In this document: positions 1 through 64,000 of the stretch, in pieces
Layout of the letters: each line of letters opens with the position of its first letter
How positions within the stretch are numbered: position 1 is the stretch's first letter
From: an uncultured virus (IMG/VR IMGVR_UViG_3300017991_000058)
Taxonomy: Duplodnaviria > Heunggongvirae > Uroviricota > Caudoviricetes
Strand: one strand, 5' to 3'
Virus record (IMG/VR): IMGVR_UViG_3300017991_000058
DNA length: 64,000 nucleotides
Notes under the pieces: generated by a model
Seen by the model: the letters and a program-made list of their open reading frames with translations, nothing else
What the model was told of the DNA's origin: nothing
Database searches by the model: none
Translations under genes and position numbers: made by a program

Positions 1-232
1 AGAAGCACCCCTCGTGGCCCTGGACGTCGATGTTCGCCACTCCGCGCAGGACGCCGCGGACCGTCTGGCATCCAGACTTCCCGAGGTCGACCCTGTACTC
101 GTAGTCGCCCGGCGAGATCGATAGGGCGTTCACGGCGAACCTCTCCAGGACCGCCGACGGATGGTGGTCGTCCTCCCCAACGTCCGTCAGCAGGTCGTGG
201 TCGAGGACGACGTCGTCTCCTGAGGGTCGCAT
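1..232 (-). CDS. Partial virion-associated (fibre-like?) protein, runs off the left edge; paralog of 232-732
   Basis: Hand translation from ATG 232: MRPSGDDVVLDHDLLTDVGEDDHHPSAVLERF...; shares MRPS...HDxL...DDHHP with the neighbouring gene and overlaps its stop codon. Confidence 0.55.
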   Translation of the reverse strand, partial: MRPSGDDVVLDHDLLTDVGEDDHHPSAVLERFAVNALSISPGDYEYRVDLGKSGCQTVRGVLRGVANIDVQGHEGCF

Positions 233-732
233 CAGGCCACCACCATCGAGCCCTTGACCCACAGGGTCTGCGAGCTCCCAGCATAGTTGTGAAACGTCAG
301 CCGAAGGACGCTCCCCGTCAGGACGGCGTCCTTGAGCGCAATGTAGTCCTGCGTCGGGCTGTTGTTGAAGACCTTGTGCGAGAGGTAGGAGTCGCCGGCC
401 CCCTTCGAGTAGGTCGCCGAGTAGCTCTTGTATGCGCTCCCGGAGTCGCGCTGCGAGTGGGCCATGGCCTCGGAGGAGTCGCGCGACGCGTGGACAGAGC
501 ACCCCTCCCTCCAGAGCGTCGCCCCGCCCGTGTTGTTCGGGCCCATGAGCTGACCCCAGGCGACCTGGAAGGCGGACGAGCCGAGCGAGACGTCGAGGTC
601 GAAGTCCGCCCCGGCGCCTATCGACGTGGTCGTGTCGGCCACCTGGACGAGCTTCGGCCTCGGGTGGTGGTCGTCGACGGTGACGGTCAGGGCGTCGTGG
701 GACCGCCCGTCGTCCTCCTCTGATGGTCTCAT
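232..732 (-). CDS. Putative virion protein (fibre/spike-like, beta-rich)
   Basis: Start re-picked at ATG 732 (MRPSEEDDGRSHDALTVTVDDHHP); S/G/T-rich C-terminal domain; downstream of the head genes. Confidence 0.55.
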   Translation of the reverse strand: MRPSEEDDGRSHDALTVTVDDHHPRPKLVQVADTTTSIGAGADFDLDVSLGSSAFQVAWGQLMGPNNTGGATLWREGCSVHASRDSSEAMAHSQRDSGSAYKSYSATYSKGAGDSYLSHKVFNNSPTQDYIALKDAVLTGSVLRLTFHNYAGSSQTLWVKGSMVVA

Positions 733-1415
733 CGGCTCCCGCCTCCGTTGCCGCTGCGCCGTTTCTCTCTGCGACGGAGGATGGTCAGCAGCTGGCGGCG
801 CTCCCAGTCGGTGAAATCGTCCGCGTCCTCGACGACGGCGTCGAGATCTGTCTTCGCCGGCCCGGCAGGGAGTATCTTTTTGACGCGCCGCGGGACCTGC
901 CCGACGGCATCGAGCAGCTCGACCCGGTCCGCCTTGTAGGCCCTCTCGATCGCCTCGATGTGCTCCTCGTGACGGTCGACGTCCCGCCGGACCTCCGTGC
1001 GCTCCGTCTCGGCCTGGGCCGTCGTCCACAGCGCGCTCCCGGCCGCGGACGCCGCGGCCAGCCCCAGCGTCACGGACGCGACGGCGATCCACCAGCGCCA
1101 GCGGGACAGCCCGCTGAGGCGCTCTCCGTGGCCCGAGAGCACCTTCGAGTGCTCCCGAATGGTCGACTCCTGGGCGCAGGCATGGGGAGGAGCCGGAGCG
1201 CTCTCGAGGCCCTCCACGCGGCGTACGATGTCGCGGTTCCACCCCTTCAGCTCGATGACCCCGTCGCGCGCAGCCTGGGCCGCTGCAGCGACGGGGGGAA
1301 GCTGCTCGTCTTTTATCGTGTCGACCTTGGTCTCGATGCTCGCGACGGCCTTGGTGAGCGCGACGAGCTCATTCGTTGGAACTGGAGTGCGACGCCGCCC
1401 GTCTGTCACGTTCAA
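729..1415 (-). CDS. Coiled-coil membrane protein (lysis-associated?)
   Basis: One hydrophobic segment (WWIAVASVTLGLAAASAAGSALW) between coiled-coil-like regions; GGAGG and TAGACT upstream; exact start uncertain. Confidence 0.5.
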   Translation of the reverse strand: MNVTDGRRRTPVPTNELVALTKAVASIETKVDTIKDEQLPPVAAAAQAARDGVIELKGWNRDIVRRVEGLESAPAPPHACAQESTIREHSKVLSGHGERLSGLSRWRWWIAVASVTLGLAAASAAGSALWTTAQAETERTEVRRDVDRHEEHIEAIERAYKADRVELLDAVGQVPRRVKKILPAGPAKTDLDAVVEDADDFTDWERRQLLTILRRREKRRSGNGGGSR

Positions 1416-1486
1416 CCTCCCAGCTTGGCGTAAGTCTACACCAATATGGATTACGTAGCGATGGCAGGTAGGGGTAGGAAACGGCG

Positions 1487-2134
1487 TCAGCCGTCGAGGA
1501 TCGCCGCGATGATCTCAGACCGCTTGGCCTTCTTCGGAACGCCGTCTCCGGCGATCTTGAGCAGCTCAGCCTTCGTCATGGAGGAGAGCATCTCCTTCGT
1601 CGGCTTGGCGTCCGGCGGACGCGATCCCATGACGGCGACCCCATCGTCGGGCACCGGCGCTGGGTCGGGCTCGGGGTCGGGCTCGGGGTCGGGCTCGCGA
1701 TCGGGCTCGCGATCGGGCTCGGCGCCCGCGCCGATGAGATCCGCGGCCGCCGCCCGGGCCGCCGCGCCGCGCGACACCTCCCTGGCAGAGAGCCCGGCGA
1801 ATCTCGACTCGCGGACCTCCCCGTCGCGCTTCGGCGGGGTCGTCTTCTCGGGCGCCGGGTTCGCGAACATCTGGGCCAGCGCGGCGGCCTCGGGCCCGCC
1901 CATGGCGGCCGCGAGCTCGCGCTTGGTGATGTCCCTGAACTCGGCCTCCGTCCTGACGATCTGGAAGAACGGGCAGCCCGTGGCCTGCCTGAGCCCCTCG
2001 AGAGCGGGGGTCACCGACGGGTCGAGCTCGTACCAGGTCCCCTGCGTGAACAGCTGACCGCCGACGCAGAACCGCTCGCAGAGAGCGCCTCGCGACTCGT
2101 CGTACGGCTCGAGTCGGACGTAGTGGGTCGTCAT
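1487..2134 (-). CDS. Head-associated accessory protein with EPD repeats and a short C-terminal helical (Rho-N/HeH-like) motif
   Basis: Follows the capsid and decoration genes; GGAGG RBS; C-terminal MTKAELLKIA...KRSEIIAAIL. Confidence 0.5.
   Translation of the reverse strand: MTTHYVRLEPYDESRGALCERFCVGGQLFTQGTWYELDPSVTPALEGLRQATGCPFFQIVRTEAEFRDITKRELAAAMGGPEAAALAQMFANPAPEKTTPPKRDGEVRESRFAGLSAREVSRGAAARAAAADLIGAGAEPDREPDREPDPEPDPEPDPAPVPDDGVAVMGSRPPDAKPTKEMLSSMTKAELLKIAGDGVPKKAKRSEIIAAILDG
1661..1720 (-). repeat. 12-bp tandem repeat x5 encoding EPD(R/P)
   Basis: EPDREPDREPDPEPDPEPDP in ORF 1487-2134. Confidence 0.9.
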
Positions 2135-2197
2135 CTGAGATCCTCCGTCTCCTCCGAGGCCGAGCCTCGGTCCTTCCCCTGAGACTGGCCGTAGGGA

Positions 2198-2590
2198 CTA
2201 GCCCTTCAGCGTGCGCAGCGCCGCCGCCGGCTGGGGCGCCATCAGCACCCTGGCCCCCGTGACGGCGTCCGTCGCGTTGAACGTCAGCGTCGCCACCCCC
2301 GCCGTGAACGCCACCTGGACGTATCCGGCACCCGGCGAACCGCTGTGCTGCATCTGCTTGACGCCGGCCGACGTCGCCGTGGTCGCCTCGACCGCGACGG
2401 GAACGCCGCGCTTCGACAGGGTGACCGCGTGCGCCGTCACGGTCAGCTCCGCGGACCAGTCCGCGGCAGCTCCGTCGAAGTCGGCGAGGTCGTCGGCGAC
2501 GTCTCTGAGCGCCGTCGCCAGGTCGGGACTCCCGTGACCGGGCTGAATCCCGGCGCCGCCCGCGCCGAACTTGGTCGTGATGGTCGCCAT
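2198..2590 (-). CDS. Putative virion structural/decoration protein
   Basis: 130 aa, A/T/G-rich, GAGG RBS, second gene after the major capsid. Confidence 0.55.
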   Translation of the reverse strand: MATITTKFGAGGAGIQPGHGSPDLATALRDVADDLADFDGAAADWSAELTVTAHAVTLSKRGVPVAVEATTATSAGVKQMQHSGSPGAGYVQVAFTAGVATLTFNATDAVTGARVLMAPQPAAALRTLKG

Positions 2591-2613
2591 TGAGACCTCC
2601 TCTCAGTCGGCGA

Positions 2614-2943
2614 TCAGTAGCCGATCCAGTCGATGGTCACGCCGGTGTGGCCCGACTGGTCGGCGGTCGACGTCTCGGTGCCCGGCGCCCCGCTGCCGTT
2701 GTCGTAGATCTTCAGCCTGGGGACTCCGGAGACCATCTCGATCCGCATCCAGTAGAGCGCCGAGCCGTCGTAGCTCGGGACCCACGGGCTGCAGAAGACG
2801 GTGACGCCGTCCGGCAGGCTCGCCGAGACGTCGTAGCCGCCGGCCGCGTAGGTGGCGTCGGCGTCGACGTTCAGGGTGCCGGCCATCATCGGCTGCTTCG
2901 GGACGCGCCCGGAGTCGGACGCGCTGTTGACGGTCAGTGCCAT
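2614..2943 (-). CDS. Putative capsid decoration protein
   Basis: 109 aa, beta-rich, immediately downstream of the major capsid gene; GGAGGAG RBS. Confidence 0.55.
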   Translation of the reverse strand: MALTVNSASDSGRVPKQPMMAGTLNVDADATYAAGGYDVSASLPDGVTVFCSPWVPSYDGSALYWMRIEMVSGVPRLKIYDNGSGAPGTETSTADQSGHTGVTIDWIGY

Positions 2944-3006
2944 TTCTCTCCTCCGTCTCGGCGAACCCGCGCGAGCCCGCCGTCACAATGGTCGCGCGCC
3001 GGAGCG

Positions 3007-3939
3007 CTAGACCGCCACGACCCCCGTGGTCTTGACCACCGCCGGCTCGTGGGCGAACTTGAAGTCCACCCTGGCCGTCACGACGATGATGTACACGCCG
3101 GCCGAGACGTCCCTGTCGGTGTCGAACCGGATCTGCCGCCAGACGCCGAAGAGCATGTTCCCGGGGTCGGTCATCAGGACCACGGTCTCGTTGGTCCCGG
3201 CGCCGAGGTTGGTCGGGAAGACCGGCACGCCGACGACCTGGATGCTGTGGTACGGCCTCGACTCCATCGCGCCGACCTGGTCGTCGCCGAGCGGGGTCGC
3301 CCGGTCGCCGAGGTGGTCCTGGTAGTCGATGTTGGCCTCGTCCGCGGTGAGATAGCGCAGGCTGCGCTTGTCCCGCCTGAACTCGGACGGCATGGTCTTC
3401 AGCGTGTCCTTGAGGACGCTCCGCTGGAGGGTCGCCCCGCCGCCGGCGACGATGTTCGTCGTCGCGGAGACGATGAACCCGTTGAGGGTCTTGAGCAGAC
3501 TGTCCGCCGAGGTGGTGTCGCCGTTGAAGGCGAGGTCCTCCAGGTCCAGCCCGATGCGCTCGGCGAGCGTCGCCCGGATCGTGGACTCGAACGTCCCGCG
3601 CTCGATGGAGTCCTCCAGCGCCTCGAACGAGACGTGCGTCTCCGCCTTCACGAGCTGGGCGTCCAGCTCGATCTTCGACGTCGAGGGCTTGCTCCGGAGA
3701 GCGTCGGGCAGCGCCGTCGCCTCGGTCCCCTTGCGCAGCGCGCGGCTCCCGTAGCGGATCTTCTCGCGAAGCTCCTTGGGCGCGTTCATGTCGACACGCG
3801 TCATCATGGGCATGACGACGCTCTGGTCGATCGCCAACTGGATGAACCGGTTCGCCTGGGCGGATTCGAGGATGCCGCCAGGCGCCAGGTCGGCCAGCAG
3901 GAAGTCCGCCTTCTGGACGATGTCTCGATTCTCCTTCAT
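3007..3939 (-). CDS. Major capsid protein (HK97 fold)
   Basis: Start ATG 3939 (MKENRDIVQKADF); motifs GG.L...QA..FI, S.EALED.IE, E....DLE.L...GD, RVDF; follows the protease/scaffold genes. Confidence 0.88.
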   Translation of the reverse strand: MKENRDIVQKADFLLADLAPGGILESAQANRFIQLAIDQSVVMPMMTRVDMNAPKELREKIRYGSRALRKGTEATALPDALRSKPSTSKIELDAQLVKAETHVSFEALEDSIERGTFESTIRATLAERIGLDLEDLAFNGDTTSADSLLKTLNGFIVSATTNIVAGGGATLQRSVLKDTLKTMPSEFRRDKRSLRYLTADEANIDYQDHLGDRATPLGDDQVGAMESRPYHSIQVVGVPVFPTNLGAGTNETVVLMTDPGNMLFGVWRQIRFDTDRDVSAGVYIIVVTARVDFKFAHEPAVVKTTGVVAV

Positions 3940-3961
3940 GGTCCCCTTCTCCTCCCGGCTT

Positions 3962-5599
3962 CTAGAGTACCCACGGACCGCCGCGACCCTCGCGGCGGGG
4001 TTCCTGACCCGACGAAGACTCCGCCGTCGTCGGGTCCGTCCTGCTCGCGGGTGCCTCTGGCGTCCCGGCGAGTTCATTCATGCGCTTCGTCACGACCGCG
4101 AGCTGCTTCAGGACGTCTGCGATCCCGTCCTGAGACGTGTCCATCGCCCGTCCGTCCGTCTCCGGGCCGCGGCCGACGCCGATGGACTCCCCGGCGTCCT
4201 TGTCGGGGGTCAGCACCTCGGTCTCCGCCGCGCGCTTCTCCGCGTCGCTCTCGACGGCGGCCGGCGGTGCAGCCGCGGTCTCTCCTCCGGTCGACTTCCC
4301 GTCGATGACGGCGGTCGCCTGGCGGAGGAGCTCGGCGACCTCGGCGAGCTTCCCTCCGCCGTCGTCCTTCTCGACCTGGGCCGAGACGGACTTCGAGAGA
4401 GCGGTGAGCTCGCGACGGAGCTTCACGAGGTCACCCGGGTTGTCGACGAAGGCGATCTGAATCATCGCCTCGCCGAGCACCTTCAGCTTGTCGGCGACCT
4501 CAGACCCCATCGGGACGAGCTCGTTGTCCATCTCCTCGAGAGTGATCTCGGTCTCCTCGACGTCGTCGGCCTTGGTCTCTTCGACGACCTCGGTCTCCTC
4601 GACGTCGTCGGCCTTGGTCTCCTCGACGACCTCGGTCTCAGAGGTCTCGGGTTCGGCTCCCGTCTCGACGGCGGCCTCGGTCTCCTCGGTCTCGGTCTGG
4701 GCGCTCTCGCCCGTCTCATTCGACATCGTCTCCTCCTCGGCAGACTTCTGAGCGTCGCCGCCTTCGGGTTGGGGGTGCTGGCCGGCGAGAGCGTTCAGCT
4801 TCGCCGCGAGCTGCCTCAGCTGCGTGATGAACGCGGCGCCGAGGTCGCCACCTCTCGCCGTGTCGGCGAGCGCAGAGGCGCCGACGCCCACTTCGATGAG
4901 GACGTCCGCCGCGTCTCCGTCGACCTTCGCCACGTCGGTTTGACCCCCGCTCACAGGCTGATGATACCTAGATACGGCGTCGTGCAATAGTGCGGAGATC
5001 GACTCGACCCTCTGAACGACGTCTGGGGGAGGGGACTCCTTGGCCGCCACGGCGGCGCCTGAGACGTCGACGAGCTCCTCGAGAGCCGCGGTGACGGCAC
5101 CGATCAGACCGGGCCCGGAGGACTTCTCGGCCTCGGCGAGAAGACTGCGCGCCCGCTCCTGGAGCTGGTCCATCTTCTCAGGAGTCAGGCCCCCGGCGGT
5201 CGACTGGGGGATACGCGAGATCGCGTTGCGCAGGTGGTCGGCGTCCAGCTTCCCGTCGGCGTCGCGGACCGGGAAGTGGCGAAGAGATCTCGGGGTGGTT
5301 TTCCCCTCGTCGTCCTTCTCCCCGCCCGACTCGATGTACAGGAACGCCGAGTCTGGAAGGTCGTTGACGTACGCAGTCGACCACTCGGCCTTCTCCGTCT
5401 CGTTTCCGTCCAGAACGTCCGCCTTGGTCATGGCTCCCCCTCGGCGCTTCACGATCAGAAACCTGCGCCGGTTCGCCGCGCGGTCGACGAATGACACCTC
5501 CTCGACGAGGATGTCGCTCAGCCTCGCCCGCGCCTCCTCCGGAGATTTACCGAGAAACAGGAGTGCGGCCTCAAGGGCCCTGGTCGTCCGTGTGCCCAC
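3962..5599 (-). CDS. Prohead scaffold-like protein carrying an N-terminal prohead-protease fragment
   Basis: EEVSFVDRAANRRRF motif; WSTAYVNDLPDSAF...RHFP...HLRNA domain seen in phage head-maturation proteins; long acidic region; directly upstream of the capsid gene. Confidence 0.7.
   Translation of the reverse strand: MGTRTTRALEAALLFLGKSPEEARARLSDILVEEVSFVDRAANRRRFLIVKRRGGAMTKADVLDGNETEKAEWSTAYVNDLPDSAFLYIESGGEKDDEGKTTPRSLRHFPVRDADGKLDADHLRNAISRIPQSTAGGLTPEKMDQLQERARSLLAEAEKSSGPGLIGAVTAALEELVDVSGAAVAAKESPPPDVVQRVESISALLHDAVSRYHQPVSGGQTDVAKVDGDAADVLIEVGVGASALADTARGGDLGAAFITQLRQLAAKLNALAGQHPQPEGGDAQKSAEEETMSNETGESAQTETEETEAAVETGAEPETSETEVVEETKADDVEETEVVEETKADDVEETEITLEEMDNELVPMGSEVADKLKVLGEAMIQIAFVDNPGDLVKLRRELTALSKSVSAQVEKDDGGGKLAEVAELLRQATAVIDGKSTGGETAAAPPAAVESDAEKRAAETEVLTPDKDAGESIGVGRGPETDGRAMDTSQDGIADVLKQLAVVTKRMNELAGTPEAPASRTDPTTAESSSGQEPRREGRGGPWVL
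4547..4639 (-). repeat. 42-bp tandem repeat (2 copies plus a partial) encoding ETEVVEETKADDVE
   Basis: Units 4547-4588 and 4589-4630 differ at one base. Confidence 0.9.
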
Positions 5600-5624
5600 G
5601 GGCAGACTATACCTGAAACGGACG

Positions 5625-7877
5625 TCAGGAGTGAAGGGGCTCTCTCAGAGCGGTCCCGCCCATCGAGAACCCGGTGAACGCCCCGGACTGGATCGCGGCC
5701 CAGATGTCGTCGTTGGCGACGCGGACGGCTAGGAACCACGTCCCGACAGGGAACGTCTCCCCCCCGTAGGTCTCCTCGACCTTGCTGAGATAGGTCTCGA
5801 GCACGACGACTCCGTCGACCGGCTCGCCGTCGTGCATCGCCTTGAACGTGTCCCCGCCGTAGTGCTCCATGAACGAGTGGGCGGCCTTCCGGACCTCCTC
5901 GCCGCTGTAGATGTCACCCTGGGCGTCCGGCTCCTCTGGAACGAGGATCACGCCGAATACGTAGCGCTCCTCCGACGGGGCGTCGTCCGCCTTGACGATC
6001 CGGACGGACATGGACTTCTCGGCGGCGAGCCGGCCGACGACTGCCTGGACTCCGTCCGTCAGGTCGATCGTCCTGAGCGTCCCGCCCCGGAACTCGCCGG
6101 GCTCCCGCTGGCGGAGCCTGAACGACGTCTCCGTCTCGTCGACCTTGTCCGTCTTGAACCCGTGGTCCTCGGCCCAGTCTCGAGCCGCCTCGGCGTCGTC
6201 AAACGTCTCCTTCGAGAAGATCAGGGACTGCACAACCATCCCGTCGCCGTCACCGTCGGCCTTCAGCTCGCCCGTCGGCTTCCGCTCGGTTCCGGTCGTC
6301 CCGAGATCGTCCCCGCCGACGACGACCTGGTGCCTGTGTCTCGCGTTCGGGCCGGACCCCTGCCGCAGAGGCGGGCCGGTCTCGAGCCCGTCGCCGAACC
6401 CGTGGACGTGTCCGCGACCGGACGCGGACTGCGTGAGGCCCCCTCCCGGCAGCTCGTGGACGTGACCGTCTCCACGAGCCTTACCGAATGCGGTCAACTC
6501 CGACTCCGTGACGGGCCGTCCGCGGATCAGGCGCGTCGTCGCCTTCGAGAGCTCGTCGACCTCGACGGTCTGAACGTTTCGGTTCTCGAGCTCGTCGAGG
6601 ACGAGCGCGTGGGCTCTGACGACGGCGTCGTCCGTCTCGACGTCGAACAGGCCGTGGAGAGCCCGATCGATCTCGACGAGCCCGCCGTCCGTGGCGCTCT
6701 GGAGGATGACCCTCACAGGGTTCTCGACGAACGCGGCCACGTCTCCGCGGGCCGCCGCCAGCAGCGCCTGATCGATCGTGAGCTGGCGGGACTTCACGAC
6801 GTCCGCCGAGAAGTCGATCGTCCCCGCGAACTGACGCCCTACCGGGGGGGCGCGGAGCTCCAGCGGAGGGTCGAACATGATCCCGAGCTCGAGAGGCACG
6901 TACCAGAGATCGTCGGACGCCTCGAACTCCTTGCTGATCTCCGTCCCCACGCTCTCGCGCTGCCAGTCCTCGATCCCCTTGGCGACAGGGGACGGCTCTC
7001 CCTGCGCGACGATCCCCCACACGAACGACCGTCCGCCGGGCTGGATCTCGTTCACCAGCGCCTGGGCCTTGCCGACCCTGGCGACTCGACGGAGTCGCGA
7101 CAGCAGCCCGGCCGTCTTCCCGTCCCTGAGCCGCCCGACGATGGTCATGGGGTCGGCCACCTTCAGCACGGGAAGGGCTCCGGCCGGGACGTCCGCCTGC
7201 CACACGACGACCGGAACGCGCCCCCCGGCCCGTGCCTTCAGCACCCCGTCGGAGATGTCGTCGATCGTCGCGCTGTCGGCGAGCGCCCGGAGAGCAGGAT
7301 CTAGCTTCGACAGGCGCCTGACGTCGTCGATCGGGTCCACGACGAGGGTGGTCCGCCCGACGGCCACGTTGGCGATCCGAACGTCCTCCTCGGCCTGAGC
7401 GGAGACCTTGGACGCCTCCTCGCTCGTGAGGGACCTGAGAGCCAGGTCGGCAATGACGAGGACGTGGTCGTGGACTCCGTCGAGAGACGAGTCGTCGTCC
7501 CGACCGAGTGCGTGACCGTGCTCGCCCCCCTTCTCCGTGATCAGCTCGACCTCGTCGTCGGCTATGACGATCACGTGGCGGTGCGCGCTCCCGTCGACCT
7601 GGGCCGTACCGTCGGCTATCGCGTGGACGTGGGGGCCGTCCTCCTGGGTGACGAGGATCGCCCCGGCGTCGACGTCGTACTCCTCTCCGTCCTCGGTCTG
7701 GAACGTCATCGCCGTGGGGACCCTGAACAGGTGCGCGTGCCCGCCGTCGAGGTGGGTCTGATCGCCGCCGTCTGAGACCTCGTGGACGTGGACGCCGCCG
7801 GACTCCGCGTCGGTTCCCTTCAGGGCCCCGACGGCCGCGGCGACAGCTCGACTAAGCCGATCCAGGGGAGAAGTCAT
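5625..7877 (-). CDS. Large head-maturation protein: HxH repeats plus C-terminal XkdF-like putative serine protease domain
   Basis: C-terminal ERYVFGVILVP..PDAQGD...EEV.KAAH.F...H...W...IW..I..G.FTGFSMGG; nine HxH motifs upstream. Confidence 0.75.
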   Translation of the reverse strand: MTSPLDRLSRAVAAAVGALKGTDAESGGVHVHEVSDGGDQTHLDGGHAHLFRVPTAMTFQTEDGEEYDVDAGAILVTQEDGPHVHAIADGTAQVDGSAHRHVIVIADDEVELITEKGGEHGHALGRDDDSSLDGVHDHVLVIADLALRSLTSEEASKVSAQAEEDVRIANVAVGRTTLVVDPIDDVRRLSKLDPALRALADSATIDDISDGVLKARAGGRVPVVVWQADVPAGALPVLKVADPMTIVGRLRDGKTAGLLSRLRRVARVGKAQALVNEIQPGGRSFVWGIVAQGEPSPVAKGIEDWQRESVGTEISKEFEASDDLWYVPLELGIMFDPPLELRAPPVGRQFAGTIDFSADVVKSRQLTIDQALLAAARGDVAAFVENPVRVILQSATDGGLVEIDRALHGLFDVETDDAVVRAHALVLDELENRNVQTVEVDELSKATTRLIRGRPVTESELTAFGKARGDGHVHELPGGGLTQSASGRGHVHGFGDGLETGPPLRQGSGPNARHRHQVVVGGDDLGTTGTERKPTGELKADGDGDGMVVQSLIFSKETFDDAEAARDWAEDHGFKTDKVDETETSFRLRQREPGEFRGGTLRTIDLTDGVQAVVGRLAAEKSMSVRIVKADDAPSEERYVFGVILVPEEPDAQGDIYSGEEVRKAAHSFMEHYGGDTFKAMHDGEPVDGVVVLETYLSKVEETYGGETFPVGTWFLAVRVANDDIWAAIQSGAFTGFSMGGTALREPLHS

Positions 7878-8215
7878 CGCGATGCCTCCGAACCTCCCCA
7901 GGACTTCGTCGCCGGCGGAGGCTCCCAGTCGACTCCGTCGAGAGCGGAGCGGACAGCCTTCGGAAGGAAGTCGAGAGCCTTGTCCGTCGAATAGTGTAGG
8001 TCCCCGCGGAGTCTGATGAACCAGTCGTACGCGATGTTGGTTCTGTGCTTGATGTCGAACGCGCTGGGGCGCTGAGCCGACAGGAGGATGATGCTAGACT
8101 CCTGCCTGTCATCGGCGAACGACTTCGCGACGATCTGCGTTATCCGCTCGAGCGTCGCCCTGGCCGTCGCCGGGTCCTTCGCGAACTCCTGAATGATCTC
8201 TGCTCTCGTTGCCAT
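7874..8215 (-). CDS. Hypothetical protein in the head module
   Basis: Start ATG 8215 (MATRAEIIQEF) with GAGGTG RBS; stop overlaps the next start. Confidence 0.6.
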   Translation of the reverse strand: MATRAEIIQEFAKDPATARATLERITQIVAKSFADDRQESSIILLSAQRPSAFDIKHRTNIAYDWFIRLRGDLHYSTDKALDFLPKAVRSALDGVDWEPPPATKSWGGSEASR

Positions 8216-8225
8216 CTGTCTCACC

Positions 8226-9518
8226 TCATCGCGTTGGGATCGTCGTGCATCGGCAGCCCCCGTGAGCCGGCGGGACGGTCGTGCCTCCCGCACGCGCTGC
8301 CCCGACGTGCGTACGGAACGCGCCCCGCTGGTCGTTCGTCCCGACCGCTGTCGCCGTGACGGTCGCAACGCGGACCGTCGGCCCCTCCCCACGGGGTGAC
8401 ACGAATATCGCACCGCCGCCGCGGAGCCCCTCGTCGATCTGCGATCCTCCGACCGTTCGATACCAGGCGAACTCGTTGACGGCGGCCTCCGGGTTAGGGT
8501 TCGACGCCGACCTGTCGAACCGCGCCAGAGCGTCGGCGACCGGGAACGTCTGCCCGTGGAGGAATCGGCAGATGTCGCACGTCCTGGCGTCGAGGACGGC
8601 CTCCCACGTGTACGTTGGAATTCCTGCGTCTCGATAGCCCGTCATCTGGCCGAAGCTCCGCGCCCTAGACACCGTCGCGCCGGCGACGACCCGGTAGTAC
8701 GCCTCGGATCTACCGACAACCTGCCGGTGGAGGGCCGAGCGGAGATCCCTGCCTATCTGGACGCGCCCCAGTCCGTCTCTCACCCCTCCTGCGATCACTC
8801 GCCTAGCGTCGCGGGAGGCCCCGACCATCCGGCGACGATACTCGTCCGTGACGAACGCGAGCCCGTCGCGCCCTATGTGGCGAGCGACGCGGTCCGCGGC
8901 GTTCGTCAAGACCGACGGGAGCCCGGACCCTCCCGCGCGCTGACAGAGCCCGGCGACGCTGGCCGCCGTGGACTCGATCACTCCGAGCCCCACGGCGAGG
9001 AACAGAGCGTCGTCTCCAATGGACTCGATCGGACGACCGGCGGCGGCGACGGCGGCCTCGACGTCGTCGAGACCCGTCTCGCCCCAGTCCTCGTCCAGGT
9101 CCGACAGCATCGCCTCGAGCGCCCTGCGCTCGGCCGGAGACGCGGCGTCCTGGAGCGCGCCTCTCAGCTCCTCTACGGTCAGGGCGTAGCCTCGCCGCGT
9201 CAGCGGGTCGGGAGGGTCCGCCTTGGCCGTCGCCACGCGATCGACGACGACGGGCCACAGCCATCGACCGGCGGCCGTCTGGATCGCTCCCTGGAGCACG
9301 TACGCCCGTCCGTCTCCTCGCTCGGCCAGGGCGCGAGCCCGCCGCTCGACGTCCGTCCTGTCGGCCCCGCGGACGAGAACGGAGAGAGACGGAGAGAACG
9401 CCGCCAGGGCCAGGTGGGACCTGCAGTTTCCGGGGGCCGGAGGGTCGGCGAACAGGACCCCCCGCGGGTCGGTCGTCACGCGCCAGGGCGGGCCGTAGAC
9501 TGCGGGAGCCGCGGGCAC
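8226..9518 (-). CDS. Phage head morphogenesis protein (SPP1 gp7 / Mu gpF-like)
   Basis: WEAVLDARTCDIC..LHG and C-terminal PPAHGGCRCT; immediately after the portal gene; start approximate. Confidence 0.85.
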   Translation of the reverse strand: MPAAPAVYGPPWRVTTDPRGVLFADPPAPGNCRSHLALAAFSPSLSVLVRGADRTDVERRARALAERGDGRAYVLQGAIQTAAGRWLWPVVVDRVATAKADPPDPLTRRGYALTVEELRGALQDAASPAERRALEAMLSDLDEDWGETGLDDVEAAVAAAGRPIESIGDDALFLAVGLGVIESTAASVAGLCQRAGGSGLPSVLTNAADRVARHIGRDGLAFVTDEYRRRMVGASRDARRVIAGGVRDGLGRVQIGRDLRSALHRQVVGRSEAYYRVVAGATVSRARSFGQMTGYRDAGIPTYTWEAVLDARTCDICRFLHGQTFPVADALARFDRSASNPNPEAAVNEFAWYRTVGGSQIDEGLRGGGAIFVSPRGEGPTVRVATVTATAVGTNDQRGAFRTHVGAARAGGTTVPPAHGGCRCTTIPTR

Positions 9519-9519
9519 A

Positions 9520-11427
9520 CTAGCCCCGCTCCGACGACACCGCCGCGATCTCGGAGTCCCCGGCGAGATGGTCTCCCGCCGCCGAGTCCACGGCGGCGGC
9601 GGCGAGCTCGCCCGCAGCCTCCTCGAGAGCGTTGTGGCGCGCCGCGTCTCCGAGACCCTCCGTGAGTCCGCGGAGCCTGTCTGCGACATCGCGCCACGCG
9701 GACTTCTCCTCGGCGGACATGTCGTCCTGAGGAGGAGGCTGGAACCCGGCGAGAGTGAGCTGGATGGGGAGCTTGGCCCACGCCTCGCTCCGCGACTCGA
9801 GGTCCATCCCGATGATGTCGTTGGCCAGCTCGCGGGTCTCGTTTGGGTCGAGCGTCCCGATCTTGGCCAGGTTCACGATGATCTCGGCGACCTTCTCAGG
9901 GTCGCGGGTCTGAGGACCGAGCGAACGGATCGTCCACATTGTGATCCCGAGCATCGGGATGATCACGCGGTTGAACCAGGAGTCGAACTCCCGCCGCTGC
10001 GGCTCGAATATCTGCTCGTCGGCGAACCGCATCGAGGCGTCGGCCGTGGCCCGGTTGAAGTCCCTGACGTCGCCGCGGAGGAGCCTCGGCAGACGGAACG
10101 AGCTGCCGATCTTGTCGATGTTCCGTTCGTCGTACTTCTGGAACAGCGCGTCGCCCTGCTGGACGTCTGTCAGCTTCTCGAACTTCAGCACCGGAAGCTC
10201 TTGGGGAGCGAACGGGTCGGAGCTGTCCGACTCGGCCTGGATGACCAGCACGCGGTGGAAGTTCTCCCGCCCCTTGATGTGGTCCCGAAAGTACGTCTCG
10301 ATCTTGTCGACGGAGTCGTCGTCGATCCCGCCTCCGGAGACGAGCAGGGCGAGCGGGGGGATCGCCTTCCCGTCGAAGTACTGCCAGTTCACCTCGTCGG
10401 CCGCCCTGCTCCCAAGGACGGACAGCATGTTCCCGATCCACCGCGGGAGCGGGTAGGGCTCCCCCGTCTCGAGGGTCCTGAAGTGGATGATCTCGGACGC
10501 CGGAGCGTCTCCGTCTACCTTGTCCTTCTTGAAGGCATCCATGGTGGCGTAGACCCGTCCGGTCTTCCGACTGACGACGCGCGGGTCGCCGAGCTCCTTG
10601 AACCAGACGACGGAGTCCCCCACGGCCTGCGCGTACCGCCTGAAGAACCTGTAGTGGCGGACGGTCGACCATCCGAACCCGATCCGGACGCGCTCCTCGA
10701 CGAGGACGGGGTCCTCGTCGTGGGGGGTGCATCGAACGTACGCCGGCGGGACGTCGACGAATCGAGCGAGCCTGCCCCGCTTGTCCCGGAGGACCTCCCA
10801 GTAGCCGGAGCCCGTGATCTCCCTGTGCCCCCGCGTGCTGCTCCGAAGCGCCTCGAACGACCCGACGGGCGAGACGGACTCGAGGAACATGGTCAGCTTG
10901 GCGTGCTCGAGACGCGCGAGCGTCTTCAGCTCGTCGATCCGCCTCTCGACGTCCTCGTCCGTGGGCATCAGCAACGCGGGGTCGTCGACGGCCATGGGCG
11001 GCGGGAGCTGGGCGGCGTCGTCGTCGAAGAGCCGCTCCTCTCCGTCGGCCAGCCTGTCCTCCGCGTCGCGCATGCGCTCGACCCACATCGCGTCGCGGAC
11101 CTTCTCGACGACGTCCTCTGCCTTGAGGTCGATCCTCGGGACCAGCCTGTGCCCGAGCCCGTCGATGTTAGTCACGTACGCCTGGACGTTCTGGGCCAGT
11201 GCGGAGCTGTTCTCCCAGAGGCGCTGCAGGAACCCGGGGTCGTAGGGAGGCTCTATCAGCCCCTTCCCGGAGAACGTCGCCTTCAGCCTGTCGCTGGACG
11301 TGTCCTGGAGCGAGCTGGGGGGCGGCGCGATCCCGCTCACGTGGTCGGGGCCGCCGGCCTTGGAGAGGAAGACCCTGACCTTGGTGCCGCCGGCTCCGCC
11401 GCCGCCGTCGTTGTTCCCTTCGCCCAT
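9520..11427 (-). CDS. Phage portal protein
   Basis: 635 aa; IEPPY, G.GYWEV.R...G, SEIIHF, YF....IP, F.LP..L.G...FNRAT motifs; between terminase and head-morphogenesis genes. Confidence 0.88.
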   Translation of the reverse strand: MGEGNNDGGGGAGGTKVRVFLSKAGGPDHVSGIAPPPSSLQDTSSDRLKATFSGKGLIEPPYDPGFLQRLWENSSALAQNVQAYVTNIDGLGHRLVPRIDLKAEDVVEKVRDAMWVERMRDAEDRLADGEERLFDDDAAQLPPPMAVDDPALLMPTDEDVERRIDELKTLARLEHAKLTMFLESVSPVGSFEALRSSTRGHREITGSGYWEVLRDKRGRLARFVDVPPAYVRCTPHDEDPVLVEERVRIGFGWSTVRHYRFFRRYAQAVGDSVVWFKELGDPRVVSRKTGRVYATMDAFKKDKVDGDAPASEIIHFRTLETGEPYPLPRWIGNMLSVLGSRAADEVNWQYFDGKAIPPLALLVSGGGIDDDSVDKIETYFRDHIKGRENFHRVLVIQAESDSSDPFAPQELPVLKFEKLTDVQQGDALFQKYDERNIDKIGSSFRLPRLLRGDVRDFNRATADASMRFADEQIFEPQRREFDSWFNRVIIPMLGITMWTIRSLGPQTRDPEKVAEIIVNLAKIGTLDPNETRELANDIIGMDLESRSEAWAKLPIQLTLAGFQPPPQDDMSAEEKSAWRDVADRLRGLTEGLGDAARHNALEEAAGELAAAAVDSAAGDHLAGDSEIAAVSSERG

Positions 11428-11459
11428 GGGCGAAGGCTACCACGCCCTGACTCTCCGGC

Positions 11460-12131
11460 CTAGCGGCGCGGACCGTAGATCTCTCTGAGCGTCTCCCTGT
11501 CGGCGTCCGTCAGCCTGCCTATCGGGGTCGGGCTCTCTAGCACGTCTACCGTCCGCCAGAACATGAGCGAGCTCTCGAAGTCGTCGTGGGCGAGCCCGGC
11601 GACGTGCCCCAGCTCGTGGAGGATGATGCGGTGCGCCGTGACGACGTCGCCGACGTTGCGGACGGTGACGCCGGCCGACTCGACGAGACCGTCTCCGCGA
11701 CGAAGGGCGTGGGAGCACTCCCCCGGGGAGCTCCCGTCCTCCGATGCGACGTTCGCGGTGAGGAACACGTTCGGAGCCGAGTCTCCGTCGGAGTGGACGA
11801 CGAACAGGTCGAATCCGAGCTGGGCGTTGAAGTCGTCCACCGCTCTCTCGACGTCTCCGCGCCCGACGGTGCCCTCCGATGCCAGAGCGACGTGGACGGA
11901 CAGCGGAAGAGCGTCGCGCGGCCAGCGGACTTCGTGCGGATCGGCGCACGGATGGCTCGACGCCGATCCTTCTACGTCTGTCGTGTAGACGGCGCGGCCC
12001 CCGACCTGGCACGCACTGAGCAGCCCGGCCTCGCTGTGGGTGGCCACCGCGTACCCGATCAGCGCGGCGGCGGTGACGGCTATCGCAGCTGCGGCTCCTA
12101 CGGTGGCCCAGACGGCCCATCGCTTCTGCAT
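11460..12131 (-). CDS. Matrixin-like (metzincin) zinc metalloprotease with N-terminal membrane anchor
   Basis: HELGHVAGLAH (HExxHxxGxxH) plus SLM Met-turn; hydrophobic N-terminus. Confidence 0.85.
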   Translation of the reverse strand: MQKRWAVWATVGAAAAIAVTAAALIGYAVATHSEAGLLSACQVGGRAVYTTDVEGSASSHPCADPHEVRWPRDALPLSVHVALASEGTVGRGDVERAVDDFNAQLGFDLFVVHSDGDSAPNVFLTANVASEDGSSPGECSHALRRGDGLVESAGVTVRNVGDVVTAHRIILHELGHVAGLAHDDFESSLMFWRTVDVLESPTPIGRLTDADRETLREIYGPRR

Positions 12132-12430
12132 GGCTCCTCCTCGTAGTGCGCGACGATATCGGCGAGAACGTCCTCTCCGACGAGCTCCTTCAGGCGCACG
12201 ACGGCCTTCTCTCTCGCCTCGTTGGCGGCATTGACCAGCGCGGCGGCGGTCTTCATGGCGGCGTCCGGCGACAGCGTCACGGACCGGATCGCCCGATCGA
12301 ACGTGACGGCTACGCTCCCGGGACCGCTCCCGACGGACAGGTTGACCTCGCCACCGTCTTCAGGTTCCGCGGGTCTCTTGACCCGTCGACGTCGGCGATG
12401 GGCGGCTCTGTTCCCCGCTCGCTTCGTCAT
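12098..12430 (-). CDS. Hypothetical protein
   Basis: GGGAG RBS, fits operon packing. Confidence 0.55.
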   Translation of the reverse strand: MTKRAGNRAAHRRRRRVKRPAEPEDGGEVNLSVGSGPGSVAVTFDRAIRSVTLSPDAAMKTAAALVNAANEAREKAVVRLKELVGEDVLADIVAHYEEEPCRSDGPSGPP

Positions 12431-12440
12431 GGTCTCCCTC

Positions 12441-12635
12441 TCAGCGCTCGTAGCGAGCTCGGATGGACGCGGCGCAGGCGTCGGAGCAGGCGTGGAACGT
12501 CTCGTCCCATCCCGGGATCGTCACCGTCCGCCACGGCGGCGGGAGCGTCACGACTCGGCTCGGGGACGCAACCGCCATCGCCCGTCCGCAGTCGTCTCCG
12601 TCGCAGATGATCGTCGATGCGCGGTCGTCCTCCAT
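12441..12635 (-). CDS. Small Cys-rich (zinc-finger-like) protein
   Basis: ICDGDDCG ... ACSDAC; GAGG RBS before ATG 12635. Confidence 0.55.
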   Translation of the reverse strand: MEDDRASTIICDGDDCGRAMAVASPSRVVTLPPPWRTVTIPGWDETFHACSDACAASIRARYER

Positions 12636-12637
12636 GA

Positions 12638-14245
12638 CTACCTCTTTCCGCCGATGACCCTGGCCGACCCCCGCCGCCCGCGCCGGGCCCGTCGCGTCAT
12701 TCGGTCCACGTACGCTCGGGCGGCCTCTCGAGCGATCCAGCTCGCCATCAGCCTGTCCCCGGTGTGAGACCTCGGATCGTAGGAGTACATCTCGCCGATC
12801 CACTCTCCGACCTGCGGGTCGATCCCCCCCGCCGACGGGATGATCCACATCCCGGCCGACATCTCCGCCGCCAGGCTCTCGACGCCGTACTCGGGCGACA
12901 GCTTGTTCCTGCCGGTCGTGAAGCTCCTGACGCGCATTCCTGGGGCCCTCTCCCGGACCCACTGGACGACGAAGTCCTGCGCCGCGTTGTTCTCCACGAC
13001 GACCACGGACCGGAACCGCTCGTGCGTCGAGACGATCCGCTCGATTATCTCGGGGCCGCTCCAGCGGCCAGCCTGGATCTCGAGCACCTGCCGATCCCCC
13101 GTCGCTCTGACGCCGATGGTGAACAGCGCCGTCAGGTCGGCGCGCTCCGACCTGGACACGGCCAGGTCGACCCCCGTGACGGTGATGAAGCCCTCAGGAA
13201 GTCCGCCGAGACGAGCGATCGCGTCGGTCAGGTCCACCTCGCTCGCTATGTACGGACAGCGCTCTCGAAGGTCGTCCAGGCTGCGGACGAGCGGAACGTC
13301 GGCCCCGCGCTCCAGGCAGGTCTCGACCCACTCCCGCCGGAACCTGGACTCGCTCTCGTCCCGCGGCTGGCACATCATCTGACGAGCGAACTCGATCGGC
13401 CCGAGGGTGTCGCTGCGGGCCCGCTCGATGCGCTCCGGCGACCAGCGGTCGGGCCAGGTGGGGTTCCCGTCGGGGTCGAGCACCGGATACCGCCGAGCCG
13501 CCCATCCCTGGTCCTCGAGCCGATGGGCCATGTCCTTCGGATGCCAGGCGTTCGTCAGGAACGCGACCCACGCGTCGTCCGCGAGCCGCGAGAACGCGGA
13601 CGCGCGAATCCAGTCCTCCACCTTGTCGCGCTGGTAGGCCGTCCTGGTGTTGATCTCCGTCAGGACGTCGTCGATCAGGAGCCCGTTGAGCCGGGCGCCC
13701 TGGATCGTCCCGCCCTCCGGCGAGTACGCCTGGACCGACGGGTCCTTGATCCCCTGAGGACGGTCGATCTCGATGGCGTTGTCCGTCCACAGAGGACCGC
13801 GCCGGAGCCACGGGAACACGTCGTGGACGACCTGGTTCTGCGTGATGTGCCCCTGGATCGCTCGGATGATCTTCTTCGACTGGCCCTGCGTCGCGCTGAG
13901 GATGGCGTAGCGCCTTCGCGGGTCGTTCCCGAGCAGCCAGATTATCCTGGCAATCGCAAGCTGCTGCGTCTTCCCCGACTCCGGGAAAGTCCAGATCACG
14001 ACGTATCGGTGCTCGTCGACGAGATAGTGCCACTCGAGCTGGAAGTCCTGGACGACGATCGGGGTCCCCGTCTCCTCGTCCTTCAGGGCGACCTCGCAGA
14101 ACGTCGGACAGTCGACTCTGGCGAGCCCGATCAGGGACGAGTAGGCGAGACGCGCCGTCTCGACGAGCGGGCTGTCCGTCGCGCGCCTGTTCCCCGCTGC
14201 GATGATGCGACGGGGCCCGACGTACGGTCCAGGTCCGGTTGGCAT
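12638..14245 (-). CDS. terL: Terminase large subunit
   Basis: Walker A variant PESGKT, Walker B LLIDD, nuclease motifs GVDLA...D, E.N..Q, HTGDRLMA. Confidence 0.9.
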   Translation of the reverse strand: MPTGPGPYVGPRRIIAAGNRRATDSPLVETARLAYSSLIGLARVDCPTFCEVALKDEETGTPIVVQDFQLEWHYLVDEHRYVVIWTFPESGKTQQLAIARIIWLLGNDPRRRYAILSATQGQSKKIIRAIQGHITQNQVVHDVFPWLRRGPLWTDNAIEIDRPQGIKDPSVQAYSPEGGTIQGARLNGLLIDDVLTEINTRTAYQRDKVEDWIRASAFSRLADDAWVAFLTNAWHPKDMAHRLEDQGWAARRYPVLDPDGNPTWPDRWSPERIERARSDTLGPIEFARQMMCQPRDESESRFRREWVETCLERGADVPLVRSLDDLRERCPYIASEVDLTDAIARLGGLPEGFITVTGVDLAVSRSERADLTALFTIGVRATGDRQVLEIQAGRWSGPEIIERIVSTHERFRSVVVVENNAAQDFVVQWVRERAPGMRVRSFTTGRNKLSPEYGVESLAAEMSAGMWIIPSAGGIDPQVGEWIGEMYSYDPRSHTGDRLMASWIAREAARAYVDRMTRRARRGRRGSARVIGGKR

Positions 14246-14590
14246 CTAACCTCCGCAGTACATCCTATCACCGACGAGTCTCCACATAGCATCGTCGGCG
14301 ACTCCGGCCGCACCGACCCTGCGGACGACGACGCACCGGACGTCGATCGGAACGCCGGACGCGGCGGAGACCCGCTCGGTCTCGGAGACGAGGCAGCGCC
14401 AGACGGAGTCTCGATCGTCGGCGTCGCCGTCGACGACGATCTCCCCCCCTATGCGCACGCCGCCCCCGACGGGCCAGTCGTCGCGGCGAGTCAGTCTCCA
14501 GTGCGAGATCTGTGGGAACAGGAACCTGAGCCTGTGGATCACCTCGCCGTCCGGGAGAGGCTCGTCGCCGAGCAGGACGCCGCCGGACAC
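14246..14590 (-). CDS. Hypothetical protein, C-terminal WRL-motif group
   Basis: Near the C-terminus ...GAAGVADDAMWRLVG. Confidence 0.55.
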   Translation of the reverse strand: MSGGVLLGDEPLPDGEVIHRLRFLFPQISHWRLTRRDDWPVGGGVRIGGEIVVDGDADDRDSVWRCLVSETERVSAASGVPIDVRCVVVRRVGAAGVADDAMWRLVGDRMYCGG

Positions 14591-14923
14591 TCAGCAGACC
14601 CCGCGCGGACCGCCCAGGCGCCAGAACGGCTCGAGGTGGGCGGGGCCGTCCTGCTCCTTGACGATGGTGTCGATGCACATGTCTGGAGGGATCGCCTCTC
14701 TCGGGCAGATGAGCGGGAACCCGTCCCTGCCGTACTCGGCGATCCGGGCGCGGACGGCGTCCCTGCTCCCATTCTCCGCGACGACGACGTAGTCGAATCG
14801 CGTCCTGTCGGGAAGGAACGCGACCCCGTCCGACGTCACGCCGACGACTCCGTCTATGGCGGCTATTATCCGCGCGATCATGTCTCCGACCGTCCTAACG
14901 TCGTTGATGTCCAGGGTGATCAC
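14591..14923 (-). CDS. Hypothetical protein, C-terminal WRL-motif group
   Basis: GTG 14923; near the C-terminus ...GPAHLEPFWRLGG. Confidence 0.55.
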   Translation of the reverse strand: MITLDINDVRTVGDMIARIIAAIDGVVGVTSDGVAFLPDRTRFDYVVVAENGSRDAVRARIAEYGRDGFPLICPREAIPPDMCIDTIVKEQDGPAHLEPFWRLGGPRGVC

Positions 14924-15192
14924 AGGTCGTCCTCCATGTCGTAAAGGGTCAGGTGGACGTCGGGCCACTCGAGCTCCGCGGTCTCCGAAACGCCCGACAG
15001 ACGCGGTTCTGGGGGCTCCTCCCCGCCCGGGCCGACGACGACCCTGACGACGCGGCCGCCCATCCCGCCGATCTCCCGGCACATGAACTCGACCACCGCC
15101 CCGCCCGAGACGCAGTCGTGGAGGAACTGGAGGACGGCGTCCTCCGGGTCCTCCGCCTCGACGGCGTGGGACGTCTCCACCTGAAACATCAT
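14920..15192 (-). CDS. Hypothetical protein
   Basis: ATG 15192 overlapping the upstream stop; acidic. Confidence 0.5.
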   Translation of the reverse strand: MMFQVETSHAVEAEDPEDAVLQFLHDCVSGGAVVEFMCREIGGMGGRVVRVVVGPGGEEPPEPRLSGVSETAELEWPDVHLTLYDMEDDL

Positions 15193-15467
15193 CGTCCGTC
15201 TCCCAGCCGCCAGGCGGCCTCTCTGGCGTCTCCGTCGGGCCCGGGCTCCCTGGCCAGGACCCTCAGCCGGACCCCCGCCGGGGTCATACCCATCACCGTC
15301 CCGAATATCTCCGCCTCCGCATCGCCGACGTCGCGCCCCACGACCGTGCATATCAGGACGGCCTCGTAGAGACGACTCTCGTCGAGCTCGACGTCTCGAA
15401 CCCCAGGGACGCTCCCTGCGGCGAACATCAGGGACGACACCGTGAGGCTGATCTTGCGTCGCGGCAT
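15189..15467 (-). CDS. Hypothetical protein, C-terminal WRL-motif group; paralog of 60091-60381
   Basis: Ends PAGVRLRVLAREPGPDGDAREAAWRLGDGR. Confidence 0.6.
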   Translation of the reverse strand: MPRRKISLTVSSLMFAAGSVPGVRDVELDESRLYEAVLICTVVGRDVGDAEAEIFGTVMGMTPAGVRLRVLAREPGPDGDAREAAWRLGDGR

Positions 15468-16531
15468 CACGGGGCGCGCTCGACGGACGCCGCGACGTCG
15501 GACGCGGCGGCGGCGAACTCCAGCGGCGTCAGCTGCTGCTGGCCGTCCGACAGCGCGGCGGGCGGGTTCGGGTGGACCTCGACCATGACGCCGGCCGCGC
15601 CGACCGCGAACGAGGCCCGAGACAGGTCGACAAGGATGTCCTTCCGCCCGGCGGCGTGGGACACGTCGACGACAACCGGGAGCCCGGCCAGCTCGCGGAC
15701 GACGGAGACGGACGAAATGTCCAGCGTCGCCCTGGTCTCCGTCTCGAACGTCCGAATTCCGCGCTCGCAGAGGACGATCCTGTCGCAGCCGGCGGCGGCG
15801 ACGTACTCGGCGGCGCCGAGCCACTCGCGGATCGTCGAGCCGAACCCCCGCTTGAGCAGGACGGGGAGCCCGGCGGCGCCGGCGCTGCGCAGCAGCGCGT
15901 AGTTCTGGGCGTTCCGCGTCCCGATCTGGACGACGTCGGCGTACTCTACGACGCTCTCCAGGCTCCGCTCGTCCACGGCCTCCGTTACGACCGCCATTCC
16001 GTTGGCGTCCGCCGCCTCCCGCAGGAGAATCAGGCCGCGGAGCCCGAGACCCTGAAACGACGCCGGCGACGTCCTCGGCTTGAACGCGCCTCCGCGGAGC
16101 ATCTTGACGCCGAGCCGTCCGAGGTCCGCGGCCACGCCCGAGATCTGCTCCGCGGACTCGACGGAGCACGGACCGGCGATCCAGAACGCTCGGCGGCCGA
16201 CCTCCGTCCCGGCCAGAGAGAACGTGCGGCGGGCGCCGCCGAGCGGCCCGCTCGCGTACCGGTCCGCCCCGCCGCGCATGACGCCCAGCATCGCGTCGTG
16301 GATCTCGCCGAACACCCGCTCGACGACGTGGGCCGGAAGACTCCCCTCCGACCGCGCCACCAGGTCCCGGATGTGAGACGCCGCCCGCATCGGGTCGTGC
16401 ATCTCTCGGCCGAGGTCAGACTTCAGGGCCCTGACTCTCTCCACCGTCTCGGCCCGCCGGGCCAGGCTGTCCAGGATCTCCGAGTCGAGCGCGTCGATCT
16501 GCGCCCTGAGCGCGTCGAGTCCGTCCGCCAT
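15467..16531 (-). CDS. Bifunctional chorismate mutase / DAHP synthase (type I-beta), candidate auxiliary metabolic gene
   Basis: N-terminal AroQ-like [74 protein letters not shown]. Confidence 0.93.
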
Positions 16532-16667
16532 GTCGCCTCCGTCCGTGTGCACGTACCGTTACTGCTCGTCTTCGGGCGAGACGGCGGGCGAGACGTACGC
16601 CGGCCGGCAGAACGGAGAGACGGGCCCGGCGAGACGATCGGCCCTCAGGACGGCCGCCGGGCGGCCT

Positions 16668-17090
16668 CTACAGCAGCGCCCCTCCGGTGACCTTGAGCGA
16701 CACGGACGTCGCCCCGGACAGGGTCAGGGCGTCTAGCCGCACCGCGACGTCGTGCCCCGCGGCTGCGACGGACACGGCGTCGTCGCCCGTGACCCCCGCC
16801 GACGACCCGAACTCCTTCCACCGCCGGCCGCTCGCGGCGGCCGGGTCGCGCGTGGCCATGAGGAAGGCGACGTCGACGCTGCCGCCTGCGACGGGAGCTC
16901 CGCCGGCGTCCTCGAAGTCGACGACCAGCTGGACGCTCTGCCACTCCCGCGCGTCGAGCGTGACGCCGTCGGCGGTCTCCGGCACGATCAGGTTGTCGGG
17001 CGTCCACGCCGCCGCGTCGATCGCGGTCCGAGAGCTCCGAACCGCGACGACCGCCCGGTGGTCGTACAGCCGCTGCTTCGTCACTGACAT
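16668..17090 (-). CDS. Hypothetical beta-rich protein (possibly virion)
   Basis: AGGAGG RBS and TATACT upstream; 140 aa. Confidence 0.6.
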   Translation of the reverse strand: MSVTKQRLYDHRAVVAVRSSRTAIDAAAWTPDNLIVPETADGVTLDAREWQSVQLVVDFEDAGGAPVAGGSVDVAFLMATRDPAAASGRRWKEFGSSAGVTGDDAVSVAAAGHDVAVRLDALTLSGATSVSLKVTGGALL

Positions 17091-17240
17091 CGCCCCTCCT
17101 GCGGGTTCGCGGAAAGTATAGACGATCCGGGACCGGTTTGGATACGCCGCCCCGCCGCGAGACGGGCCTCAGAAGCCGCGCGGCGGGCTCGGTCAGGGGG
17201 GACGACGGCGGCGCGGGAGCCGGGCGGCTCTCGGCGGGCG

Positions 17241-17933
17241 TCAGGCGGCCTCGAGCAGCATCCGGCGGACCTGCGTCGCGGCGAACGTCCGCCCCGTGCG
17301 AGACCTGTGGCCGCGGCGGTCGAGCTCGGCGGCGATCTTCCGGAGCGAGAGCCCGTCGGCTCGGAGCTCCCTGGCGACGTCGACGACGGCGGCCTCTCGA
17401 TCGTCGCGCTCGAGAGTCCGCCCGTCGGCGGCGAGGCGCCGGCCGTACGGGATCGAGCCGACCCGCTCGCCGCGGGCCTTCTTGTGGGCCAGGGCGGCGC
17501 GCGTGCGCTCGGCGGTGGTGTTCCGCTCCAGCTCGGCGAACCCGGCCATCATCGTCAGGAAGAACCGGCCCATCGCCGAGCCGGTGTCGATCGTCTGCCC
17601 GCCCATGTCGACCAGGTGGAGGGCGACGCCGCGGCGGTCCCAGTCGCGGGTGACTACGAGCGCGTCGGCGCAGTCGCGGAACAGGCGGTCGAGCTTGTAC
17701 GCCACGACGGCGGAGACGTCCCCCCGCTCGACCAGACCCAGGACGCGGAGCCCGCCGTCCCGATCGGACAGCGGCCGGCCGGCGGAGACGCCGGCGTCGA
17801 CGACGACGTCGACGAGCTCGAGCCCGCGAAGCTCGCAGTAGGCGCGGAGCGCTGCGGCCTGGGCGTCGAGCGAGACGCCGACGTCGACCTGCTCGTCGGT
17901 CGACACGCGGGCGTATCCGACGACGCGGGTCAT
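17241..17933 (-). CDS. Serine recombinase (resolvase/invertase family)
   Basis: GYARVST..Q catalytic motif, KLDRL.R, AE.ER....ERT, PYG, C-terminal DNA-binding region. Confidence 0.93.
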   Translation of the reverse strand: MTRVVGYARVSTDEQVDVGVSLDAQAAALRAYCELRGLELVDVVVDAGVSAGRPLSDRDGGLRVLGLVERGDVSAVVAYKLDRLFRDCADALVVTRDWDRRGVALHLVDMGGQTIDTGSAMGRFFLTMMAGFAELERNTTAERTRAALAHKKARGERVGSIPYGRRLAADGRTLERDDREAAVVDVARELRADGLSLRKIAAELDRRGHRSRTGRTFAATQVRRMLLEAA

Positions 17934-18229
17934 CGAGCTGCCCCCGCGACTCTCGCCGCCATGCGGCGGACGAGAGAGGCCATCCTGGCGACGGCCGCGT
18001 CCGAGGAGTCCCGGACGTGCGACCAGTCCCAGATCAGGTCCATCTTCCGATCGGTCATCGGACCGCGGAGCGCGCCGAACCCGTCCGCGAGCTCGCGGAC
18101 GCGGATCTGAGCCCGCGCGGCGAGCCTGTGCTCGCTCGAGCTCGAGAGCGCCGCTACGACGACGTCCCAGTCGTCGTCGAGGGCGAGGAACGAGGTCGCT
18201 GCGGCGGCGGTCATCGTTGAGACGGTCAT
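17930..18229 (-). CDS. Hypothetical protein
   Basis: ATG 18229 coupled to neighbours; WDWSHVRDSS. Confidence 0.55.
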   Translation of the reverse strand: MTVSTMTAAAATSFLALDDDWDVVVAALSSSSEHRLAARAQIRVRELADGFGALRGPMTDRKMDLIWDWSHVRDSSDAAVARMASLVRRMAARVAGAAR

Positions 18230-18423
18230 CTCGCGTCCCTCTCGGCGTTGCGGGCCTGAATCATGCGGACCGCCGCCTCCTCCTCTATGCGCGCGGCGCT
18301 GTCCAAGAAGAACCTGCGCTCCGCGTTGGTGTGAGCGCACTTCGCCTTGCCGTAAAGTCTCTCGGCGGTAGCGATCCGCTCGTCCGCCATAGCCTTGAAC
18401 ATCTTCGCTGCCGTGCTGACCAT
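18226..18423 (-). CDS. Small hypothetical protein, first gene after promoter cassette 1
   Basis: ATG 18423 after GGAGGG. Confidence 0.6.
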   Translation of the reverse strand: MVSTAAKMFKAMADERIATAERLYGKAKCAHTNAERRFFLDSAARIEEEAAVRMIQARNAERDAR

Positions 18424-18430
18424 GTCCCTG

Positions 18431-18516
18431 CCCTCCATCTACTCTCAATATAGTATACCGGGGGGGACCTGTCAAGAGGAAATCGACCGGGGGGACGAGA
18501 AAGTTCAAGGGGGGAT
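18431..18516 (-). promoter_or_regulatory. Repeated promoter/RBS cassette, copy 1
   Basis: TTGACA(18475-18470)-N17-TATATT(18452-18447), then AGATGGAGGG. Confidence 0.85.
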
Positions 18517-19146
18517 CTACGCCGCAGCGTTGACGGCGCCGTCGACGAGAACCCGGCGGCCGTCCCTGTCGACGTCGAACCCGGCGTCTACGGCGGCCGA
18601 GGCGAACCGCTCGGCGCGCGCGTCGGACGCGAACACGACGTCGGCGATGTCCCCGTCGCGGTCCATGAACGCGCCGAACTCGGCGGCGACGAGATCGTCC
18701 AATGCGGCGGCCGGCGGAGGAGTCGGGCGGTACATCAGCTCGGGAGCCTGGTCGTCGAGCCCGCCGTCGACCAGGTAGCCCGGCCAGATGCTCCCGCCGA
18801 ATGAGCGGGTCTCCCCGAGCTCGCGAACGACGTCGGCAAATGCGCCGCCGTGGGACGTCCCGTAGACGCGGAGCCCGCGGGCGCAGACGACGATGTGGGC
18901 CAGCTCGTGGCGGAGAACGGCCTCGCGACCGGCGCAGGTGAGCCGGTACCAGTTCGGTCCGGAGATGCGGACGATGGCGACGCCGCTCCGAGTCAACCTG
19001 GCCGTCCCGTAGGCGTAGTTCATCCGGTTCGCGAAGCCGATCCGGATCGCCCTGGGCTCGACCCCGGCGCCTACCAGAATGAGAGCGGCTGCACGCCGAA
19101 GCTCAGACCGCGTCGCGAGATACCGACTCCTGTTCAAGGCGGTCAT
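18517..19146 (-). CDS. SprT-like zinc metalloprotease
   Basis: G.A...I.IS, VLRHELAHI, SHGGAF; start ATG 19146. Confidence 0.8.
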   Translation of the reverse strand: MTALNRSRYLATRSELRRAAALILVGAGVEPRAIRIGFANRMNYAYGTARLTRSGVAIVRISGPNWYRLTCAGREAVLRHELAHIVVCARGLRVYGTSHGGAFADVVRELGETRSFGGSIWPGYLVDGGLDDQAPELMYRPTPPPAAALDDLVAAEFGAFMDRDGDIADVVFASDARAERFASAAVDAGFDVDRDGRRVLVDGAVNAAA

Positions 19147-19388
19147 CGGAGGTCCTCCGTCCGAATGGCGAGTAGGCGCCCGCCGCTGGCGGTAAGGAGG
19201 AGCCCGTCGTCGTCCCTGCGGAACGCCCAAGCTACGCCCTGCTCGTCGGTGAATCGACCGGCCAGCTGGCCGGAGATCAGCTCCCATACCGACGGGTCGA
19301 TGACGGCCCTGAACCGGTTCCCCTTCTCGACGACCCGCAAGGTGCCCCAGGAGTAGTGGCTGATTCGTACGGTGGTCTCGACTGCCAT
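19143..19388 (-). CDS. Hypothetical protein, first gene after promoter cassette 2
   Basis: ATG 19388 after GGAGGG. Confidence 0.6.
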   Translation of the reverse strand: MAVETTVRISHYSWGTLRVVEKGNRFRAVIDPSVWELISGQLAGRFTDEQGVAWAFRRDDDGLLLTASGGRLLAIRTEDLR

Positions 19389-19395
19389 CTTGTCT

Positions 19396-19453
19396 CCCTC
19401 CATCTGCTCTCAACATAGTATACCTAGGGAGACCTGTCAAGAGGGTAATCGAC
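19396..19453 (-). promoter_or_regulatory. Repeated promoter/RBS cassette, copy 2
   Basis: TTGACA(19440-19435)-N17-TATGTT, then AGATGGAGGG. Confidence 0.85.
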
Positions 19454-19466
19454 TGGATCGCGCACA

Positions 19467-19877
19467 CTATTTTCGCCGCGGAGATCTCTGCAGGACCGAC
19501 AGGAGGTCCTCCCGCGACCACAGGACGGCACCGCACTCGCCGCACACGCGGTCGCACGGGTCGTGGTCGTGGGTGCAGCGGACGATCTCCTCCTCCGACG
19601 GAGCCGTGACCGCGGCCACGTACTCGGCTCGAACTCGGCGCCAGTCCCGCCCCGGCTCGCACGACGCCACGACCTCGACGACGACGTCTCCGTCGAGGCG
19701 CAGGACGACGTACTCGGCCGGCAGGTACGTCGAAACCCCCCAGCGGTTGCGGAGCGTCTCACCGCTGCTCCTGGCGGCGACGAACGGCCCGCCGCGCGCC
19801 AACAGCTCCATCGCCCCGGACGTCCCCTTGAACCTGATGCTCGAACCGACGACGACCGTCTCGAACCCAACGTACAT
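19467..19877 (-). CDS. Hypothetical protein with C-terminal Cys/His cluster
   Basis: MYVGFETV...CTHDHDPCDRVCGECG; GGAGG RBS. Confidence 0.55.
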   Translation of the reverse strand: MYVGFETVVVGSSIRFKGTSGAMELLARGGPFVAARSSGETLRNRWGVSTYLPAEYVVLRLDGDVVVEVVASCEPGRDWRRVRAEYVAAVTAPSEEEIVRCTHDHDPCDRVCGECGAVLWSREDLLSVLQRSPRRK

Positions 19878-19879
19878 CG

Positions 19880-20179
19880 TCACCTCCTTCCCGCCCGCAC
19901 GCGGACGACAACCTCGTCGGAGATCGGACGCAGGCGGCACCACTCGTCGGCGACGTCGTCGCGCCACCACACCCACGAGCCCCGGCACAGCCTGCGGTCT
20001 CGCGCGACGACGACGTGCGGAGAGAACATCGGCTCCCCGTCCCGGTCCTCCCACTTGCGCTCGGACGCGATCTCGATCTCGAGCCGTTCGACCGGCTCGC
20101 CGATCGCTCGCGCGAACGCGGTGATGCGTCGATTCAGCTCCGCCGACCGGACCGTGAACGTCATGCTCCCGCTGACCAT
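19880..20179 (-). CDS. Hypothetical protein
   Basis: GGAGGGG RBS. Confidence 0.55.
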   Translation of the reverse strand: MVSGSMTFTVRSAELNRRITAFARAIGEPVERLEIEIASERKWEDRDGEPMFSPHVVVARDRRLCRGSWVWWRDDVADEWCRLRPISDEVVVRVRAGRR

Positions 20180-20194
20180 CGTCGCCCCTCCGTC

Positions 20195-20473
20195 TCACTC
20201 GGCCCGGGCGCCGTCGCGCCAGCAGATCGCGGCGAGCATGTCCGCGGACGTCCGCGGGAAGGCCCGGGTCGACGCCCCGACGGACATCCGCTCCAGCGCC
20301 GCGGCGGACGGCGGGCGCCAGCCGCGGGGCATGTCGAACAGCTCTCGGGTCACGACCTCGCGACGGGAGCCCGCGTCGTCCAGCCAGGCGAACGCGGCGG
20401 GCCACGCGGCGAACCGCTCGACCTTCGTCTCCGGCGCCGCGACGTCCGTCGTCTGCTCGATGCCGTAGATCAT
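20195..20473 (-). CDS. Hypothetical protein
   Basis: ATG 20473 (MIYGIEQ) coupled to the upstream ORF. Confidence 0.5.
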   Translation of the reverse strand: MIYGIEQTTDVAAPETKVERFAAWPAAFAWLDDAGSRREVVTRELFDMPRGWRPPSAAALERMSVGASTRAFPRTSADMLAAICWRDGARAE

Positions 20474-20592
20474 CGGGAGCCCTTCTTCACGCGGGCGTAG
20501 GCGGCGGCGCGGATCTCGTCCCAAAGGTCGTACCCGTCGACGTAGTCGACTCCGTCGTACACGGGGACCGTCTTGGTGATCGTCAGTGCCAT
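20470..20592 (-). CDS. 40-aa protein absent from the ORF track
   Basis: MALTITKTVPVYDGVDYVDGYDLWDEIRAAAYARVKKGSR*; fills the operon gap, coupled stop/start. Confidence 0.5.
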   Translation of the reverse strand: MALTITKTVPVYDGVDYVDGYDLWDEIRAAAYARVKKGSR

Positions 20593-20595
20593 GTC

Positions 20596-20877
20596 CTACT
20601 CCTCCCTCTGCGCCCGAAGGGCGCGCACGACGTGGTAGTAGAGGGCCGTCCGCGGGACGGCCCAGCCGATGTGGTTCTCGAGACCGGTCTCGTCGACCCA
20701 GTAGATCTCCCACGGGCCGGAGCGATACGAGACGGCGACGAATCGGGCGGCGTCGACGTTGAACTCGACGCGCTCGACGGGGTTGGCGCCGACGACGAGA
20801 TGGGCGGGGAAGTCGGCCCATGGATCGTGGGGGGTGAGAACCGAGAGGGCGAAGTCGATGCGGTCGTTGGCGTCCAT
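20596..20877 (-). CDS. Hypothetical protein, first gene after promoter cassette 3
   Basis: ATG 20877 after GGAGG. Confidence 0.6.
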   Translation of the reverse strand: MDANDRIDFALSVLTPHDPWADFPAHLVVGANPVERVEFNVDAARFVAVSYRSGPWEIYWVDETGLENHIGWAVPRTALYYHVVRALRAQREE

Positions 20878-20883
20878 GTCCTG

Positions 20884-20968
20884 CCTCCGTTGCGGCGTTA
20901 GGTATAATCTAGTATACCCTGGGAGACCTGTCAAGAGGGAACGACGGGGATCGCACGGAAAGTTCAGG
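20884..20968 (-). promoter_or_regulatory. Repeated promoter/RBS cassette, copy 3
   Basis: TTGACA(20934-20929)-N17-TAGATT, same GTATAC core. Confidence 0.8.
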
Positions 20969-21052
20969 CAGAGATCTCCTCGAGAATGGGGGTGAGCTGA
21001 TCCTCGGCCGCCGCGGCGCGGCCGGAGCTCTCTGCGTGGTGGCGCTTCCAGG

Positions 21053-21238
21053 TCATCGACCCGCCCTCTCGCGCGCCGCGCAGACCTCGCAGCGGAGCCC
21101 GGCGGCCGCCGCCGCGGAGACCTCGGCGGGCGTCATCCGCCTCCAGCGCTCGCCGCGCCAGGTGTCCGACCCCCGAGCGGGAGAGTGCCGCCCGCAGGCG
21201 ACCTCCCCCCGCTCGGACCAGTAGAGCTCTGCGCTCAT
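21053..21238 (-). CDS. Small Cys/His protein
   Basis: MSAELYWSERGEVACGRH...CEVC. Confidence 0.5.
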   Translation of the reverse strand: MSAELYWSERGEVACGRHSPARGSDTWRGERWRRMTPAEVSAAAAAGLRCEVCAARERAGR

Positions 21239-22527
21239 CGGACGGCCCCGGCCGCGGTCTCGTCGCCCATCTCGACGTACGCCCCGCAGGCCATGCACTT
21301 CCAGTCGGGGGCCGTCTCGCCGTTGCTGGCCACGTCGAAGGAGCCGCAGGCACGGCAGCACGGCTTGAGCTCGACGGCCGCCCCGCAGACGACCGAGACG
21401 ACGGCGTCCGTCGTCAGGCCGGCGGCGGACGCGTCGACGATCCCGTTGGTCAGGACGGCCTCGCCGTTGTGGTAGTCGGCGAGGACGCGCTTGTCGACGA
21501 GCGAGCGGAGGCGGTCCGGGATGTGGACGCCGGACGGGAGCCCGACGACGAAGTCGATGCAGGGGTCGTCGAAGTCGACGCGGCCGCGGTCGTCGGCGGA
21601 GTCGACGACGAACGAGAGCACCCGGAGCTCGTCCGCGCTCAGAGCGGCCCGCGGGATCGCGGCGACGATCTCGGCCTCGTCCTCGCTCGAGACGAAGACC
21701 GCGTCGAGAGGCCGCTCGGGGGCGGGCTCGGCGACGGGGCCGAAGACGTGCGCCCGGAGCCGCTCGACGGCGGCCCGGCCCAGGCCGACGAGGTCCGCGT
21801 CGATGGCCCGCCGGACCTCCTCGTCCGAGTAGTCGGCGACCTTGTCGTCGACCATCCGGAGGATCGCCGCGTCGGCGGCGGGGTTCTCGGCCATCGCCCT
21901 GACGGCGGAGCAGAGGAAGTCGGCGAGGACGGAGTGGGCGTCGACGAGGCACCGGATCTCGACGGGCTCGGTCTCCTCGCGACGGGCCCTGGCCTCGGCC
22001 TCGGCGAGGGCGACGAACCGCTCGGCGGACGCAATGTCGATCTCGACGACGTCGTCGTCGTAGCGGGCGACCCCGGCGTCGACGCCGGCGGCGCGGAGAG
22101 CGTCGAGAACGTCCTCCATGCGCCGCTCGCGCCTCTCGGCGGCCGCGACCCGCGCCCGGTCCTCGTCGGTCGCCAGACGGTAGCGGACGTCTCCGCGGCC
22201 GCGGCGGCTGTTCGGGTAGACCTCCTGCAGGACGACGGCCTCGACCATCAGCCGCAGGCGGCGGTCCAGCAGGTCGTGGGCCCTGCGGACGGTCGAGATC
22301 GCCGCGTGGTACGGCGAGCGCCCCGAGACCGAGTCGAGCAGGCTCTCGTACTCGGTCTCGGCCTTCCGCCGGCCTACGATCCCGACCGCGGAGGCGATAG
22401 CCCCGGCGGTCTTCGGAGCGCCTCGGCTCAGCGCGGCGACGATGTGGTCGTGCGCCAGCCCGGCGGTGATCTCGGTCTCGCTAACGGTCACGGTGGTGCG
22501 GCCCCTCTTGCTGCGTGCGATTGCCAT
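21235..22527 (-). CDS. Multi-domain hypothetical protein with possible winged-helix region and C-terminal zinc ribbon
   Basis: ATG 22527 after cassette 4; CRACG...CMACG. Confidence 0.6.
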   Translation of the reverse strand: MAIARSKRGRTTVTVSETEITAGLAHDHIVAALSRGAPKTAGAIASAVGIVGRRKAETEYESLLDSVSGRSPYHAAISTVRRAHDLLDRRLRLMVEAVVLQEVYPNSRRGRGDVRYRLATDEDRARVAAAERRERRMEDVLDALRAAGVDAGVARYDDDVVEIDIASAERFVALAEAEARARREETEPVEIRCLVDAHSVLADFLCSAVRAMAENPAADAAILRMVDDKVADYSDEEVRRAIDADLVGLGRAAVERLRAHVFGPVAEPAPERPLDAVFVSSEDEAEIVAAIPRAALSADELRVLSFVVDSADDRGRVDFDDPCIDFVVGLPSGVHIPDRLRSLVDKRVLADYHNGEAVLTNGIVDASAAGLTTDAVVSVVCGAAVELKPCCRACGSFDVASNGETAPDWKCMACGAYVEMGDETAAGAVR

Positions 22528-22534
22528 CTCGTTT

Positions 22535-22617
22535 CCCTCCATCTGCCTTCAATATAGTATACCCTAGGAGACCTGTCAAGAGGAAATCGACGGGGGGAGT
22601 CGAAAAGATCTCCCCCC
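22535..22617 (-). promoter_or_regulatory. Repeated promoter/RBS cassette, copy 4
   Basis: TTGACA(22579-22574)-N17-TATATT, then AGATGGAGGG. Confidence 0.85.
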
Positions 22618-22628
22618 GCCGATCTCCG

Positions 22629-23060
22629 CTAGTCCAGGATGCGGACGCCGCGGCGGGAGGCCGGCGCGACCCAGAGAGCCATGCGGCGCGCGGCCGGCGT
22701 CTCCTCGTCGCCGTCGACGAGGTAGACGCGGAGCCCGGTGCGGATGGCGACGCCCTCGGCGGAGAACGGCGACGCGTAGAAGAGATGCATCGGACCGGCC
22801 GAGGTGAAGACGAGACGAACGTACGTCGTGTTGTTGAACAGCTTGATCGCCTCGATCTGGGCCCCGCGGTTGCCGGTCTCCTCGAAGTCCCGGCGGGCGA
22901 TGGCCTCGCGGGCGTAGACGGGCTCGGCGTCGGCGACTGCGGCGGCGAGCTCCGCGGCCGCGGCGTCGACGACGGCCTTGGGGAGCGCCGCGAAGGTCTC
23001 GGCGGCGGCGGTGAGAACTGCGGTTGCGGTTGCGGCGACTGCGGCGATGACTGCGTCCAT
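22629..23060 (-). CDS. Hypothetical protein, first gene after promoter cassette 5
   Basis: ATG 23060 after GGAGGG. Confidence 0.6.
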   Translation of the reverse strand: MDAVIAAVAATATAVLTAAAETFAALPKAVVDAAAAELAAAVADAEPVYAREAIARRDFEETGNRGAQIEAIKLFNNTTYVRLVFTSAGPMHLFYASPFSAEGVAIRTGLRVYLVDGDEETPAARRMALWVAPASRRGVRILD

Positions 23061-23067
23061 TTCGTTT

Positions 23068-23155
23068 CCCTCCATCTGCCTATCAGCTTAGTATACCGGC
23101 GGGGACCTGTCAAGAGGAAATCGACCGGGGAGGGCGAGAAAGTTCAGGGGGGAGA
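23068..23155 (-). promoter_or_regulatory. Repeated promoter/RBS cassette, copy 5
   Basis: TTGACA(23113-23108)-N17-TAAGCT, then AGATGGAGGG. Confidence 0.85.
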
Positions 23156-23533
23156 TCTGCCCCCGTCGACCGGAATGGCGGAGCGGACGGGGCACGGCGC
23201 CGGAAGGGGGCACTCGCAGACGGGGCAGGGCGGGCAGACCTCGACGATCTCGATCCCGTCGTCGGTCTGAACGGGAACGCGCTCCGGCCGGCGCTCGTCT
23301 CCCTTTCCGATGAGATCGCCGAGACTCGTGATGTTCTCGGCGGGGGCCCAGACGAGCAGGACGGCCAGCGAGAGGGCGAGCAGGCCGAATGAGAACGCGA
23401 CGACGGCGGCGACGATCATCGCGCTCCGGTTCGTCGCCGGCATCCGGACCTCGATGCCCGGCAGCTTCAGCTCGATCTCTCCGCGGCTGTCGGTGTTCTC
23501 GACGAGCGGCCGACGCTTCTTCTTCGAGGACAT
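23144..23533 (-). CDS. Single-pass membrane protein with Cys/Pro-rich tail
   Basis: MSSKKKRR...; hydrophobic MIVAAVVAFSFGLLALSLAVLLVW; CPPCPVCECP. Confidence 0.6.
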   Translation of the reverse strand: MSSKKKRRPLVENTDSRGEIELKLPGIEVRMPATNRSAMIVAAVVAFSFGLLALSLAVLLVWAPAENITSLGDLIGKGDERRPERVPVQTDDGIEIVEVCPPCPVCECPLPAPCPVRSAIPVDGGRSPP

Positions 23534-23760
23534 CAGCGACGGCCGACGTTCACTACGGCCGGGATCAGTCCGAGGTCGACGAGGTGCTGGATCGAGCTCC
23601 CGACGGCGTCGTCCGGAGCCCCAATACGGTCGGCGAGCTCGCGCAGGTCGTCCACGAAACCGTCGGGCACGAACGCGACGGTTCCAGGAGCGAGACCCTC
23701 TGAGGAGACGGCTCGGACGCGGAGACCGCACCCGAAGTCGACAACGACGTCATCTGCCAT
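23533..23760 (-). CDS. Small hypothetical protein
   Basis: Coupled in operon. Confidence 0.45.
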   Translation of the reverse strand: MADDVVVDFGCGLRVRAVSSEGLAPGTVAFVPDGFVDDLRELADRIGAPDDAVGSSIQHLVDLGLIPAVVNVGRR

Positions 23761-23965
23761 CGCCGCCGGCCCAGCCCTTCTCGTTCGCGACGAGCCTCGC
23801 CGCGGCGTCGGCGTCCACCCGATCGAACCCTAGATCGGAGACGAACAGCTCCACGTCTCGGGCCACCTCGTCCGGGAGGACGGCGCCGCGGAAGTGAGAG
23901 AGCATCACCATGAACTGGCCCAGCTCTCTCGGCTCGTACGCCTCTGTGATCATCAGCGCGCACAT
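23750..23965 (-). CDS. Small hypothetical protein
   Basis: Extended -10 TGCTACAAT and GAGG upstream. Confidence 0.5.
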   Translation of the reverse strand: MCALMITEAYEPRELGQFMVMLSHFRGAVLPDEVARDVELFVSDLGFDRVDADAAARLVANEKGWAGGDGR

Positions 23966-24011
23966 GTCGCTCTACCTCGCGTCGTATTGTAGCACGCCGC
24001 ACCCGTAGACG

Positions 24012-24434
24012 TTACTGCTCACCGAGCTCGACGACGCGCATTGACAGCTTCGGGGCGTTGACCCCCCCGGTCACGACGCGGGGGAACCCGGCGCGTTCGT
24101 ACTGCACGTCGGCGATGGTCCAGTCGACCGAAGCGAAGGACTCGATCTCGAACAGGCGAGAGGGCCCCCCGCAGCCCAGGTCGGAGACAAGGACGAACGC
24201 ATACGTCCCGAAGTCCCCGAATCCGCACGGGTCGGGCAGGTCGAGGAGTGTCAGGTCCAAGACGCCGGCCGCCCTGCAGTCGTCCGGGGCGGACGTCAGG
24301 TCGGACGAGACGCAGGCCAGCTCGAACACGCCGCGATCGGCGCCTCCTAGCCTCCACGCCGCCAGGCGGGCCGCGAGGTCGTCGCGGTCCGCGCCGAACA
24401 CAGCGACCATTCGGTACGCCATGCGGACCGTCAC
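24012..24434 (-). CDS. RLG-motif family protein (weak form)
   Basis: DDLAARLAAWRLGG; ends EQ* on the GAGCAGTAAC motif. Confidence 0.55.
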   Translation of the reverse strand: MTVRMAYRMVAVFGADRDDLAARLAAWRLGGADRGVFELACVSSDLTSAPDDCRAAGVLDLTLLDLPDPCGFGDFGTYAFVLVSDLGCGGPSRLFEIESFASVDWTIADVQYERAGFPRVVTGGVNAPKLSMRVVELGEQ

Positions 24435-24724
24435 GGCCGCGGCCTCCGCTCGAGCGCGTCGAGCCGCCTCTCGACGGTGTCTATCCGCTCGACGACCGCG
24501 CGCAGTGTGGCGGCGAGAGAGAAGACCTCGTCGACCGCATAGACGGCCCTCCGCACCGCGTACGCGAAGTGGGAGACGCCGGGCGACTGACCGGCCCAGC
24601 TCTCGAACATGTCGTTCGGAACGGCGTCGACGACGGCGCGCTCGAGCGAGTCGTCTCCGAGCCTCCTGGCGGCGTCTCGCTCGGCGACGGCGGCAAGCAG
24701 CCAGTGCGGCGCGCGGTAGGTCAC
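24431..24724 (-). CDS. Hypothetical coiled-coil protein
   Basis: Coupled GTGA overlaps. Confidence 0.5.
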   Translation of the reverse strand: MTYRAPHWLLAAVAERDAARRLGDDSLERAVVDAVPNDMFESWAGQSPGVSHFAYAVRRAVYAVDEVFSLAATLRAVVERIDTVERRLDALERRPRP

Positions 24725-25533
24725 CCGTCGTCGTCTCCGGACGGCGCCGGGACTCTCGGGGGCGGGTCCAGTCCGAGGTCCGCCGGCCCGTCGTCAGGCG
24801 GCTGGAATGGGGTGAACGTCCCGCACCTGACCCCGTCCGGGTTCGGGTCGTCCTCGAGCATGGCGGACAGCTCGGCGTGGCGGGCGGCGAGCTCGCCGAC
24901 GTAGTGGCCGACGCCGCGCGACGGGTCGGGGCGCCCGCATCCGAGAGCCTCGACTGCGACCCAGAAGCACTCGTTCAGCTCTCTCTCAGCCGGAGCCGGA
25001 TCGACGCGCTCGGCCGGCCAGACGTCCGTCGGACCGAGCTCCCACCCGTCCCGTCGACCGGAGCCGTCGGCGGACGCCGCGGCGGGCGTCGCCCACATCG
25101 CCGCGTCGAGACGGACCACGGGCCGCCCCCGCTCGTCGACGCACACCACCGTGGCGCCGGACCCGGCGGCCCCTCCGGGAACCCCTAGGTCGACGAGAAC
25201 GTCGCGCCGGACCCCGACGCGGTCTCCTACCGACGGAACGTACGGCTTGAACGTCACAGGCCCTCCATCCTCCCCACAGGTCCGAACACCGAACACCAGA
25301 TTGAACGTCGTTCCCTCGCAGATCAAGAACGGACCGCGAGCGGGTCTCAGCCCGCCGCCGCACCTAGGGCACTCCGTCGGTGCGAAGACGAACCCAAACG
25401 GCGCGGAGCACGTCGCGCACCGATAGCAGCCGATCTCACCTCCGAGCCGCCGCGCGGAGACCTCGGCGGCGGACGACGGGAGCACGAGAACCTCCGGCTC
25501 GGGCGGCGTCGGCGGGTCCACCTGGCGCGTCAC
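24721..25533 (-). CDS. Hypothetical protein with zinc ribbon and SH3-like segment
   Basis: CATC...CPRCG; VGDRVGV. Confidence 0.55.
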   Translation of the reverse strand: MTRQVDPPTPPEPEVLVLPSSAAEVSARRLGGEIGCYRCATCSAPFGFVFAPTECPRCGGGLRPARGPFLICEGTTFNLVFGVRTCGEDGGPVTFKPYVPSVGDRVGVRRDVLVDLGVPGGAAGSGATVVCVDERGRPVVRLDAAMWATPAAASADGSGRRDGWELGPTDVWPAERVDPAPAERELNECFWVAVEALGCGRPDPSRGVGHYVGELAARHAELSAMLEDDPNPDGVRCGTFTPFQPPDDGPADLGLDPPPRVPAPSGDDDG

Positions 25534-26105
25534 CCGGCGAGACGTCGAGCCAGCCGCGCGTTCGCGTCGATGGCCATCAGGGCGCAGAGACGGTCGTCGT
25601 CGTCGAGCCACGGGACGACCCTGGCGATATCCGGGGCCAGGGCGGCGAGACGCGAGACCAGCCCGTCGGTCCCCTCTCCGGCCTTCCCGTTCTGCTTGAG
25701 CTCCAGCTGGACCGGGTTCCTGTACGGCACGGAGCGGACCGCAGGGACGGTCGACAGGTCGCGGCGCGACTTCGGCTCGGGCGCGGCGTCCTCCCCGGGC
25801 TCGACCGCGAGCTCGTCGTCCGTGACGGGGTCAGCCTCCGTCTCCGTCTCCGCAGCCTCGGACTCGACCGGGAACCAGAGCTTGTTCCGCGACCGCCCGT
25901 CGAGCTGGGCGACGACGTCCTGAGACTGGAGTCCCTTCAGGAACCCCCTGACCGTCTGAGAGACGTTCAGGAGGGCCCGCTTGTCGCCCGTCCGCCGCTT
26001 GTACACGACGGCGATGTCTTTGGCCACGACGGCCCCTCCGTTCGCCCTGTTCAGGTCTCTCAGGATCTGCAGGACCATGGCCCGCCCCTTCTCGTCGAAC
26101 TTCAC
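25530..26105 (-). CDS. Possible winged-helix DNA-binding protein
   Basis: AGGAGG RBS; basic N-terminal helix-rich domain, acidic linker. Confidence 0.5.
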   Translation of the reverse strand: MKFDEKGRAMVLQILRDLNRANGGAVVAKDIAVVYKRRTGDKRALLNVSQTVRGFLKGLQSQDVVAQLDGRSRNKLWFPVESEAAETETEADPVTDDELAVEPGEDAAPEPKSRRDLSTVPAVRSVPYRNPVQLELKQNGKAGEGTDGLVSRLAALAPDIARVVPWLDDDDRLCALMAIDANARLARRLAG

Positions 26106-26120
26106 GGAGTCCTCCTATCT

Positions 26121-26510
26121 TCAGTCCTCGACGCGGACCAGCTCGCCGACGAAAACAGCTCCGTCGAGCGCGAATCCGCTGTCGGACGCGTCCAGCCTGA
26201 GCGCCGGGAGCGGCGGGCCGTCGGTCCGAAACGTCATGCGGCGCGCGCTGCCGTTCCTGGACCTCATCCCGATCCTGACCCATCGGACGGCGGACAGCTG
26301 CTCCACCAGCGGTCGCACCTTCGTGCTCGCGGCGACGTAGATCCTCACCGAGCGCCCGTCCACCTCTACTCTCGCCGCTCCGATCCCCCCGTCGCCGAGC
26401 CGGAGCGCGGCGTCCGTGGCGTCGAGAGCGTCCTCCGACGACGCCCCCTCGACCGTGAACAGGTGCGCCCTGAGCCCGAACTCGGAGAGCCGAACGGGGC
26501 TATCGGCCAC
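26121..26510 (-). CDS. RLG-motif family protein
   Basis: DALDATDAALRLGDGG. Confidence 0.5.
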   Translation of the reverse strand: MADSPVRLSEFGLRAHLFTVEGASSEDALDATDAALRLGDGGIGAARVEVDGRSVRIYVAASTKVRPLVEQLSAVRWVRIGMRSRNGSARRMTFRTDGPPLPALRLDASDSGFALDGAVFVGELVRVED

Positions 26511-26730
26511 GACGACCCCCGACCCCGAGCGCCCGCTCGAACAGGACGTCGGCGAGGAAGAACGCGATCCCGAACGCCGCGAGGGCGTCGGCCGGAACCC
26601 CGAGCACGTCGTCGCCGTCGAGCGCGACGACGGCGGCGCCCGCCCCGAGCCCGAAGCCGACCCCGAGCAGCTTCCACAGCAGCGTCCGGCCAAGCCTGCG
26701 CGCAGACGTCTCGAGCGGTGCGTCGGTCAT
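26500..26730 (-). CDS. Small two-helix membrane protein
   Basis: Two hydrophobic segments. Confidence 0.5.
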   Translation of the reverse strand: MTDAPLETSARRLGRTLLWKLLGVGFGLGAGAAVVALDGDDVLGVPADALAAFGIAFFLADVLFERALGVGGRRGR

Positions 26731-26891
26731 CGACGGAACCTGGCCGCGCCGCGGTCGCCCTTCAGCTCGTATCCGAGCTCGGCCGCGGCCTTCCTGATGG
26801 GTGCGGAGTGGTGACAGTTGTCCGACTCGCTCCAGAGCTTGTGGGCGCAGGTTCCGCAGCGCCGATCGTCCGGTCTGCTGGCCATGGTCCG

Positions 26892-27428
26892 TCACCCCCC
26901 GAATCCGGTCTCGATCACGGCGATCGTCGGGTTCGTCGTCTCGTGGAGCATCCCGCGAGCCTCGGCGAGCACGCGAGCCGCCCACAGGTCCGGATCGGCG
27001 GCGGCGAGCGGGAGACCCGACTTGTAGTCCCCGTCGGGCCCGCGGCGGGCGATCACCGTCTCGCGCGGGCCCGTGCCCACCTGCGGGTGGTACCAGAGGT
27101 CGACCCCGCGGGCGTGGCCCAGGAACGTGCAGATGTCGCAGTCGTGCTCGTGGACCGGAGACTCTCGCCCCAGATCGTCGGCGCTCCTGAGCGTCAGCCG
27201 TCCGTCGGAGACGGCCCGCTCCAGCGCCACGACGAGCCCGTCCCCAAGCCTGCGGAGAGAGCCCCGCCCGTGGACCGGCCCGGCGGCTACGCGGCCGCGG
27301 ACGATCTCGTCCAGCACGGCGCGGTGCTCCTCCGAGTCTTCGATCCGCGGGTCGAAGGCTATCTCGACCTTTCCGACGGTCCTCACGGCGGACAGGAACA
27401 CGCGGACGGCGACGTCATCTCCAGTCAT
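26892..27428 (-). CDS. Hypothetical protein
   Basis: ATG 27428; HEHDCDICTFLG. Confidence 0.55.
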   Translation of the reverse strand: MTGDDVAVRVFLSAVRTVGKVEIAFDPRIEDSEEHRAVLDEIVRGRVAAGPVHGRGSLRRLGDGLVVALERAVSDGRLTLRSADDLGRESPVHEHDCDICTFLGHARGVDLWYHPQVGTGPRETVIARRGPDGDYKSGLPLAAADPDLWAARVLAEARGMLHETTNPTIAVIETGFGG

Positions 27429-27826
27429 TCCGAGCTCCCTTCGTCGGCCAGGACCCCGCGGTCTCTGAGCGCCCCGACAAGGGCGTCGGCGGCCGCCGAC
27501 AGGGCCTTGCACGCCTCGGGGTCCGCGCGGCCGATCTGAGACAGGCTCCGCCAGCGGTCGGCGAGATCGACGAGCGACACGACGAGCTCGTCGACGGTGA
27601 CCCCGTCGCCGCCCGATTCGGCCGGTTCGACGTCGGTCCGGAGGCGCCCGACGATCTCGGCAGCGTAGGCGGCCAGGTGCGGGTTGGAGTAGCTCACGGA
27701 CGAGAGCCGGCCAACCTTCTCGGCCTCGACGACGATCCTCTCCGCCCGCCCGCCCGGTAGCTCGTCGCGAAGCAGGTCGTAGACGAACGCGACGAGCGGA
27801 TCGGCCCGCGCCGTGACCGGAGTCAC
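27425..27826 (-). CDS. Hypothetical protein
   Basis: Coupled overlaps. Confidence 0.55.
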   Translation of the reverse strand: MTPVTARADPLVAFVYDLLRDELPGGRAERIVVEAEKVGRLSSVSYSNPHLAAYAAEIVGRLRTDVEPAESGGDGVTVDELVVSLVDLADRWRSLSQIGRADPEACKALSAAADALVGALRDRGVLADEGSSE

Positions 27827-28212
27827 CCGCGGCCCCGCAGGGCTCGGGACAGCTCGTTGGCGCAGCTTATCAGGGCGGTCCGCTCCTCAAGACGGTCGGG
27901 GTGGCTCTCCGCGGCCTCCTTGTGCCACCGACCGACCAGCGCCGCGACGGGATCTGGACGGACGATGCTGGCCAACTTCACCCGGGCCAGGCTCAGCTCG
28001 AGGTTCTTGATGGCCCGCCGGCGGTTAGCGCTCCGCCGCCGCGCCCTGTCGCGCTCCTCCTCCGCCTTGACCAGCGCGGCGTGGAGATCCCTGGCGAGAG
28101 ACTTCAGGGGCGACAGCACGGCGCTGGCGTCCTCGTGAGCGAACCGCCGATCCAGCTCGGACCGCTTCGACCCCTTCCGCGGCTCGGCCGCGTCCTTCGA
28201 CAGCATCAGCAT
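27823..28212 (-). CDS. Hypothetical coiled-coil protein
   Basis: AGGAG RBS. Confidence 0.55.
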   Translation of the reverse strand: MLMLSKDAAEPRKGSKRSELDRRFAHEDASAVLSPLKSLARDLHAALVKAEEERDRARRRSANRRRAIKNLELSLARVKLASIVRPDPVAALVGRWHKEAAESHPDRLEERTALISCANELSRALRGRG

Positions 28213-28375
28213 GTCTCCTTCTCCTCCTCATCCGCATCCGACAGGCTCGAGGCGTACGCCTCGAGCTCGTCCACGCCGAACTTCTCCTCCGCCAGGCAGA
28301 CGTCGTCCGCCAGCGCAGACAGTCTCTCCAGATACCCGACCGGAATCGGCGATCCGTCTATGAACCTCCGCGCGG

Positions 28376-28864
28376 TCACCGCGGCGTCCCCCTGCGCCGC
28401 CCCTCGGACCAGCGAGCGACCACTCGACGCCAGGCGAAGCCGACGCACGCGTCGAGCGAGAGCCCGCGCGCCGTGCAGTATCCGGCCAGCGCTATCACGA
28501 CGTCGCCGACCGCATCCGCGGCGTCGAGCCGCTCCCCTCCGGGATCGTCGACGAGCAGGCGCTCCGCCCTCGCGAGCTCTCCGGCCTCCTCGCAGACGGT
28601 CAGAGTGCGGGCGAGCGGGGACGACAGAGCGTCCGCAGAGAACAGCTCCGCGGCCAGCCTAGCCCTGGCCTCCTGCAGCAGCGTGAGGTCGAGCGCGCCG
28701 CATTCGTTCCTGACGGGCGGCCCGCGACGACAGCCGGCGCAGACCCACGGACCGACGGTCCCGTCGTCGTACCTAGTCTGAATGAGCGACTCCCCTCCGT
28801 CTGCGACGCTCCCGGCGGACGACCCGCAGCGCGCGCACGTCGGCCCGTCTCCTCCGCCGACCAC
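28376..28864 (-). CDS. MazG-like nucleotide pyrophosphohydrolase with N-terminal zinc finger
   Basis: EEAGELA...DAVGDVVIAL; CARC...CAGC; GTG 28864 overlaps the upstream TAG. Confidence 0.7.
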   Translation of the reverse strand: MVGGGDGPTCARCGSSAGSVADGGESLIQTRYDDGTVGPWVCAGCRRGPPVRNECGALDLTLLQEARARLAAELFSADALSSPLARTLTVCEEAGELARAERLLVDDPGGERLDAADAVGDVVIALAGYCTARGLSLDACVGFAWRRVVARWSEGRRRGTPR

Positions 28865-29247
28865 TACACGAACCCCAGCTTGCGCCCGACGCGGACGACG
28901 TGCTGCTCGAGCCGCGCCAGCGACCGCCGGTCGCTCGCCGCCTGCCCGGTGTCGTCGTCTCTGTGAAGCGTAGCCGACCACTCGATCTCGGCGCGGAGCG
29001 CCCGGGCGAACTCGGAGAAGTCCGGCCCGCACGCGCTCTGCCCGTCGCGGACCGCGTCCCACAGGTGCGAGCCGGGAAGGACGTCCGCTCGAAAGTCGCA
29101 GTCGTCCCGCGGGCAGGCGACCACGTCTCCGACGGCCACGCCGTCGTCGTCGCGTGCGACGTCGACCTGGACGAGACCGACCCCGTGCGTCGGGCAGCGG
29201 CCGCCGGCGAGCCGGCGACGCCGCGTCATCTCAGTCTGGTCGGCCAT
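28864..29247 (-). CDS. Hypothetical zinc-binding protein
   Basis: CPTHG...CPRDDC. Confidence 0.55.
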   Translation of the reverse strand: MADQTEMTRRRRLAGGRCPTHGVGLVQVDVARDDDGVAVGDVVACPRDDCDFRADVLPGSHLWDAVRDGQSACGPDFSEFARALRAEIEWSATLHRDDDTGQAASDRRSLARLEQHVVRVGRKLGFV

Positions 29248-29461
29248 CGGACTCGCTCTCCTCTCCGTCGGGAGCCCACGGCTCGAGACGGACGCGCGCC
29301 TCGTTCGTCACCACGGGCATTACGTTCAGGACGCCGTCGAAGCACCGGACGCGGAGCTCCCCGCCATCCGCGATCGCCTCGATGTAGTTCTTCCCCTCAA
29401 GCCGCAGTCGGACTCGGTCGCCCGGCTCCAACTCGAATAGCTTCGTTCCCACGTCGCGCAT
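29231..29461 (-). CDS. Small hypothetical protein
   Basis: ATG 6 nt after GAGCAGTAAC. Confidence 0.5.
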   Translation of the reverse strand: MRDVGTKLFELEPGDRVRLRLEGKNYIEAIADGGELRVRCFDGVLNVMPVVTNEARVRLEPWAPDGEESESDGRPD

Positions 29462-29468
29462 GGCCAGG

Positions 29469-29873
29469 TTACTGCTCATCCCGCGACGCCCCGCGCAGCG
29501 CCCGGTTGAAGGCCCTGCCGATCCGCCGCCGCTGGCGGGCCGAGATCTCGGCGCCTCTCTTCTCGATAGCCCTAACCGTGGGATCGTCGTCCCGCCGCGC
29601 GTGGAAGAACCGCGTCCCCCAGCGACGGCAGTCGAACCCGCGGCAGACGACGGGGCGCCAGTCGTAGATCCCGCAGCCGTCCGGCGTCAGATAGACGCAC
29701 TCTCCGTCGGCGTCCTTCAGGACCTCCATCGCGAAGGACCCGTCGCTCATGGTGACGCGCCGCGTCAGCAGCTCCTCGGCGACGTCCTCGTCCCCGACGG
29801 AGAGCAGGACCATCAGGCGGGAGAGCTGGCAGCAGAGCCGGCAGTCTCCGCACGGGACGCGGACGTCGGTCAC
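29469..29873 (-). CDS. YkgJ-family cysteine-cluster protein
   Basis: CGDCRLCC...GECVYL...GCGIYDWRPVVCRGFDC; ends EQ*. Confidence 0.8.
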   Translation of the reverse strand: MTDVRVPCGDCRLCCQLSRLMVLLSVGDEDVAEELLTRRVTMSDGSFAMEVLKDADGECVYLTPDGCGIYDWRPVVCRGFDCRRWGTRFFHARRDDDPTVRAIEKRGAEISARQRRRIGRAFNRALRGASRDEQ

Positions 29874-30191
29874 CCGCGCGCCCTCCCGCCGCCCTTCGGG
29901 CACCACGCGGGCGGTGGGATCGGCCCGCCGTTCGGATTCGTGTCGTTCGGCGACGGGCTCAGCCCGGTGGCCAGACACTTCGTGTATAGCTCTCGGTCGT
30001 GGACCCTGGACCGGAAGTCCGGACACGCGCGGCAGTCTCGAGGACGGCGCTCCGTCATCGCCTGTCTCTCAGCCACTCGGACACGGACAGCCCGATGGAC
30101 CACGCAACGAACACAGCGGTAACGGCCGCCGCGGACGAGAATATGATCGTGAGATCTAGCATGCTCGGCATCTCGAACCTCCGTCTCTCCG

Positions 30192-30553
30192 TTACTGCTC
30201 CATCGCCCGAGTCGCCGGCGGAATCAGCCCGCGCTCCTCCGCGTAACTCAGGAGCGCCGGCCGGACGCGCGGCGGACTAGGGACTCGAACCCTGACAAGC
30301 TCCCTTACGCGCCCGGTCGGCCTGCCGAGTCCGCCGGACCAGCCGAGCGAGCGAACGAACAGCAAGGCGACGGTCTCTCCGCCGACGACCATCTGGAGCA
30401 CGTCGAGGAGATCCTCGGTCCCGACCGGGACGAGCAAGACGGAGGCCCGAGCCGAATCGACGCCTCGGCATCGGCCGAGAGGCAACCCGACTCGACGGCG
30501 GCGGAGACGAGCTGATCGTCTCCGACGGCCCGACTGCGAACGACCGTGTCCAT
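30192..30553 (-). pseudogene. RLG-motif family gene with an apparent 1-nt deletion at ~30447
   Basis: ...ESGCLSADAEASIRLG continues as ASVLLVPVG...AMEQ* if one G is added to GGG. Confidence 0.6.
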
Positions 30554-30560
30554 GGCGTCG

Positions 30561-31031
30561 TTACTGCTCGTCGGGGGCGAACCCCGCCGGGCTCAGAGAC
30601 GTCGAGCTGGATGCGATCCGCCACGCCATCAGGTGGCGCTGCGGGTCCGTCCAGACGTCGGCAAGCTCGAGGTCCGTGACGACCGGAGGGAGGACGAACG
30701 CCTGGTCGGCCTCTCGAACGCGGAGCACCCCGTGGGCGTAGCCGCTCGCAGACGCTCCGGGCCAGTAGACGCGGGCGACGCGGTAGGCAGACACAACGGA
30801 CGTCCGCTCGCCGGACACGAGCCCAAGGACCAGCCGCCCGTCCGACGTGACGACAGCGACCCTGAGTCCGGACGGCTCTCGACCGAGGAGATAGGCGGAG
30901 CTGGCCGCGTCGACGGCCCCCCAGTCCACGCCCATGACGACGAGCGTCGTCCGCCGACGCCGCTTGTCGAAGGCTCGGAACACGGCACCGTCGCCGAGAG
31001 GAGCGGCTCCCCAGAGCGACGCGTCCGTCAC
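30561..31031 (-). CDS. Hypothetical protein
   Basis: GTG 31031; ends DEQ* on the motif. Confidence 0.55.
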   Translation of the reverse strand: MTDASLWGAAPLGDGAVFRAFDKRRRRTTLVVMGVDWGAVDAASSAYLLGREPSGLRVAVVTSDGRLVLGLVSGERTSVVSAYRVARVYWPGASASGYAHGVLRVREADQAFVLPPVVTDLELADVWTDPQRHLMAWRIASSSTSLSPAGFAPDEQ

Positions 31032-31057
31032 GGCCGGACCTCTCCGACGGCGACGGC

Positions 31058-31552
31058 TCACGGCTGGGCGAGCCTCTCCGGGTCCATGCGCGCGGCGGCG
31101 TCGATCATCCTGGCGGCCCACCGGAGGCGCATGAACCGCGATCCGGACCGCGTCAGGATCTCCCCGACGACGAGGTCGGAGATCTCCATGGTGACGGAGA
31201 ACTCCGGACGGTCAAAGGCGCCGGACTCGGCGAACTCCCCGAACCACCGACATCTGGCCGGCCACACGACGCGGGCGAACCTCGCGGCGGCGGCCCGCGA
31301 CACGGGGACGCGGCGCTCGCGCTTGACGGATCTCTTACCACGCACATCGAACGTTGCCCGATCGACCGTCGCGTCGACGACGAGGCCGTGGACGGGCAGG
31401 ACGACGTTGTCGGCCAGCCAGACGTCGTCCTCCGCGTCGTCGAGCCGCGTCACCGCCATGTGGCCGAGGATCTCCCCGATGCTCTCGGCTACGATCGCAA
31501 CGGACGGGCTCGACGTCTCCTTCTGCCTTGCGACGAACTCCATCACGGACAT
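31058..31552 (-). CDS. Hypothetical protein
   Basis: GGAGG RBS. Confidence 0.55.
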   Translation of the reverse strand: MSVMEFVARQKETSSPSVAIVAESIGEILGHMAVTRLDDAEDDVWLADNVVLPVHGLVVDATVDRATFDVRGKRSVKRERRVPVSRAAAARFARVVWPARCRWFGEFAESGAFDRPEFSVTMEISDLVVGEILTRSGSRFMRLRWAARMIDAAARMDPERLAQP

Positions 31553-31773
31553 GGACCCTCCAACGGCGGCGGGGCGGCCTCCCGAGCATCGAGGCGTCTC
31601 CGCCCCGCGGGACCTGGAGAGCCCGCCGGGCGACCTCGATTCGCGAGACGAGCCAGGAGGGGGGAGGGGCTGAGCATCACCCCGCCCCGCGTTCGCTCTC
31701 CCGAGCTCGAGAGACCCCCGTCTGAAGCCGGGTCCCGCCTCCAGTGGTTACTGCGCGTCTCGGCGGAGACCCG

Positions 31774-32150
31774 TCACGGGAAGCTCATATCGACGCGGGC
31801 GTCGACGACGTCCCAGACCGCGAATCGCCTGGACTCGAAGATCCGGCAGTCCCCCAGGACGAGGCGCGCTGCGAACGCGGGGCGGGTCCAGTGGGTGGGC
31901 TCGACCGCGTTGTGGGGGTTGATGTCGCGCTCGCCGGGCCAGCGGAGCAGGGCGAGGCGAGCTCCGGAGAGCCCCGGCGAGAGGAGGACGTCTCGGGCGC
32001 CGAGACGGTCCTCACGTCGTCCATGTGCAGGCGAGCCACCGACGCCCCGGCGGCCAGGTCGTCGTCGTCGTCGCCCAGGACGGCGACGCAGGTCTCCCGC
32101 CTAATCCAGGGACCGTTGTCCGACTCAGCTCTCAGGACGAGCGCCGTCAC
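31774..32150 (-). pseudogene. RLG-motif family gene with an apparent 1-nt deletion at ~32014
   Basis: ...ARLHMDDV joins EDRLGARDVLLSPG...DMSFP* in the -1 frame. Confidence 0.55.
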
Positions 32151-32539
32151 CGCAAGTCCCTCAGCCAGAACCGCCTGACGTCGAACACGGGCAGGACGAC
32201 GCTCTCGAACAGGCTCCGGACCCACACGGGAGACGCACCGCCGACCGCGGACCACCCGACGGGCGCGAGGATCGAGCCGGACTGACCGGGAACCGGGTAG
32301 GAGCGCTTGTCGTCGCGCAGCGGGGCGTCGAGCCTGACGACGAGCCACTCGACGACGTCCCGCCGCTCGACGGTCTTGTTCATCTCGACGACGACGAGAT
32401 CGTCGTCGGCAACCCACCCCCCTCCGAGACGGATCTCGGACTCGATCTCGGGCGGGAACATGCCGAGAAGGATATCGACCGCCTCGGCGTCGTTCCGCGC
32501 CGACCACAACAGCTCCATCAGGTCAGTGCCCGTCGCCAT
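32147..32539 (-). CDS. RLG-motif family protein
   Basis: DILLGMFPPEIESEIRLGGG. Confidence 0.7.
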   Translation of the reverse strand: MATGTDLMELLWSARNDAEAVDILLGMFPPEIESEIRLGGGWVADDDLVVVEMNKTVERRDVVEWLVVRLDAPLRDDKRSYPVPGQSGSILAPVGWSAVGGASPVWVRSLFESVVLPVFDVRRFWLRDLR

Positions 32540-32770
32540 CGTCGTCGTCCAGACCGAGCATCTTGCGCGCCTCGGCGTAGGGGATCGCCGCCTGCTCCGG
32601 GTCGGCCAGGCGGCGCATCGCCTCCTCCGCGTCCCAGCGGTCCGCGAGCTCTTCCGCCTCTCTCAGCGCCTCGTGGCTGAGCAGCATTCCGCTGCAGCGC
32701 GGACAGACGCCGCCGGACTCGCCGGAGACGACGCCGCAGCCGTCCCCATTGACCCCGCGACCGACGCACA

Positions 32771-33202
32771 CTACGGATCGGCGGCGACGCCCTTCTGCCA
32801 CGGGAATCTCCCGTCCCGCCCCGGGACGACGACCCAGAACGGAACTCTCAAACGGCTGAAGACCTGCGCCACGACGAGACGACAGACGGCCTCGTCGACG
32901 AACAGCCACCCGACGTCGCCGACGAAGTCCACGGCGCCGCGATCGAGATCGACGACCCCGTCGATGTGGGTGACGCGGACGAACGTGTACCGAACAGCCC
33001 GGCGTCCGTCTCGGCCGTCGAACCCGCGCTCTACCACGGCCAACCCGGACGCCCCGCCGACAAGCACGGTCTCCGCCGCCACGTCCGCTCCGAGCGGGCG
33101 CAGAATGGCGTCGACCTGCCCGTCCGAGAACGACCCGGCGCTCAAGCCGTCCGACCTCTCGACGGAGATCGTCTCGGAGATGTGGGGGCCGGCGTCCGTC
33201 AC
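32771..33202 (-). CDS. Hypothetical protein
   Basis: GTG 33202, coupled. Confidence 0.5.
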   Translation of the reverse strand: MTDAGPHISETISVERSDGLSAGSFSDGQVDAILRPLGADVAAETVLVGGASGLAVVERGFDGRDGRRAVRYTFVRVTHIDGVVDLDRGAVDFVGDVGWLFVDEAVCRLVVAQVFSRLRVPFWVVVPGRDGRFPWQKGVAADP

Positions 33203-33573
33203 CGCCCATCTCCGACGGAGACGACGCCGCCGACCGCCCAAGCGCCGACGATCCGGAACAGCGGGTCTGCGTCGTCGTGCGCAGGCGCTACGACGACGAC
33301 GGCCCGCGGCGCGCCGGAGACCCACAGCTCCCACACGACCCCGCAGCCGTCCGGAGACGGATGACCTCCGACGAACAGGGCGCGGTCTCCGAGCCTCAGG
33401 ACGGACTCGATCTCCGGCGGGAGACCCAACGATCCGGACATGAGCCGATCGGCCAGCCGCCCGGACGCGGCCTCCGTCGGAGTGAAGAACCCCTGCTCGG
33501 AGAGGACGACGGTCTCGAGCGTCCCGTCCAGGTCCCCCAGGTCTATCAGGGCGTCGCGCTCACCGCCGCTCAT
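33199..33573 (-). CDS. RLG-motif family protein
   Basis: LGLPPEIESVLRLGD. Confidence 0.7.
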   Translation of the reverse strand: MSGGERDALIDLGDLDGTLETVVLSEQGFFTPTEAASGRLADRLMSGSLGLPPEIESVLRLGDRALFVGGHPSPDGCGVVWELWVSGAPRAVVVVAPAHDDADPLFRIVGAWAVGGVVSVGDGR

Positions 33574-34256
33574 CGTCGGGCTCCCAGCCGCACGCGACGC
33601 ATCGAGCGCATGCTATCGACCGCGCTAGGCACCTGGGACAGACCCCGGTGTGGACCCAGTGGAGGTGCGCGTCCGGGGTCCGCGGACGGTAGCGGACGAC
33701 GGCCCCGTCCCTGCACGCGTCGAAGTGCTCGGACAGGAGTCTGTCGGCCAGGTCGGTGCTGTGGTCGGTCATCGCGTCCTCTGCCATCCGAGCCAGGCGC
33801 TCCGCCCGGCTCCCGCAGCGTGGAAGTAGATCCGAATCCCGTCGAACCCGACGTACGTGCGCAGCGACCCCCACGAGCCGTCCGCGTCGACGCGGAGCCC
33901 CTCGCCAGGATACGAACCGAGACGGAGCGTCGTGTCGCCGATCGTGTGCGTCTTCGTGGGCGGCAGGGTCATCGGTACTTCCTCAGTCCGGCCGGGCGGC
34001 GCCCGCCACGCGACTCCAGCACGGCGACGCGGCGCTCGAGCCGCTCGATCTCCGCCGCCTGCGCCCGAGCGACGCGGGCCAGGTCTCCGACCGGCCCGGT
34101 CGCGTTCTCCAAGACCCGCTGAATGAGCTCGGCGGTCTCTCTCTCGGTCATCGGCCACCTCCGTTCCGATTACTGCTCGTCCGCGCCGCGGACGTCCCGG
34201 CCCAGGGCCTCCGACGGACGGCCCGAGCGGCAGGCGGCATATCGGACAGCGGGCGG

Positions 34257-34580
34257 TCACCCCCACACCCAACTGTCCGCGCGGACGCCCCACCCGAGCG
34301 ACTTGGCGGCGGCGACGGCCCTGCGGACGGTGACGGTGAAGCTGGACGTCCCCAGACGGGCGACGACGACATCTCCCCCGAACGGAGAGGCAACGGACAC
34401 GACGACGTCCGCGCGGCCGGATCGGAGGGTCTCGACGCCGAGGACGGCGTCGACCTCTCCGCCGAGCCGCACGAAGGACGCCAGCGCCGGGTCGGAGACG
34501 GCGTCGGCCACAGCGCCGACCAGGACGTCGTTCGACGGACCCCAGCGCGAGACGCCGAACAGCCGGTCGAGGTCCGTCAC
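34257..34580 (-). CDS. RLG-motif family protein
   Basis: DPALASFVRLGG. Confidence 0.65.
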   Translation of the reverse strand: MTDLDRLFGVSRWGPSNDVLVGAVADAVSDPALASFVRLGGEVDAVLGVETLRSGRADVVVSVASPFGGDVVVARLGTSSFTVTVRRAVAAAKSLGWGVRADSWVWG

Positions 34581-35059
34581 GGCCGGCCCCCGTCGACGAG
34601 CTCCGCCGCGTGGACGACGAACCTCCTCGGCCCGATCTCCCACCCGTCCGTCGTCGACTGCTCGGCGAACCTCCCGGCGAACCGAGCGACGACGCGGCCG
34701 GAGACCTCGAGACGGTAGGGAAGCCGGACGCTTCGGTCGACCCAGATGACCCGGACGTCCGCCCCGAGGCGCACCGCGGACGCGACGTCCGGGGCCCCGC
34801 CGCGCAGGAGCTCCAGGGACTCCACGACGGCGACCGCGACGGTCGAGACACGCGGGTCGAGCCTGTCGAACACGACCATCTCGTACCGCGGCGGGACCTC
34901 CGACGTGACGAACACCAGGCGGCACTCCGAGCCCAGCATCATCTCGGCGGCGACGGTCGGCCACAGCTCGCCGACGGCGGCGACGAGGAGCGACTCGATC
35001 TCGGGCTCCCGGCCGAGGTCCAGCCCGTCGGAGACCGGCGCCCAGCGGTCCCGGCTCAC
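34577..35059 (-). CDS. RLG-motif family protein with two motif copies
   Basis: ELWPTVAAEMMLGS and APDVASAVRLGA. Confidence 0.7.
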   Translation of the reverse strand: MSRDRWAPVSDGLDLGREPEIESLLVAAVGELWPTVAAEMMLGSECRLVFVTSEVPPRYEMVVFDRLDPRVSTVAVAVVESLELLRGGAPDVASAVRLGADVRVIWVDRSVRLPYRLEVSGRVVARFAGRFAEQSTTDGWEIGPRRFVVHAAELVDGGRP

Positions 35060-35367
35060 GGCACGCCCCAATAGTCCCGCTCGTCCCGCTCGTCCACGAC
35101 GACGAACCTCCCCACGTCGACGGCGTCCGGGGCCGAACAGTCGACGGCGGACGCCGCCCCGTTCAGGACGTCGAACCTGGCCGCGATCCGCCCGTCGACG
35201 ACCAGCGTGCAGGGCAGGCGGAGAGCGACGTCGACGAGGACGTACGCCGACCGGCCGAGCCTGGCCGCCGCCCCGGCGTCCGGAGCCTCCAGCTCGAGCC
35301 GGCGGATCGCGGCCTCGACGAGCGCGGAGCGGTACATGCGGCCGGCCGCGAGGCGGTCGTCGCTCAT
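35056..35367 (-). CDS. RLG-motif family protein
   Basis: EAPDAGAAARLGR. Confidence 0.6.
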   Translation of the reverse strand: MSDDRLAAGRMYRSALVEAAIRRLELEAPDAGAAARLGRSAYVLVDVALRLPCTLVVDGRIAARFDVLNGAASAVDCSAPDAVDVGRFVVVDERDERDYWGVP

Positions 35368-35657
35368 CGGAGCGGCTCCACGTAGACGCGGCCGCCGAGG
35401 TCGAAGACGACCCCGAACCCCGCGGCGGCCAGGGCCGACTCCGGGCAGGGCGAGAGGGAGACCCGCCCGCGGGCGGACCACATCTCGACGCCCCCGACGT
35501 CGACGGGGCGGACGCCGAACCGCTCGAGGTCGACCCGGGCGACGAGCGCCGCCGTCCGGGCCGCGCGGAGGCGGAGCCGCTCGGCGAACTCGGCCCCGCC
35601 GCCCGGCCCCGGGACGAGGACGGTGCGCAGACCCCAAGGAGAGCTCGCGATCGCCAT
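35364..35657 (-). CDS. Hypothetical protein
   Basis: ATG 7 nt after GAGCAGTGAC. Confidence 0.5.
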   Translation of the reverse strand: MAIASSPWGLRTVLVPGPGGGAEFAERLRLRAARTAALVARVDLERFGVRPVDVGGVEMWSARGRVSLSPCPESALAAAGFGVVFDLGGRVYVEPLR

Positions 35658-35665
35658 CCCGAACG

Positions 35666-35947
35666 TCACTGCTCGTCTCCCCCCGAGGCCCGCCCCGGGC
35701 CTCGGACCGCGTCGACCTCGAACCCCACGACCCGCCCGCCGAGCCACCGGAGCCAGTGCCCCTCGACGCGGACGGCGCCCCCGCCCCCGAACCGGAGCTC
35801 GTAGACCCCGGCCCCGAGCCGCTCGACCGAGAGCGACCCGGAGAGCCGGATCTCCGCCGCGAGCTCGGGCGCGAGCGCGCGGAGCGCCGCGTCGACCGGC
35901 CGGTCCGAGCAGGGGGCGGTCACGACGAGCCCGGCGGAACCGTCCAT
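35666..35947 (-). CDS. RLG-motif family protein
   Basis: ALRALAPELAAEIRLSG; ends DEQ*. Confidence 0.65.
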   Translation of the reverse strand: MDGSAGLVVTAPCSDRPVDAALRALAPELAAEIRLSGSLSVERLGAGVYELRFGGGGAVRVEGHWLRWLGGRVVGFEVDAVRGPGRASGGDEQ

Positions 35948-35949
35948 CC

Positions 35950-36610
35950 CGAACGTCGCTGCTCGCGCGCCCGACCCTCGGACCGAACGTCAGCGCCGGA
36001 AAGGCCGCGCCCCGGGGAGCGGCGGAGCCGAACCGAACGTCCGGCCCGAGACTCCCGGGCGCGACGTCGGCTCCGTCGCGCGGCCCGACCCCGGGGGCAC
36101 CTCCGAGTCGCGGTCCGCCGCGCGGGGCGGCGGGAGCGAGGCCGACCGCCCGCGCGCCCGGGGCACCCCGAAGACCGGAGCCGCGCGGGCGGTCGCACGC
36201 CGCCCGCGGCGAGCCCGCGCGAGACGTCCGAACAGAAGGCGACCGCCCGCGGGGCGGGCGCGCGGGCGGTCCGAACCCGTAGATGACCGCCCGCGGGGCG
36301 CGGAGGACTCGGATCGCGGTGGGGAGGGCTGTCCGACGGACCGAAGCCGAACCGACGGACCGGGACCCCCCGGGGGGCAGGCCGGGGCCGAGCCCGGCCC
36401 GCCGAGGGTGACGGGATACCGTCACCTCCGCATCGATAGAGATCACGGGGGGTTGCGCGGGCACGGGCCGTGACCGCACGGACCCCGCGTCACGGCGGCG
36501 GCGGCGGGAGGGCGCTCGACGTGGCGCAGTGTGGCCCAATCCGCGTGGGATGACGCGGGGTTAGGTGACCCCACCGATCGGGAGCGCTCCCCCGGCGCGC
36601 GCGCGCGTAC
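35950..36610. repeat. Non-coding, extremely GC-rich region with direct and inverted GACCGCCCGCG repeats
   Basis: 14-bp IR 36143-36156/36182-36195; 11-bp IR 36241-36251/36261-36271; 16-bp DR 36241-36256/36285-36300. Confidence 0.75.
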
Positions 36611-36619
36611 GTAGAGGGC

Positions 36620-37405
36620 TCAGTGGAGGGAGCTCGGGTCGGCCGGCGGGACGTCGTCGACGGTCAGGTCGGGGGTCTCGGTCGGGACGAGCCCGCGGCT
36701 CCGAGCCCGCTCGAGCGCGCGGTTGGCGATCTCGATGGTGCGGGCGGCGTCCTCGAGCGACATGTTGCTGGCGTCGATGCCGATGACGGCGGTCGGCTCG
36801 CCCATCAGGAGCCGCTCCATCTCGAGCGCCATCTTGGCGCACTCCGCGGCGTTGCGCGTCACGGACGAGAGCGACGCCATGAAGCGCATCGTCTCAGACG
36901 GGGTCAGGACGGCGGCCCCGGTCTTCAGCTTGGTCTCGAGCTCCCTGGCCTTGTCGATCCCGGCGCTGATGAGCCTGGACGCCGCCGACATCAGGGCGAT
37001 GGTGTTCGCTCGGGTGAGCTTGACCATCTGCCCCTCCTGCTCCCGGGTCGCCACGGCGTCGTCCTTGGCGAGCATCCTCGCCGCCGCGTCCCCCGTCGCC
37101 GGCGGCCCCGCCTCGCCGGCGGGGCGACCCTCTCCGGCGTCCGCCGACTCCGCCGCCATCAGGACGGCGGCCTGACGGCGGGACCGGGCCAGGACCTGCT
37201 CCTCCCTCAGAACGTCTTTGATTGCGGGGAGATGGCGGTCCGTCCAACCGCGGAGCCAGGCCCGCCGGGCGGTCTCGCGCCCGACCCCCGCCGAACGGGC
37301 AGCAGCGCTGACATTGCCCGGAATTTCTCGGAAGGCGTCGAGGAGGCTCTCGTAAGTGGTCCTCCCGACGAGGTTGCTGACGACCTTCTTCTTCTTCTGC
37401 GGCAT
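36620..37405 (-). CDS. HTH protein, possible terminase small subunit
   Basis: GNVSAAARSAGVGRETARRAW HTH, helical body; GGAGGAGG RBS; extended -10 TGGTATCGT. Confidence 0.55.
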   Translation of the reverse strand: MPQKKKKVVSNLVGRTTYESLLDAFREIPGNVSAAARSAGVGRETARRAWLRGWTDRHLPAIKDVLREEQVLARSRRQAAVLMAAESADAGEGRPAGEAGPPATGDAAARMLAKDDAVATREQEGQMVKLTRANTIALMSAASRLISAGIDKARELETKLKTGAAVLTPSETMRFMASLSSVTRNAAECAKMALEMERLLMGEPTAVIGIDASNMSLEDAARTIEIANRALERARSRGLVPTETPDLTVDDVPPADPSSLH

Positions 37406-37699
37406 GCGCTACGACCTCCTCCGGAGACGATACCATCGCCGTGCGGCGGTGCGCAAGGGCGGCGCCACCGGCGGCGGTGCGGCCCTCGTGCGGCGTGGCG
37501 GGGGCGCCGAGGCGCGTTCGTGGGCGGAGGCGGGGGTCGGGCGGGGCGGGGTCGGCGGCCGTCTGGGGGGCGGCCGGACGGCCTCCCGGGGCGGGTGGGG
37601 GGAGTCTCACTCGTCCGCGTTCGGGGACCGGCCCCGACGGAGGCCGACGGCGCGGGAGACGTCGCGCTCGGGGCGGCCGTCGACGGCGACGGGGGCGAG

Positions 37700-38201
37700 C
37701 TCGACCGCGGTCTTCGCGGTCACCGGTCGCCCCGGTCGGGGAGCGGCGGCCGTCGTCGTCGGGGTGGGGGACCTCTGCGAGCGGGAGGTCGAGCTCCTCG
37801 GCGACGCGGGCGACGGCGGCCCGGACCTCTCCCCGACGGAGCGCCGGCGGCCCCCCGGCTCGAGGCGGCCCCCGTCGACGAGGACCTCGGTGACGTCGAT
37901 CCGCTCCTCGTCGTGCCGCCGGCCGTCGAGTGCGACGTCCCCTCGGCCCGTCCGTCCCCGGAGGCGCTCGAGGACGGCGACGCTCGAGGCGAGCCGGTCT
38001 CCGACGTCGAGCGGGCGCCGGAGCTCGAGGCGGGCGAGGACCTCCCCGTCGAAGCGGAGGACCGGGACGAGCCCGTCGGCCGCCCCCCCGCCGAGGCGGA
38101 CGACGGCGGCGGCGACGTCCGGCGGGAGCGCGTCGAGGACCTCCTCGGCGGTCCGGGCGGTGAAGGTCCCCCCGCCTTTTGAGCTCCGGTCCCCCGCGCA
38201 C
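37700..38201 (-). pseudogene. RLG-motif family gene with an apparent frameshift at ~37851-37856; ends uncertain
   Basis: EEVLDALPPDVAAAVVRLGGG..GL..LRFDG in one frame; AEELDLPLAEVPHPDDD (matches 44036-44434) in the -1 frame across a G6 run. Confidence 0.6.
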
Positions 38202-38202
38202 G

Positions 38203-38595
38203 TCAGAAGACCCCGTCCGGCGTGATGTGCCGGCGCGGCCCCGCGTCGTAGAGCTCGGCGAGCGGGAGCCGGAGAGCGCGGGCGACGTCGACGGCGGTCG
38301 TCCTCGCGACGTGGTCGTCGACGGTGTCGTCCCTCGCGGCGACGAGGTGAGCGAGGGCGGGGACGTCCGCGATCCAGGCGAGGAGCTCCCACGGCGGGAC
38401 GGAGACCCAGCGGTCGGCGGCGATGTCGAAGCGGCGCGGGCGGACGAGCTCGAGAACGGCGACGCCGTCCCCCTCGTCGACGCGGAACCGAAGGGCGAGC
38501 CCGGAGCTCGGACCTCCCCCCAGGCGGACGAGGGCGGCGAGCGCCGGGTCGAGCTCGCCGAGGCGGTCGAGGAGATAGGCGGCCTTCGGGGTCAT
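38203..38595 (-). CDS. RLG-motif family protein
   Basis: LDPALAALVRLGGG..GLAL; C-terminal LRLPLAE; start may be 38661. Confidence 0.7.
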   Translation of the reverse strand: MTPKAAYLLDRLGELDPALAALVRLGGGPSSGLALRFRVDEGDGVAVLELVRPRRFDIAADRWVSVPPWELLAWIADVPALAHLVAARDDTVDDHVARTTAVDVARALRLPLAELYDAGPRRHITPDGVF

Positions 38596-38657
38596 GGCTC
38601 CCCCGGCGGGAGGTAGAGCCAGATCGCCCCGGCCGAGGAGCGGGGCGTCGTAGGGGG

Positions 38658-39086
38658 TCACGGCGCGCCCTCGCCGTCCCGCCGAACGTCGGAGCCGGGC
38701 CTCCGCCCGCCCCGGGCGGAGGGCGGGAGCCACAGCCAGCGCGGGGGCTCGGCGAGCGGGACGCCGAGACACTGGACCGCGACGTGGAACGCGGCGGCCC
38801 TGTCCCGCTCGGCGACGAGGTCGCCCGGGAGCCCCGCCGGAGCGGGGATGGCGACGGTCAGGCGCGCGACGACGTCTGCGCCGCGGAGCCCCGCCAGCGC
38901 GCGCCGGGCCGCGCCCGGAGAGTCGACGGCCCCGCCCGGCCCGAGGGGGACCGCGAGCTCGACGACGGCGGCGCCCGTCGAGTCGCGCCGGAGTGCGGCG
39001 ACCAGCCCGGACGTCTCGGCTCCCCCGAGGCGGAGCGCCGAGGCGAGCTCGGGCGGGAGGGCGGCGAGGGCGTCGTCGAGGGTCAC
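38658..39086 (-). CDS. RLG-motif family protein
   Basis: DDALAALPPELASALRLGG; LGVPLAE..WLWLP. Confidence 0.75.
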   Translation of the reverse strand: MTLDDALAALPPELASALRLGGAETSGLVAALRRDSTGAAVVELAVPLGPGGAVDSPGAARRALAGLRGADVVARLTVAIPAPAGLPGDLVAERDRAAAFHVAVQCLGVPLAEPPRWLWLPPSARGGRRPGSDVRRDGEGAP

Positions 39087-39502
39087 GACCGCTCCTCCGA
39101 AGGAGGAGGGTCGCCCGGGAGCCACAGCCAGAACGGGAGCGTCGTCGGCGGGACCTCTGCCGACGGGAGAGACAGGTCTGCGGACGCACGGCGGATCTCC
39201 GCGCGCACCTCCCTCCAGCGGCCCGGGTCCGTCGCGCGTCGACGGTCGCCGGCGCGCGCGAGGGGGGCGGAGGAGAGGACGAACTCCCCGCAGGCCACTC
39301 GCCGGAGGGCGGCGATCCGGTGCCGGATCGAGGACCCGGCCGTCAGGACGGCGAACGGCGGACGGCTCAGCTCGACGACAGGGAGCTCGCCTCGATCGAA
39401 GCGGACGGCCAGAACGAGACCGGTCGCCCCGCCGGCCAGCCCGACCTCGGCGGCGAGCTCGGGAGGGAGTCCGGAGAGGACCGCGTCGGACGGGCCGGTC
39501 AC
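39083..39502 (-). CDS. RLG-motif family protein
   Basis: VLSGLPPELAAEVGLAGG; LSLPSAEVP..WLWLP. Confidence 0.72.
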   Translation of the reverse strand: MTGPSDAVLSGLPPELAAEVGLAGGATGLVLAVRFDRGELPVVELSRPPFAVLTAGSSIRHRIAALRRVACGEFVLSSAPLARAGDRRRATDPGRWREVRAEIRRASADLSLPSAEVPPTTLPFWLWLPGDPPPSEERS

Positions 39503-39795
39503 GGGCCCTCCTCCGTAGGAGGAGGGGGATGGGCGCGGGCCCGCAGGAACCCCCTGACTCCAGAAGGGCAGACCAGCACGGCGACGTCCTCTCCGCGGTG
39601 CCGGACCCGGAACCGGAACCAGTAGACGCCCCTCTCGGTCGGGTCTCTCGGCAGGCGGACGAGCCGAAGGTCGTCCGGGCGGGCGAGGCGGAGCTCCGCC
39701 TCCGCGGCGAGCATGCCGGACCGGCGCAGCGCCACGAGGACGGCCTTCAGGCGTCCGCCGGACACCATCCCTCCGGCGTCGGGGGCTACGGTCAC
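39499..39795 (-). CDS. RLG-motif family protein (AEAELRLA subtype)
   Basis: LRRSGMLAAEAELRLAR. Confidence 0.55.
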   Translation of the reverse strand: MTVAPDAGGMVSGGRLKAVLVALRRSGMLAAEAELRLARPDDLRLVRLPRDPTERGVYWFRFRVRHRGEDVAVLVCPSGVRGFLRARAHPPPPTEEGP

Positions 39796-40107
39796 CGCCC
39801 GCCTCGAGCCTTCGCGACGCGGATGCGGATGCGGCTTTCGCCCCAGCGGCGGACGACCGTCACGCCGCGCCGGCCTCCTCGGAGAGGAGGCCGAGCTGAG
39901 GCTCGCCAACGAGGTCCGCCACAGGACCGTCGACGTGGGGGAGCGGGACCTGACGTTCGAGCTGTTCGTGGACGGCCGCCCGCTCGCCGGAGGCCGACGA
40001 GGACCATGTCGAGCCCGCGACTCGACGGCCGGCGGCCGGTCGTCACGACGCCGCCCGCGGCCCGCGCGGCACTCGGAGGCTCCCGCGCAGCTCGGTCCTA
40101 ATGCGAC

Positions 40108-40488
40108 TCACGGGACCAACCTGACGTTCAGCCCGACGACTCGCCTGCCGCGCTCGACGAGGTCGAACGTCGACTCCCACGAGCTGACCAACTCGTGGTC
40201 CGTCGCGGCGGAGAGCCTGAGCGCGACCGCCTCGGCCCGCATCCCGGCGCGCTCCAGCGCCGCGACGACGACGTCGCGCAGCGTCCCGTCGACGTGGGAC
40301 GGGGCACGGGGCGCGCCGACGGACCAGAGGTGGACGTCGCAGACGGAGACTCCGCGGGCCGCGCCGTCGACAAACACCTCCCCGCAGATCGGGCGACGGC
40401 ATCCGCCCACCCCGCACGTCGGCCCGTCTCGTCGTCGGCGTCGCTCCACGCCCCCGTCTCTGCTCGGCGGGCGTCGTCCCGGGCCCAA
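40108..40488 (-). CDS. RLG-motif family protein (weak form) with Cys cluster; start uncertain
   Basis: LERAGMRAEAVALRLSA; CGVGGC..CDVH. Confidence 0.45.
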   Translation of the reverse strand: MGPGRRPPSRDGGVERRRRRDGPTCGVGGCRRPICGEVFVDGAARGVSVCDVHLWSVGAPRAPSHVDGTLRDVVVAALERAGMRAEAVALRLSAATDHELVSSWESTFDLVERGRRVVGLNVRLVP

Positions 40489-40529
40489 CGTTCGCTCTGG
40501 CGCTCGACGCGGCGAGCAGGGACGGGGGC

Positions 40530-40859
40530 ATGGTGTTCCGATCCGAGGTCGACGGCGGCTCGATCACGACGGTGGTAGTCCCGGAGAGACGCCGCGCGGA
40601 CATCGAGCTCGAGCTGGCGGAGTGGAGGCTCGGAGGACGGGCGGCGGACAGCGCGTTCGTCCACGTCGGAACGGGCGGGGTCCTGCTGCACTTCCACACG
40701 TGTCGCGATGCCGAGAGGGCCGTCCGACTGATCGGAGCGGCTCCGTGGGTGCGCGTCGACGGTCCGGGCCAGGCAGTCGGTCGCGCCCGCCCGGCGCGGA
40801 CTAATCCCGCTCGGCTGGGGCTGAACCTGAATCTGACGTTCAAGCAGGACGGCAACTAG
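40530..40859 (+). CDS. RLG-motif family, LTF subfamily
   Basis: ELAEWRLGG...F...RDAERA...LTF. Confidence 0.65.
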   Translation: MVFRSEVDGGSITTVVVPERRRADIELELAEWRLGGRAADSAFVHVGTGGVLLHFHTCRDAERAVRLIGAAPWVRVDGPGQAVGRARPARTNPARLGLNLNLTFKQDGN

Positions 40860-40861
40860 GC

Positions 40862-41224
40862 GTGGAGTCCACGGTCCAGATGATGCTCGGAACGAGCGGA
40901 ACGGTCGTCGTCCTGGCCGTCGACCGGGACGAGCTCGCGGCGGCCGAGTCCGCGCTCAGACTCGGAGAGGACGTCGTGCGGGTCGCCGGAGTGTTCCACA
41001 GAGGGGCCGCAGACGACATGATAAACGTCCTGTTCCTGACGTCGCGCGACGCGGAGCTCGCCGCGCGGCGGCTGACGGGCGAACGGCCGTGGGTGACGGT
41101 CCTCAACAGGACGGGGCTTCGTCGACGCAACGGTCCGCGCCGCGCGGCGAGATGCAGCGTCGACGTCGGGACCACCACTCTTAGCCTGACGTTCGGGACG
41201 AGATTCGGTCGAGGGTCGGCGTGA
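40862..41224 (+). CDS. RLG-motif family, LTF subfamily
   Basis: AESALRLGE...F...RDAELA...LTF. Confidence 0.65.
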   Translation: MESTVQMMLGTSGTVVVLAVDRDELAAAESALRLGEDVVRVAGVFHRGAADDMINVLFLTSRDAELAARRLTGERPWVTVLNRTGLRRRNGPRRAARCSVDVGTTTLSLTFGTRFGRGSA

Positions 41225-41559
41225 CGGTCTTCTGGTCGGGGGAGACCGATGCGACTGCTCTGGCAGCTCTCCCGGCGGAGCGGAGGGGAGAGCTCCGGGC
41301 CGCGCTCGCCGAGTGGATGCTGGGCGACGGCGACTCCGCACGAGCGTTCGTCGTCGACGGTGATAGCGGAGCGTCGCTGCTGTTCTGCGGTCGCGCCGAG
41401 GCGGAGCGGGCGTTCGGCGAGCTCGGACCGGGGCCGGTCGCCGTGGCGGTCCTGCGCGGAGACGGTCTCCCGCGACCGACTCGGCTGGCCTGGGCGACGT
41501 TCGGACGCTCGATCGCCACCGTGAGACTGACGTTCATCCGGAGAGCCGCCCGGACGTGA
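41221..41559 (+). CDS. RLG-motif family, LTF subfamily
   Basis: LAEWMLGD...F...AEAERA...LTF. Confidence 0.65.
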   Translation: MTVFWSGETDATALAALPAERRGELRAALAEWMLGDGDSARAFVVDGDSGASLLFCGRAEAERAFGELGPGPVAVAVLRGDGLPRPTRLAWATFGRSIATVRLTFIRRAART

Positions 41560-41563
41560 CCCC

Positions 41564-41860
41564 ATGGGACGCGGGAGACACAGGCAGCTGCGCGACGTGA
41601 TGGTGGGGGCGCTCCGACCGGAGGACCGAGCGGCCGTCCGACTCGGGGCCGAGGTCGTCCTGAGAGTCGAGCTCCACCTCCGCCGCACGGACGTCAACCT
41701 GGCAAGGGTCTTCGTCGGACTGGCGGACGACGCCCGCCCGCGCCCCGTCGGCGGGTTCAGGCAGTCGCCGTCCATGCGCCGCATGGTCGACGCGGCCCGA
41801 GCGGCCGGGTGGGACGTCAGGTTCGAGGTCTGCCGCGGGATGTGGGACGGTGGAGCGTGA
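41564..41860 (+). CDS. RLG-motif family protein
   Basis: GALRPEDRAAVRLGA. Confidence 0.65.
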   Translation: MGRGRHRQLRDVMVGALRPEDRAAVRLGAEVVLRVELHLRRTDVNLARVFVGLADDARPRPVGGFRQSPSMRRMVDAARAAGWDVRFEVCRGMWDGGA

Positions 41861-41994
41861 GCAGCCGTAGGAGCAGGAGGAGGCCCCCCGTCGACGCGAT
41901 CCTGGCCGCCCTCCGCCCGGCGGACCGAGCGGCGGCTCGGATCGGCGCCCACGACGTGGGCTGGAGAGTCGACGTCTATGTAGAGGCGCCGTGA
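41857..41994 (+). CDS. Short or truncated RLG-motif family protein
   Basis: DAILAALRPADRAAARIGA. Confidence 0.5.
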   Translation: MSSRRSRRRPPVDAILAALRPADRAAARIGAHDVGWRVDVYVEAP

Positions 41995-42039
41995 CGGGCT
42001 CGAGATCGCAGGTCCTGAAGTTCGACGGAGACGAGTGAG

Positions 42040-42378
42040 ATGGTGTCGTTCGGGGCCTTCGGGAGAAGCCTGGTCCTGCTCGTCGCGCGGACTCGAGAGG
42101 ACCTCCTGACCATGGAGGCGGAGCACAGGCTAGGCGCCGAGCCGAGCTACCGATCCGGCTTCGCCGCCCTGGAGCGCGACTGCTCCGTCATCCTCCGCTC
42201 GGAGAAGGACGCCGCCGCCGCCCTGCGCGCAGTCCGAAGCATGGTAGAGGGCGGCGGCGCGCTGGCCGTCGTCGGCGGAGGGGCCCCGAAATACGGATGG
42301 ATGCCTAGGAGAGTCGATTCGGTGCAGACGACGCGGCACGGGAGCATGTTCGTGATGACGCTGACGTTCGAGCCCTAG
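42040..42378 (+). CDS. RLG-motif family, LTF subfamily
   Basis: MEAEHRLGA...KDAAAA...LTF. Confidence 0.62.
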   Translation: MVSFGAFGRSLVLLVARTREDLLTMEAEHRLGAEPSYRSGFAALERDCSVILRSEKDAAAALRAVRSMVEGGGALAVVGGGAPKYGWMPRRVDSVQTTRHGSMFVMTLTFEP

Positions 42379-42458
42379 TCTCCGGGGCGAAGGAAGTCGG
42401 CGCCGGGAGTGATCGTCCCCCAGCCCCACCCGAGCTCTCGAGCGACCTCCCGCATGCG

Positions 42459-42878
42459 TCACGCTCGTCTCCTCGGCCCGTCGTCCGCGTCGACCATCGA
42501 GACGCCGATCTCCTCGGCGGCGACCTCGACCAGGGCGAGAGCGACGGAGCGGACCGACAGGGTCAGGACGGCGTCTCTGGCCTCCAAGTCCCGAATCGAC
42601 CCGTTCAAGAGAGACGGAGGGATGCTGCGTCCGTGAGGGTCGGCAAGGATGGCCAGCTCGAGGACGTCGTCGACGACCGTCTCCTCGGCGAGCGAGCGCA
42701 CCTCTCCGGGCGCTGCGGGCCGGGTCCCGAAGACGCACGGGGTGCGGACGACGGACGCGGTCGGGACCCCGCCGGCCGAGTACGCGACCCGGATGGACAG
42801 CCCGGTCCCGCCGCCCCCTAGCCGGATCTCGCTGGCGATCTCGTCCGGGAGCAGGGCCAGCAGGTCGTCCCCGGTCAC
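42459..42878 (-). CDS. RLG-motif family protein
   Basis: DDLLALLPDEIASEIRLGGG. Confidence 0.75.
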   Translation of the reverse strand: MTGDDLLALLPDEIASEIRLGGGGTGLSIRVAYSAGGVPTASVVRTPCVFGTRPAAPGEVRSLAEETVVDDVLELAILADPHGRSIPPSLLNGSIRDLEARDAVLTLSVRSVALALVEVAAEEIGVSMVDADDGPRRRA

Positions 42879-43225
42879 CGCCGCCCCTCTCCGCGCCCGG
42901 CACGGCGGCTCGTCGTCGTCCCCCACGGGGCGGACTTCACGACGGTCACCCCGAGCTCGAAGGCTACCAGCCAGAGATCGCGGAAGGCGACGCAGTATCC
43001 GACGTCGTCCGAACCTAGGCCCAGAACGTCCGTCGCGACGACTTCGCCTTCGACTTCGACGTCGGCGGTCAGCCTCCCGTTCCCGTCCGGCCGAACAACG
43101 AGACGGACGCCTACGTCCCGCCCCCCGGCGAGCCGGACGGCGGCGGCGAGCTCGGGCGGGAGCGCCGACAGGACGTCGTCGACTGTCGGCGAGTCTTTGG
43201 GCCCGGACGTCAGCCTCCCGATCAT
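42875..43225 (-). CDS. RLG-motif family protein
   Basis: DDVLSALPPELAAAVRLAGG. Confidence 0.75.
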   Translation of the reverse strand: MIGRLTSGPKDSPTVDDVLSALPPELAAAVRLAGGRDVGVRLVVRPDGNGRLTADVEVEGEVVATDVLGLGSDDVGYCVAFRDLWLVAFELGVTVVKSAPWGTTTSRRAGRGEGRR

Positions 43226-43578
43226 CTGCATCTCGCGTCCAGCGCCAGGAGCCTCGAGACGCGCTCGACCCAGAACTCGCCCGACATCTCGCCGGGCCGA
43301 CAGCTCTCGAACACGGCGGCCACCTCGACGACGGGCCACGGGTCGTCGTGGGGCGACGGGCTCTCGAACAGGGTGACGGTCGCCCGCCGCCATCTCCTGT
43401 GCGGAACGACACCGGAGGTCTCGACGTGCAGCATGGCGTCGCCGAGTCGCAGGATCGCGGCCTCGTGCGAGGCGAGCAGCGAGAGGACCCCGTCGACGGA
43501 GCACGGAACGGGCCCGCTGACCCGTCGAGCCACGTGCTCTGGCATGAAGGCCATAGGATCGTCGACGCTCCGTATCAT
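43222..43578 (-). CDS. RLG-motif family protein
   Basis: VLSLLASHEAAILRLGD. Confidence 0.62.
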   Translation of the reverse strand: MIRSVDDPMAFMPEHVARRVSGPVPCSVDGVLSLLASHEAAILRLGDAMLHVETSGVVPHRRWRRATVTLFESPSPHDDPWPVVEVAAVFESCRPGEMSGEFWVERVSRLLALDARCR

Positions 43579-44039
43579 CGATACACGTCCAGGCCGACGG
43601 CCCCGGCGGCGACTCCGCCGGGGAGCGTCGGGTCGAGAGTCCACAGTATCCGCGGCGGCGGAAACCCGCGGTTCGTCGGAGGAGGGACCTCGATCACGTC
43701 GAGGCCGATCTCGGTCGCCAGCCGCCCCAGATCGGCCCTGATCCCGGCTCGGCGGCCGCAGTCTCTAGAGTCGTACCAGTAGGACGACGGATTGTCGGGG
43801 CACATCGGGACGTCGCACACGACGATCCGCCAGACGGGATCTGCGTCGACGTCGCCGGCGTCCTCGAGCCGAACGATCTCCAGCGAGGCCAGGACCTCCC
43901 CGTCGAACCGGACGCGGAGAGCGAGCCCGGACGTCGCTCCCCCTCCGAGCCTGAGCGCAGACGCGATCGCCGGAGGGAGCAAACTTAGGACGCTCTCGGC
44001 GTCTACGAGCCCGCGCTCTATGTCGCCGAGCCCGCTCAC
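43575..44039 (-). CDS. RLG-motif family protein
   Basis: VLSLLPPAIASALRLGGG..GLALRVRFDG. Confidence 0.75.
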   Translation of the reverse strand: MSGLGDIERGLVDAESVLSLLPPAIASALRLGGGATSGLALRVRFDGEVLASLEIVRLEDAGDVDADPVWRIVVCDVPMCPDNPSSYWYDSRDCGRRAGIRADLGRLATEIGLDVIEVPPPTNRGFPPPRILWTLDPTLPGGVAAGAVGLDVYR

Positions 44040-44434
44040 GCTCCGATGTCCCCGGGCGGAAGCCAGATCCAGATCGCCTCGTACTGATGGAACGCGTCGT
44101 CGTCGGGATGAGGCACCTCGGCGAGAGGCGTCTCCAGATCCTCGGCGAGTTGCGCGGCGGCGGCCCTGATAGCGGCCCTTCCGAGCGGGCCGTCACCCCC
44201 GTCCAGGGCGACGACGAACAGCGGGTCGCCTCTCCTGATGCGGACGATCGCGCGACTCCGCGCGCCGGACGCCGCGATGGGACCGTCGAGCGGACGGTGG
44301 ACTTCCAGCGTGGCGGTTCCGCCGACGACGTCGTGTCGAAGGACCAGGACGAGCCCGTCCGCTACGGCCCCGCCTAGACGCACGACGGAGGCTATCCGCG
44401 GAGGAAGAGAGTGGAGCAGCTCCGCCGCGGTCAT
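44036..44434 (-). CDS. RLG-motif family protein
   Basis: ELLHSLPPRIASVVRLGG; PLAEVPHPDDD..WIWLP. Confidence 0.75.
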   Translation of the reverse strand: MTAAELLHSLPPRIASVVRLGGAVADGLVLVLRHDVVGGTATLEVHRPLDGPIAASGARSRAIVRIRRGDPLFVVALDGGDGPLGRAAIRAAAAQLAEDLETPLAEVPHPDDDAFHQYEAIWIWLPPGDIGA

Positions 44435-44739
44435 CGTCCTAAGTCCTCTCGCCGGGACGGGGCGCACATCTCGACGCTGAGGATGGGGCGCCTGAGAGAC
44501 CTGAGGACGTTTAGAGAGCCCGGGACGGCCACGATCCTGAGCAGCGCCGGCGCCCCGTCGGCGGACACCTCGAACACGTCGCGGTCGACGCCCCGCTCCG
44601 CGATGGAGACGTCGACCGACGACGCGAGCCTCAGCTCGGCCTCTGCGGCCGCGTGCCCCTCGAAGCGGAGCTGAGCGAGGAGCCTGTCGAGCAGCCCTCT
44701 TGCGATCGGACGTCCCACTCGAGCGTCTCTGCTCGCCAC
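44431..44739 (-). CDS. RLG-motif family protein (AEAELRLA subtype)
   Basis: LRFEGHAAAEAELRLAS. Confidence 0.6.
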   Translation of the reverse strand: MASRDARVGRPIARGLLDRLLAQLRFEGHAAAEAELRLASSVDVSIAERGVDRDVFEVSADGAPALLRIVAVPGSLNVLRSLRRPILSVEMCAPSRREDLGR

Positions 44740-44798
44740 GCGGGCCCCCGAGCCTGACGTTCAGCCCGGACCCCGAGCTCGCGAGCAGTACCGACGAC

Positions 44799-45134
44799 GT
44801 GGCCCACGAGATAGAGATGGAGGCGCGCCGAATCGTCGACGAGCTGATGGCCGGACTCCCCGCGGAGACGAGCGCCGAGCTGATGCTGGCAGAGCGCGGA
44901 ATGTCCGGCCTGGCGCTCGTGCTGAACGTGCCGAGCTGCCGGGTCAAGATCGTCGAGTTCGGAGAGCGAACAGGAGACCCCCCGCCGACAGAGTCGCGGG
45001 GGGTCGGCCGGACGCTCGTCACGGTCGCCACGGCGCGCCACTGGACCATCAGGTCGTCGCGGCTCGCCGCGGTGATCCTGGGGCTCCCGCTCGCCGAAGA
45101 GGTAGGTCGAGATCTGGACTGGGTGATCGCGTGA
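44799..45134 (+). CDS. RLG-motif family protein on the opposite strand
   Basis: ELMAGLPAETSAELMLA..GLALVL; LGLPLAE; GTG 6 nt after GAGCAGTACC. Confidence 0.68.
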   Translation: MAHEIEMEARRIVDELMAGLPAETSAELMLAERGMSGLALVLNVPSCRVKIVEFGERTGDPPPTESRGVGRTLVTVATARHWTIRSSRLAAVILGLPLAEEVGRDLDWVIA

Positions 45135-45137
45135 CGC

Positions 45138-45497
45138 TCACGTCCCGCCCCCTCCGTGGTGAGGCAGCCAGAGCCACCCGGTCTCCGTTCCGCCGCCGCC
45201 AGCGCCGATCGGACGCTCCCGCGCCAAGGGGATTCGCATGCGCCGCGCGGCGGCTCGCAGGTGAGACGTCAGCTCGGGCAGCGGAAGGCTCGGATACGGA
45301 GTCTCCCCCCGCGGACCGACGTCGGAGACCCGGACGACCGCGACGGTTCGCTTCGGAATGAGCGGGAGCCTCACCAGGTCGACAGTCATGGACCTGACCC
45401 TGAGCACGAGAGCCAGACCGCAGGCTCCCCCTGCGAGACGGATCTCGGCCTCGAACTCCGCCGGCAGAGAGCCGAGCAGGGCGTCGACGAACGTCAC
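45138..45497 (-). CDS. RLG-motif family protein
   Basis: DALLGSLPAEFEAEIRLAGG; IPLA..WLWLP. Confidence 0.75.
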   Translation of the reverse strand: MTFVDALLGSLPAEFEAEIRLAGGACGLALVLRVRSMTVDLVRLPLIPKRTVAVVRVSDVGPRGETPYPSLPLPELTSHLRAAARRMRIPLARERPIGAGGGGTETGWLWLPHHGGGGT

Positions 45498-45910
45498 AGA
45501 TACCTCCAGACTCGCGGTTGCAGGAGCCAGACGGCCGACGGCGGATCGCGCCCGGAAGGGGTCTCGGCGAGCGGGAGGTCCAGACGGCACGCCGGACCGA
45601 CGAGCATCCTGACGAGATGGTTGCGGACGACGGTCGTCAGCTTCGGCGGCCTGTACTCTCCGCGCGGCGCGAGAGAGATCGTCGCCAAGACGTCTCCCGC
45701 GCGTCTCCGAAGCCTGCTCAGGACGACGCCGGTCACCACGGACGACATCGTCCAATTCTAGAACGGGAACGGACGGGCGATCTCCAGGTCGGCGACGTCG
45801 TCGCCGTCGAACCTCAGGACGAGCACGATCCCGGCCCGCTCGCCGCCGACGAGACGGATCTCGGATGCGACGTCGGCCGGGAGCAGGGCCAGCAGGTCAT
45901 CGACGGTCAC
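45494..45910 (-). pseudogene. RLG-motif family gene split by an in-frame TAG at 45760-45758
   Basis: DDLLALLPADVASEIRLVGG..LRFDG...PFPF*NWTMSSV...LDLPLAETP..VWLL in one frame. Confidence 0.65.
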
Positions 45911-46227
45911 CGCCGCCTCCCGCGCCGTCTGCGGACGTCCTGGCCGACAACGCGGGCGAGCCCACCGTTCCGCCAGATCTCGACCCGGGCGTCTGGGTCG
46001 AGCCGCCGGACGGCGCCGTGAAGTCCCCCGTCGTGACCTCCGTCGTGGATGAGAGTCCACCGCCCGTCGGCGTCGGGTCGGACGTGGACTATGAGCCTGA
46101 CGATCCGCGGACCATCGAAGTGGAGCGCGACGCGCGCCCTAACGCGCGTCCCGAGCCTGATCGCCGCGGCGACGTCGGGGAACGCGTCCGGGATGTGCCC
46201 CAGGACGACGTCGACGTCGCGCGTCAC
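45907..46227 (-). CDS. RLG-motif family protein
   Basis: AFPDVAAAIRLGT. Confidence 0.65.
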   Translation of the reverse strand: MTRDVDVVLGHIPDAFPDVAAAIRLGTRVRARVALHFDGPRIVRLIVHVRPDADGRWTLIHDGGHDGGLHGAVRRLDPDARVEIWRNGGLARVVGQDVRRRRGRRR

Positions 46228-46442
46228 GGGAACTCCACGGCGCCGGTCCACCAGACGATGCAGACCGTCCGATCGCCGATCATAACGTGGGACGCCCACC
46301 CGAGGCAGTCGTCGTGGCGGAGGACGACGCGACCGTCGAGCCGAACAGCGGCCGCGTCCGCCCGGCCCAGCCCACGCTCCGCGGTCTCGAAGGCCTTCAC
46401 GGCGATAGGTTCGCTCGAGCTGACCGAGATGAAACCGCTCAC
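46224..46442 (-). CDS. RLG-motif family protein (weak form)
   Basis: LGRADAAAVRLDG. Confidence 0.5.
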   Translation of the reverse strand: MSGFISVSSSEPIAVKAFETAERGLGRADAAAVRLDGRVVLRHDDCLGWASHVMIGDRTVCIVWWTGAVEFP

Positions 46443-46444
46443 GG

Positions 46445-46810
46445 CTACCGCCCCACGTCGACGTCCCAGCCGAGCGCCGCGGCCGAGTCGGCTATCACCC
46501 GCGTCCGAGGCGCGTGGGCCCCTATGCTCCTGGACACCGTCTCGTACAGCGGCCTGGACCAGCCCTGGCCCACCGCGCTCACTGTCCTAGTCCTTCCGTC
46601 CGGCGAGTAGCGCACCCTGATGCAGATGCGGACCCCTCCGAGCCTGACGGCGGACGCGACGTCCGGGGCGAGCTGCTCCGTGAGCCGATCGAGCAGCCAG
46701 CAGCGAACGTCGCCCGTAGCGTCCAAGACCAGCTCGACGAACCGCCTGGCCTGCGCCTCGGTGAGGCGCCCGCCTGCCGCCAGGCGTCTGAGCTCCGCGC
46801 GCTTCGTCAC
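46445..46810 (-). CDS. RLG-motif family protein
   Basis: QLAPDVASAVRLGG. Confidence 0.7.
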   Translation of the reverse strand: MTKRAELRRLAAGGRLTEAQARRFVELVLDATGDVRCWLLDRLTEQLAPDVASAVRLGGVRICIRVRYSPDGRTRTVSAVGQGWSRPLYETVSRSIGAHAPRTRVIADSAAALGWDVDVGR

Positions 46811-47106
46811 GGCTCCAACCACTCGTCGAATGGCGGCGCGTCGGACGGGATCGACAGGAGACAAACGATGCGCCGCGGCTCGACGCGCCACACCCCACGG
46901 CCATTCGGACGGTCGTAGGCGTCGTCCAGGACTACGACCTGACCTTCGTCCCACGGACGGGGGTGGATCATCTGGACCGTCCCGTCCAGGACGCCGTCGT
47001 CGATGCTCCACGGACGCCACCTGATCCGAGCGCCCGGCGGGGGGAGCCGCTCAGCCCCGAGCCGGATCGCCGCGTTGGCTGCGGCGATGTCGTCGGCTCC
47101 CCACAT
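46807..47106 (-). CDS. RLG-motif family, PPFxxW subfamily
   Basis: NAAIRLGAERLPPPG...APPFDEW. Confidence 0.65.
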   Translation of the reverse strand: MWGADDIAAANAAIRLGAERLPPPGARIRWRPWSIDDGVLDGTVQMIHPRPWDEGQVVVLDDAYDRPNGRGVWRVEPRRIVCLLSIPSDAPPFDEWLEP

Positions 47107-47390
47107 CAGAGACCCCACCTGGTCTCGACCCCCAAGTCGCGCCAGTACGACTTGACCTGCAGGTCTCGCAGGAGGACGCACGCGACCCACGACGCCGACG
47201 AGTACGGCAGCACGACGCTGGACAGAAGGCTGCGGCGATCTGGATGGTACAGGTCCAGGGCTATCGACTCGTCGCTCGACAGACTGAGGACCGCCCGCAC
47301 GGCGCGAGACTCTCCGAGCATGATGGAGGCCGAGACGGCCGACGGAAGCGTCTCGAGGACGGCGGACACCAGATGGTCAGACGCGGTCAC
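47106..47390 (-). CDS. RLG-motif family protein
   Basis: VLETLPSAVSASIMLGE. Confidence 0.62.
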   Translation of the reverse strand: MTASDHLVSAVLETLPSAVSASIMLGESRAVRAVLSLSSDESIALDLYHPDRRSLLSSVVLPYSSASWVACVLLRDLQVKSYWRDLGVETRWGL

Positions 47391-47751
47391 TGCTCACCCC
47401 ACCATCGTTACTGCTCGCCGCGCGGCGGTGGTCGTCCGCCCGCTCGATCGCGGTCCACCCAAGGTCGTCCACCCAGCGTGTGACGAGCCCCGCGAACGCC
47501 GCGGCGACTAACATGTCGTCCCGCGTCAACCACCCGCGGACGACGTCCCTCGCGACGATCTCGATCGGCTCCGAAAGCACGACGGGACGACGGACGATCA
47601 TGGCCTCGACGGGGCGGCCGTTCGACGTCCCCAAAGGGGCGCGGTCCGGACAGATTCTCCATACAAGAGCGTACCCGGCCCCGCCTCCGAGGCGGAGCTC
47701 CGACTCGATCTCGTCCGGGACGTCGAGCAGGTCGAACGCGGCGACGGTCAC
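47377..47751 (-). CDS. RLG-motif family protein
   Basis: LLDVPDEIESELRLGGG. Confidence 0.72.
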   Translation of the reverse strand: MTVAAFDLLDVPDEIESELRLGGGAGYALVWRICPDRAPLGTSNGRPVEAMIVRRPVVLSEPIEIVARDVVRGWLTRDDMLVAAAFAGLVTRWVDDLGWTAIERADDHRRAASSNDGGVSSDRV

Positions 47752-48230
47752 AGCAGGTCTCTCGGGTCGACCCACCTGGGATCGACGAGATGGAGCCCGA
47801 TACGCCCGAGCATTCCGCTCAGCGCGTGGACGTCCCGCGACAGGGCCATCCCGACGGGCGTCCAGTCGTCGGAGCCGGGCCCGGCGACGTAGACGCGCGC
47901 GACCCGGATCTGGGCGTCGGCCCACAACAGCCGAACTCGGAGCTCCCCGCCGAGCCGCCCGACGGACGAGAGCTCGTCCGGGAGCCTGGAGAGGAAGTCC
48001 TCGGGGTCGGGGCGGAGAGTCTCCCCCCTGCACGGTCCGTCGTGGCCTGCGGGGAGGACGCAGGGCTCCCCGCCGCCGTCCGGAGTCGGAACCGACTCCC
48101 AGAACGGGACGAACCGGCCGCACAGACTCTGATCGACGAGGGGGCGGTGGTCGTGCCCGCACTCAGGGCACCGCTCGCCGTCGGGGATCTCGATGACGAG
48201 ACCGGTCCGCCAGCAGTAGCGGCGGCTCAC
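47748..48230 (-). CDS. RLG-motif family protein with N-terminal Cys/His domain
   Basis: CPECGH...C...H; DFLSRLPDELSSVGRLGG. Confidence 0.7.
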   Translation of the reverse strand: MSRRYCWRTGLVIEIPDGERCPECGHDHRPLVDQSLCGRFVPFWESVPTPDGGGEPCVLPAGHDGPCRGETLRPDPEDFLSRLPDELSSVGRLGGELRVRLLWADAQIRVARVYVAGPGSDDWTPVGMALSRDVHALSGMLGRIGLHLVDPRWVDPRDLL

Positions 48231-48496
48231 GACAGGACCCCCGCCGGGATGCTGGCTATGGGAAGGCGCAGGTCGGCCGCGGCGTAGGCCGCCTCGGACG
48301 TAGTGACGCCTCGAACGTCTGCCGCGGCGACGAGCCTAGGTCGCCTACCGCGAGAGGCGCGCTCGAACAGCTCCACCCTCCACACCCCGTACGGAGCGAC
48401 GTGGACGACAAGGAACAGGCCGCTCCCGCCGAGCCGGATCTCCGACTCGACGTCGGCGGGGGCGTCTAGGAGTCTCAGTATGTCGGCGCCCGTCAC
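48227..48496 (-). CDS. RLG-motif family protein
   Basis: LLDAPADVESEIRLGGSGL; LRLPIA. Confidence 0.72.
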   Translation of the reverse strand: MTGADILRLLDAPADVESEIRLGGSGLFLVVHVAPYGVWRVELFERASRGRRPRLVAAADVRGVTTSEAAYAAADLRLPIASIPAGVLS

Positions 48497-48521
48497 GGCC
48501 GCACCCTGTCTCTAAGATGAC

Positions 48522-48740
48522 TCACCAGTCGCCCCCGTCGTTGGGGATGCCGATGTCGGTCACGATGTACTTCTCGTCGACGCAGCCCCTAGAATTGAAC
48601 ACCCGCTCGCCGTTCTCGTTGCAGCGCATGACCTCCAGCGTGCCGCTCGCCGAGAACAGCCAGAGAGACTTCGGCCACCGCTTGGCGAGCCGTTTCAGCG
48701 TATTGATGGCCCGCTTCTCCTCGTCCGTCAGGTCGAACAC
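48522..48740 (-). CDS. Small hypothetical protein unrelated to the family
   Basis: LKRLAKRWPKSLWLF...IPNDGGDW; locally lower GC. Confidence 0.6.
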   Translation of the reverse strand: MFDLTDEEKRAINTLKRLAKRWPKSLWLFSASGTLEVMRCNENGERVFNSRGCVDEKYIVTDIGIPNDGGDW

Positions 48741-48765
48741 GTCAGTCCCCTTCCCGAGATGGACG

Positions 48766-49140
48766 TCATCGCGCCCGCCCCGAGACGACGAGAGGCACTC
48801 CTAGCGCGTTGGCGATCTCGTCGAGCTCTATCAGGAACCTGGCCCGCGCCCTGACCAGGTCGGTCCCGGATAGCCCGCTGTCGCGGGGCCCGAATACGTC
48901 GCGCGCCACGACGTCGTCGGGCGGCCCGCACGGCTCCGCGCCGCTGCGGTCGTCGAGCGAGACGCTGATCGAGCGACCGTCGACGGAGTCCATCAACCTC
49001 CTCCGAACCACATCGACCCGCCACGGGCGCCCGCGACGGACGACGAGCGCCAGCCCGCCGGACCCGCCGACGAGGCGCGCCTCGGCCAGGACGTCGGACG
49101 GGACGCGGAGCAGGCCCAGGACTCTGCTCTGAGCTCTCAC
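48766..49140 (-). CDS. RLG-motif family protein
   Basis: LLRVPSDVLAEARLVGG..GLAL; LGVPL. Confidence 0.7.
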   Translation of the reverse strand: MRAQSRVLGLLRVPSDVLAEARLVGGSGGLALVVRRGRPWRVDVVRRRLMDSVDGRSISVSLDDRSGAEPCGPPDDVVARDVFGPRDSGLSGTDLVRARARFLIELDEIANALGVPLVVSGRAR

Positions 49141-49460
49141 GGCCCAGTCCACGGCGGCTCGGCCTCGAGAACCGGCCACAGGTCGAACGGAGGGCAGTCG
49201 TCGGGCAGACCCACGACCCGCACGTTCTGGGGCGGGACGGCGACTATGGCGCCGCTGAGCTGTCGAGACTCCGACCCGAATCCCTCCACCGCGCGGATCT
49301 TGATCATCACCCGCGGCCCGGGCGAATCGACCACGACGCCGAGTAGCCGGACCGTCCCCGTGGTCCTGACGTCCGCTCCGGACGGCGGCCTGATCCTGGC
49401 CCCGAGCCGGACGGCGGCGGCGTGAGCGCGCGCGAGCTCTAGACGAGCGTCATCCGTCAT
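49137..49460 (-). CDS. RLG-motif family, PPFxxW subfamily
   Basis: AAAVRLGARIRPPSG...CPPFDLW. Confidence 0.65.
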   Translation of the reverse strand: MTDDARLELARAHAAAVRLGARIRPPSGADVRTTGTVRLLGVVVDSPGPRVMIKIRAVEGFGSESRQLSGAIVAVPPQNVRVVGLPDDCPPFDLWPVLEAEPPWTGP

Positions 49461-49471
49461 AGCTCCCCATA

Positions 49472-49774
49472 TTACTGCGCGTCGGCGAACCGGACGAGCG
49501 GGAGCCCCAGCGCGTCGGCGACCGGGGAGAGGCAGACCTCCGCGACGAGCTGGCCGCACTCCGGGATCGAGTACGTCGCCACGACCCCGGCCGGCCCGCG
49601 GAGCCACACGGACCTCTGCCCGACTGCGTAGGGCCCGATCATCAGCGATAGTCCGAACGTCTCGCCCCCGCCGAGGCGTATCAGGGAGGCAACGTGCGGC
49701 GGGGCGCCGGCGAGGATCTCCTCGGCAATGAGCCGCGGCTCGGCCCCCATGGCCAGCCGAGACGTCACGTCCAC
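49472..49774 (-). CDS. RLG-motif family protein
   Basis: ILAGAPPHVASLIRLGGG; LGLPL; ends AQ*. Confidence 0.72.
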   Translation of the reverse strand: MDVTSRLAMGAEPRLIAEEILAGAPPHVASLIRLGGGETFGLSLMIGPYAVGQRSVWLRGPAGVVATYSIPECGQLVAEVCLSPVADALGLPLVRFADAQ

Positions 49775-50106
49775 TCCGAGCGGCGACGGAGCTCAATCCC
49801 GAGAGAGCGAGAGACCGGCGGAAGCGCCGTGTAGACCGCGGAGCCGATCAGCATCCTGTAGGCGCCGGAGCTCGGATCGACGAGCTCGATGATCCGCCCT
49901 ATGACGCCGGCGGGGCGATACTCGCCCCTGCGGGCGACGGAGACGAACAGGGAGACGAGGTCATCTACCACGACCCTCCCGGAATAGACGACAGAGACCC
50001 TGCGCCATGATGAGTCACCGTCCACGACGACGGCGACGTCGGCCCCGAGCCGGACGGCGGACGCCGTCTCGGGGGGCAGAGCGCGGAGCAGGTCGTCGGG
50101 GGTCAA
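49765..50106 (-). CDS. RLG-motif family protein
   Basis: DDLLRALPPETASAVRLGA. Confidence 0.72.
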   Translation of the reverse strand: MTPDDLLRALPPETASAVRLGADVAVVVDGDSSWRRVSVVYSGRVVVDDLVSLFVSVARRGEYRPAGVIGRIIELVDPSSGAYRMLIGSAVYTALPPVSRSLGIELRRRSEWT

Positions 50107-50450
50107 AGCGGCTCGCCCCGTTCGTCGCGCCAGAAGGCGTCGCGCTCCTTCTTGAAATCGAACCCGAGGTCCCACTGGTCCTCCGTGCTGAGTCCGCTCT
50201 GGCGGATCGCCGCGAGGATGCACATGGGGCACCCCTCCGCGACCGACCGGAGCGCGTCGAGTCCGTCTAGCCGGAGGACGGCCACGAGGGCCGCCACAGA
50301 GTGCTCGGGAATCCCGAAGTACCTGCACATCCCGCACTCGCGGTTCGGGTTGTTCGTGCAGCGGCGCTCGTGCCTGGCCATGTGGGACGCGCTGCAGCCG
50401 GTCTTCCTGCAGTAGTCGCATCCGTAGCGCCACGTTCGCCACCGTCTCAC
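50103..50450 (-). CDS. Zinc-finger protein
   Basis: CDYC...H...C; CGMC; CPMC. Confidence 0.65.
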   Translation of the reverse strand: MRRWRTWRYGCDYCRKTGCSASHMARHERRCTNNPNRECGMCRYFGIPEHSVAALVAVLRLDGLDALRSVAEGCPMCILAAIRQSGLSTEDQWDLGFDFKKERDAFWRDERGEPL

Positions 50451-50806
50451 CGCCGACTCCCCCAGCCACGATACGGCTGGAGCGCGAATGTCGGCCCCGT
50501 CCCGGACCAGCCGCCCCCGGGGTGCAGCTGAACCCACGATCTGCCGCCGTCCGTGACGTGGATCAGACCGATGTGGAGCTCTCTGCACGCGTCGATCGTC
50601 CCGTCTAGAGACCGGCTCGGCGGGCGGTCGAACTCGAGTCGCGCGACAGAATCGTACCAGCCGGTGACCGCATCGACGCTCACGAGGCTGAATGAGTCGA
50701 GCCACTCCCTGCGCGCGTCGCAGAGGAGAGACAGTCCGGGCTCTTGCAGGAGGACGCGCGACGCGACGTCGTCCGGCAGGGCACCGATCAGCTCGTCGGC
50801 GGTCAT
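50447..50806 (-). CDS. RLG-motif family protein (variant)
   Basis: DELIGALPDDVASRVLLQEPGL. Confidence 0.65.
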   Translation of the reverse strand: MTADELIGALPDDVASRVLLQEPGLSLLCDARREWLDSFSLVSVDAVTGWYDSVARLEFDRPPSRSLDGTIDACRELHIGLIHVTDGGRSWVQLHPGGGWSGTGPTFALQPYRGWGSRR

Positions 50807-50808
50807 GG

Positions 50809-51468
50809 CTATCCGCCCCCTCTGGGAAACCTGGAGCACACGCCGACGTACCCGTCAAGCTGAGCGTACGGGTCTCCGAGGACGGCGACGGCCCCGAGTC
50901 TAAGCCAAAGCCACGCGCTTGAGTCCACGACCACAGAGACGCCTGCAGACGACGCCCCCTCGCCCAGCGCCCACGCCGTCGACGGGCGGAAGACCCTGCC
51001 GACCCTGCCGAGCCGGAACGGCCGGTCGACGTGCCAACGGAATCCGATCCGGCTGTCGTAATTGGCGAACGGTTCGCTGCCCGAGACGACGTAGCGACCG
51101 ACCCACAGATCGGCGACGAGGAGGACCCCTGGCTTCGGGAACGTTGTGATCTCGAGGTCGCCCATAAAGTCGCCGACGGTCCACCCCCCGCGCGACCTAT
51201 ACTCGAGACACCTGAAGACGTCCTCTGTCCATCTCCCCCTGACGGCGCGCCGAGTCGGGACGAATCCTGACCGCCTCCGCGCCATCTCCCTGAGCGTCAG
51301 CACGAGCGGCGGCATCCCCCCGAGACGATGGAGCGCCTCGACGTCGGCCGGCAGCGCCCGAAGGACGGCGGCGTCCCCCGACAGACCGTCCGCGACGTCG
51401 ACGTCCAGCGCCGACGGCCCCCTCAGTCTCGCGCCGGACTCGTCCGGGCCTCTCGACGTCGTCCTCAC
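50809..51468 (-). CDS. RLG-motif family protein (longer)
   Basis: VLRALPADVEALHRLGG; GTG 6 nt after GCGCAGTAAC. Confidence 0.65.
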   Translation of the reverse strand: MRTTSRGPDESGARLRGPSALDVDVADGLSGDAAVLRALPADVEALHRLGGMPPLVLTLREMARRRSGFVPTRRAVRGRWTEDVFRCLEYRSRGGWTVGDFMGDLEITTFPKPGVLLVADLWVGRYVVSGSEPFANYDSRIGFRWHVDRPFRLGRVGRVFRPSTAWALGEGASSAGVSVVVDSSAWLWLRLGAVAVLGDPYAQLDGYVGVCSRFPRGGG

Positions 51469-51472
51469 GCTC

Positions 51473-51506
51473 CCGTTACTGCGCGGAGCCTGGCGAGCAG
51501 TAACGG
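51473..51506. promoter_or_regulatory. Back-to-back pair of G(A/C)GCAGTAAC motifs at a divergent junction
   Basis: CCGTTACTGC(51473-51482)/GCAGTAACGG(51497-51506); start codons 6 nt past each motif (GTG 51468 on -, ATG 51511 on +). Confidence 0.75.
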
Positions 51507-51510
51507 AGAC

Positions 51511-51777
51511 ATGGCACACGCACGAGCGAAGAGGAGCGCATCGAAGTGGGGCCCGTTCCGGCTCAAGCGGAAGTGGAACGGCCGACGCGTCAGGACGCTC
51601 GAGCGGCTCGAGACCCGCGGCGGCGACGCGTATCCGAAGGGAGCCATCGCCACCGTGGACGCGTCGTCGGCCGGAACGTTCAGCCTGTGGTTCGGGCCCT
51701 GCTCCCGCTGCGGCCACGAGGGCTCGGTGCGCGTCGACGCCGCGAGCTGGCGGCGGACGTTCGAGCTGGCCGAGTAG
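51511..51777 (+). CDS. Small hypothetical protein
   Basis: ATG 51511; CSRC. Confidence 0.6.
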   Translation: MAHARAKRSASKWGPFRLKRKWNGRRVRTLERLETRGGDAYPKGAIATVDASSAGTFSLWFGPCSRCGHEGSVRVDAASWRRTFELAE

Positions 51778-52088
51778 TGACGACCGTTGGCCAGCTCCTT
51801 CAGATCGCCGGAAGGATCTACACCGCCGACGACCACGACAGGAGACACGTCGCGGCCGAGGCGCTCTATCCGAGCGCCAGAGCGGCCGCGGCCCTCGGAG
51901 CCGAGGGGGCACCGAGGATGTTCATCCGGCGGCGGAGAGACGGAGACACGGACATCCTCGTCGCCGGCCCCGGAGACAGACCGAGGCTGGTCGCATCGCA
52001 GTTCGTCCCGGACCGGAACCGCCACAGGATCGTAAACGCCTTCGAGAACGCCGGGTGGACCGTAGTAGACTACTGTGGAGACCGATGA
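51777..52088 (+). CDS. Hypothetical protein
   Basis: GTG 51777, coupled. Confidence 0.55.
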   Translation: MTTVGQLLQIAGRIYTADDHDRRHVAAEALYPSARAAAALGAEGAPRMFIRRRRDGDTDILVAGPGDRPRLVASQFVPDRNRHRIVNAFENAGWTVVDYCGDR

Positions 52089-52465
52089 GACTGAAGATCA
52101 ACGTCGGACCGCTGATCGACGAGCTCCCGCCCGAGACGGGAGCCTCGCTGAGGCTCGGCGGCGGGCGCGCGAGCGGGCTGGCGTTCGTCGCCAGGTTCGA
52201 CAGCATGTCGGCGGTCGCCCTGAGCGTCGTCCGCATGCCGATCTCCAGGACGGACCTCGGCGCCGGGCACCTCTGCAGCCCTAGAGTTGCGGCCGAGTCG
52301 GCTCAGAAGCTGGGGTCCGAGAAGTTCTCGTGGACGGGCGTGAGCTACTGGCAGGCAAGGTGGGACCTCCTGGAGATGGCGCAGGCGTACGGGCTCCCGA
52401 TCGTCGAGGTCCCCCCGAACGGCGCCGGAGTGCGCGGAAGGCCGAGGTGGATCGATCATGGCTAA
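52085..52465 (+). CDS. RLG-motif family protein
   Basis: LIDELPPETGASLRLGGG..GLAFVARFD; YGLPIVEVP. Confidence 0.75.
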   Translation: MRLKINVGPLIDELPPETGASLRLGGGRASGLAFVARFDSMSAVALSVVRMPISRTDLGAGHLCSPRVAAESAQKLGSEKFSWTGVSYWQARWDLLEMAQAYGLPIVEVPPNGAGVRGRPRWIDHG

Positions 52466-53393
52466 CGAGACGGCGGCGCGACTGATCGAGACGGATCTTC
52501 CGGCCAGAGACCGAGAGGTCGTGGCGACGCTCGTGAACTCCATCATCAGGTACGTCCCGCGCGAAGCGTGGCCGACGTGCGTCGCGGACTTCCACGACCG
52601 CGTCGTCGCGGACATGCTGGACCGAACCCTGCGCCCCGCACCGTCAAACGAGGCACCGGCTCCGGCATCAGACGGAACGGCACCGCCGTCGGAGACGGCG
52701 CCAGAAGAAGCGCCTACACCGCCAGAGGAACAGCCACGGACGTCAGAGAAACTACCGACTCCGTCAGACGAGACGGTCAAGAAGGAGATCGGCGTGTACA
52801 AGCCAGTGGCCTGGGACGATCAGCCTCTAGGAGAGGTGCCGGACACGGAGCTGGCCAAGCGGCTCGGCGTGTCCAACGTCGCCGTCGGAAGGGCGAGACG
52901 GCGCCGAGGGATACCGTCGTTCAGCACGAGTGCGTTCAACGAGGCCGGGGCCGACCGAAGGGGCGGACGGGTAGGGATAGACTGGGACGCACAGCCGCTG
53001 GGCGAGATGAAGGACGCAGAGCTGGCACGCCGTCTCGGAGTCCACAGGAGCTCCGTCAACAGCGCGCGGAGAGCCAGAGGCATCCCGGCGGCCAGGGCGG
53101 AGAGGGCGCGCCCCGAGGCGAAGAGAAGGCCGCCGCCGAAAGTGAAGCGGACGAAGGCGCGGCCGGCAGAGAGCCGCCAACCGCGGACGGATGACGGCGC
53201 CCCGCCGCACGTCCACCGCTGCCCGGAGTGCGGCTCCGACACCCCGTGCGACAGCCCGGACTGCGAGCCGAAGCTCGAGACCCGCGACGGGACCCCGATG
53301 TCCTACAAGACATGCGAGGAGTGCGTCGCCAAGCTGAGCGCCTCCACGACCAAGGTTCCGATCAAGGTCGGGGCGTTCGGCGGCGGCCTGTGA
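52458..53393 (+). CDS. DNA-binding protein with two tandem HTH repeats and a C-terminal zinc finger
   Basis: WD.QPLGE..D.ELA.RLGV....V..ARR.RGIP twice; CPEC..C..C..CEEC. Confidence 0.75.
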   Translation: MANETAARLIETDLPARDREVVATLVNSIIRYVPREAWPTCVADFHDRVVADMLDRTLRPAPSNEAPAPASDGTAPPSETAPEEAPTPPEEQPRTSEKLPTPSDETVKKEIGVYKPVAWDDQPLGEVPDTELAKRLGVSNVAVGRARRRRGIPSFSTSAFNEAGADRRGGRVGIDWDAQPLGEMKDAELARRLGVHRSSVNSARRARGIPAARAERARPEAKRRPPPKVKRTKARPAESRQPRTDDGAPPHVHRCPECGSDTPCDSPDCEPKLETRDGTPMSYKTCEECVAKLSASTTKVPIKVGAFGGGL

Positions 53394-53725
53394 GAGACCT
53401 GGCCGAGACGGGCGGCAGCATCGGTCTCCCGGACGGGGCGCGCATGATGGTCCGCGCCCCAAGAGACGCTGCCGTCGAGACGGCGCAGCGTCTCGTCGAC
53501 ATGCTGCCGCCCGGAACGTTTCACCGGGACGTCGAGTCCGCCATCCGACTCGGAGGGATCGACGGTTGGACGGACCTGGCGAGCGGGAGTCTGACGATCG
53601 TTGCGGCGGACGGGTCTACGATCGCCGAGGTCTTCGGCTCGCTGGGAGACTGCCTAAACGTCGAGATCGTGGGTTCTGCGCTTCGTGACGGCGCCGCTCT
53701 CGTACGCCGACCCGAAGGCGCGTAG
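53390..53725 (+). CDS. RLG-motif family protein
   Basis: LVDMLPPG...DVESAIRLGG. Confidence 0.68.
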   Translation: MRDLAETGGSIGLPDGARMMVRAPRDAAVETAQRLVDMLPPGTFHRDVESAIRLGGIDGWTDLASGSLTIVAADGSTIAEVFGSLGDCLNVEIVGSALRDGAALVRRPEGA

Positions 53726-54142
53726 GTTCGGGTACAGAGCGGCCGTCGACGTGATCGGTGACTCGCACTGGTGGAGGACGGAGTCGCCGCGCGAGTCTAG
53801 CCAGCTCGGCGCCGCCCACAGCCCGATCGTCCGGAAGGCGTCGACGACGCACCTGACAAGATGGAGCACCGACTGAAACTGCTCCCCGACGGCGAACACC
53901 GGGACGTCGGGCCCCTCCACGGCGACGTCGGCGACGACGTGCCTCCCGAGCCCCGGGACCTCTACGACGAGCCCGAGACGCCTGAAGACGGTCTCCCCAG
54001 AACCGCGGCGCCAGACGACGCGGATGCAGCCCCCCTCGGCGACCCCGGCTCCAAGCCGAAGGGCTGCCGACATCTCCGCCGGGAGGGCCCCGAGGACGAG
54101 CTCGAGCGTGCGGCGATCCCCCGCGGTCGGCTGTCTCACCAT
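53654..54142 (-). CDS. RLG-motif family protein
   Basis: VLGALPAEMSAALRLGA. Confidence 0.7.
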   Translation of the reverse strand: MVRQPTAGDRRTLELVLGALPAEMSAALRLGAGVAEGGCIRVVWRRGSGETVFRRLGLVVEVPGLGRHVVADVAVEGPDVPVFAVGEQFQSVLHLVRCVVDAFRTIGLWAAPSWLDSRGDSVLHQCESPITSTAALYPNLRAFGSAYESGAVTKRRTHDLDV

Positions 54143-54450
54143 CTCTCCATGTGGTCGATGCCCCACCCGAACCCGATGGCCATCCATCGAAGGTTCTTCG
54201 CGGCGGCCAAGCTGGTGAACGTTCCGATCTCGTGGATGACGCCGTCGACGAGGACGCTGGCACGACTGCGCCCGCCGTCGTCGACGGTCCTGATGACAAG
54301 CGCGGCGTAGGCGCCAAGTCTCAGCCGGGACGCGACGTCCGGCGGGAGAGCGGACATCACAACGAGCTCGACGTCGAGCTCGTCGGCGCACTCGTTCGGC
54401 GCCACGGACAGACTGATGCGATCCAGGGTCTCTCCGACGTCGCCGCTCAC
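54136..54450 (-). CDS. RLG-motif family protein
   Basis: VMSALPPDVASRLRLGA. Confidence 0.7.
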   Translation of the reverse strand: MSGDVGETLDRISLSVAPNECADELDVELVVMSALPPDVASRLRLGAYAALVIRTVDDGGRSRASVLVDGVIHEIGTFTSLAAAKNLRWMAIGFGWGIDHMERW

Positions 54451-54677
54451 AGCCCCTCGAGCTCGTCTGCGCACTGGCGGACGAACCCGGCGACTCCGTC
54501 TACGTCCCAGGTCGCCGTCTTGGAGACGTCCAGGGCGACGAGCGAGTCGGCCCGCTCCCGCCACCTAGCGACGAGCGCCGTCCTTCCGTCCTGGATTCGG
54601 CGGGTTACCGCCTTCGCGCTCTCCTCGAGCTCTCTGGCCCGATCGAGCTCGCGGCGAAGCACGCTCTCCGTGTCCAT
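54447..54677 (-). CDS. Small helical hypothetical protein
   Basis: Coupled in operon. Confidence 0.5.
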   Translation of the reverse strand: MDTESVLRRELDRARELEESAKAVTRRIQDGRTALVARWRERADSLVALDVSKTATWDVDGVAGFVRQCADELEGL

Positions 54678-54986
54678 CTACGACCCCCACCAAGTGTGGC
54701 AAGACAGCAGCCTGATCCCGAGTTTGACGGCCACCATAGCGGCGTCCGCCAGGGACTCGAACTCGATGCCGGCCGCAACGGTCGGGGGAGTTCCTATCCC
54801 CCTGCGACGCGGGTCGGCCCGCACGATTCGATACAGGTAGCAGTCGCCGCCGATAAGAGAGACAGACTCGTCCCGTTCGTACCACAGGGCCAGCTCGCCG
54901 GACCCGCCGACGAGCCTGATCTCCGCGGCGATCTCGCCGGGGAGCTGATGCAGCAGCGATTCGACGGTCGCGTCGATTGCCATCAT
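54678..54986 (-). CDS. RLG-motif family protein
   Basis: SLLHQLPGEIAAEIRLVGG. Confidence 0.72.
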   Translation of the reverse strand: MMAIDATVESLLHQLPGEIAAEIRLVGGSGELALWYERDESVSLIGGDCYLYRIVRADPRRRGIGTPPTVAAGIEFESLADAAMVAVKLGIRLLSCHTWWGS

Positions 54987-55041
54987 CCCAGAATCCCGCA
55001 CGCCGACGCGGACAGAACAAGTGCGATGAGCTCCCCGCTCG

Positions 55042-55497
55042 TCAATCCGACTTCCCGAGAATGGAGCACATCGCCTCTCCCTGCGGCTCGTGGTCGAATC
55101 CACGCGGGAGCCCGCGCTCGTCGTCAAGAGCCTCGCCGACCCCCCGCATTAGCTTGCTGATCGCGCCGAGAACGACGTTCCCATGCGTCTGGGCGTGCCT
55201 GAGCGCCGCCCTGAACCTGTGGCGGTCGGCGAGAGCGACGTCGAGCGCGGCGCGAGTGCTGACCGAATCCGGGCCCGACGCGGGCGCGGAGTCCAGGACG
55301 TCGGCGACGTCGGCCGGAGGCTCGAGCCAGTCGATCTCCGGCTCCGACATCCACCTGCGCACGGCGGCGAGAATCGTCTCGGCGTCGCCGTACTCGTCGA
55401 CGTCGTCGCACGCCGTGGCCAGGGCGATCCTCTGGAGCCTTCGGACGGTCGTCTCGAGATCTCGAGCCAGCCTGTCGATCTTCTCGGAGTCCGTCAC
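55042..55497 (-). CDS. Hypothetical helical protein
   Basis: GTG 55497, coupled. Confidence 0.5.
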   Translation of the reverse strand: MTDSEKIDRLARDLETTVRRLQRIALATACDDVDEYGDAETILAAVRRWMSEPEIDWLEPPADVADVLDSAPASGPDSVSTRAALDVALADRHRFRAALRHAQTHGNVVLGAISKLMRGVGEALDDERGLPRGFDHEPQGEAMCSILGKSD

Positions 55498-56087
55498 GGC
55501 CGGTCTCCGATCGCATCGCGCAGGCGCTCGCGGTCGGCGAGCGTGATGTTGCACTTCCAGTCGGGAGGCTCGGCCATGCAGGACCCGATCCCGGACGGGT
55601 CGGCGGCCAGACCGAGGACGACGCCGAGCCCGCGCATGGAGTAGTCCCTGACGTGGGCCAGCCCGGTCAGTCTCTCGTCCATCGGTAGGTCGACGTCTAC
55701 TGCGACTCGGCCGGATGCGATCCTCCCGTCCGGGTCCCAGTGCGCGACGGCGTCGTCGCCCCCGTGGGAGGCCTCCAGCAGGACGAACCCGTCGCGGTCG
55801 AGGGGATCGGCGGCGTCCAGCTCGGCCCACAGCTCTGCGTCCTCGACGAGGACGAACGTCTCGAACGCCGCGGCCGGGCCCGGGGGGTAGAGCTGCTCGT
55901 TGACGTCGTCGACGCCGGCGGCGGGGTTGATTCCGACGAAGTCCCCCGGCCTTACGACGAGCTCGTAGGGCGGGTCGGGGGTCAGGACGACTCCGTCGAC
56001 CTCTGCGAACGCGGCGTCGGCCGGGACTGACGCGGGGCCGCAGGCTGCGACCGCCATCAGGACTGCTGCCAAGAGTCGAACGTTCAC
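55494..56087 (-). CDS. Predicted lipoprotein with a degenerate matrixin-like C-terminus
   Basis: Signal peptide with lipobox-like MAVAAC; MRGLGVVLGLA..SCM..ITLADRERLR resembles the 11460-12131 active-site region without HExxH. Confidence 0.6.
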   Translation of the reverse strand: MNVRLLAAVLMAVAACGPASVPADAAFAEVDGVVLTPDPPYELVVRPGDFVGINPAAGVDDVNEQLYPPGPAAAFETFVLVEDAELWAELDAADPLDRDGFVLLEASHGGDDAVAHWDPDGRIASGRVAVDVDLPMDERLTGLAHVRDYSMRGLGVVLGLAADPSGIGSCMAEPPDWKCNITLADRERLRDAIGDRP

Positions 56088-56108
56088 GGCGGACCTCCTT
56101 CGTCCACG

Positions 56109-56399
56109 TTACTGCGCATCCGGCGGGAACCGTAGCCAGAGCTCGAACGGAGGGGAGCCCGGCGGGACGCTGACGACGGTCGGCGGCACGTCTCCCGGAA
56201 CGTCGTAGCTCGTGGATGATATTCCGGGGTAAGTCTCCCTGAACACGTCGACCGCGATCGATCTCCGCTCTACGAATGCAGTGGAGACGGTCCACAGCTC
56301 CGGCTCCCGGCCGAACATGACGACGGACCCCTCCGGAGGGACGGCCGGGTCGCCCAGTCGCAGGGCGGCGTTCACCCGTCGGAGATCGTCGGGGGTCAC
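56109..56399 (-). CDS. RLG-motif family, PPFxxW subfamily
   Basis: NAALRLGDPAVPPEG...SPPFELW; ends AQ*. Confidence 0.65.
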   Translation of the reverse strand: MTPDDLRRVNAALRLGDPAVPPEGSVVMFGREPELWTVSTAFVERRSIAVDVFRETYPGISSTSYDVPGDVPPTVVSVPPGSPPFELWLRFPPDAQ

Positions 56400-56935
56400 C
56401 GTCGCCTCCGCCGACGCCGGCGTCCCGGCTCCGGGACGCGGTCTCTCGCCTTCCCCAACCTCCCCCGACTCGGAGGAGACGGCTCGGGCAGAGGCGCTCT
56501 GGATCGAGCCGGGGCCGAAGAGACCCCTCCGGGAGACTCCTGGAGACGTCCCCGGCTCCCCGCCGCGGGCGGGTGGTCTCCTGGAGGGGTGCGGCTCGGC
56601 GGCCGGCGGAGCTCGAGAGGCGGCGGGACGTGGACCCGAGACACGGTCACCTCAGAGTCCAACTCATCGCAGCTTCCGACGGCCATGAGACGCGACAGAC
56701 ACTCCGCCTCGCGGACGATCCCGACGTGCTCCACGGGCAGGTAGCCTACGCGGACCTTCAGCAGGGTTCCAGGCCACCAGTGGGAGCCTCGCTCTAGGAC
56801 GTCCAGGATCAGCTCGACGCGCGCCCCGAGACGGTACGCGGCGTTCGCCTCGTCGGAGAGACTCGGGAGCAGGAAGTCGTCGACGATCCTGTCGACGGCC
56901 GCCGCGTCCCGCACATCCGCGTCGAGCTCCCTCAC
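56396..56935 (-). CDS. RLG-motif family protein; C-terminal frame doubtful
   Basis: LLPSLSDEANAAYRLGA. Confidence 0.55.
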   Translation of the reverse strand: MRELDADVRDAAAVDRIVDDFLLPSLSDEANAAYRLGARVELILDVLERGSHWWPGTLLKVRVGYLPVEHVGIVREAECLSRLMAVGSCDELDSEVTVSRVHVPPPLELRRPPSRTPPGDHPPAAGSRGRLQESPGGVSSAPARSRAPLPEPSPPSRGRLGKARDRVPEPGRRRRRRRR

Positions 56936-57243
56936 CAGTGCATCCTGTGGCGAATGCCCACGGACTGAACCAAGCTGATCATGAACTGGACGCTCACGAC
57001 GTACCCCAGGTGGCGGCGCGCTCCTTCGTCCACCGAGACGTCCACCGACCAGACAGACCTGTCCGGGACCATCGTCATGTGGACGCACACGTCGGCTCCC
57101 AGGCGGAGTGCGGACTCCGTCTCGGCGCCAAGCACACCCATGAGCCACCGAGACTGGCCGTCGGGAGCCCCGGCGAACACGACGTCGTCGAGCCACAGGA
57201 CGTCGTTCGTACTAGTAGGACGGCGCACCGCAGGACCATCCAA
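56932..57243 (-). CDS. RLG-motif family protein
   Basis: VLGAETESALRLGA. Confidence 0.65.
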   Translation of the reverse strand: MDGPAVRRPTSTNDVLWLDDVVFAGAPDGQSRWLMGVLGAETESALRLGADVCVHMTMVPDRSVWSVDVSVDEGARRHLGYVVSVQFMISLVQSVGIRHRMHW

Positions 57244-57532
57244 GAGAGTGGGACGCGGCGACGACCAAGACCGCCGACGAGTGCAGCTTGTCTATCCACC
57301 CGACGTTGACGGCAGCCTCCCGAGTCTCCCACCCCTGCGGGCCGACGAGGACGTGAGTCCACGGAACGTCCGGTGTGAATTCGACGTGCATCGGCTCGCC
57401 GAGCCTTGCCCTCGCCCCCAGCCGCGAAGACGCTCGACCTAGACGGGAGACCAGCCGCTCGGAGACGGTCCGCAGACTCGGCACCGCCAGGAAACCGTCT
57501 AGAGCGAGGAGGTTGGACGGCCTGAACGTCAC
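57212..57532 (-). CDS. Hypothetical protein, weak RLG motif
   Basis: SRLGARARLGE. Confidence 0.5.
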   Translation of the reverse strand: MTFRPSNLLALDGFLAVPSLRTVSERLVSRLGRASSRLGARARLGEPMHVEFTPDVPWTHVLVGPQGWETREAAVNVGWIDKLHSSAVLVVAASHSLGWSCGAPSY

Positions 57533-57924
57533 GGAAGCACCGAGTCTATCTCGACGGTCAGGTCGACGGAGTCGGTCGGCAGGGAGAGGGACACGTCGAA
57601 CGTGATCTCGCTCCGCTCCAGCCCGGTTCTGACGACGGCGACAGACAGGTCCCCGACGCGGACGGACCACTCCCCGATGCCGAGTCGGTCGACGCTGATC
57701 GAGTCGCCGGCGAGCCTGAGTCCGGACTCGACGTCCCGCGAGAGCGCCCCGGACTCGATCAGCTTCTCGACGATGGCCTTGCCGAACGCCTCAACGACGG
57801 GCCTCATCGTTGCCATGCCGAACCTCCTGACGCCGACGCCGGCACGAGCGAACTCGCCCCCCAATCGCCGGAAGGCCACGGACAGGGGACCGATCTCGGG
57901 CTCGAAGGCTCTGAATTCGCTCAT
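57529..57924 (-). CDS. RLG-motif family protein
   Basis: ESGALSRDVESGLRLAG. Confidence 0.65.
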   Translation of the reverse strand: MSEFRAFEPEIGPLSVAFRRLGGEFARAGVGVRRFGMATMRPVVEAFGKAIVEKLIESGALSRDVESGLRLAGDSISVDRLGIGEWSVRVGDLSVAVVRTGLERSEITFDVSLSLPTDSVDLTVEIDSVLP

Positions 57925-58607
57925 CCCGTCAACCCCCCTACGACCTCGGCGAGGACCCGATCTGGAGGGAGCCTCTTCCGAACGAGCGCAGCGACCTCCA
58001 ACGACCGCCCGGAGATGTCGCCGGAGACGACGTGGGCGCACATCCTGACTCCTAGGGCGCACGCCGCCGGAGGGGGCCACAGGGGCTCCATTGCCGAGAC
58101 GTAGCTCCGCGTGTAGGAGTCGGCGAGGTCCGAATAGAGACCGCCGGCCGGCCTCTCGACGACCGTGCGACCCGCCAACGCGACGTGGTACGCCGCGTCG
58201 GCAACGGCGAGGCGCACATCGTAGTCGGGCTCTCCGACGCGCGGTCTCATCGGGCCGCTCGCCGCGACGGTGACCAGGATTCCGAGCCTTGTGATCTCGC
58301 TCTCGTCCGCCGTCCTAAGCGCCGCCGCAAGACTCTGGACGCCGCCCCCGTCGTGCGTCCTGGGCCTCGGAGACCGCTTCCACGCCAGAGCGAGGCAGTC
58401 GCCCAGCGACGCGAGCGCATCGTCTCTCAGCCCGGACGCCGCCCCGATCGACATGGCGATGCCGGGGTCCGCCCCCCACCACTCCGACCAGAGCGCGTCG
58501 ACGTCGCCCTCGACGACGATCCTGAGCGCGTGGTCGTCGAGTCCGGAGAGCGCCCCGAGGCGCACGGCGGACATAAGGGCCGCGAGCCCGTCTGCGGGAG
58601 GCGTCAC
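57921..58607 (-). CDS. Hypothetical protein, weak RLG motif
   Basis: LAALMSAVRLGA. Confidence 0.55.
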   Translation of the reverse strand: MTPPADGLAALMSAVRLGALSGLDDHALRIVVEGDVDALWSEWWGADPGIAMSIGAASGLRDDALASLGDCLALAWKRSPRPRTHDGGGVQSLAAALRTADESEITRLGILVTVAASGPMRPRVGEPDYDVRLAVADAAYHVALAGRTVVERPAGGLYSDLADSYTRSYVSAMEPLWPPPAACALGVRMCAHVVSGDISGRSLEVAALVRKRLPPDRVLAEVVGGLTG

Positions 58608-59002
58608 GGGTCGCCTCCCGGAAGGATCACGTCTATCGGCTCGGCCGAGTCGACGGGCCACCTTACGGGCACCCCGAGAACCCCGATCTTAGACGACGGC
58701 TCCCCGAGAGCGAACCGGACCACGACGGCAGGGACCCACGTAACGAATCCGTGCGGCCAGAACACGACGTCGGCGGCGCGGCAGAACATCAGGTCGGCCG
58801 GTAGACCCCCCTCGTCGTCGGTCCGGACGAACAGTGCTCCGTCGGAGTCCAATCCTATCCTCGAGACGGACTGACCTTCTGCGACGTCTCCGACGCAGCC
58901 GCCTCCGAGGCGCTCCACAGAGTCCGCGGCGACGAGGTCGTCCACAGACCGCGCGAACCTCGCGACGACGTCCGGGTCCCCGCAGTAGTACACGCGAGTC
59001 AT
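58604..59002 (-). CDS. Hypothetical protein, weak RLG motif
   Basis: DLVAADSVERLGGG. Confidence 0.55.
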   Translation of the reverse strand: MTRVYYCGDPDVVARFARSVDDLVAADSVERLGGGCVGDVAEGQSVSRIGLDSDGALFVRTDDEGGLPADLMFCRAADVVFWPHGFVTWVPAVVVRFALGEPSSKIGVLGVPVRWPVDSAEPIDVILPGGDP

Positions 59003-59253
59003 CGACCCCTCGTGATGACCACGGCGTCGGACGTCTCGACTACTCTCCACTTGACGCGGCCCCTATGAAGATCGCTGACGTCCGCGCCCGGTCCGGAGAA
59101 TCCGATCTCCTGGACCAAGAACGACCACGGACCGGGCTCGTCGGCGCCGAGTCTCCAGGACGAGTCGGCCTCGAGAAGCTCGGACTCGTCGGCGGCGAGC
59201 AGGACCCTGACCGACATGACGCCCCTCTCGCAGCTGACGCGCAGCACGGTCAT
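58999..59253 (-). CDS. Hypothetical protein, weak RLG motif
   Basis: LLEADSSWRLGA. Confidence 0.5.
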   Translation of the reverse strand: MTVLRVSCERGVMSVRVLLAADESELLEADSSWRLGADEPGPWSFLVQEIGFSGPGADVSDLHRGRVKWRVVETSDAVVITRGR

Positions 59254-59660
59254 CGCCTGAGCCCCAACGTCGCCATGGCCAGCCTCGTCGCGTACGTCCT
59301 CCAGCCGGCGTTCCTCGCCCCCTCCCACATCCACCGCACGGTCGACGGATGGCGGCACGCACCGATCACGCACGGCGGGTCGGTCCCGCCGACTGCGAAC
59401 GCGTAGACGACGGCGGCGGGGTCTAGCGGGCGGGTCGCGGCTATCGTCGACGGCCTGACCGACGGGGTCGCGGAGACGTTGGGCTCCAGGGCCGTGCGCT
59501 CGACCCGCACGCTGAGCGCGATCGGCCCGCCGAGCCTGAGGACCGACTCGAGCTCCGGCGGGAGCAGGGACGTCACCCTGCGCGCGGCGCGCGCGAACCG
59601 ATCCATCGTCGCGGACATCGGGTCGCCGGAGTAGGAGAAGATCTCGTCGAGGTCTCTCAT
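59250..59660 (-). CDS. RLG-motif family protein
   Basis: SLLPPELESVLRLGG. Confidence 0.72.
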   Translation of the reverse strand: MRDLDEIFSYSGDPMSATMDRFARAARRVTSLLPPELESVLRLGGPIALSVRVERTALEPNVSATPSVRPSTIAATRPLDPAAVVYAFAVGGTDPPCVIGACRHPSTVRWMWEGARNAGWRTYATRLAMATLGLRR

Positions 59661-60055
59661 CTCGCGCTCCAGCGCCCGTCCGCCCCGGGCCGCCCTACGT
59701 AGAGCCCGCTGTCGCACCAGCCGAGCGCCTGAACGGCCGCCCGCACGAGGCGGGCGGTCATGATGCGGGACGTTCTCCCGAGGACGACGTCCCTAGCGTC
59801 GCCCGGGAAGCGGGCGACGACGTGCCAGGACTTCCGTCCCGGTCTCCGGATGAGCATGACGGTGAGGCGGAGGTCCCCCCCCAGCCGAGCCGCCGATGCG
59901 GTCTCCGGATCGAAGGCGCCGAGCTGGGCGAGCAGTACGTCGACGGCGGCCGCGACGTCGAGACTGCCGCCGCCCGACGCGCCGCGCAGCTCGACGTCCA
60001 GGTCCAGGCCCCCGCGAGGGGCCCCAGGAAGGTGCGTGAGGGGCCTTCGAGCCAT
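59657..60055 (-). CDS. RLG-motif family protein
   Basis: AFDPETASAARLGG. Confidence 0.68.
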   Translation of the reverse strand: MARRPLTHLPGAPRGGLDLDVELRGASGGGSLDVAAAVDVLLAQLGAFDPETASAARLGGDLRLTVMLIRRPGRKSWHVVARFPGDARDVVLGRTSRIMTARLVRAAVQALGWCDSGLYVGRPGADGRWSAR

Positions 60056-60090
60056 CCGGGGTACGTTACTGCTCTTCGTCGCCGCGGCGC

Positions 60091-60381
60091 TCACGAGAGC
60101 CGCCAGACGGCCTCGCGAGCGTCTCCGGCGGGCCCGGTCGGCCTGGCCAGGACGTCGACGCGGAACACCCCGGCAGGCCAGTGGTCCTCGATTTGCCTCA
60201 TGACGTAGCCCTCGATCTCCTCCGCCGAGCTGGTGTAGGGGGACTCGTCGTAGACGACGATCACAGAGAACCCGTCCACGCCCGGCTCTATCCGCACGTC
60301 GTAGGCCGCGCAGAAGTCGCGCCCGATCACGCCGACGACCGTGTCGACGAACAGGTCGAGCCGCGGGCCGGGTCGGGCCAC
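60091..60381 (-). CDS. C-terminal WRL-motif protein; paralog of 15189-15467
   Basis: PAGVFRVDVLARPTGPAGDAREAVWRLS. Confidence 0.62.
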   Translation of the reverse strand: MARPGPRLDLFVDTVVGVIGRDFCAAYDVRIEPGVDGFSVIVVYDESPYTSSAEEIEGYVMRQIEDHWPAGVFRVDVLARPTGPAGDAREAVWRLS

Positions 60382-60692
60382 TACGAGACTCCGTCTAGGA
60401 GTCGCCGCCACAGGCGGCCCGTCGGGGGCGAGAACCGCTCGGCGAGGACGGCGCGGTGGGGGCGGAGGGCGACGACGACGGCGGTGGCCATCCCGACGTA
60501 GCGGCCGTCGACGTACATGTGCCACAGCTCTCCGTCCCCGACGGCGCTCATGTCGGGGCGGCTGCGCGGCCCGCCGAACTCCCACCGGACGTCCGCCGCG
60601 AGACGAATTCTGGCCTCCAGGTCCGGCGACAGCCACCCCCTCCCCAGGATCGACTCGAGAAGCACGGACGCGGAGTCGTAGTTCAGGCTCAT
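60381..60692 (-). CDS. RLG-motif family protein
   Basis: GWLSPDLEARIRLAA. Confidence 0.62.
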   Translation of the reverse strand: MSLNYDSASVLLESILGRGWLSPDLEARIRLAADVRWEFGGPRSRPDMSAVGDGELWHMYVDGRYVGMATAVVVALRPHRAVLAERFSPPTGRLWRRLLDGVS

Positions 60693-60696
60693 CCCG

Positions 60697-60984
60697 TCAC
60701 CCGTGAAACGGAGCGTTGTACATCCGCCAGCCAATCATCTTGAGAACGACGTACAGCATCAGCTGCTGCTCGTCGACTCTCCAGGCGACGGCCGGAGCCA
60801 TGCCGATCCAGACGACGGCGATGATGCCGGGGCTCTCGTCGTCCGGCCGGCTGAACAGAACGGTCGCGGACCCGCCCAGCCTGACAGAGGCGCGGTCGTC
60901 GGCGTCGGGGATGGTCCCGATCAGCCAGTCGACGGCCCCGCCGATGGACAGCTCAGCCAGCGCCGAGTCGACGGCTATCTCCAC
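60697..60984 (-). CDS. RLG-motif family protein
   Basis: LIGTIPDADDRASVRLGG. Confidence 0.62.
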   Translation of the reverse strand: MEIAVDSALAELSIGGAVDWLIGTIPDADDRASVRLGGSATVLFSRPDDESPGIIAVVWIGMAPAVAWRVDEQQLMLYVVLKMIGWRMYNAPFHG

Positions 60985-61376
60985 CGGCGGCAACACCGGA
61001 GCTCTCTCCTCATCCGCATCCTGTCTATGGCGTCGGCGTACGGCTCCATCGCCGCCGTGTCGCCGCCCCCCGGGAACCGGAGGTCGAACACACGCCATCC
61101 CTGCATGGTTCCGAGGCGCAGCACGGCCGCGACGGCGAACCCGTCGTCGTGCCCGAGCAGGGTCACGTCGACCCACTCCTCGCCCTCACCGTCCACGCGG
61201 GCCTTCAGCAGGGCCGGTCCGTCGTCCGGCTCCCCCCAGACCAGCAGCTCTACAACGGCTCCCAGCCTCGCCGCGGCGGACGCCTCCGCCGAGATCCGCT
61301 CCTCGACGAACAGCCGAGTGACCATGGCGATGTCGTCGTCCGACACGGGGCCCTCTGGTCCTTCAAGCATCTCCAT
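60975..61376 (-). CDS. RLG-motif family protein
   Basis: ISAEASAAARLGA. Confidence 0.6.
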   Translation of the reverse strand: MEMLEGPEGPVSDDDIAMVTRLFVEERISAEASAAARLGAVVELLVWGEPDDGPALLKARVDGEGEEWVDVTLLGHDDGFAVAAVLRLGTMQGWRVFDLRFPGGGDTAAMEPYADAIDRMRMRRELRCCRRWR

Positions 61377-61379
61377 AGG

Positions 61380-61742
61380 TTACTGCTCGTCGCGGCGCGG
61401 GCCGAGCAGGGCGACGGACTCCCCGTCGAGTCGACGTCCGCTCTCCGACGTCAGCATGACCCAGTGACTGGCGCACGGAGTCAACCACGTTCGCCCCAAG
61501 AACGAGCGCGTCAGGGGAATGCCGACCCCGGCGGCGATCTCGTAGGGGACTCGAACGAAGTTGCGGGGGAGCTCGGCGAGGCGAACGTCGCGCCGATACA
61601 GGGTCAATCTGAACCGCCCGGAGCGGGAACCTTCGACGTGGAGACGGAGACCGCCGGCCACGACGTCGTGCGGCCTCTCGGCCAGGCGGATCTCCGAGGC
61701 GATCTCGGGCGGCATCAGAGCGAGTAGCCAGTCTCCCGTCAC
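61380..61742 (-). CDS. RLG-motif family protein
   Basis: WLLALMPPEIASEIRLAE; ends DEQ*. Confidence 0.72.
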   Translation of the reverse strand: MTGDWLLALMPPEIASEIRLAERPHDVVAGGLRLHVEGSRSGRFRLTLYRRDVRLAELPRNFVRVPYEIAAGVGIPLTRSFLGRTWLTPCASHWVMLTSESGRRLDGESVALLGPRRDEQ

Positions 61743-62083
61743 CTGCGCCGCCCCCTCCCCTTGCGCCGCCGCCTGAGCCGCTTGGCGCGCACGTACTTCA
61801 TCCCGAGATGTCGCGCGAGCTCTCTCGCCCCGAGCGCCAGAGGGAGACCGTCGAGCCTCTCGACGATGTCCGTCACCGACGCGAGCACCGCTCCGTTCAT
61901 GGTGCGGCGGACGCTGTACGTCGTCCCGGCGGACGACCGGACGATCTTCAGCCCGCCGCCGCCGCCGAGCCTGACGAGAGACTGGACGTCGACGGGGAGG
62001 CGCGCGACGAGCTCGTCTGCGCCCCCGGCCACGATCGCCGTGATATTCACGCGGCGAGCCATACGCTCCAACATACCCGTCAC
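61739..62083 (-). CDS. RLG-motif family protein
   Basis: ELVARLPVDVQSLVRLGGG. Confidence 0.72.
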   Translation of the reverse strand: MTGMLERMARRVNITAIVAGGADELVARLPVDVQSLVRLGGGGGLKIVRSSAGTTYSVRRTMNGAVLASVTDIVERLDGLPLALGARELARHLGMKYVRAKRLRRRRKGRGRRR

Positions 62084-62631
62084 GTCCGCCACCCGGCCCT
62101 CCCATAGTAGCCGGCCTCCGCCCACAGCGTCGCGCCGGGGCACGCGACGACGGGCCACCGCAGGAGCCTCGCCGCGTCGACGACGGCGATCGCCCCGGCC
62201 AGGGACCCGACGCGACCGACGGGGACGACGCGCTCGCTCTCTTCGAGATAGCCGGCGGTCCCGAGGTCCAGCAGAATGGCCCGATGGATCGCCGGGTCCG
62301 CGGCGAGCGAGACGCGCGCCGGAGCCTCGGCGACGCAGACGTCGACGAAGGACCCGTCCGGACGCTTTGGGATCGGACCGCCGACCCCCCTCCCGCGACG
62401 GACAAGGGTCGCCCGAACGTCCTTCAGGGGAACGTTAGTCTCTGCGAACGCGCCGGACGGCGTCGGGGCAAACTCCCGCATGACGACGCCGAGATCGACG
62501 CGCGCCCCCAGCCTGAACTCGGACGCGAGAGCGGCGTCGACGCGGGCCAGCACGGCGACGAACCTGTCCGGCAACTCGTCGACGGAGCCGCACGGAACGA
62601 GCAGGCTGTCGATGCAGTCCATCAGCCGCAC
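62080..62631 (-). CDS. RLG-motif family protein
   Basis: VDAALASEFRLGA. Confidence 0.62.
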   Translation of the reverse strand: MRLMDCIDSLLVPCGSVDELPDRFVAVLARVDAALASEFRLGARVDLGVVMREFAPTPSGAFAETNVPLKDVRATLVRRGRGVGGPIPKRPDGSFVDVCVAEAPARVSLAADPAIHRAILLDLGTAGYLEESERVVPVGRVGSLAGAIAVVDAARLLRWPVVACPGATLWAEAGYYGRAGWRT

Positions 62632-62740
62632 GCCCGTATCTGGACCCAGACGGACGCGACTATCGCCGCGCCGACGAGAACGGGTAGGACCTCGAACAAG
62701 AGCCAGTCGACGGCCGCCCTGACGATCTTCCCGATCACGG

Positions 62741-63286
62741 TCACCCCCTGACTCCCGGCGGGTGGTCCTGGCCCGGAGCGAACCACCGCCACTGACGCCT
62801 GACGCACCTTCCGACGCCGCCGAACAGGTCCGGGCCCCACTCGCTGCCTTTCTTCCGTCTCTGCGGGACGCTGAAGACGCGCTTCTCGGCGGCGACGGCC
62901 CCGGACTCGGCCAGCCGGATGGTCCGTCTCCGCACCGTCTCGGGGCTGGTGCGGAACCCCCTGGAGCGGAGCTCGGAGACGAGGGCGTCGGTCGTCACCC
63001 CGCCGACCTCGTCCGGGCCGCGAAACCCGGTCCGCTCCTTCAGCACCTGGACTATGGCCGCGTCGATCCGCTTCCAGGACCTGCGCCGGCGGCGAGCCGG
63101 CGGGTCCGGAGCGTCGAGCAGCCGGCGCTCCAGCACGCCGATCGCCTCCAGAGACAGCCGACGCCTGACGATCCGCTCGAGCTCGGCGTCCGCCACCTCG
63201 ACGGCGTCCGGCGGGTGACCGTCGGCGACGAGACCGCGGCGGACGCGAAGGACGGAGCGGAGGGCCGCGCGGACGGAGGCGTTCAT
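62741..63286 (-). CDS. Winged-helix-like DNA-binding protein
   Basis: TTDALVSELRSRGFRTSPETVRRRTIRLAESG. Confidence 0.55.
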   Translation of the reverse strand: MNASVRAALRSVLRVRRGLVADGHPPDAVEVADAELERIVRRRLSLEAIGVLERRLLDAPDPPARRRRRSWKRIDAAIVQVLKERTGFRGPDEVGGVTTDALVSELRSRGFRTSPETVRRRTIRLAESGAVAAEKRVFSVPQRRKKGSEWGPDLFGGVGRCVRRQWRWFAPGQDHPPGVRG

Positions 63287-63516
63287 CCCAGTGTCCGCTC
63301 GATCTCCATTCGGGCGTCGCAGACGCAGTCCTCGAGCTCCTCGTCGGAACACAGCCCGCTGCGCTCGACGAGCTCGAGCCACCCAGAGATCACGTCCAGG
63401 GCGTTCCGGTTGCAGTCCCGAACGCGGCCGTCCAGGACGGCGTCGATCTGCCCCTGAACCGCCGTTCCGAGGTCGTTGTACGCCCGAGCTACCTCGATCA
63501 GGTCAGCGAGAGTCAT
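63283..63516 (-). CDS. Small hypothetical protein
   Basis: Coupled; acidic. Confidence 0.55.
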   Translation of the reverse strand: MTLADLIEVARAYNDLGTAVQGQIDAVLDGRVRDCNRNALDVISGWLELVERSGLCSDEELEDCVCDARMEIERTLG

Positions 63517-63807
63517 CTAGAGCCCCCTCTCCTGCGGAGGCCACGAATCGAACTCGACCTCCTCGACGTCGACGGCCGGAGCCGTCTCGTCCATGCCCCA
63601 ATTGATGAACGTCTCCGGGTCGACGCCCGTCAGCAGGAACTGCACCAGGCCGCGCCCGGTGCGGACCTGCGCGGCGTACTCTCCCCCGCTCCCACGCACG
63701 AACTCGAGCCGGTCGAACGCCTCGACCAGATAGTGCTCGATGGCAGACTCGATCTCGGTCCGCGAAAGCTCGTGCGGATCGGTGTATCCATTGATATTCA
63801 TAAACAT
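63517..63807 (-). CDS. Small acidic hypothetical protein
   Basis: AAGGAG RBS. Confidence 0.55.
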   Translation of the reverse strand: MFMNINGYTDPHELSRTEIESAIEHYLVEAFDRLEFVRGSGGEYAAQVRTGRGLVQFLLTGVDPETFINWGMDETAPAVDVEEVEFDSWPPQERGL

Positions 63808-64000
63808 ATCAGGCTCCTTAGTCGTGGTAGATGTCGACGGGAGGATGAGCTTCGCCCCATCCGTCGTCGGCGAGCCGCGCGCCGATCTCTTCGCTCAGGC
63901 GCTCCATCTCCCCGTCGGTGACGTACAGCGTGTAACGCGGGTCGCGCGTTCCGACGGCCCGCATCTCCTCGTCGGTGATGTAGGAGACGCCGTGCGGCTC

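Follow-up and report, generated by a model that had tools for sequence, protein, structure and literature searches.

A directional ten-base box at gene boundaries in an uncultured phage genome: a candidate core of a phage-specific promoter class

The box and its sites

The window, that is, the whole 64,000-nucleotide stretch of DNA analysed here, from an uncultured high-GC phage, contains 135 called genes, as defined by a custom codon-usage caller rather than a standard tool. Twelve exact copies of GMGCAGTAAC occur in it, 11 on the minus strand and one on the plus strand (51495), and all twelve lie where an initial annotation made from the sequence had placed them. The expected count is 0.06 in dinucleotide-preserving shuffles (n = 100) and 0.08, with a maximum of 1, in triplet-block shuffles (n = 300); the enrichment over a codon-aware null that the annotation anticipated is thus borne out. 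The top over-represented 8-mer of the window, GTTACTGC, is the reverse complement of the box core (11 observed versus 0.04 expected).

The six variants that had also been listed (TAAT at 34169 and 49471, TGAC at 35665 and 47386, CGAC at 35955 and TACC at 44783) were all recovered, and three new sites, 40456 (minus), 40514 (plus) and 44725 (minus), bring the total at gene boundaries to 21. The relaxed pattern GMGCAGNRAC has 23 matches in the window, 18 at gene boundaries and five within genes (14759, 25582, 33859, 57986 and 59562); none of the latter contains TAA. The extended consensus of the box is gacG(A/C)GCAGTAACg, and outside −3 to +11 no sequence conservation is found among the sites. 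The boundary sites are listed below, with distances counted from the last base of the box to the start codon.

16558..16567, minus strand: GAGCAGTAAC, in a 115 nt intergenic gap; GTG 16552 at 5 nt; alternative start ATG 16531 at 26 nt, after GGAGG; downstream a DAHP synthase gene first, then a packed string into terminase and head genes
24011..24020, minus strand: GAGCAGTAAC; TAA is the stop of gene 24012–24434; next start ATG 23965, 45 nt on
29468..29477, minus strand: GAGCAGTAAC; TAA is the stop of gene 29469–29873 (CxxCxxCC domain); ATG 29461 at 6 nt
30191..30200, minus strand: GAGCAGTAAC; TAA is the stop of ORF 30192–30437; GGAGG, then ATG 30171 at 19 nt
30560..30569, minus strand: GAGCAGTAAC; TAA is the stop of gene 30561–31031; ATG 30553 at 6 nt, the sole start within 130 nt
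31747..31756, minus strand: GCGCAGTAAC, intergenic; next clear start ATG 31552, 194 nt on, the intervening DNA having no coding signal
34169..34178, minus strand: variant GAGCAGTAAT, intergenic; GGAGG, then ATG 34151 at 17 nt
35665..35674, minus strand: variant GAGCAGTGAC; TGA is the stop of gene 35666–35947; ATG 35657 at 7 nt
35955..35964, minus strand: variant GAGCAGCGAC; ATG 35947 at 7 nt; ACGTTC 20 nt upstream
40456..40465, minus strand: variant GAGCAGAGAC, minus half of a divergent pair; in-frame GTG 40449 at 6 nt
40514..40523, plus strand: variant GAGCAGGGAC; ATG 40530 at 6 nt; starts plus-strand island 40530–42378
44725..44734, minus strand: variant GAGCAGAGAC, minus half of a divergent pair; GTG 44718 at 6 nt
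44783..44792, plus strand: variant GAGCAGTACC; GTG 44799 at 6 nt; precedes the single plus-strand gene 44799–45134
47386..47395, minus strand: variant GAGCAGTGAC, in tandem, 21 nt after 47407; overlapping GTG 47390, another GTG at 16 nt
47407..47416, minus strand: GAGCAGTAAC; upstream gene crosses the box in a different frame; GTG 47390 at 16 nt
49471..49480, minus strand: variant GCGCAGTAAT; TAA is the stop of gene 49472–49774; ATG 49460 at 10 nt
51475..51484, minus strand: GCGCAGTAAC, divergent pair in a 42 nt intergenic gap; GTG 51468 at 6 nt, the sole start within 130 nt
51495..51504, plus strand: GAGCAGTAAC; ATG 51511 at 6 nt; starts plus-strand island 51511–53393 with a helix–turn–helix protein
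56108..56117, minus strand: GCGCAGTAAC; TAA is the stop of gene 56109–56375; GGAGG, then GTG 56087 at 20 nt
60065..60074, minus strand: GAGCAGTAAC, between a stop at 60091 and ATG 60055 (9 nt on, in the frame of gene 59657–60055)
61379..61388, minus strand: GAGCAGTAAC; TAA is the stop of gene 61380–61742; candidate starts are two ATG codons, at 2 and 8 nt, and a GTG at 32 nt

A related box is found in the closest complete relative (G001), where GC(G/T)CAATAAC occurs eight times in the sense orientation and never in antisense (0.09 expected) and the Shine–Dalgarno (SD) sequence lies downstream of the box variant. In L043, a short contig, GGAGG and ATG come after GAGCAATAAC in the region that precedes the terminase.

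Orientation and spacing

All 21 boundary sites are co-directional with the downstream gene and every plus-strand island is headed by a box, in agreement with the directionality claimed in the initial annotation. At 11 of the 21 the box ends 5–7 nt before the start of an ORF with coding signal (6 nt in eight cases, 7 nt in two and 5 nt in one). Given 23 relaxed matches, random placement would lead to about 0.07 such cases by our own estimate (135 starts × 3 positions over 128,000 strand positions). The seven starts previously noted at +6/+7 (29461, 30553, 35657, 35947, 44799, 51468 and 51511) are retained, and three more at 6 nt (40449, 40530 and 44718) and one at 5 nt (16552) are added to them. 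As far as placement goes, these 11 sites also agree with the suggested −10 position. No competing start codon is present within 130 nt at 30560, 35665, 51475 and 51495, and all three divergent junctions carry outward-facing box pairs, with precisely 6 nt between each copy and the start codon it faces. Some equal gaps stem from duplicated cassettes: the 7 nt gap sequence is identical in 35665 and 35955, and gggggc is common to 40456 and 40514.

None of the 11 starts with the 5–7 nt spacing has an SD core between −18 and −4, against 61 of the 135 called genes. At the longer spacings (17–26 nt) GGAGG lies between the box and the start, an arrangement already described for several copies and found at 30191, 34169 and 56108, and as the alternative at 16558. 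Because GGAGG intervenes at longer, variable spacings, the box does not behave as a translation signal acting at a fixed distance.

The upstream gene terminates within the box, with zero gap, at eight of the 21 sites, and seven unrelated upstream genes use the box TAA as their stop codon. The earlier description of the box as marking operon starts therefore needs to be weakened: all 21 sites do lie at gene boundaries, but the eight boxes that overlap the end of an upstream gene would be internal promoters. The reported absence from the head module holds (no boundary site in 1–16557), as does the link to the paralogue ('RLG') array, in which box copies are interspersed. Site 16558 is located immediately upstream of the tightly packed string that leads into the terminase and head genes.

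A putative promoter class and its alternatives

Judged from sequence, the box probably forms the core of a promoter class specific to the phage, whose mRNAs would be leaderless or carry a short leader, a reading that we hold with moderate confidence. The sites, their orientation and spacing and the lack of structure are observed; promoter function, transcription start and reader are what we infer here. In this model transcription would start ∼7 nt past the last C of the box, and the box would cover roughly −16 to −7, with no fixed −35 partner. A start codon at that position would result in a leaderless mRNA, while the other sites would yield a short leader bearing an ordinary GGAGG ribosome-binding site. 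As a consequence of tight gene packing, the box would often overlap the end of the upstream gene, with its in-frame TAA doubling as the stop codon of that gene.

Five near-consensus TTGACA-N17-TAnnnT promoters are also present in the window (0.3 expected), which would make the box a second class next to these σ70-type promoters. The consensus class is probably served by unmodified host polymerase, and for the box class the polymerase thus probably has to be modified or redirected.

The sequence of the box does not follow the TANNNT, extended −10 or ECF σ patterns. At −12 to −7 it reads AGTAAC; all 18 aligned sites have G at −11, and 16 of the 18 have C at −7. Since A(−11) and T(−7) define −10 elements of the σ70 family, this counts against a promoter. 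A TANNNT −10 element was rejected for lack of both bases, and an extended −10 promoter, which would have TG at −15/−14, because A or C occupies −15 ahead of the invariant G(−14) and the hexamer is non-canonical. A −35 consensus upstream, for which the initial annotation had proposed to look, does not appear in the aligned sites: no upstream k-mer is enriched at a fixed distance, and positions −45 to −4 have an information content close to zero. The box itself was also considered as the −35 element (..GTAAC..) of an ECF σ factor and rejected. A CGT-like −10 would be expected 16–17 nt downstream, where conservation does not extend past +11, and the start would have to lie ∼35 nt after the box, whereas four sites have their sole start codon at 6–7 nt. 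Site 31747, with no clear start for 194 nt downstream, was counted against the promoter reading, as was the result that no RNA run contains this DNA.

It is possible, and we put it forward tentatively, that the box is a one-piece promoter whose G(−11) and C(−7) should make it unmeltable by the principal σ factor, that it is read by a phage specificity factor and that its TAA has been co-opted as the upstream stop. Neither a σ factor nor an RNA polymerase gene, which the initial annotation had suggested seeking, was found in the window, which covers about half of the ∼128 kb genome, nor was a homologue of the σ factor of relatives. Only G001 encodes a divergent σ-like protein, of 176 amino acids. 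The factor could be a very divergent σ factor resembling this protein, or it could be a small σ-appropriating protein encoded by one of the ORFans that follow the five consensus early promoters.

Alternatively, a DNA-binding regulator of the phage (a repressor or activator) may bind the box as an asymmetric site, operator- or stoperator-like and overlapping weakly conserved promoters, which we consider unlikely. The box shares its asymmetry, a length of 10–13 bp, many copies restricted to short intergenic spaces and a direction locked to transcription with L5-type stoperators as described in the available part of PMC9283540. Sites 51475 and 51495 are arranged as an inverted repeat, the island headed by 51495 encodes a helix–turn–helix protein (52458–53393), and three weak variants have an extra ACGTTC-like element 20 nt upstream of them. 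However, the pile-up exactly 6 nt before start codons fits an element that fixes the start site and not a roadblock or operator, other conserved promoter elements are absent near the sites and the interior of the structural gene string carries no box. In addition, no immunity repressor, integrase or integration cassette is recognizable in the window (only half of the genome), where the single recombinase is a 230-amino-acid resolvase-type protein (a small serine recombinase).

An action in RNA is improbable to the same degree. The box would then be a start-associated sequence that recruits a translation factor, or an endoribonuclease site at which polycistronic RNA is trimmed to leaderless or short-leader messages. 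The start-associated sequences (SAS) of Cluster K mycobacteriophages have a similar anatomy in the portion of PMC3203893 available, and eight of the 21 boxes lie within transcribed upstream genes. Against this, the box contains no SD-like core, any SD lies downstream of it at a variable distance, and at the three divergent junctions a box-bearing RNA would require promoters buried in the opposite-strand gene. RNA structure is absent as well, with a mean folding z-score of +0.19 for the 21 sites versus −0.28 for controls, and Rfam returned no matches.

That the box serves coding or termination, as a conserved ...(E/A)-Q peptide at the C-terminus or as a special context for TAA stops, is very hard to maintain: although seven of the nine TAA stops of called genes fall in a box, the last two residues of eight upstream proteins are EQ or AQ and three TAA stops in G001 have a CAATAAC context, the reading is largely refuted by sites without an upstream gene (13 of the 21 end no gene, including all six at divergent junctions), the stop codon is absent from the variants AGAC (twice), GGAC and CGAC and from TACC, and the eight box-ending proteins share no C-terminal similarity.

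If the box is a promoter core, it would provide a transcription map for ∼45 kb of otherwise unannotatable ORFan genes, correct at least six start codons and point to a two-class programme (early versus later) in an uncultured phage known from metagenomes of sediment and seawater. In addition, it would be a case in which the bases at the −10 position violate the A(−11)/T(−7) rule, which would point to an unknown specificity factor, and the TAA that doubles as an upstream stop codon would be a neat example of overlapping codes. Most likely the kind of signal is already known and the sequence of the box is new; as phage-specific promoters of leaderless messages are known, the box opens no new field.

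Comparison with known systems

The late promoters of phage T4 consist of a single TATAAATA element that is read by gp55. In its predicted role the box would resemble them as a one-piece phage promoter at −10, with no −35 element and with a phage specificity factor, but its sequence differs and no gp55-like protein or clamp-loader genes were identified.

In Thermus phage P23-45, extended −10 middle and late promoters are favoured once gp39 displaces σ region 4, according to the available text of PMC3950348. Both phages would have two promoter classes, one with consensus −10 and −35 elements and one without −35, and in both conservation reaches upstream of the −10 hexamer, the G at −14 being invariant in the box. 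Unlike the P23-45 promoters, the box lacks both the TG motif and a canonical −10 hexamer, and no gp39-like factor was identified.

The stoperators of Cluster A phages, in the sections of PMC9283540 available, are likewise many asymmetric sites of ∼13 bp in short intergenic spaces with an orientation linked to transcription. The phages that carry them are temperate and have a known immunity repressor, and these sections report no fixed distance to start codons. The box differs in being tied to the start-codon distance and in that no immunity repressor is recognized in the window.

The Cluster K SAS are 13 bp long, occur in one orientation and only in the non-structural half, lie 3–7 bp before starts and sometimes include the upstream stop codon; their function is given as unknown in the accessible part of PMC3203893. 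The box shares with them its short, asymmetric form, single orientation, non-structural location, proximity to starts and occasional inclusion of the upstream stop. The same text describes an AGGAG SD core in the SAS and proposes a translational role, unlike the box, which has no AGGAG and lies upstream of an SD at 30191, 34169 and 56108 and in G001.

Finally, −10 motifs (TANNNT) of leaderless genes are located ∼6–7 bp upstream of ORFs in Deinococcus–Thermus and Actinobacteria, as described in the available part of PMC12340547. Like these motifs, the box is positioned 6–7 nt before the start, without a ribosome-binding site and with no −35 required. Set against that description, it reads AGTAAC, is conserved over 10–13 bp and is specific to a phage lineage, not to the genome of a host.

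Copies and placement of the box

All 12 exact copies of the box (GMGCAGTAAC) claimed in the initial annotation are present where it places them, against 0.08 expected under a codon-aware null of 300 triplet-block shuffles and 0.06 expected in another shuffle test. Among 8-mers and 10-mers alike, the reverse complement of the box core shows the strongest over-representation in the window. The six variants named in the same annotation (ending in TAAT at 34169 and 49471, TGAC at 35665 and 47386, CGAC at 35955 and TACC at 44783) are also real. The relaxed pattern GMGCAGNRAC gives 23 matches, 18 at gene boundaries and five inside genes, and none of the five intragenic matches contains TAA. The variants ending in TAAT (two) and TACC (one) bring the former 18 to a set of 21 boundary sites, three of which are newly added: 40456 (minus strand), 40514 (plus strand) and 44725 (minus strand). 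Conservation is limited to roughly −3 to +11 relative to the 10-mer (gacGAGCAGTAACgt). The search for an upstream −35 consensus found no box at a fixed distance from the sites.

The proposed orientation with the downstream gene holds at 21 of 21 boundary sites. In 11 of these the box ends 5–7 nt before a start codon whose ORF has coding signal (6 nt in eight, 7 nt in two and 5 nt in one), and at 30560, 35665, 51475 and 51495 no alternative start codon is available within 130 nt. A Shine–Dalgarno (SD) core is present at none of these 11 starts, compared with 61 of 135 genes overall. At three more sites the start codon lies 8–10 nt after the box. GGAGG and then a start codon at 17–26 nt follow the sites at 30191, 34169 and 56108 (and 16558 as an alternative), and the start for site 24011 is at 45 nt. 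The 194 nt after site 31747 (31553–31746, minus strand) have neither coding signal nor a start codon; a long leader or a small RNA may occupy this stretch.

Each of the three plus-strand islands (40530–42378, 44799–45134 and 51511–53393) starts 6 nt after a plus-strand box, and the minus-strand gene diverging from it starts 6 nt after a minus-strand box. The box-to-start gap is 6 nt in six of six cases at these divergent junctions, where one pair of boxes sits within a 42 nt gap. An ACGTTC/AACGTT-like element is seen 20 nt upstream of the weak variants at 35955, 40514 and 44783 and in the middle of two 48 nt divergent spacers (40466–40513 and 44735–44782). Possible readings are an additional regulator site and a remnant of cassette duplication. 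Scans for intrinsic terminators near the box sites gave nothing above chance.

Genomic setting and a probable second promoter class

The window has a G+C content of 70%, and nearly all genes called by our own codon-usage caller lie on the minus strand. The following products were recognized using Pfam.

3010–3939, capsid protein
Prohead protease fusion
Mu-F-like protein
9523–11427, portal protein
12641–14245, large terminase
15470–16552, minus strand, chorismate mutase/DAHP synthase fusion
17244–17933, small serine recombinase
One helix-turn-helix protein, in a plus-strand island

Only the recombinase, one of 94 window proteins, is matched in PHROGs, and the region from 17 to 64 kb consists nearly entirely of ORFans. 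Neither a tRNA nor an Rfam family was found in the window, and the ESM Atlas gives weak helix-turn-helix leads for the 430- and 311-residue proteins and nothing more. A contig of 127,578 bases is recorded as encoding the window's helix-turn-helix protein, so the window covers roughly half the genome of a large phage. The chorismate mutase/DAHP synthase fusion stands directly behind site 16558, first in a string of genes leading into the terminase, and has the appearance of an auxiliary metabolic gene. Relatives of the fusion (42–61% identity) are spread across many phyla, which makes a host call impossible.

The stretch from about 32000 to 62000 harbours many small genes of one large paralogous family, which have an N-terminal segment in common (the RLG array of the initial annotation), with dozens of pairwise BLASTP matches among ORFans of 50–160 amino acids. 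The segment 36000–40000 is very GC-rich (76–77%); both strands carry coding signal at about 37400–38200 and gene calls are unreliable there. In particular, the call at 37913–38182 (plus strand) was rejected as probably spurious, the coding signal being stronger on the minus strand. Between the ATG at 30553 and the stop at 30192 (minus strand), the coding signal moves to another frame at about 30480; a frameshift within a gene, overlap of two short genes or an error in the assembly could account for this. DNA of 27001–37000 is present in eight sediment and seawater metagenome runs from six studies, two of the runs perhaps being where the window comes from; no RNA runs are listed for it. Contigs of four DNA runs over 23001–43000 equal the window except in a few places, none at box sites, and are uninformative on population variation.

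In 16–36 kb, a scan for σ70-type consensus promoters gave four matches where 0.3 would be expected; in 36–64 kb it gave no match. By direct search, five near-identical units of the form TTGACAGGTCyCC...GGTATAC-TAnnnT were identified.

18447–18475, minus strand, TTGACA-TAnnnT unit
19412–19440, minus strand, TTGACA-TAnnnT unit
20906–20934, minus strand, TTGACA-TAnnnT unit
22551–22579, minus strand, TTGACA-TAnnnT unit
23085–23113, minus strand, TTGACA-TAnnnT unit

A GGAGGG site and then ATG come after every unit, and a GTATAC palindrome lies within the spacer. These units are probably a host-polymerase (early) promoter class. Given their presence, canonical −35/−10 promoters are evidently read by the host polymerase and the box belongs to a different class. 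The earlier idea of a separate class, be it temporal or factor-dependent, thereby gains internal support.

Relatives and a candidate reader of the box

The portal protein retrieves 28 IMG/VR loci at 37–59% identity, none of which contains the exact box; one match occurs in five whole records. Megablast of 28000–36000 against the phages collection gave no match, and all terminase protein matches in that collection are below 26% identity. Terminase relatives in metagenome contigs reach at most 64% identity, and no relative of the 435-residue protein was found among these contigs. The closest complete record, G001 (108.6 kb), is 84% identical in the capsid, 63% in the terminase and 59% in the portal protein. 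Here CAATAAC occurs eight times in sense and never in antisense orientation, against 0.09 expected, placing it tenth in the ranking of all 7-mers and at the head of the AT-rich ones. Its context, GC(G/T)CAATAAC, agrees with the box at G.GCA.TAAC. Five of the eight copies lie at gene boundaries; an SD core and start follow at 16–23 nt in five and at 30 and 41 nt in two, and one copy has ATG at 11 nt without SD. A sense-strand GAGCAATAAC, with GGAGG and ATG after it, is present in a 4.3 kb contig whose terminase is 55% identical. CA[AG]TAAC is not enriched in 63 high-GC loci (700,925 bases; four sense and 11 antisense copies against about 33 expected per strand), and counts of SCARTAAC in the further relatives G002–G005 are not above controls. 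Since the more distant relatives show no enrichment, the box is lineage-specific, evolving with the phage.

As an analogue of the box in G001, GAGCAGCGC was rejected, being located inside genes and mostly antisense. GAGCAGC is found 143 times on one strand of G001, against 24.7 expected, and 69 times on the other. The copies are mostly intragenic and antisense, away from gene starts, and may reflect a codon-pair effect or a site biased in orientation.

No σ factor or RNA polymerase was found in the window with E values up to 0.5, and the Pfam domains Sigma70_r2, r4, r4_2 and Rpb1 are absent from G001. A 176-residue protein of G001 (ORF 105034–105564; L034:5034–5564, minus strand) is not recognized by Pfam and can be aligned along its entire length (30% identity, E = 8e-15) with the ECF-like σ factor of G004, which is Pfam-positive. 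With a three-sequence profile of this family, 33 of 34 PDB matches are σ factors, all weak (best E = 0.003). The gene adjoins helicase-like and ATPase-like genes. The window contains no detectable homologue, and word-index searches with the protein and the profile yielded no family member from any contig of the size of the window's phage.

Interpretation of the box

We consider it moderately probable, from its sequence and placement, that the box is a promoter element. It would occupy −16 to −7 and fix the transcription start, as suggested by the sharp minimum at 6 nt, the tail of longer, SD-bearing distances, the six-of-six spacing at the divergent junctions and the lack of SD at the close starts. 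An operator or stoperator-like protein site, of the kind described in PMC9283540, ranks lower; it would be a protein-bound DNA site, present here at gene boundaries and oriented with the downstream gene. A signal like the start-associated sequences of Cluster K mycobacteriophages, or an RNA-processing signal (PMC3203893), is likewise ranked lower. The box is on average half unpaired in predicted folds, the sole hairpin is formed by the inverted pair 51475/51495, and folding of the 80 nt surrounding each of the 21 sites is no stronger than that of shuffled sequence (mean z of +0.19 versus −0.28 for controls), for which reason the box as an RNA structure was rejected. An ECF-type −35 element was also discarded, because nothing is conserved past +11 and at four sites the sole start lies 6–7 nt after the box.

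A stop-codon or C-terminal feature, also ranked lower, would account for the upstream gene terminating at the box TAA in seven sites (at TGA in one variant) and for the box supplying seven of the nine TAA stops among called genes; yet the eight proteins ending in the box share no C-terminal similarity (three belong to the large paralogue family, where the likeness is N-terminal), 13 sites end no gene and five variants lack a stop codon, so the signal lies in the nucleic acid and this use of TAA is a by-product of tight gene packing.

As a promoter element, the box resembles the −10 boxes of leaderless genes, for which PMC12340547 describes a geometry of about 6–7 bp, in its distance to the start codon. 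It differs from their TANNNT in having G at −11 and C at −7, and is therefore not filed as an ordinary principal-σ −10 box. The proposed pair of promoter classes in one phage resembles that of Thermus phage P23-45 (PMC3950348).

Follow-up and report, generated by a model that had tools for sequence, protein, structure and literature searches.

Why does an uncultivated, high-GC marine phage set aside ~30 kb for close to fifty divergent versions of a single small protein? The phage is myovirus-like, with a genome of ~128 kb and 70% GC, and comes from marine sediment and seawater metagenomes. In a stretch of 64,000 nt (the window), a first-pass annotation had described an array of about 65 small proteins between 24012 and 62631 that share an LPxExxSxxRLGG motif, and had read them as a constant tag joined to variable bodies. 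We found a single homologous family of ~100-residue alpha/beta domains, which makes up 47 of the 76 called genes in 32147-62631. The family thus stands, while the count comes down to these 47 genes, one member being split in two, and two uncalled remnants, which are decayed copies.

Extent and detection of the family

Starting from 16 strict-motif seeds, an iterated profile HMM matched 41 to 43 called genes at a threshold of iE<1e-3. It separated the family cleanly from shuffled and shadow ORFs, with no match among 135 reversed and 1350 shuffled decoy proteins or in the shadow frames of the window. A six-frame scan gave 43 domain matches, 42 in called coding frames and one in a frameshifted copy, and none in the reversed window or in 10 trinucleotide shuffles. 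Searches with jackhmmer (five seeds, no reversed decoys recovered) brought the total to 47 called genes. The genes were called with an in-house GC3-based script, so start codons are approximate.

All robust members are confined to 32147-62631, and the array does not begin at 24012 as first described; between 24012 and 32146 there are only a member of another mini-family (24012-24434) and weak matches to the motif. Other details of that description were borne out: both strands carry members, 43 on the minus and 4 on the plus strand, 47748-48230 carries an extra N-terminal part, and 34577-35059 contains the domain twice.

Members of the main family (iE values are from the profile HMM):
32147..32539, minus, member, 130 aa, iE 3e-16
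32771..33202, minus, member, 143 aa, iE 1e-13
33199..33573, minus, member, 124 aa, iE 1e-08
34257..34580, minus, member, 107 aa, iE 2e-14
34577..35059, minus, two-domain member, 160 aa, HMM residues 21-79 (6e-4) and 68-160 (3e-11)
35056..35367, minus, weak member, 103 aa, iE 2e-04, phmmer link to 34577-35059
35666..35947, minus, member, 93 aa, iE 4e-12
38203..38595, minus, member, 130 aa, iE 3e-17
38658..39086, minus, member, 142 aa, iE 5e-14
39083..39502, minus, member, 139 aa, iE 1e-16
41564..41860, plus, member, 98 aa, iE 2e-18
42459..42926, minus, member, 155 aa, iE 7e-16
42875..43231, minus, member, 118 aa, iE 3e-16
43222..43554, minus, remote member, 110 aa, jackhmmer only (2/5 seeds, 0 decoys)
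43575..44039, minus, member, 154 aa, iE 9e-19
44036..44434, minus, member, 132 aa, iE 3e-13, from six-frame scan
44431..44718, minus, member, 95 aa, iE 3e-08
44700..45134, plus, member, 144 aa, start uncertain, iE 1e-19
45138..45497, minus, member, 119 aa, iE 7e-18
45907..46227, minus, member, 106 aa, iE 9e-13
46445..46810, minus, member, 121 aa, iE 1e-13
47106..47390, minus, member, 94 aa, iE 1e-11
47377..47751, minus, member, 124 aa, iE 5e-18
47748..48230, minus, member behind 66-residue Cys-rich N-terminal extension, 160 aa, iE 5e-14, domain from residue 67
48227..48496, minus, member, 89 aa, iE 1e-14
48766..49152, minus, member, 128 aa, iE 1e-13
49472..49774, minus, member, 100 aa, iE 2e-17
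49765..50106, minus, member, 113 aa, iE 2e-15
50447..50839, minus, member, 130 aa, iE 7e-15
50809..51468, minus, member with long body, 219 aa, iE 4e-10
51777..52088, plus, member, 103 aa, iE 2e-15
52085..52465, plus, member modelled with AlphaFold2, 126 aa, iE 6e-22
53654..54142, minus, member, 162 aa, iE 1e-14
54136..54450, minus, member, 104 aa, iE 8e-17
54678..54986, minus, member, 102 aa, iE 5e-18
56396..56935, minus, remote member, 179 aa, iE 1e-03, jackhmmer 3/5 seeds
56932..57228, minus, member, 98 aa, iE 2e-14
59250..59660, minus, member, 136 aa, iE 8e-18
59657..60094, minus, member, 145 aa, iE 6e-15
60381..60692, minus, weak member, 103 aa, iE 1e-04
60697..60996, minus, member, 99 aa, iE 1e-12
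60975..61346, minus, remote member, 123 aa, jackhmmer 2/5 seeds
61380..61715, minus, member, 111 aa, iE 5e-11
61739..62092, minus, member, 117 aa, iE 1e-13
62080..62631, minus, member, 183 aa, iE 2e-11

The motif and the predicted fold

LPxExxSxxRLGG is the best conserved part of the domain, with a median pairwise identity of 33% within the motif and 19% outside. Its Leu is invariant (42/42), and the polar E/D (33/42) and R (35/42) are well kept. As the first-pass annotation had noted, the codons underneath vary, with six for Arg (AGG 12, CGG 9, CGC 8, CGT 6, CGA 1, AGA 1) and four for the invariant Leu (CTC 29, CTG 10, CTT 3, CTA 2). The bodies, which had appeared to differ widely, are homologous and align across the whole domain. 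They share a Pro (35/36), a C-terminal A..LG[WL]P (LG[WLI] in its wider form) and a Trp (16/18), with a middle segment of 15-70 residues between.

In the AlphaFold2 model of the 52085..52465 member (pLDDT 80.8, pTM 0.75; motif block pLDDT 83-88), two short helices are predicted at the N-terminus; the motif makes up the second of them and a glycine turn that runs on into strand 1 of a compact domain. The predicted elements after the motif are three strands, a helix, a strand, a short helix and a strand. A beta hairpin ends at the conserved Pro, the variable middle segment follows, and a predicted conserved helix, strand and Trp (A..LG[WL]P.xEVP..W) close the domain. Across members the motif is found anywhere from 2 to ~90 residues behind the N-terminus, and this speaks against a signal for N-terminal addressing or cleavage. 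We therefore rejected the motif as a detachable tag: it is integral to the predicted fold and the bodies align over the whole domain, so that a constant tag with a variable body fails for the 47 robust members.

The conserved helix-turn could still serve to dock all paralogs on one partner, such as a host protease, RNA polymerase or a phage hub, with the variable part bringing different targets to it. The conservation of the motif region and of its polar residues fits this idea, as does the recurrence of a..RLG outside the family. About 11 further small ORFs, with two mini-families (A2 and A3) among them, have only this motif in common with the family. Compared by hhalign with the main family (A1), A2 and A3 reached probabilities of 1-1.6% over 11-22 columns, with no homology beyond a..RLG detectable. 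A motif-only HMM at ≥6.8 bits found 5 non-family proteins, against 4 of 1350 shuffled ones (~0.4 expected per 135). The a..RLG element may therefore be a recurring short module in otherwise unrelated families, a point in favour of the first-pass reading.

Mini-families sharing the motif only:
46807..47118, minus, A2 (AA.RLGA ... PPFD.W), alignment A2, hhalign to A1 1%
49137..49460, minus, A2, alignment A2
56109..56399, minus, A2, alignment A2, two relatives in the related contig G001
40530..40859, plus, A3 (strand, then helix ending W/L-RLG), alignment A3, hhalign to A1 1.6%
40862..41224, plus, A3, alignment A3; AlphaFold2 model of unusable quality (pLDDT 50.9)
41221..41559, plus, A3, alignment A3
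42040..42378, plus, A3, alignment A3
24012..24434, minus, A3 outlier 8 kb outside the array, A3 HMM 7e-26
58999..59253, minus, A3, A3 HMM 7e-20

Against docking on a common partner, the motif is modelled as a confidently predicted part of the fold itself, and its hydrophobic residues, which recur every four positions, together with the invariant Leu fit a helix face that is buried. The analysis pointed to no candidate partner, and we consider this explanation unlikely.

Orphan status, relatives and decay

The family is an orphan without match to a known family or fold. No match was obtained with Pfam, PHROG, NCBIfam or PADLOC models, nor with PDB sequences at E<=10, and none of the known anti-defence or defence-related models matched a member. 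A profile search of 1,835,955,588 protein representatives gave 52 matches, 32 of them the window's own, and in the one bacterial phylum sampled the family was matched, weakly, in 1 of 401 genomes.

The best structural neighbour reached Z 4.5 (rmsd 3.6 Å over 92 residues), below the background that the tool states for models without a true match. The only recurrent neighbours are RNase H-like folds: ASKHA N-subdomains, the connection and RNase H domains of HIV RT, TerL and RuvC nucleases. The order of the predicted elements after the motif agrees with these folds, whereas the extra N-terminal helical pair and the lack of conserved catalytic or phosphate-binding residues set the family apart. 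A catalytically dead RNase H-like or ASKHA-like domain might act as a structural DNA/RNA binder or specific regulator. The Cys-rich, zinc-ribbon-like extension of 47748-48230 and the 14 of 43 basic members would suit such a role, and similar roles are put forward for a zinc-ribbon expansion of phage G by Iyer et al. (PMC7824862). Given the low Z-score, the absence of conserved acidic catalytic residues and the 22 of 43 members that are acidic, we regard it as rather improbable.

The family is restricted to this phage clade. Two related 109-kb myovirus-like contigs, G001 and G002, carry about 9-15 and 3-4 copies, against 47 in the window, which makes the window array a lineage-specific expansion. 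In G001, an almost wholly one-strand genome, the array lies at the upstream contig end, which need not be the physical genome end, and precedes the terminase, head, tail and replication genes. In another metagenomic relative the orthologs have 69% identity, close to the 73% of the large terminase in G001, so individual paralogs appear maintained rather than free-running. Paralogs within the window have a median identity of 23% and a maximum of 47%, the latter for a truncated copy only; they are thus old, and nothing points to the continuing rapid duplication of an active arms race. Three decayed copies and the differing copy number between relatives show that the family evolves by birth and death.

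Decayed and split copies, and a non-family gene in the array:
37610..38161, minus, decayed copy, six-frame HMM match 37967-38158 outside any called gene
41884..41994, plus, truncated remnant, ~36 codons then stop, DNA repeat D16 (74% to 41593-41658) and translation
45494..45748, minus, C-terminal half of split member, 84 aa, jackhmmer 2/5 seeds, carries LDLPLAE..W end
45758..45910, minus, N-terminal half of split member, 50 aa, iE 2e-16
36620..37405, minus, non-family gene, 261 aa, blastn 70% to G001 101201-101966

The copy at 37610..38161 lacks a standard start codon close to the domain and continues in another frame in its C-terminal part; its sequence is identical in contigs from other runs, and an intact 166-aa ortholog (P0038, 69% identity) exists. 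The gene at 36620..37405, without match in Pfam or PHROG, is the only array gene conserved at the DNA level with G001.

Genes are tightly packed. From 23.9 kb onward, 33 of 91 same-strand junctions are 4-nt ATGA/GTGA overlaps, as had been observed, and sites resembling promoters or terminators did not exceed chance. Such co-linear, translationally coupled genes, with their conserved hairpin and C-terminal strand, might encode subunits of one hetero-oligomeric structure with the conserved elements as shared interface. The roughly tenfold copy-number variation among related phages and the decaying copies are unexpected for a fixed assembly, which renders this highly improbable.

Proposed function and comparison with known systems

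In T4 internal proteins, a conserved N-terminal targeting sequence precedes bodies that are polymorphic. By analogy, and because genes for an XkdF-type head protease and a MuF protein are present in the phage, the paralogs could be virion cargo, packaged into the head via the motif, possibly cut behind GG by the head protease and injected with the DNA, but the variable motif position, its predicted place inside the fold, the imperfect GG pair (30/42 and 24/42), the distance of the array from the head module and a cargo of 47 species, which would be without precedent, leave this the least probable of the explanations.

The best available reading of the array is a putative diversified library or arsenal. 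Each gene encodes a small soluble alpha/beta domain in which the conserved parts would form a scaffold common to all paralogs, while binding specificity would differ from one paralog to the next through the variable middle and a surface charge that varies widely (pI 4.1-11.9). Expression would presumably be early, in long transcripts with translational coupling that start from the genome's upstream end, and the paralogs would bind many different host proteins, neutralising or redirecting them. That these binders serve host takeover or anti-defence is a tentative proposal, to which we give somewhat less than an even chance; the age of the paralogs and the lack of matches to known anti-defence or defence-related models count against it.

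Among known systems, SUKH-superfamily immunity proteins form tandem 'polyimmunity' arrays of strongly diverged small alpha+beta paralogs, read as alternative binders of diverse partners, and have also been recruited by large DNA viruses (Zhang, Iyer, Aravind 2011, PMC3113570). The SUKH fold combines four helices with six strands, which are arranged as a hairpin and a meander of four, whereas our model places a helix between strands 3 and 4. Pfam SUKH models matched none of 134 window proteins, PF09346 was absent from G001 and G002, and no toxin genes lie near the array.

The hyperplastic regions of T4-type phages (Arbiol et al. 2010, PMC2839356) are likewise blocks of small genes that look non-essential, lack known homologs, vary from one related phage to another and presumably act on the host. 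The T4 internal proteins are a comparable case. The hyperplastic regions hold unrelated ORFans between promoter and stem-loop cassettes; here a single homologous family is joined by overlapping stop and start codons.

A further parallel, in which one large phage has likewise multiplied a small domain dozens of times, is Bacillus phage G, whose lineage-specific zinc-ribbon expansion of about 35 copies is called 'unprecedented' by Iyer et al. 2021 (PMC7824862), its function being proposed there from context only. In contrast to that zinc ribbon, the domain described here is a ~100-residue alpha/beta unit without metal ligands, in a phage of another clade and habitat, and with 47 copies in ~128 kb it takes up a much larger share of its genome.

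Family membership and decaying copies

Genes were called with a simple script scoring third-position GC and hand-corrected at three places after six-frame searches; gene starts are approximate. This yielded 135 genes, nearly all on the minus strand and with a GC3 of 0.80–0.98, at a G+C content of 69–77% across the whole window. Starting from a seed set of sixteen genes with the strict motif, we iterated a profile five times with a cut-off of iE<1e-3 and found 42 domains in 41 called proteins. The same profile gave zero matches in 135 reversed and 1350 shuffled proteins. In a six-frame scan it found 43 domains, 42 of them in frame with called genes and the other in a decayed copy, and zero in the reversed window and ten trinucleotide shuffles. 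The check proposed in the first-pass annotation, an HMM from the clearest members scored in six frames against shuffled sequence, thus separates the family from its controls, and these empty controls rule out a chance motif arising from the GC-rich composition.

In the corrected gene list, 43 genes pass the profile. Four remote or partial members were added by jackhmmer with five different seeds, searching a database with reversed decoys (0 recovered). The final total is 47 of the 76 genes called in 32147–62631, covering 17,556 nt or 58% of this span. The first-pass annotation had counted about 65 ORFs with the motif; some form of it does occur in roughly 58–60 ORFs when mini-families and a few singletons are included, but the robust family has only 47 members. 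Three copies are decaying:

Decaying copies of the family (window coordinates)
~37.6–38.2 kb: no usable start, C-terminal part in another frame; the 69%-identical, 166-aa ortholog from a metagenomic relative (P0038) is intact
45758–45910 and 45494–45748: split member
41884–41994: stump of 36 codons

In the part of the array at 34001–40000, where G+C increases to 0.755–0.772 compared to ~0.70 elsewhere, lie the copy with the frameshift and two stretches of ~0.7 kb that have no called gene. Two small ORFs on the minus strand, 39499–39768 and 40108–40377, bear an AEAxLRL[AS] variant of the motif, and phmmer links the former to the member at 44431–44718, so both may be very remote family members.

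Motif-like elements also occur in two mini-families, A2 (three genes) and A3 (six genes), in each of which an a..RLG motif closes a predicted helix. When their profiles were compared with that of the main family, only 11–22 columns aligned, at a probability of 1–1.6%. With a motif-only HMM, five non-family proteins reached at least 6.8 bits, compared to four among 1350 shuffled proteins (~0.4 expected per 135), so the motif recurs more often than by chance. This recurrence may reflect either very remote homology or a shared short module. The AlphaFold2 model of an A3 member (pLDDT 50.9) was too poor for fold comparison.

Phage setting and distribution among relatives

Matches to Pfam and PHROGs are concentrated in the first 18 kb of the window; from 18 to 64 kb there is almost no match to these libraries.

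Annotated regions (Pfam, PHROGs)
3–14 kb: head and packaging genes (major capsid protein, XkdF-type protease, MuF, portal, matrixin-like peptidase, large terminase)
15–18 kb: DAHP synthase/chorismate mutase fusion and serine recombinase

The XkdF-type head protease forms the C-terminal end of a 750-residue protein (5625–7877, minus strand). Its counterpart in the related contig G001 (73030–78081) has 1683 residues and an additional ATP-dependent DNA ligase domain. A matrixin-like zinc peptidase (11460–12047, minus strand) lies between portal and terminase, a place kept in G001. The chorismate mutase and DAHP synthase fusion (15467–16552, minus strand; Pfam 1e-15 and 3.5e-71) is a shikimate-pathway auxiliary metabolic gene adjoining the packaging genes. 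The serine recombinase (17241–17933, minus strand), also found in G001, has only 229 residues, with a resolvase domain followed by the start of a "Recombinase" domain. The protein is a short enzyme of the invertase type or else a large serine integrase that has been truncated. Two paralog pairs unrelated to the main family were found by phmmer (1–232 with 232–732, and 15189–15470 with 60091–60381), the latter linking the packaging region with the array. A scan of the window found no tRNA genes, and promoter and terminator scans gave no excess over shuffled expectation.

The phage is distant from cultured ones. Parts of the window of 11 kb and 17 kb had no megablast match among 50,697 phage records, and tblastn with a family member gave no match in phage records either. 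The identity of the large terminase to its counterparts in cultured phages does not exceed 24%. The window's own proteins were found on contigs of up to 127,578 bp, giving a phage of ~128 kb. Contigs from sediment and seawater metagenome runs of six studies carry near-identical sequence, with kilobase stretches without differences. One contig each of runs X1 and X2 has an in-frame 12-nt insertion at 35722, within the family member 35666–35947.

The closest relatives by terminase are G001 (73% identity, 108,941 bp), with 9–15 family members, and G002 (63%, 108,577 bp), with 3–4. Three more distant relatives have no members, or only two matches at E ~0.005–0.008. G001 is myovirus-like, and nearly all of it is transcribed from a single strand. 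The G001 array occupies 97.8–108.9 kb, at the upstream end of the contig, and precedes terminase, head, tail, helicases, RecA, SSB and methylases, the same order as in the window. The only cellular terminase match (46% identity) is on a 44-kb contig in a Myxococcales MAG, too little to name a host; the family was not found in this MAG, and a search of 401 genomes from the same phylum yielded a single weak match.

Two other array genes encode proteins with helix-turn-helix features. A 261-residue protein from mid-array (36620–37405, minus strand), whose N-terminus looks like a helix-turn-helix, matches no Pfam or PHROG family, and a search of viral contigs with it gave nothing; its gene is the only one in the array kept at the DNA level with G001 (70% over 776 nt). 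On the opposite strand, 52836–53393 (plus) encodes 185 residues that include two helix-turn-helix repeats and, at the C-terminus, a cluster of Cys; its product may be a regulator.

A profile search of 1.84 billion representative proteins gave 52 matches at E<=0.001, of which 32 were the window's own. Ten of the other 20 were traced to two IMG/VR contigs or short Logan contigs, the latter also holding the proteins of the 69%-identical relative; the sole name among them was "hypothetical protein". No family match was found in Pfam, PHROGs, NCBIfam, PADLOC or PDB sequences. A search with P0014 in viral and metagenome contigs gave nothing. A word-index protein search with A1, the family alignment, recovered just 5 window proteins, its index being too coarse here. 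Among the papers searched, none describes the family or pairs "RLGG" with "phage".

Conserved positions and predicted fold

The profile alignment gives the motif as D-x-L-L-x-x-L-P-P-[ED]-[VLI]-A-[SA]-x-[ILV]-R-L-G-G, with Leu and the small residue in 42/42 domains. Arg occurs in 35/42, the first Gly in 30/42 and the second in 24/42. Beyond the motif, conservation extends to an Arg of strand 1 (27/38), to the Pro that follows strand 2 (35/36) and to V-[AG]. Close to the C-terminus come A..L-G-[WLI]-P and a separate Trp (16/18). Near-invariant residues are limited to L, R, P, G and W, and the single conserved acidic position sits in the N-terminal helix. Codon choice under the motif is varied and the DNA repeats there are only 60–80% identical, which bears out the initial proposal that conservation acts at the protein level.

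Members are otherwise highly divergent. Between pairs, the median identity is 23% (33% within the motif region, 19% elsewhere), and the maximum of 47% involves only the truncated copy. Neighbors in the array are slightly more alike than random pairs (0.258 versus 0.23, permutation p=0.004). The segment from the conserved Pro to the C-terminal helix varies from 15 to 70 residues and the isoelectric point from 4.1 to 11.9.

For the member at 52085–52462 (plus strand, 126 aa), AlphaFold2 with a 35-member alignment gave a model with a mean pLDDT of 80.8 and a pTM of 0.75. The model begins with two short helices, of which the second bears the motif. After a glycine turn, a beta hairpin leads to a helical insert modeled with less confidence and then to a third strand, and the model ends with a long helix and two short strands, giving the order H-H-E-E-(h-h)-E-H-E-(h)-E. 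The motif on the second helix belongs to the predicted fold, and conserved positions continue past it; the earlier picture of a constant tag ahead of a variable body is therefore not upheld for the 47 robust members.

Foldseek with this model returned nothing at E<=0.001 (best E 0.09 in PDB, 0.0097 in BFVD), and VIA-align found no chain at Z>=5 among 48,161 representative chains. The ESM Atlas gave no usable match by features, and its structure matches, from the Atlas's own poor model, had TM <= 0.44. The domain is without detectable relative beyond its own clade and without clear structural neighbor. Whatever its function, this is a new family, wholly blank in current annotation.

Possible roles and comparison with known systems

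The orphan domain has undergone an old expansion specific to this lineage, and its copies are individually maintained and occasionally lost. Phages seldom carry large tandem families of a single small protein; in this phage of ~128 kb, 47 copies of one domain take up 17.6 kb of coding sequence. As the best fit we tentatively propose a set of small putative binders aimed at different host proteins. This reading draws on five features: the array lies upstream of the structural genes; its genes are packed, with 4-nt overlaps at 33 of 91 junctions; internal promoter- or terminator-like sites are lacking; copy number varies tenfold between relatives; and a fixed frame is paired with an insert and a charge that vary. 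In a bolder version of this reading, which we hold with more doubt, a previously unseen scaffold would present the 15–70-residue insert on a frame of helix-Gly turn, hairpin and C-terminal helix/strand. Birth-and-death evolution could keep the repertoire, providing one phage with dozens of ready-made inhibitors, whose putative targets would be varied defense or toxin systems of the host population. If the proteins are specific host-protein binders, they represent a new protein scaffold, a ready panel of candidate inhibitors of bacterial systems and, given the copy-number difference between relatives, a natural experiment in the diversification of phage countermeasures.

It is unlikely that the proteins are adaptors, with the motif docking every paralog on a shared partner. 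Somewhat less probable again are inactive RNase H-like nucleic-acid binders or regulators. The RNase H-like/ASKHA core (strand-strand-strand-helix-strand-helix-strand) is compatible with the element order of the model, and the best VIA-align match was a glucokinase N-subdomain (Z 4.5, rmsd 3.6 Å, 92 residues), followed by other RNase H-like or ASKHA-type domains. However, this Z is lower than the figure that VIA-align gives as background, so the likeness extends at most to a common arrangement of strands and helices, and neither conserved catalytic acidic residues nor phosphate-binding Gly/Thr loops were found in the strand 1–2 hairpin. That the paralogs build one hetero-oligomeric assembly appears improbable, and we give marginally less weight still to virion cargo resembling T4 internal proteins: the domain begins anywhere from residue 1 to 68, and the targeting sequence at the extreme N-terminus that marks those proteins is absent. 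A cleavage tag, as in ubiquitin-like or LxGG substrates, was rejected, since the GG is variable, Leu is at P3 instead of P4, and the site is predicted inside the fold, between helix and strand 1. A diversity-generating retroelement was rejected as well; Pfam detected no reverse transcriptase in the window.

Among known systems, SUKH polyimmunity arrays are the closest conceptual analog of the proposed binder set, but sequence membership fails and the predicted topology appears to differ. SUKH models (SMI1_KNR4 and related Pfam) gave 0 matches at E<=0.01 among all 134 called proteins, and neither G001 nor G002 gave a PF09346 match, whereas control genomes were positive. The SUKH core, as outlined in PMC3113570, combines a beta hairpin with a four-strand meander and has four helices and six strands in all, different from the element order predicted for 52085–52462. 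No SUKH, immunity or anti-CRISPR structure was prominent in the fold searches, and SUKH was not among their matches at all, an absence that in such lists is not decisive. The linkage to polymorphic toxin genes associated with SUKH was not seen either, with no toxin domain in the window by Pfam, and defense and anti-defense models gave no match (PADLOC 0/35, PHROGs 0/35). In the bolder version of our reading, held with rather more doubt than the binder set as such, this repertoire would be the virus-borne equivalent of polyimmunity loci, and no larger set of its kind would be known from an ordinary-sized phage.

With dozens of tandem paralogs and far fewer in its relatives (47 versus 9–15 in G001 and 3–4 in G002), the array corresponds to a lineage-specific expansion. 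The hyperplastic regions of T4-type phages, described in PMC2839356 as unrelated ORFans between regulatory cassettes, are comparable in role, whereas the array consists of one homologous family. Of the cases described so far, the nearest is the jumbo phage G, in which a zinc ribbon has expanded to ~35 copies, a number termed unprecedented by the authors in 2021 (PMC7824862).
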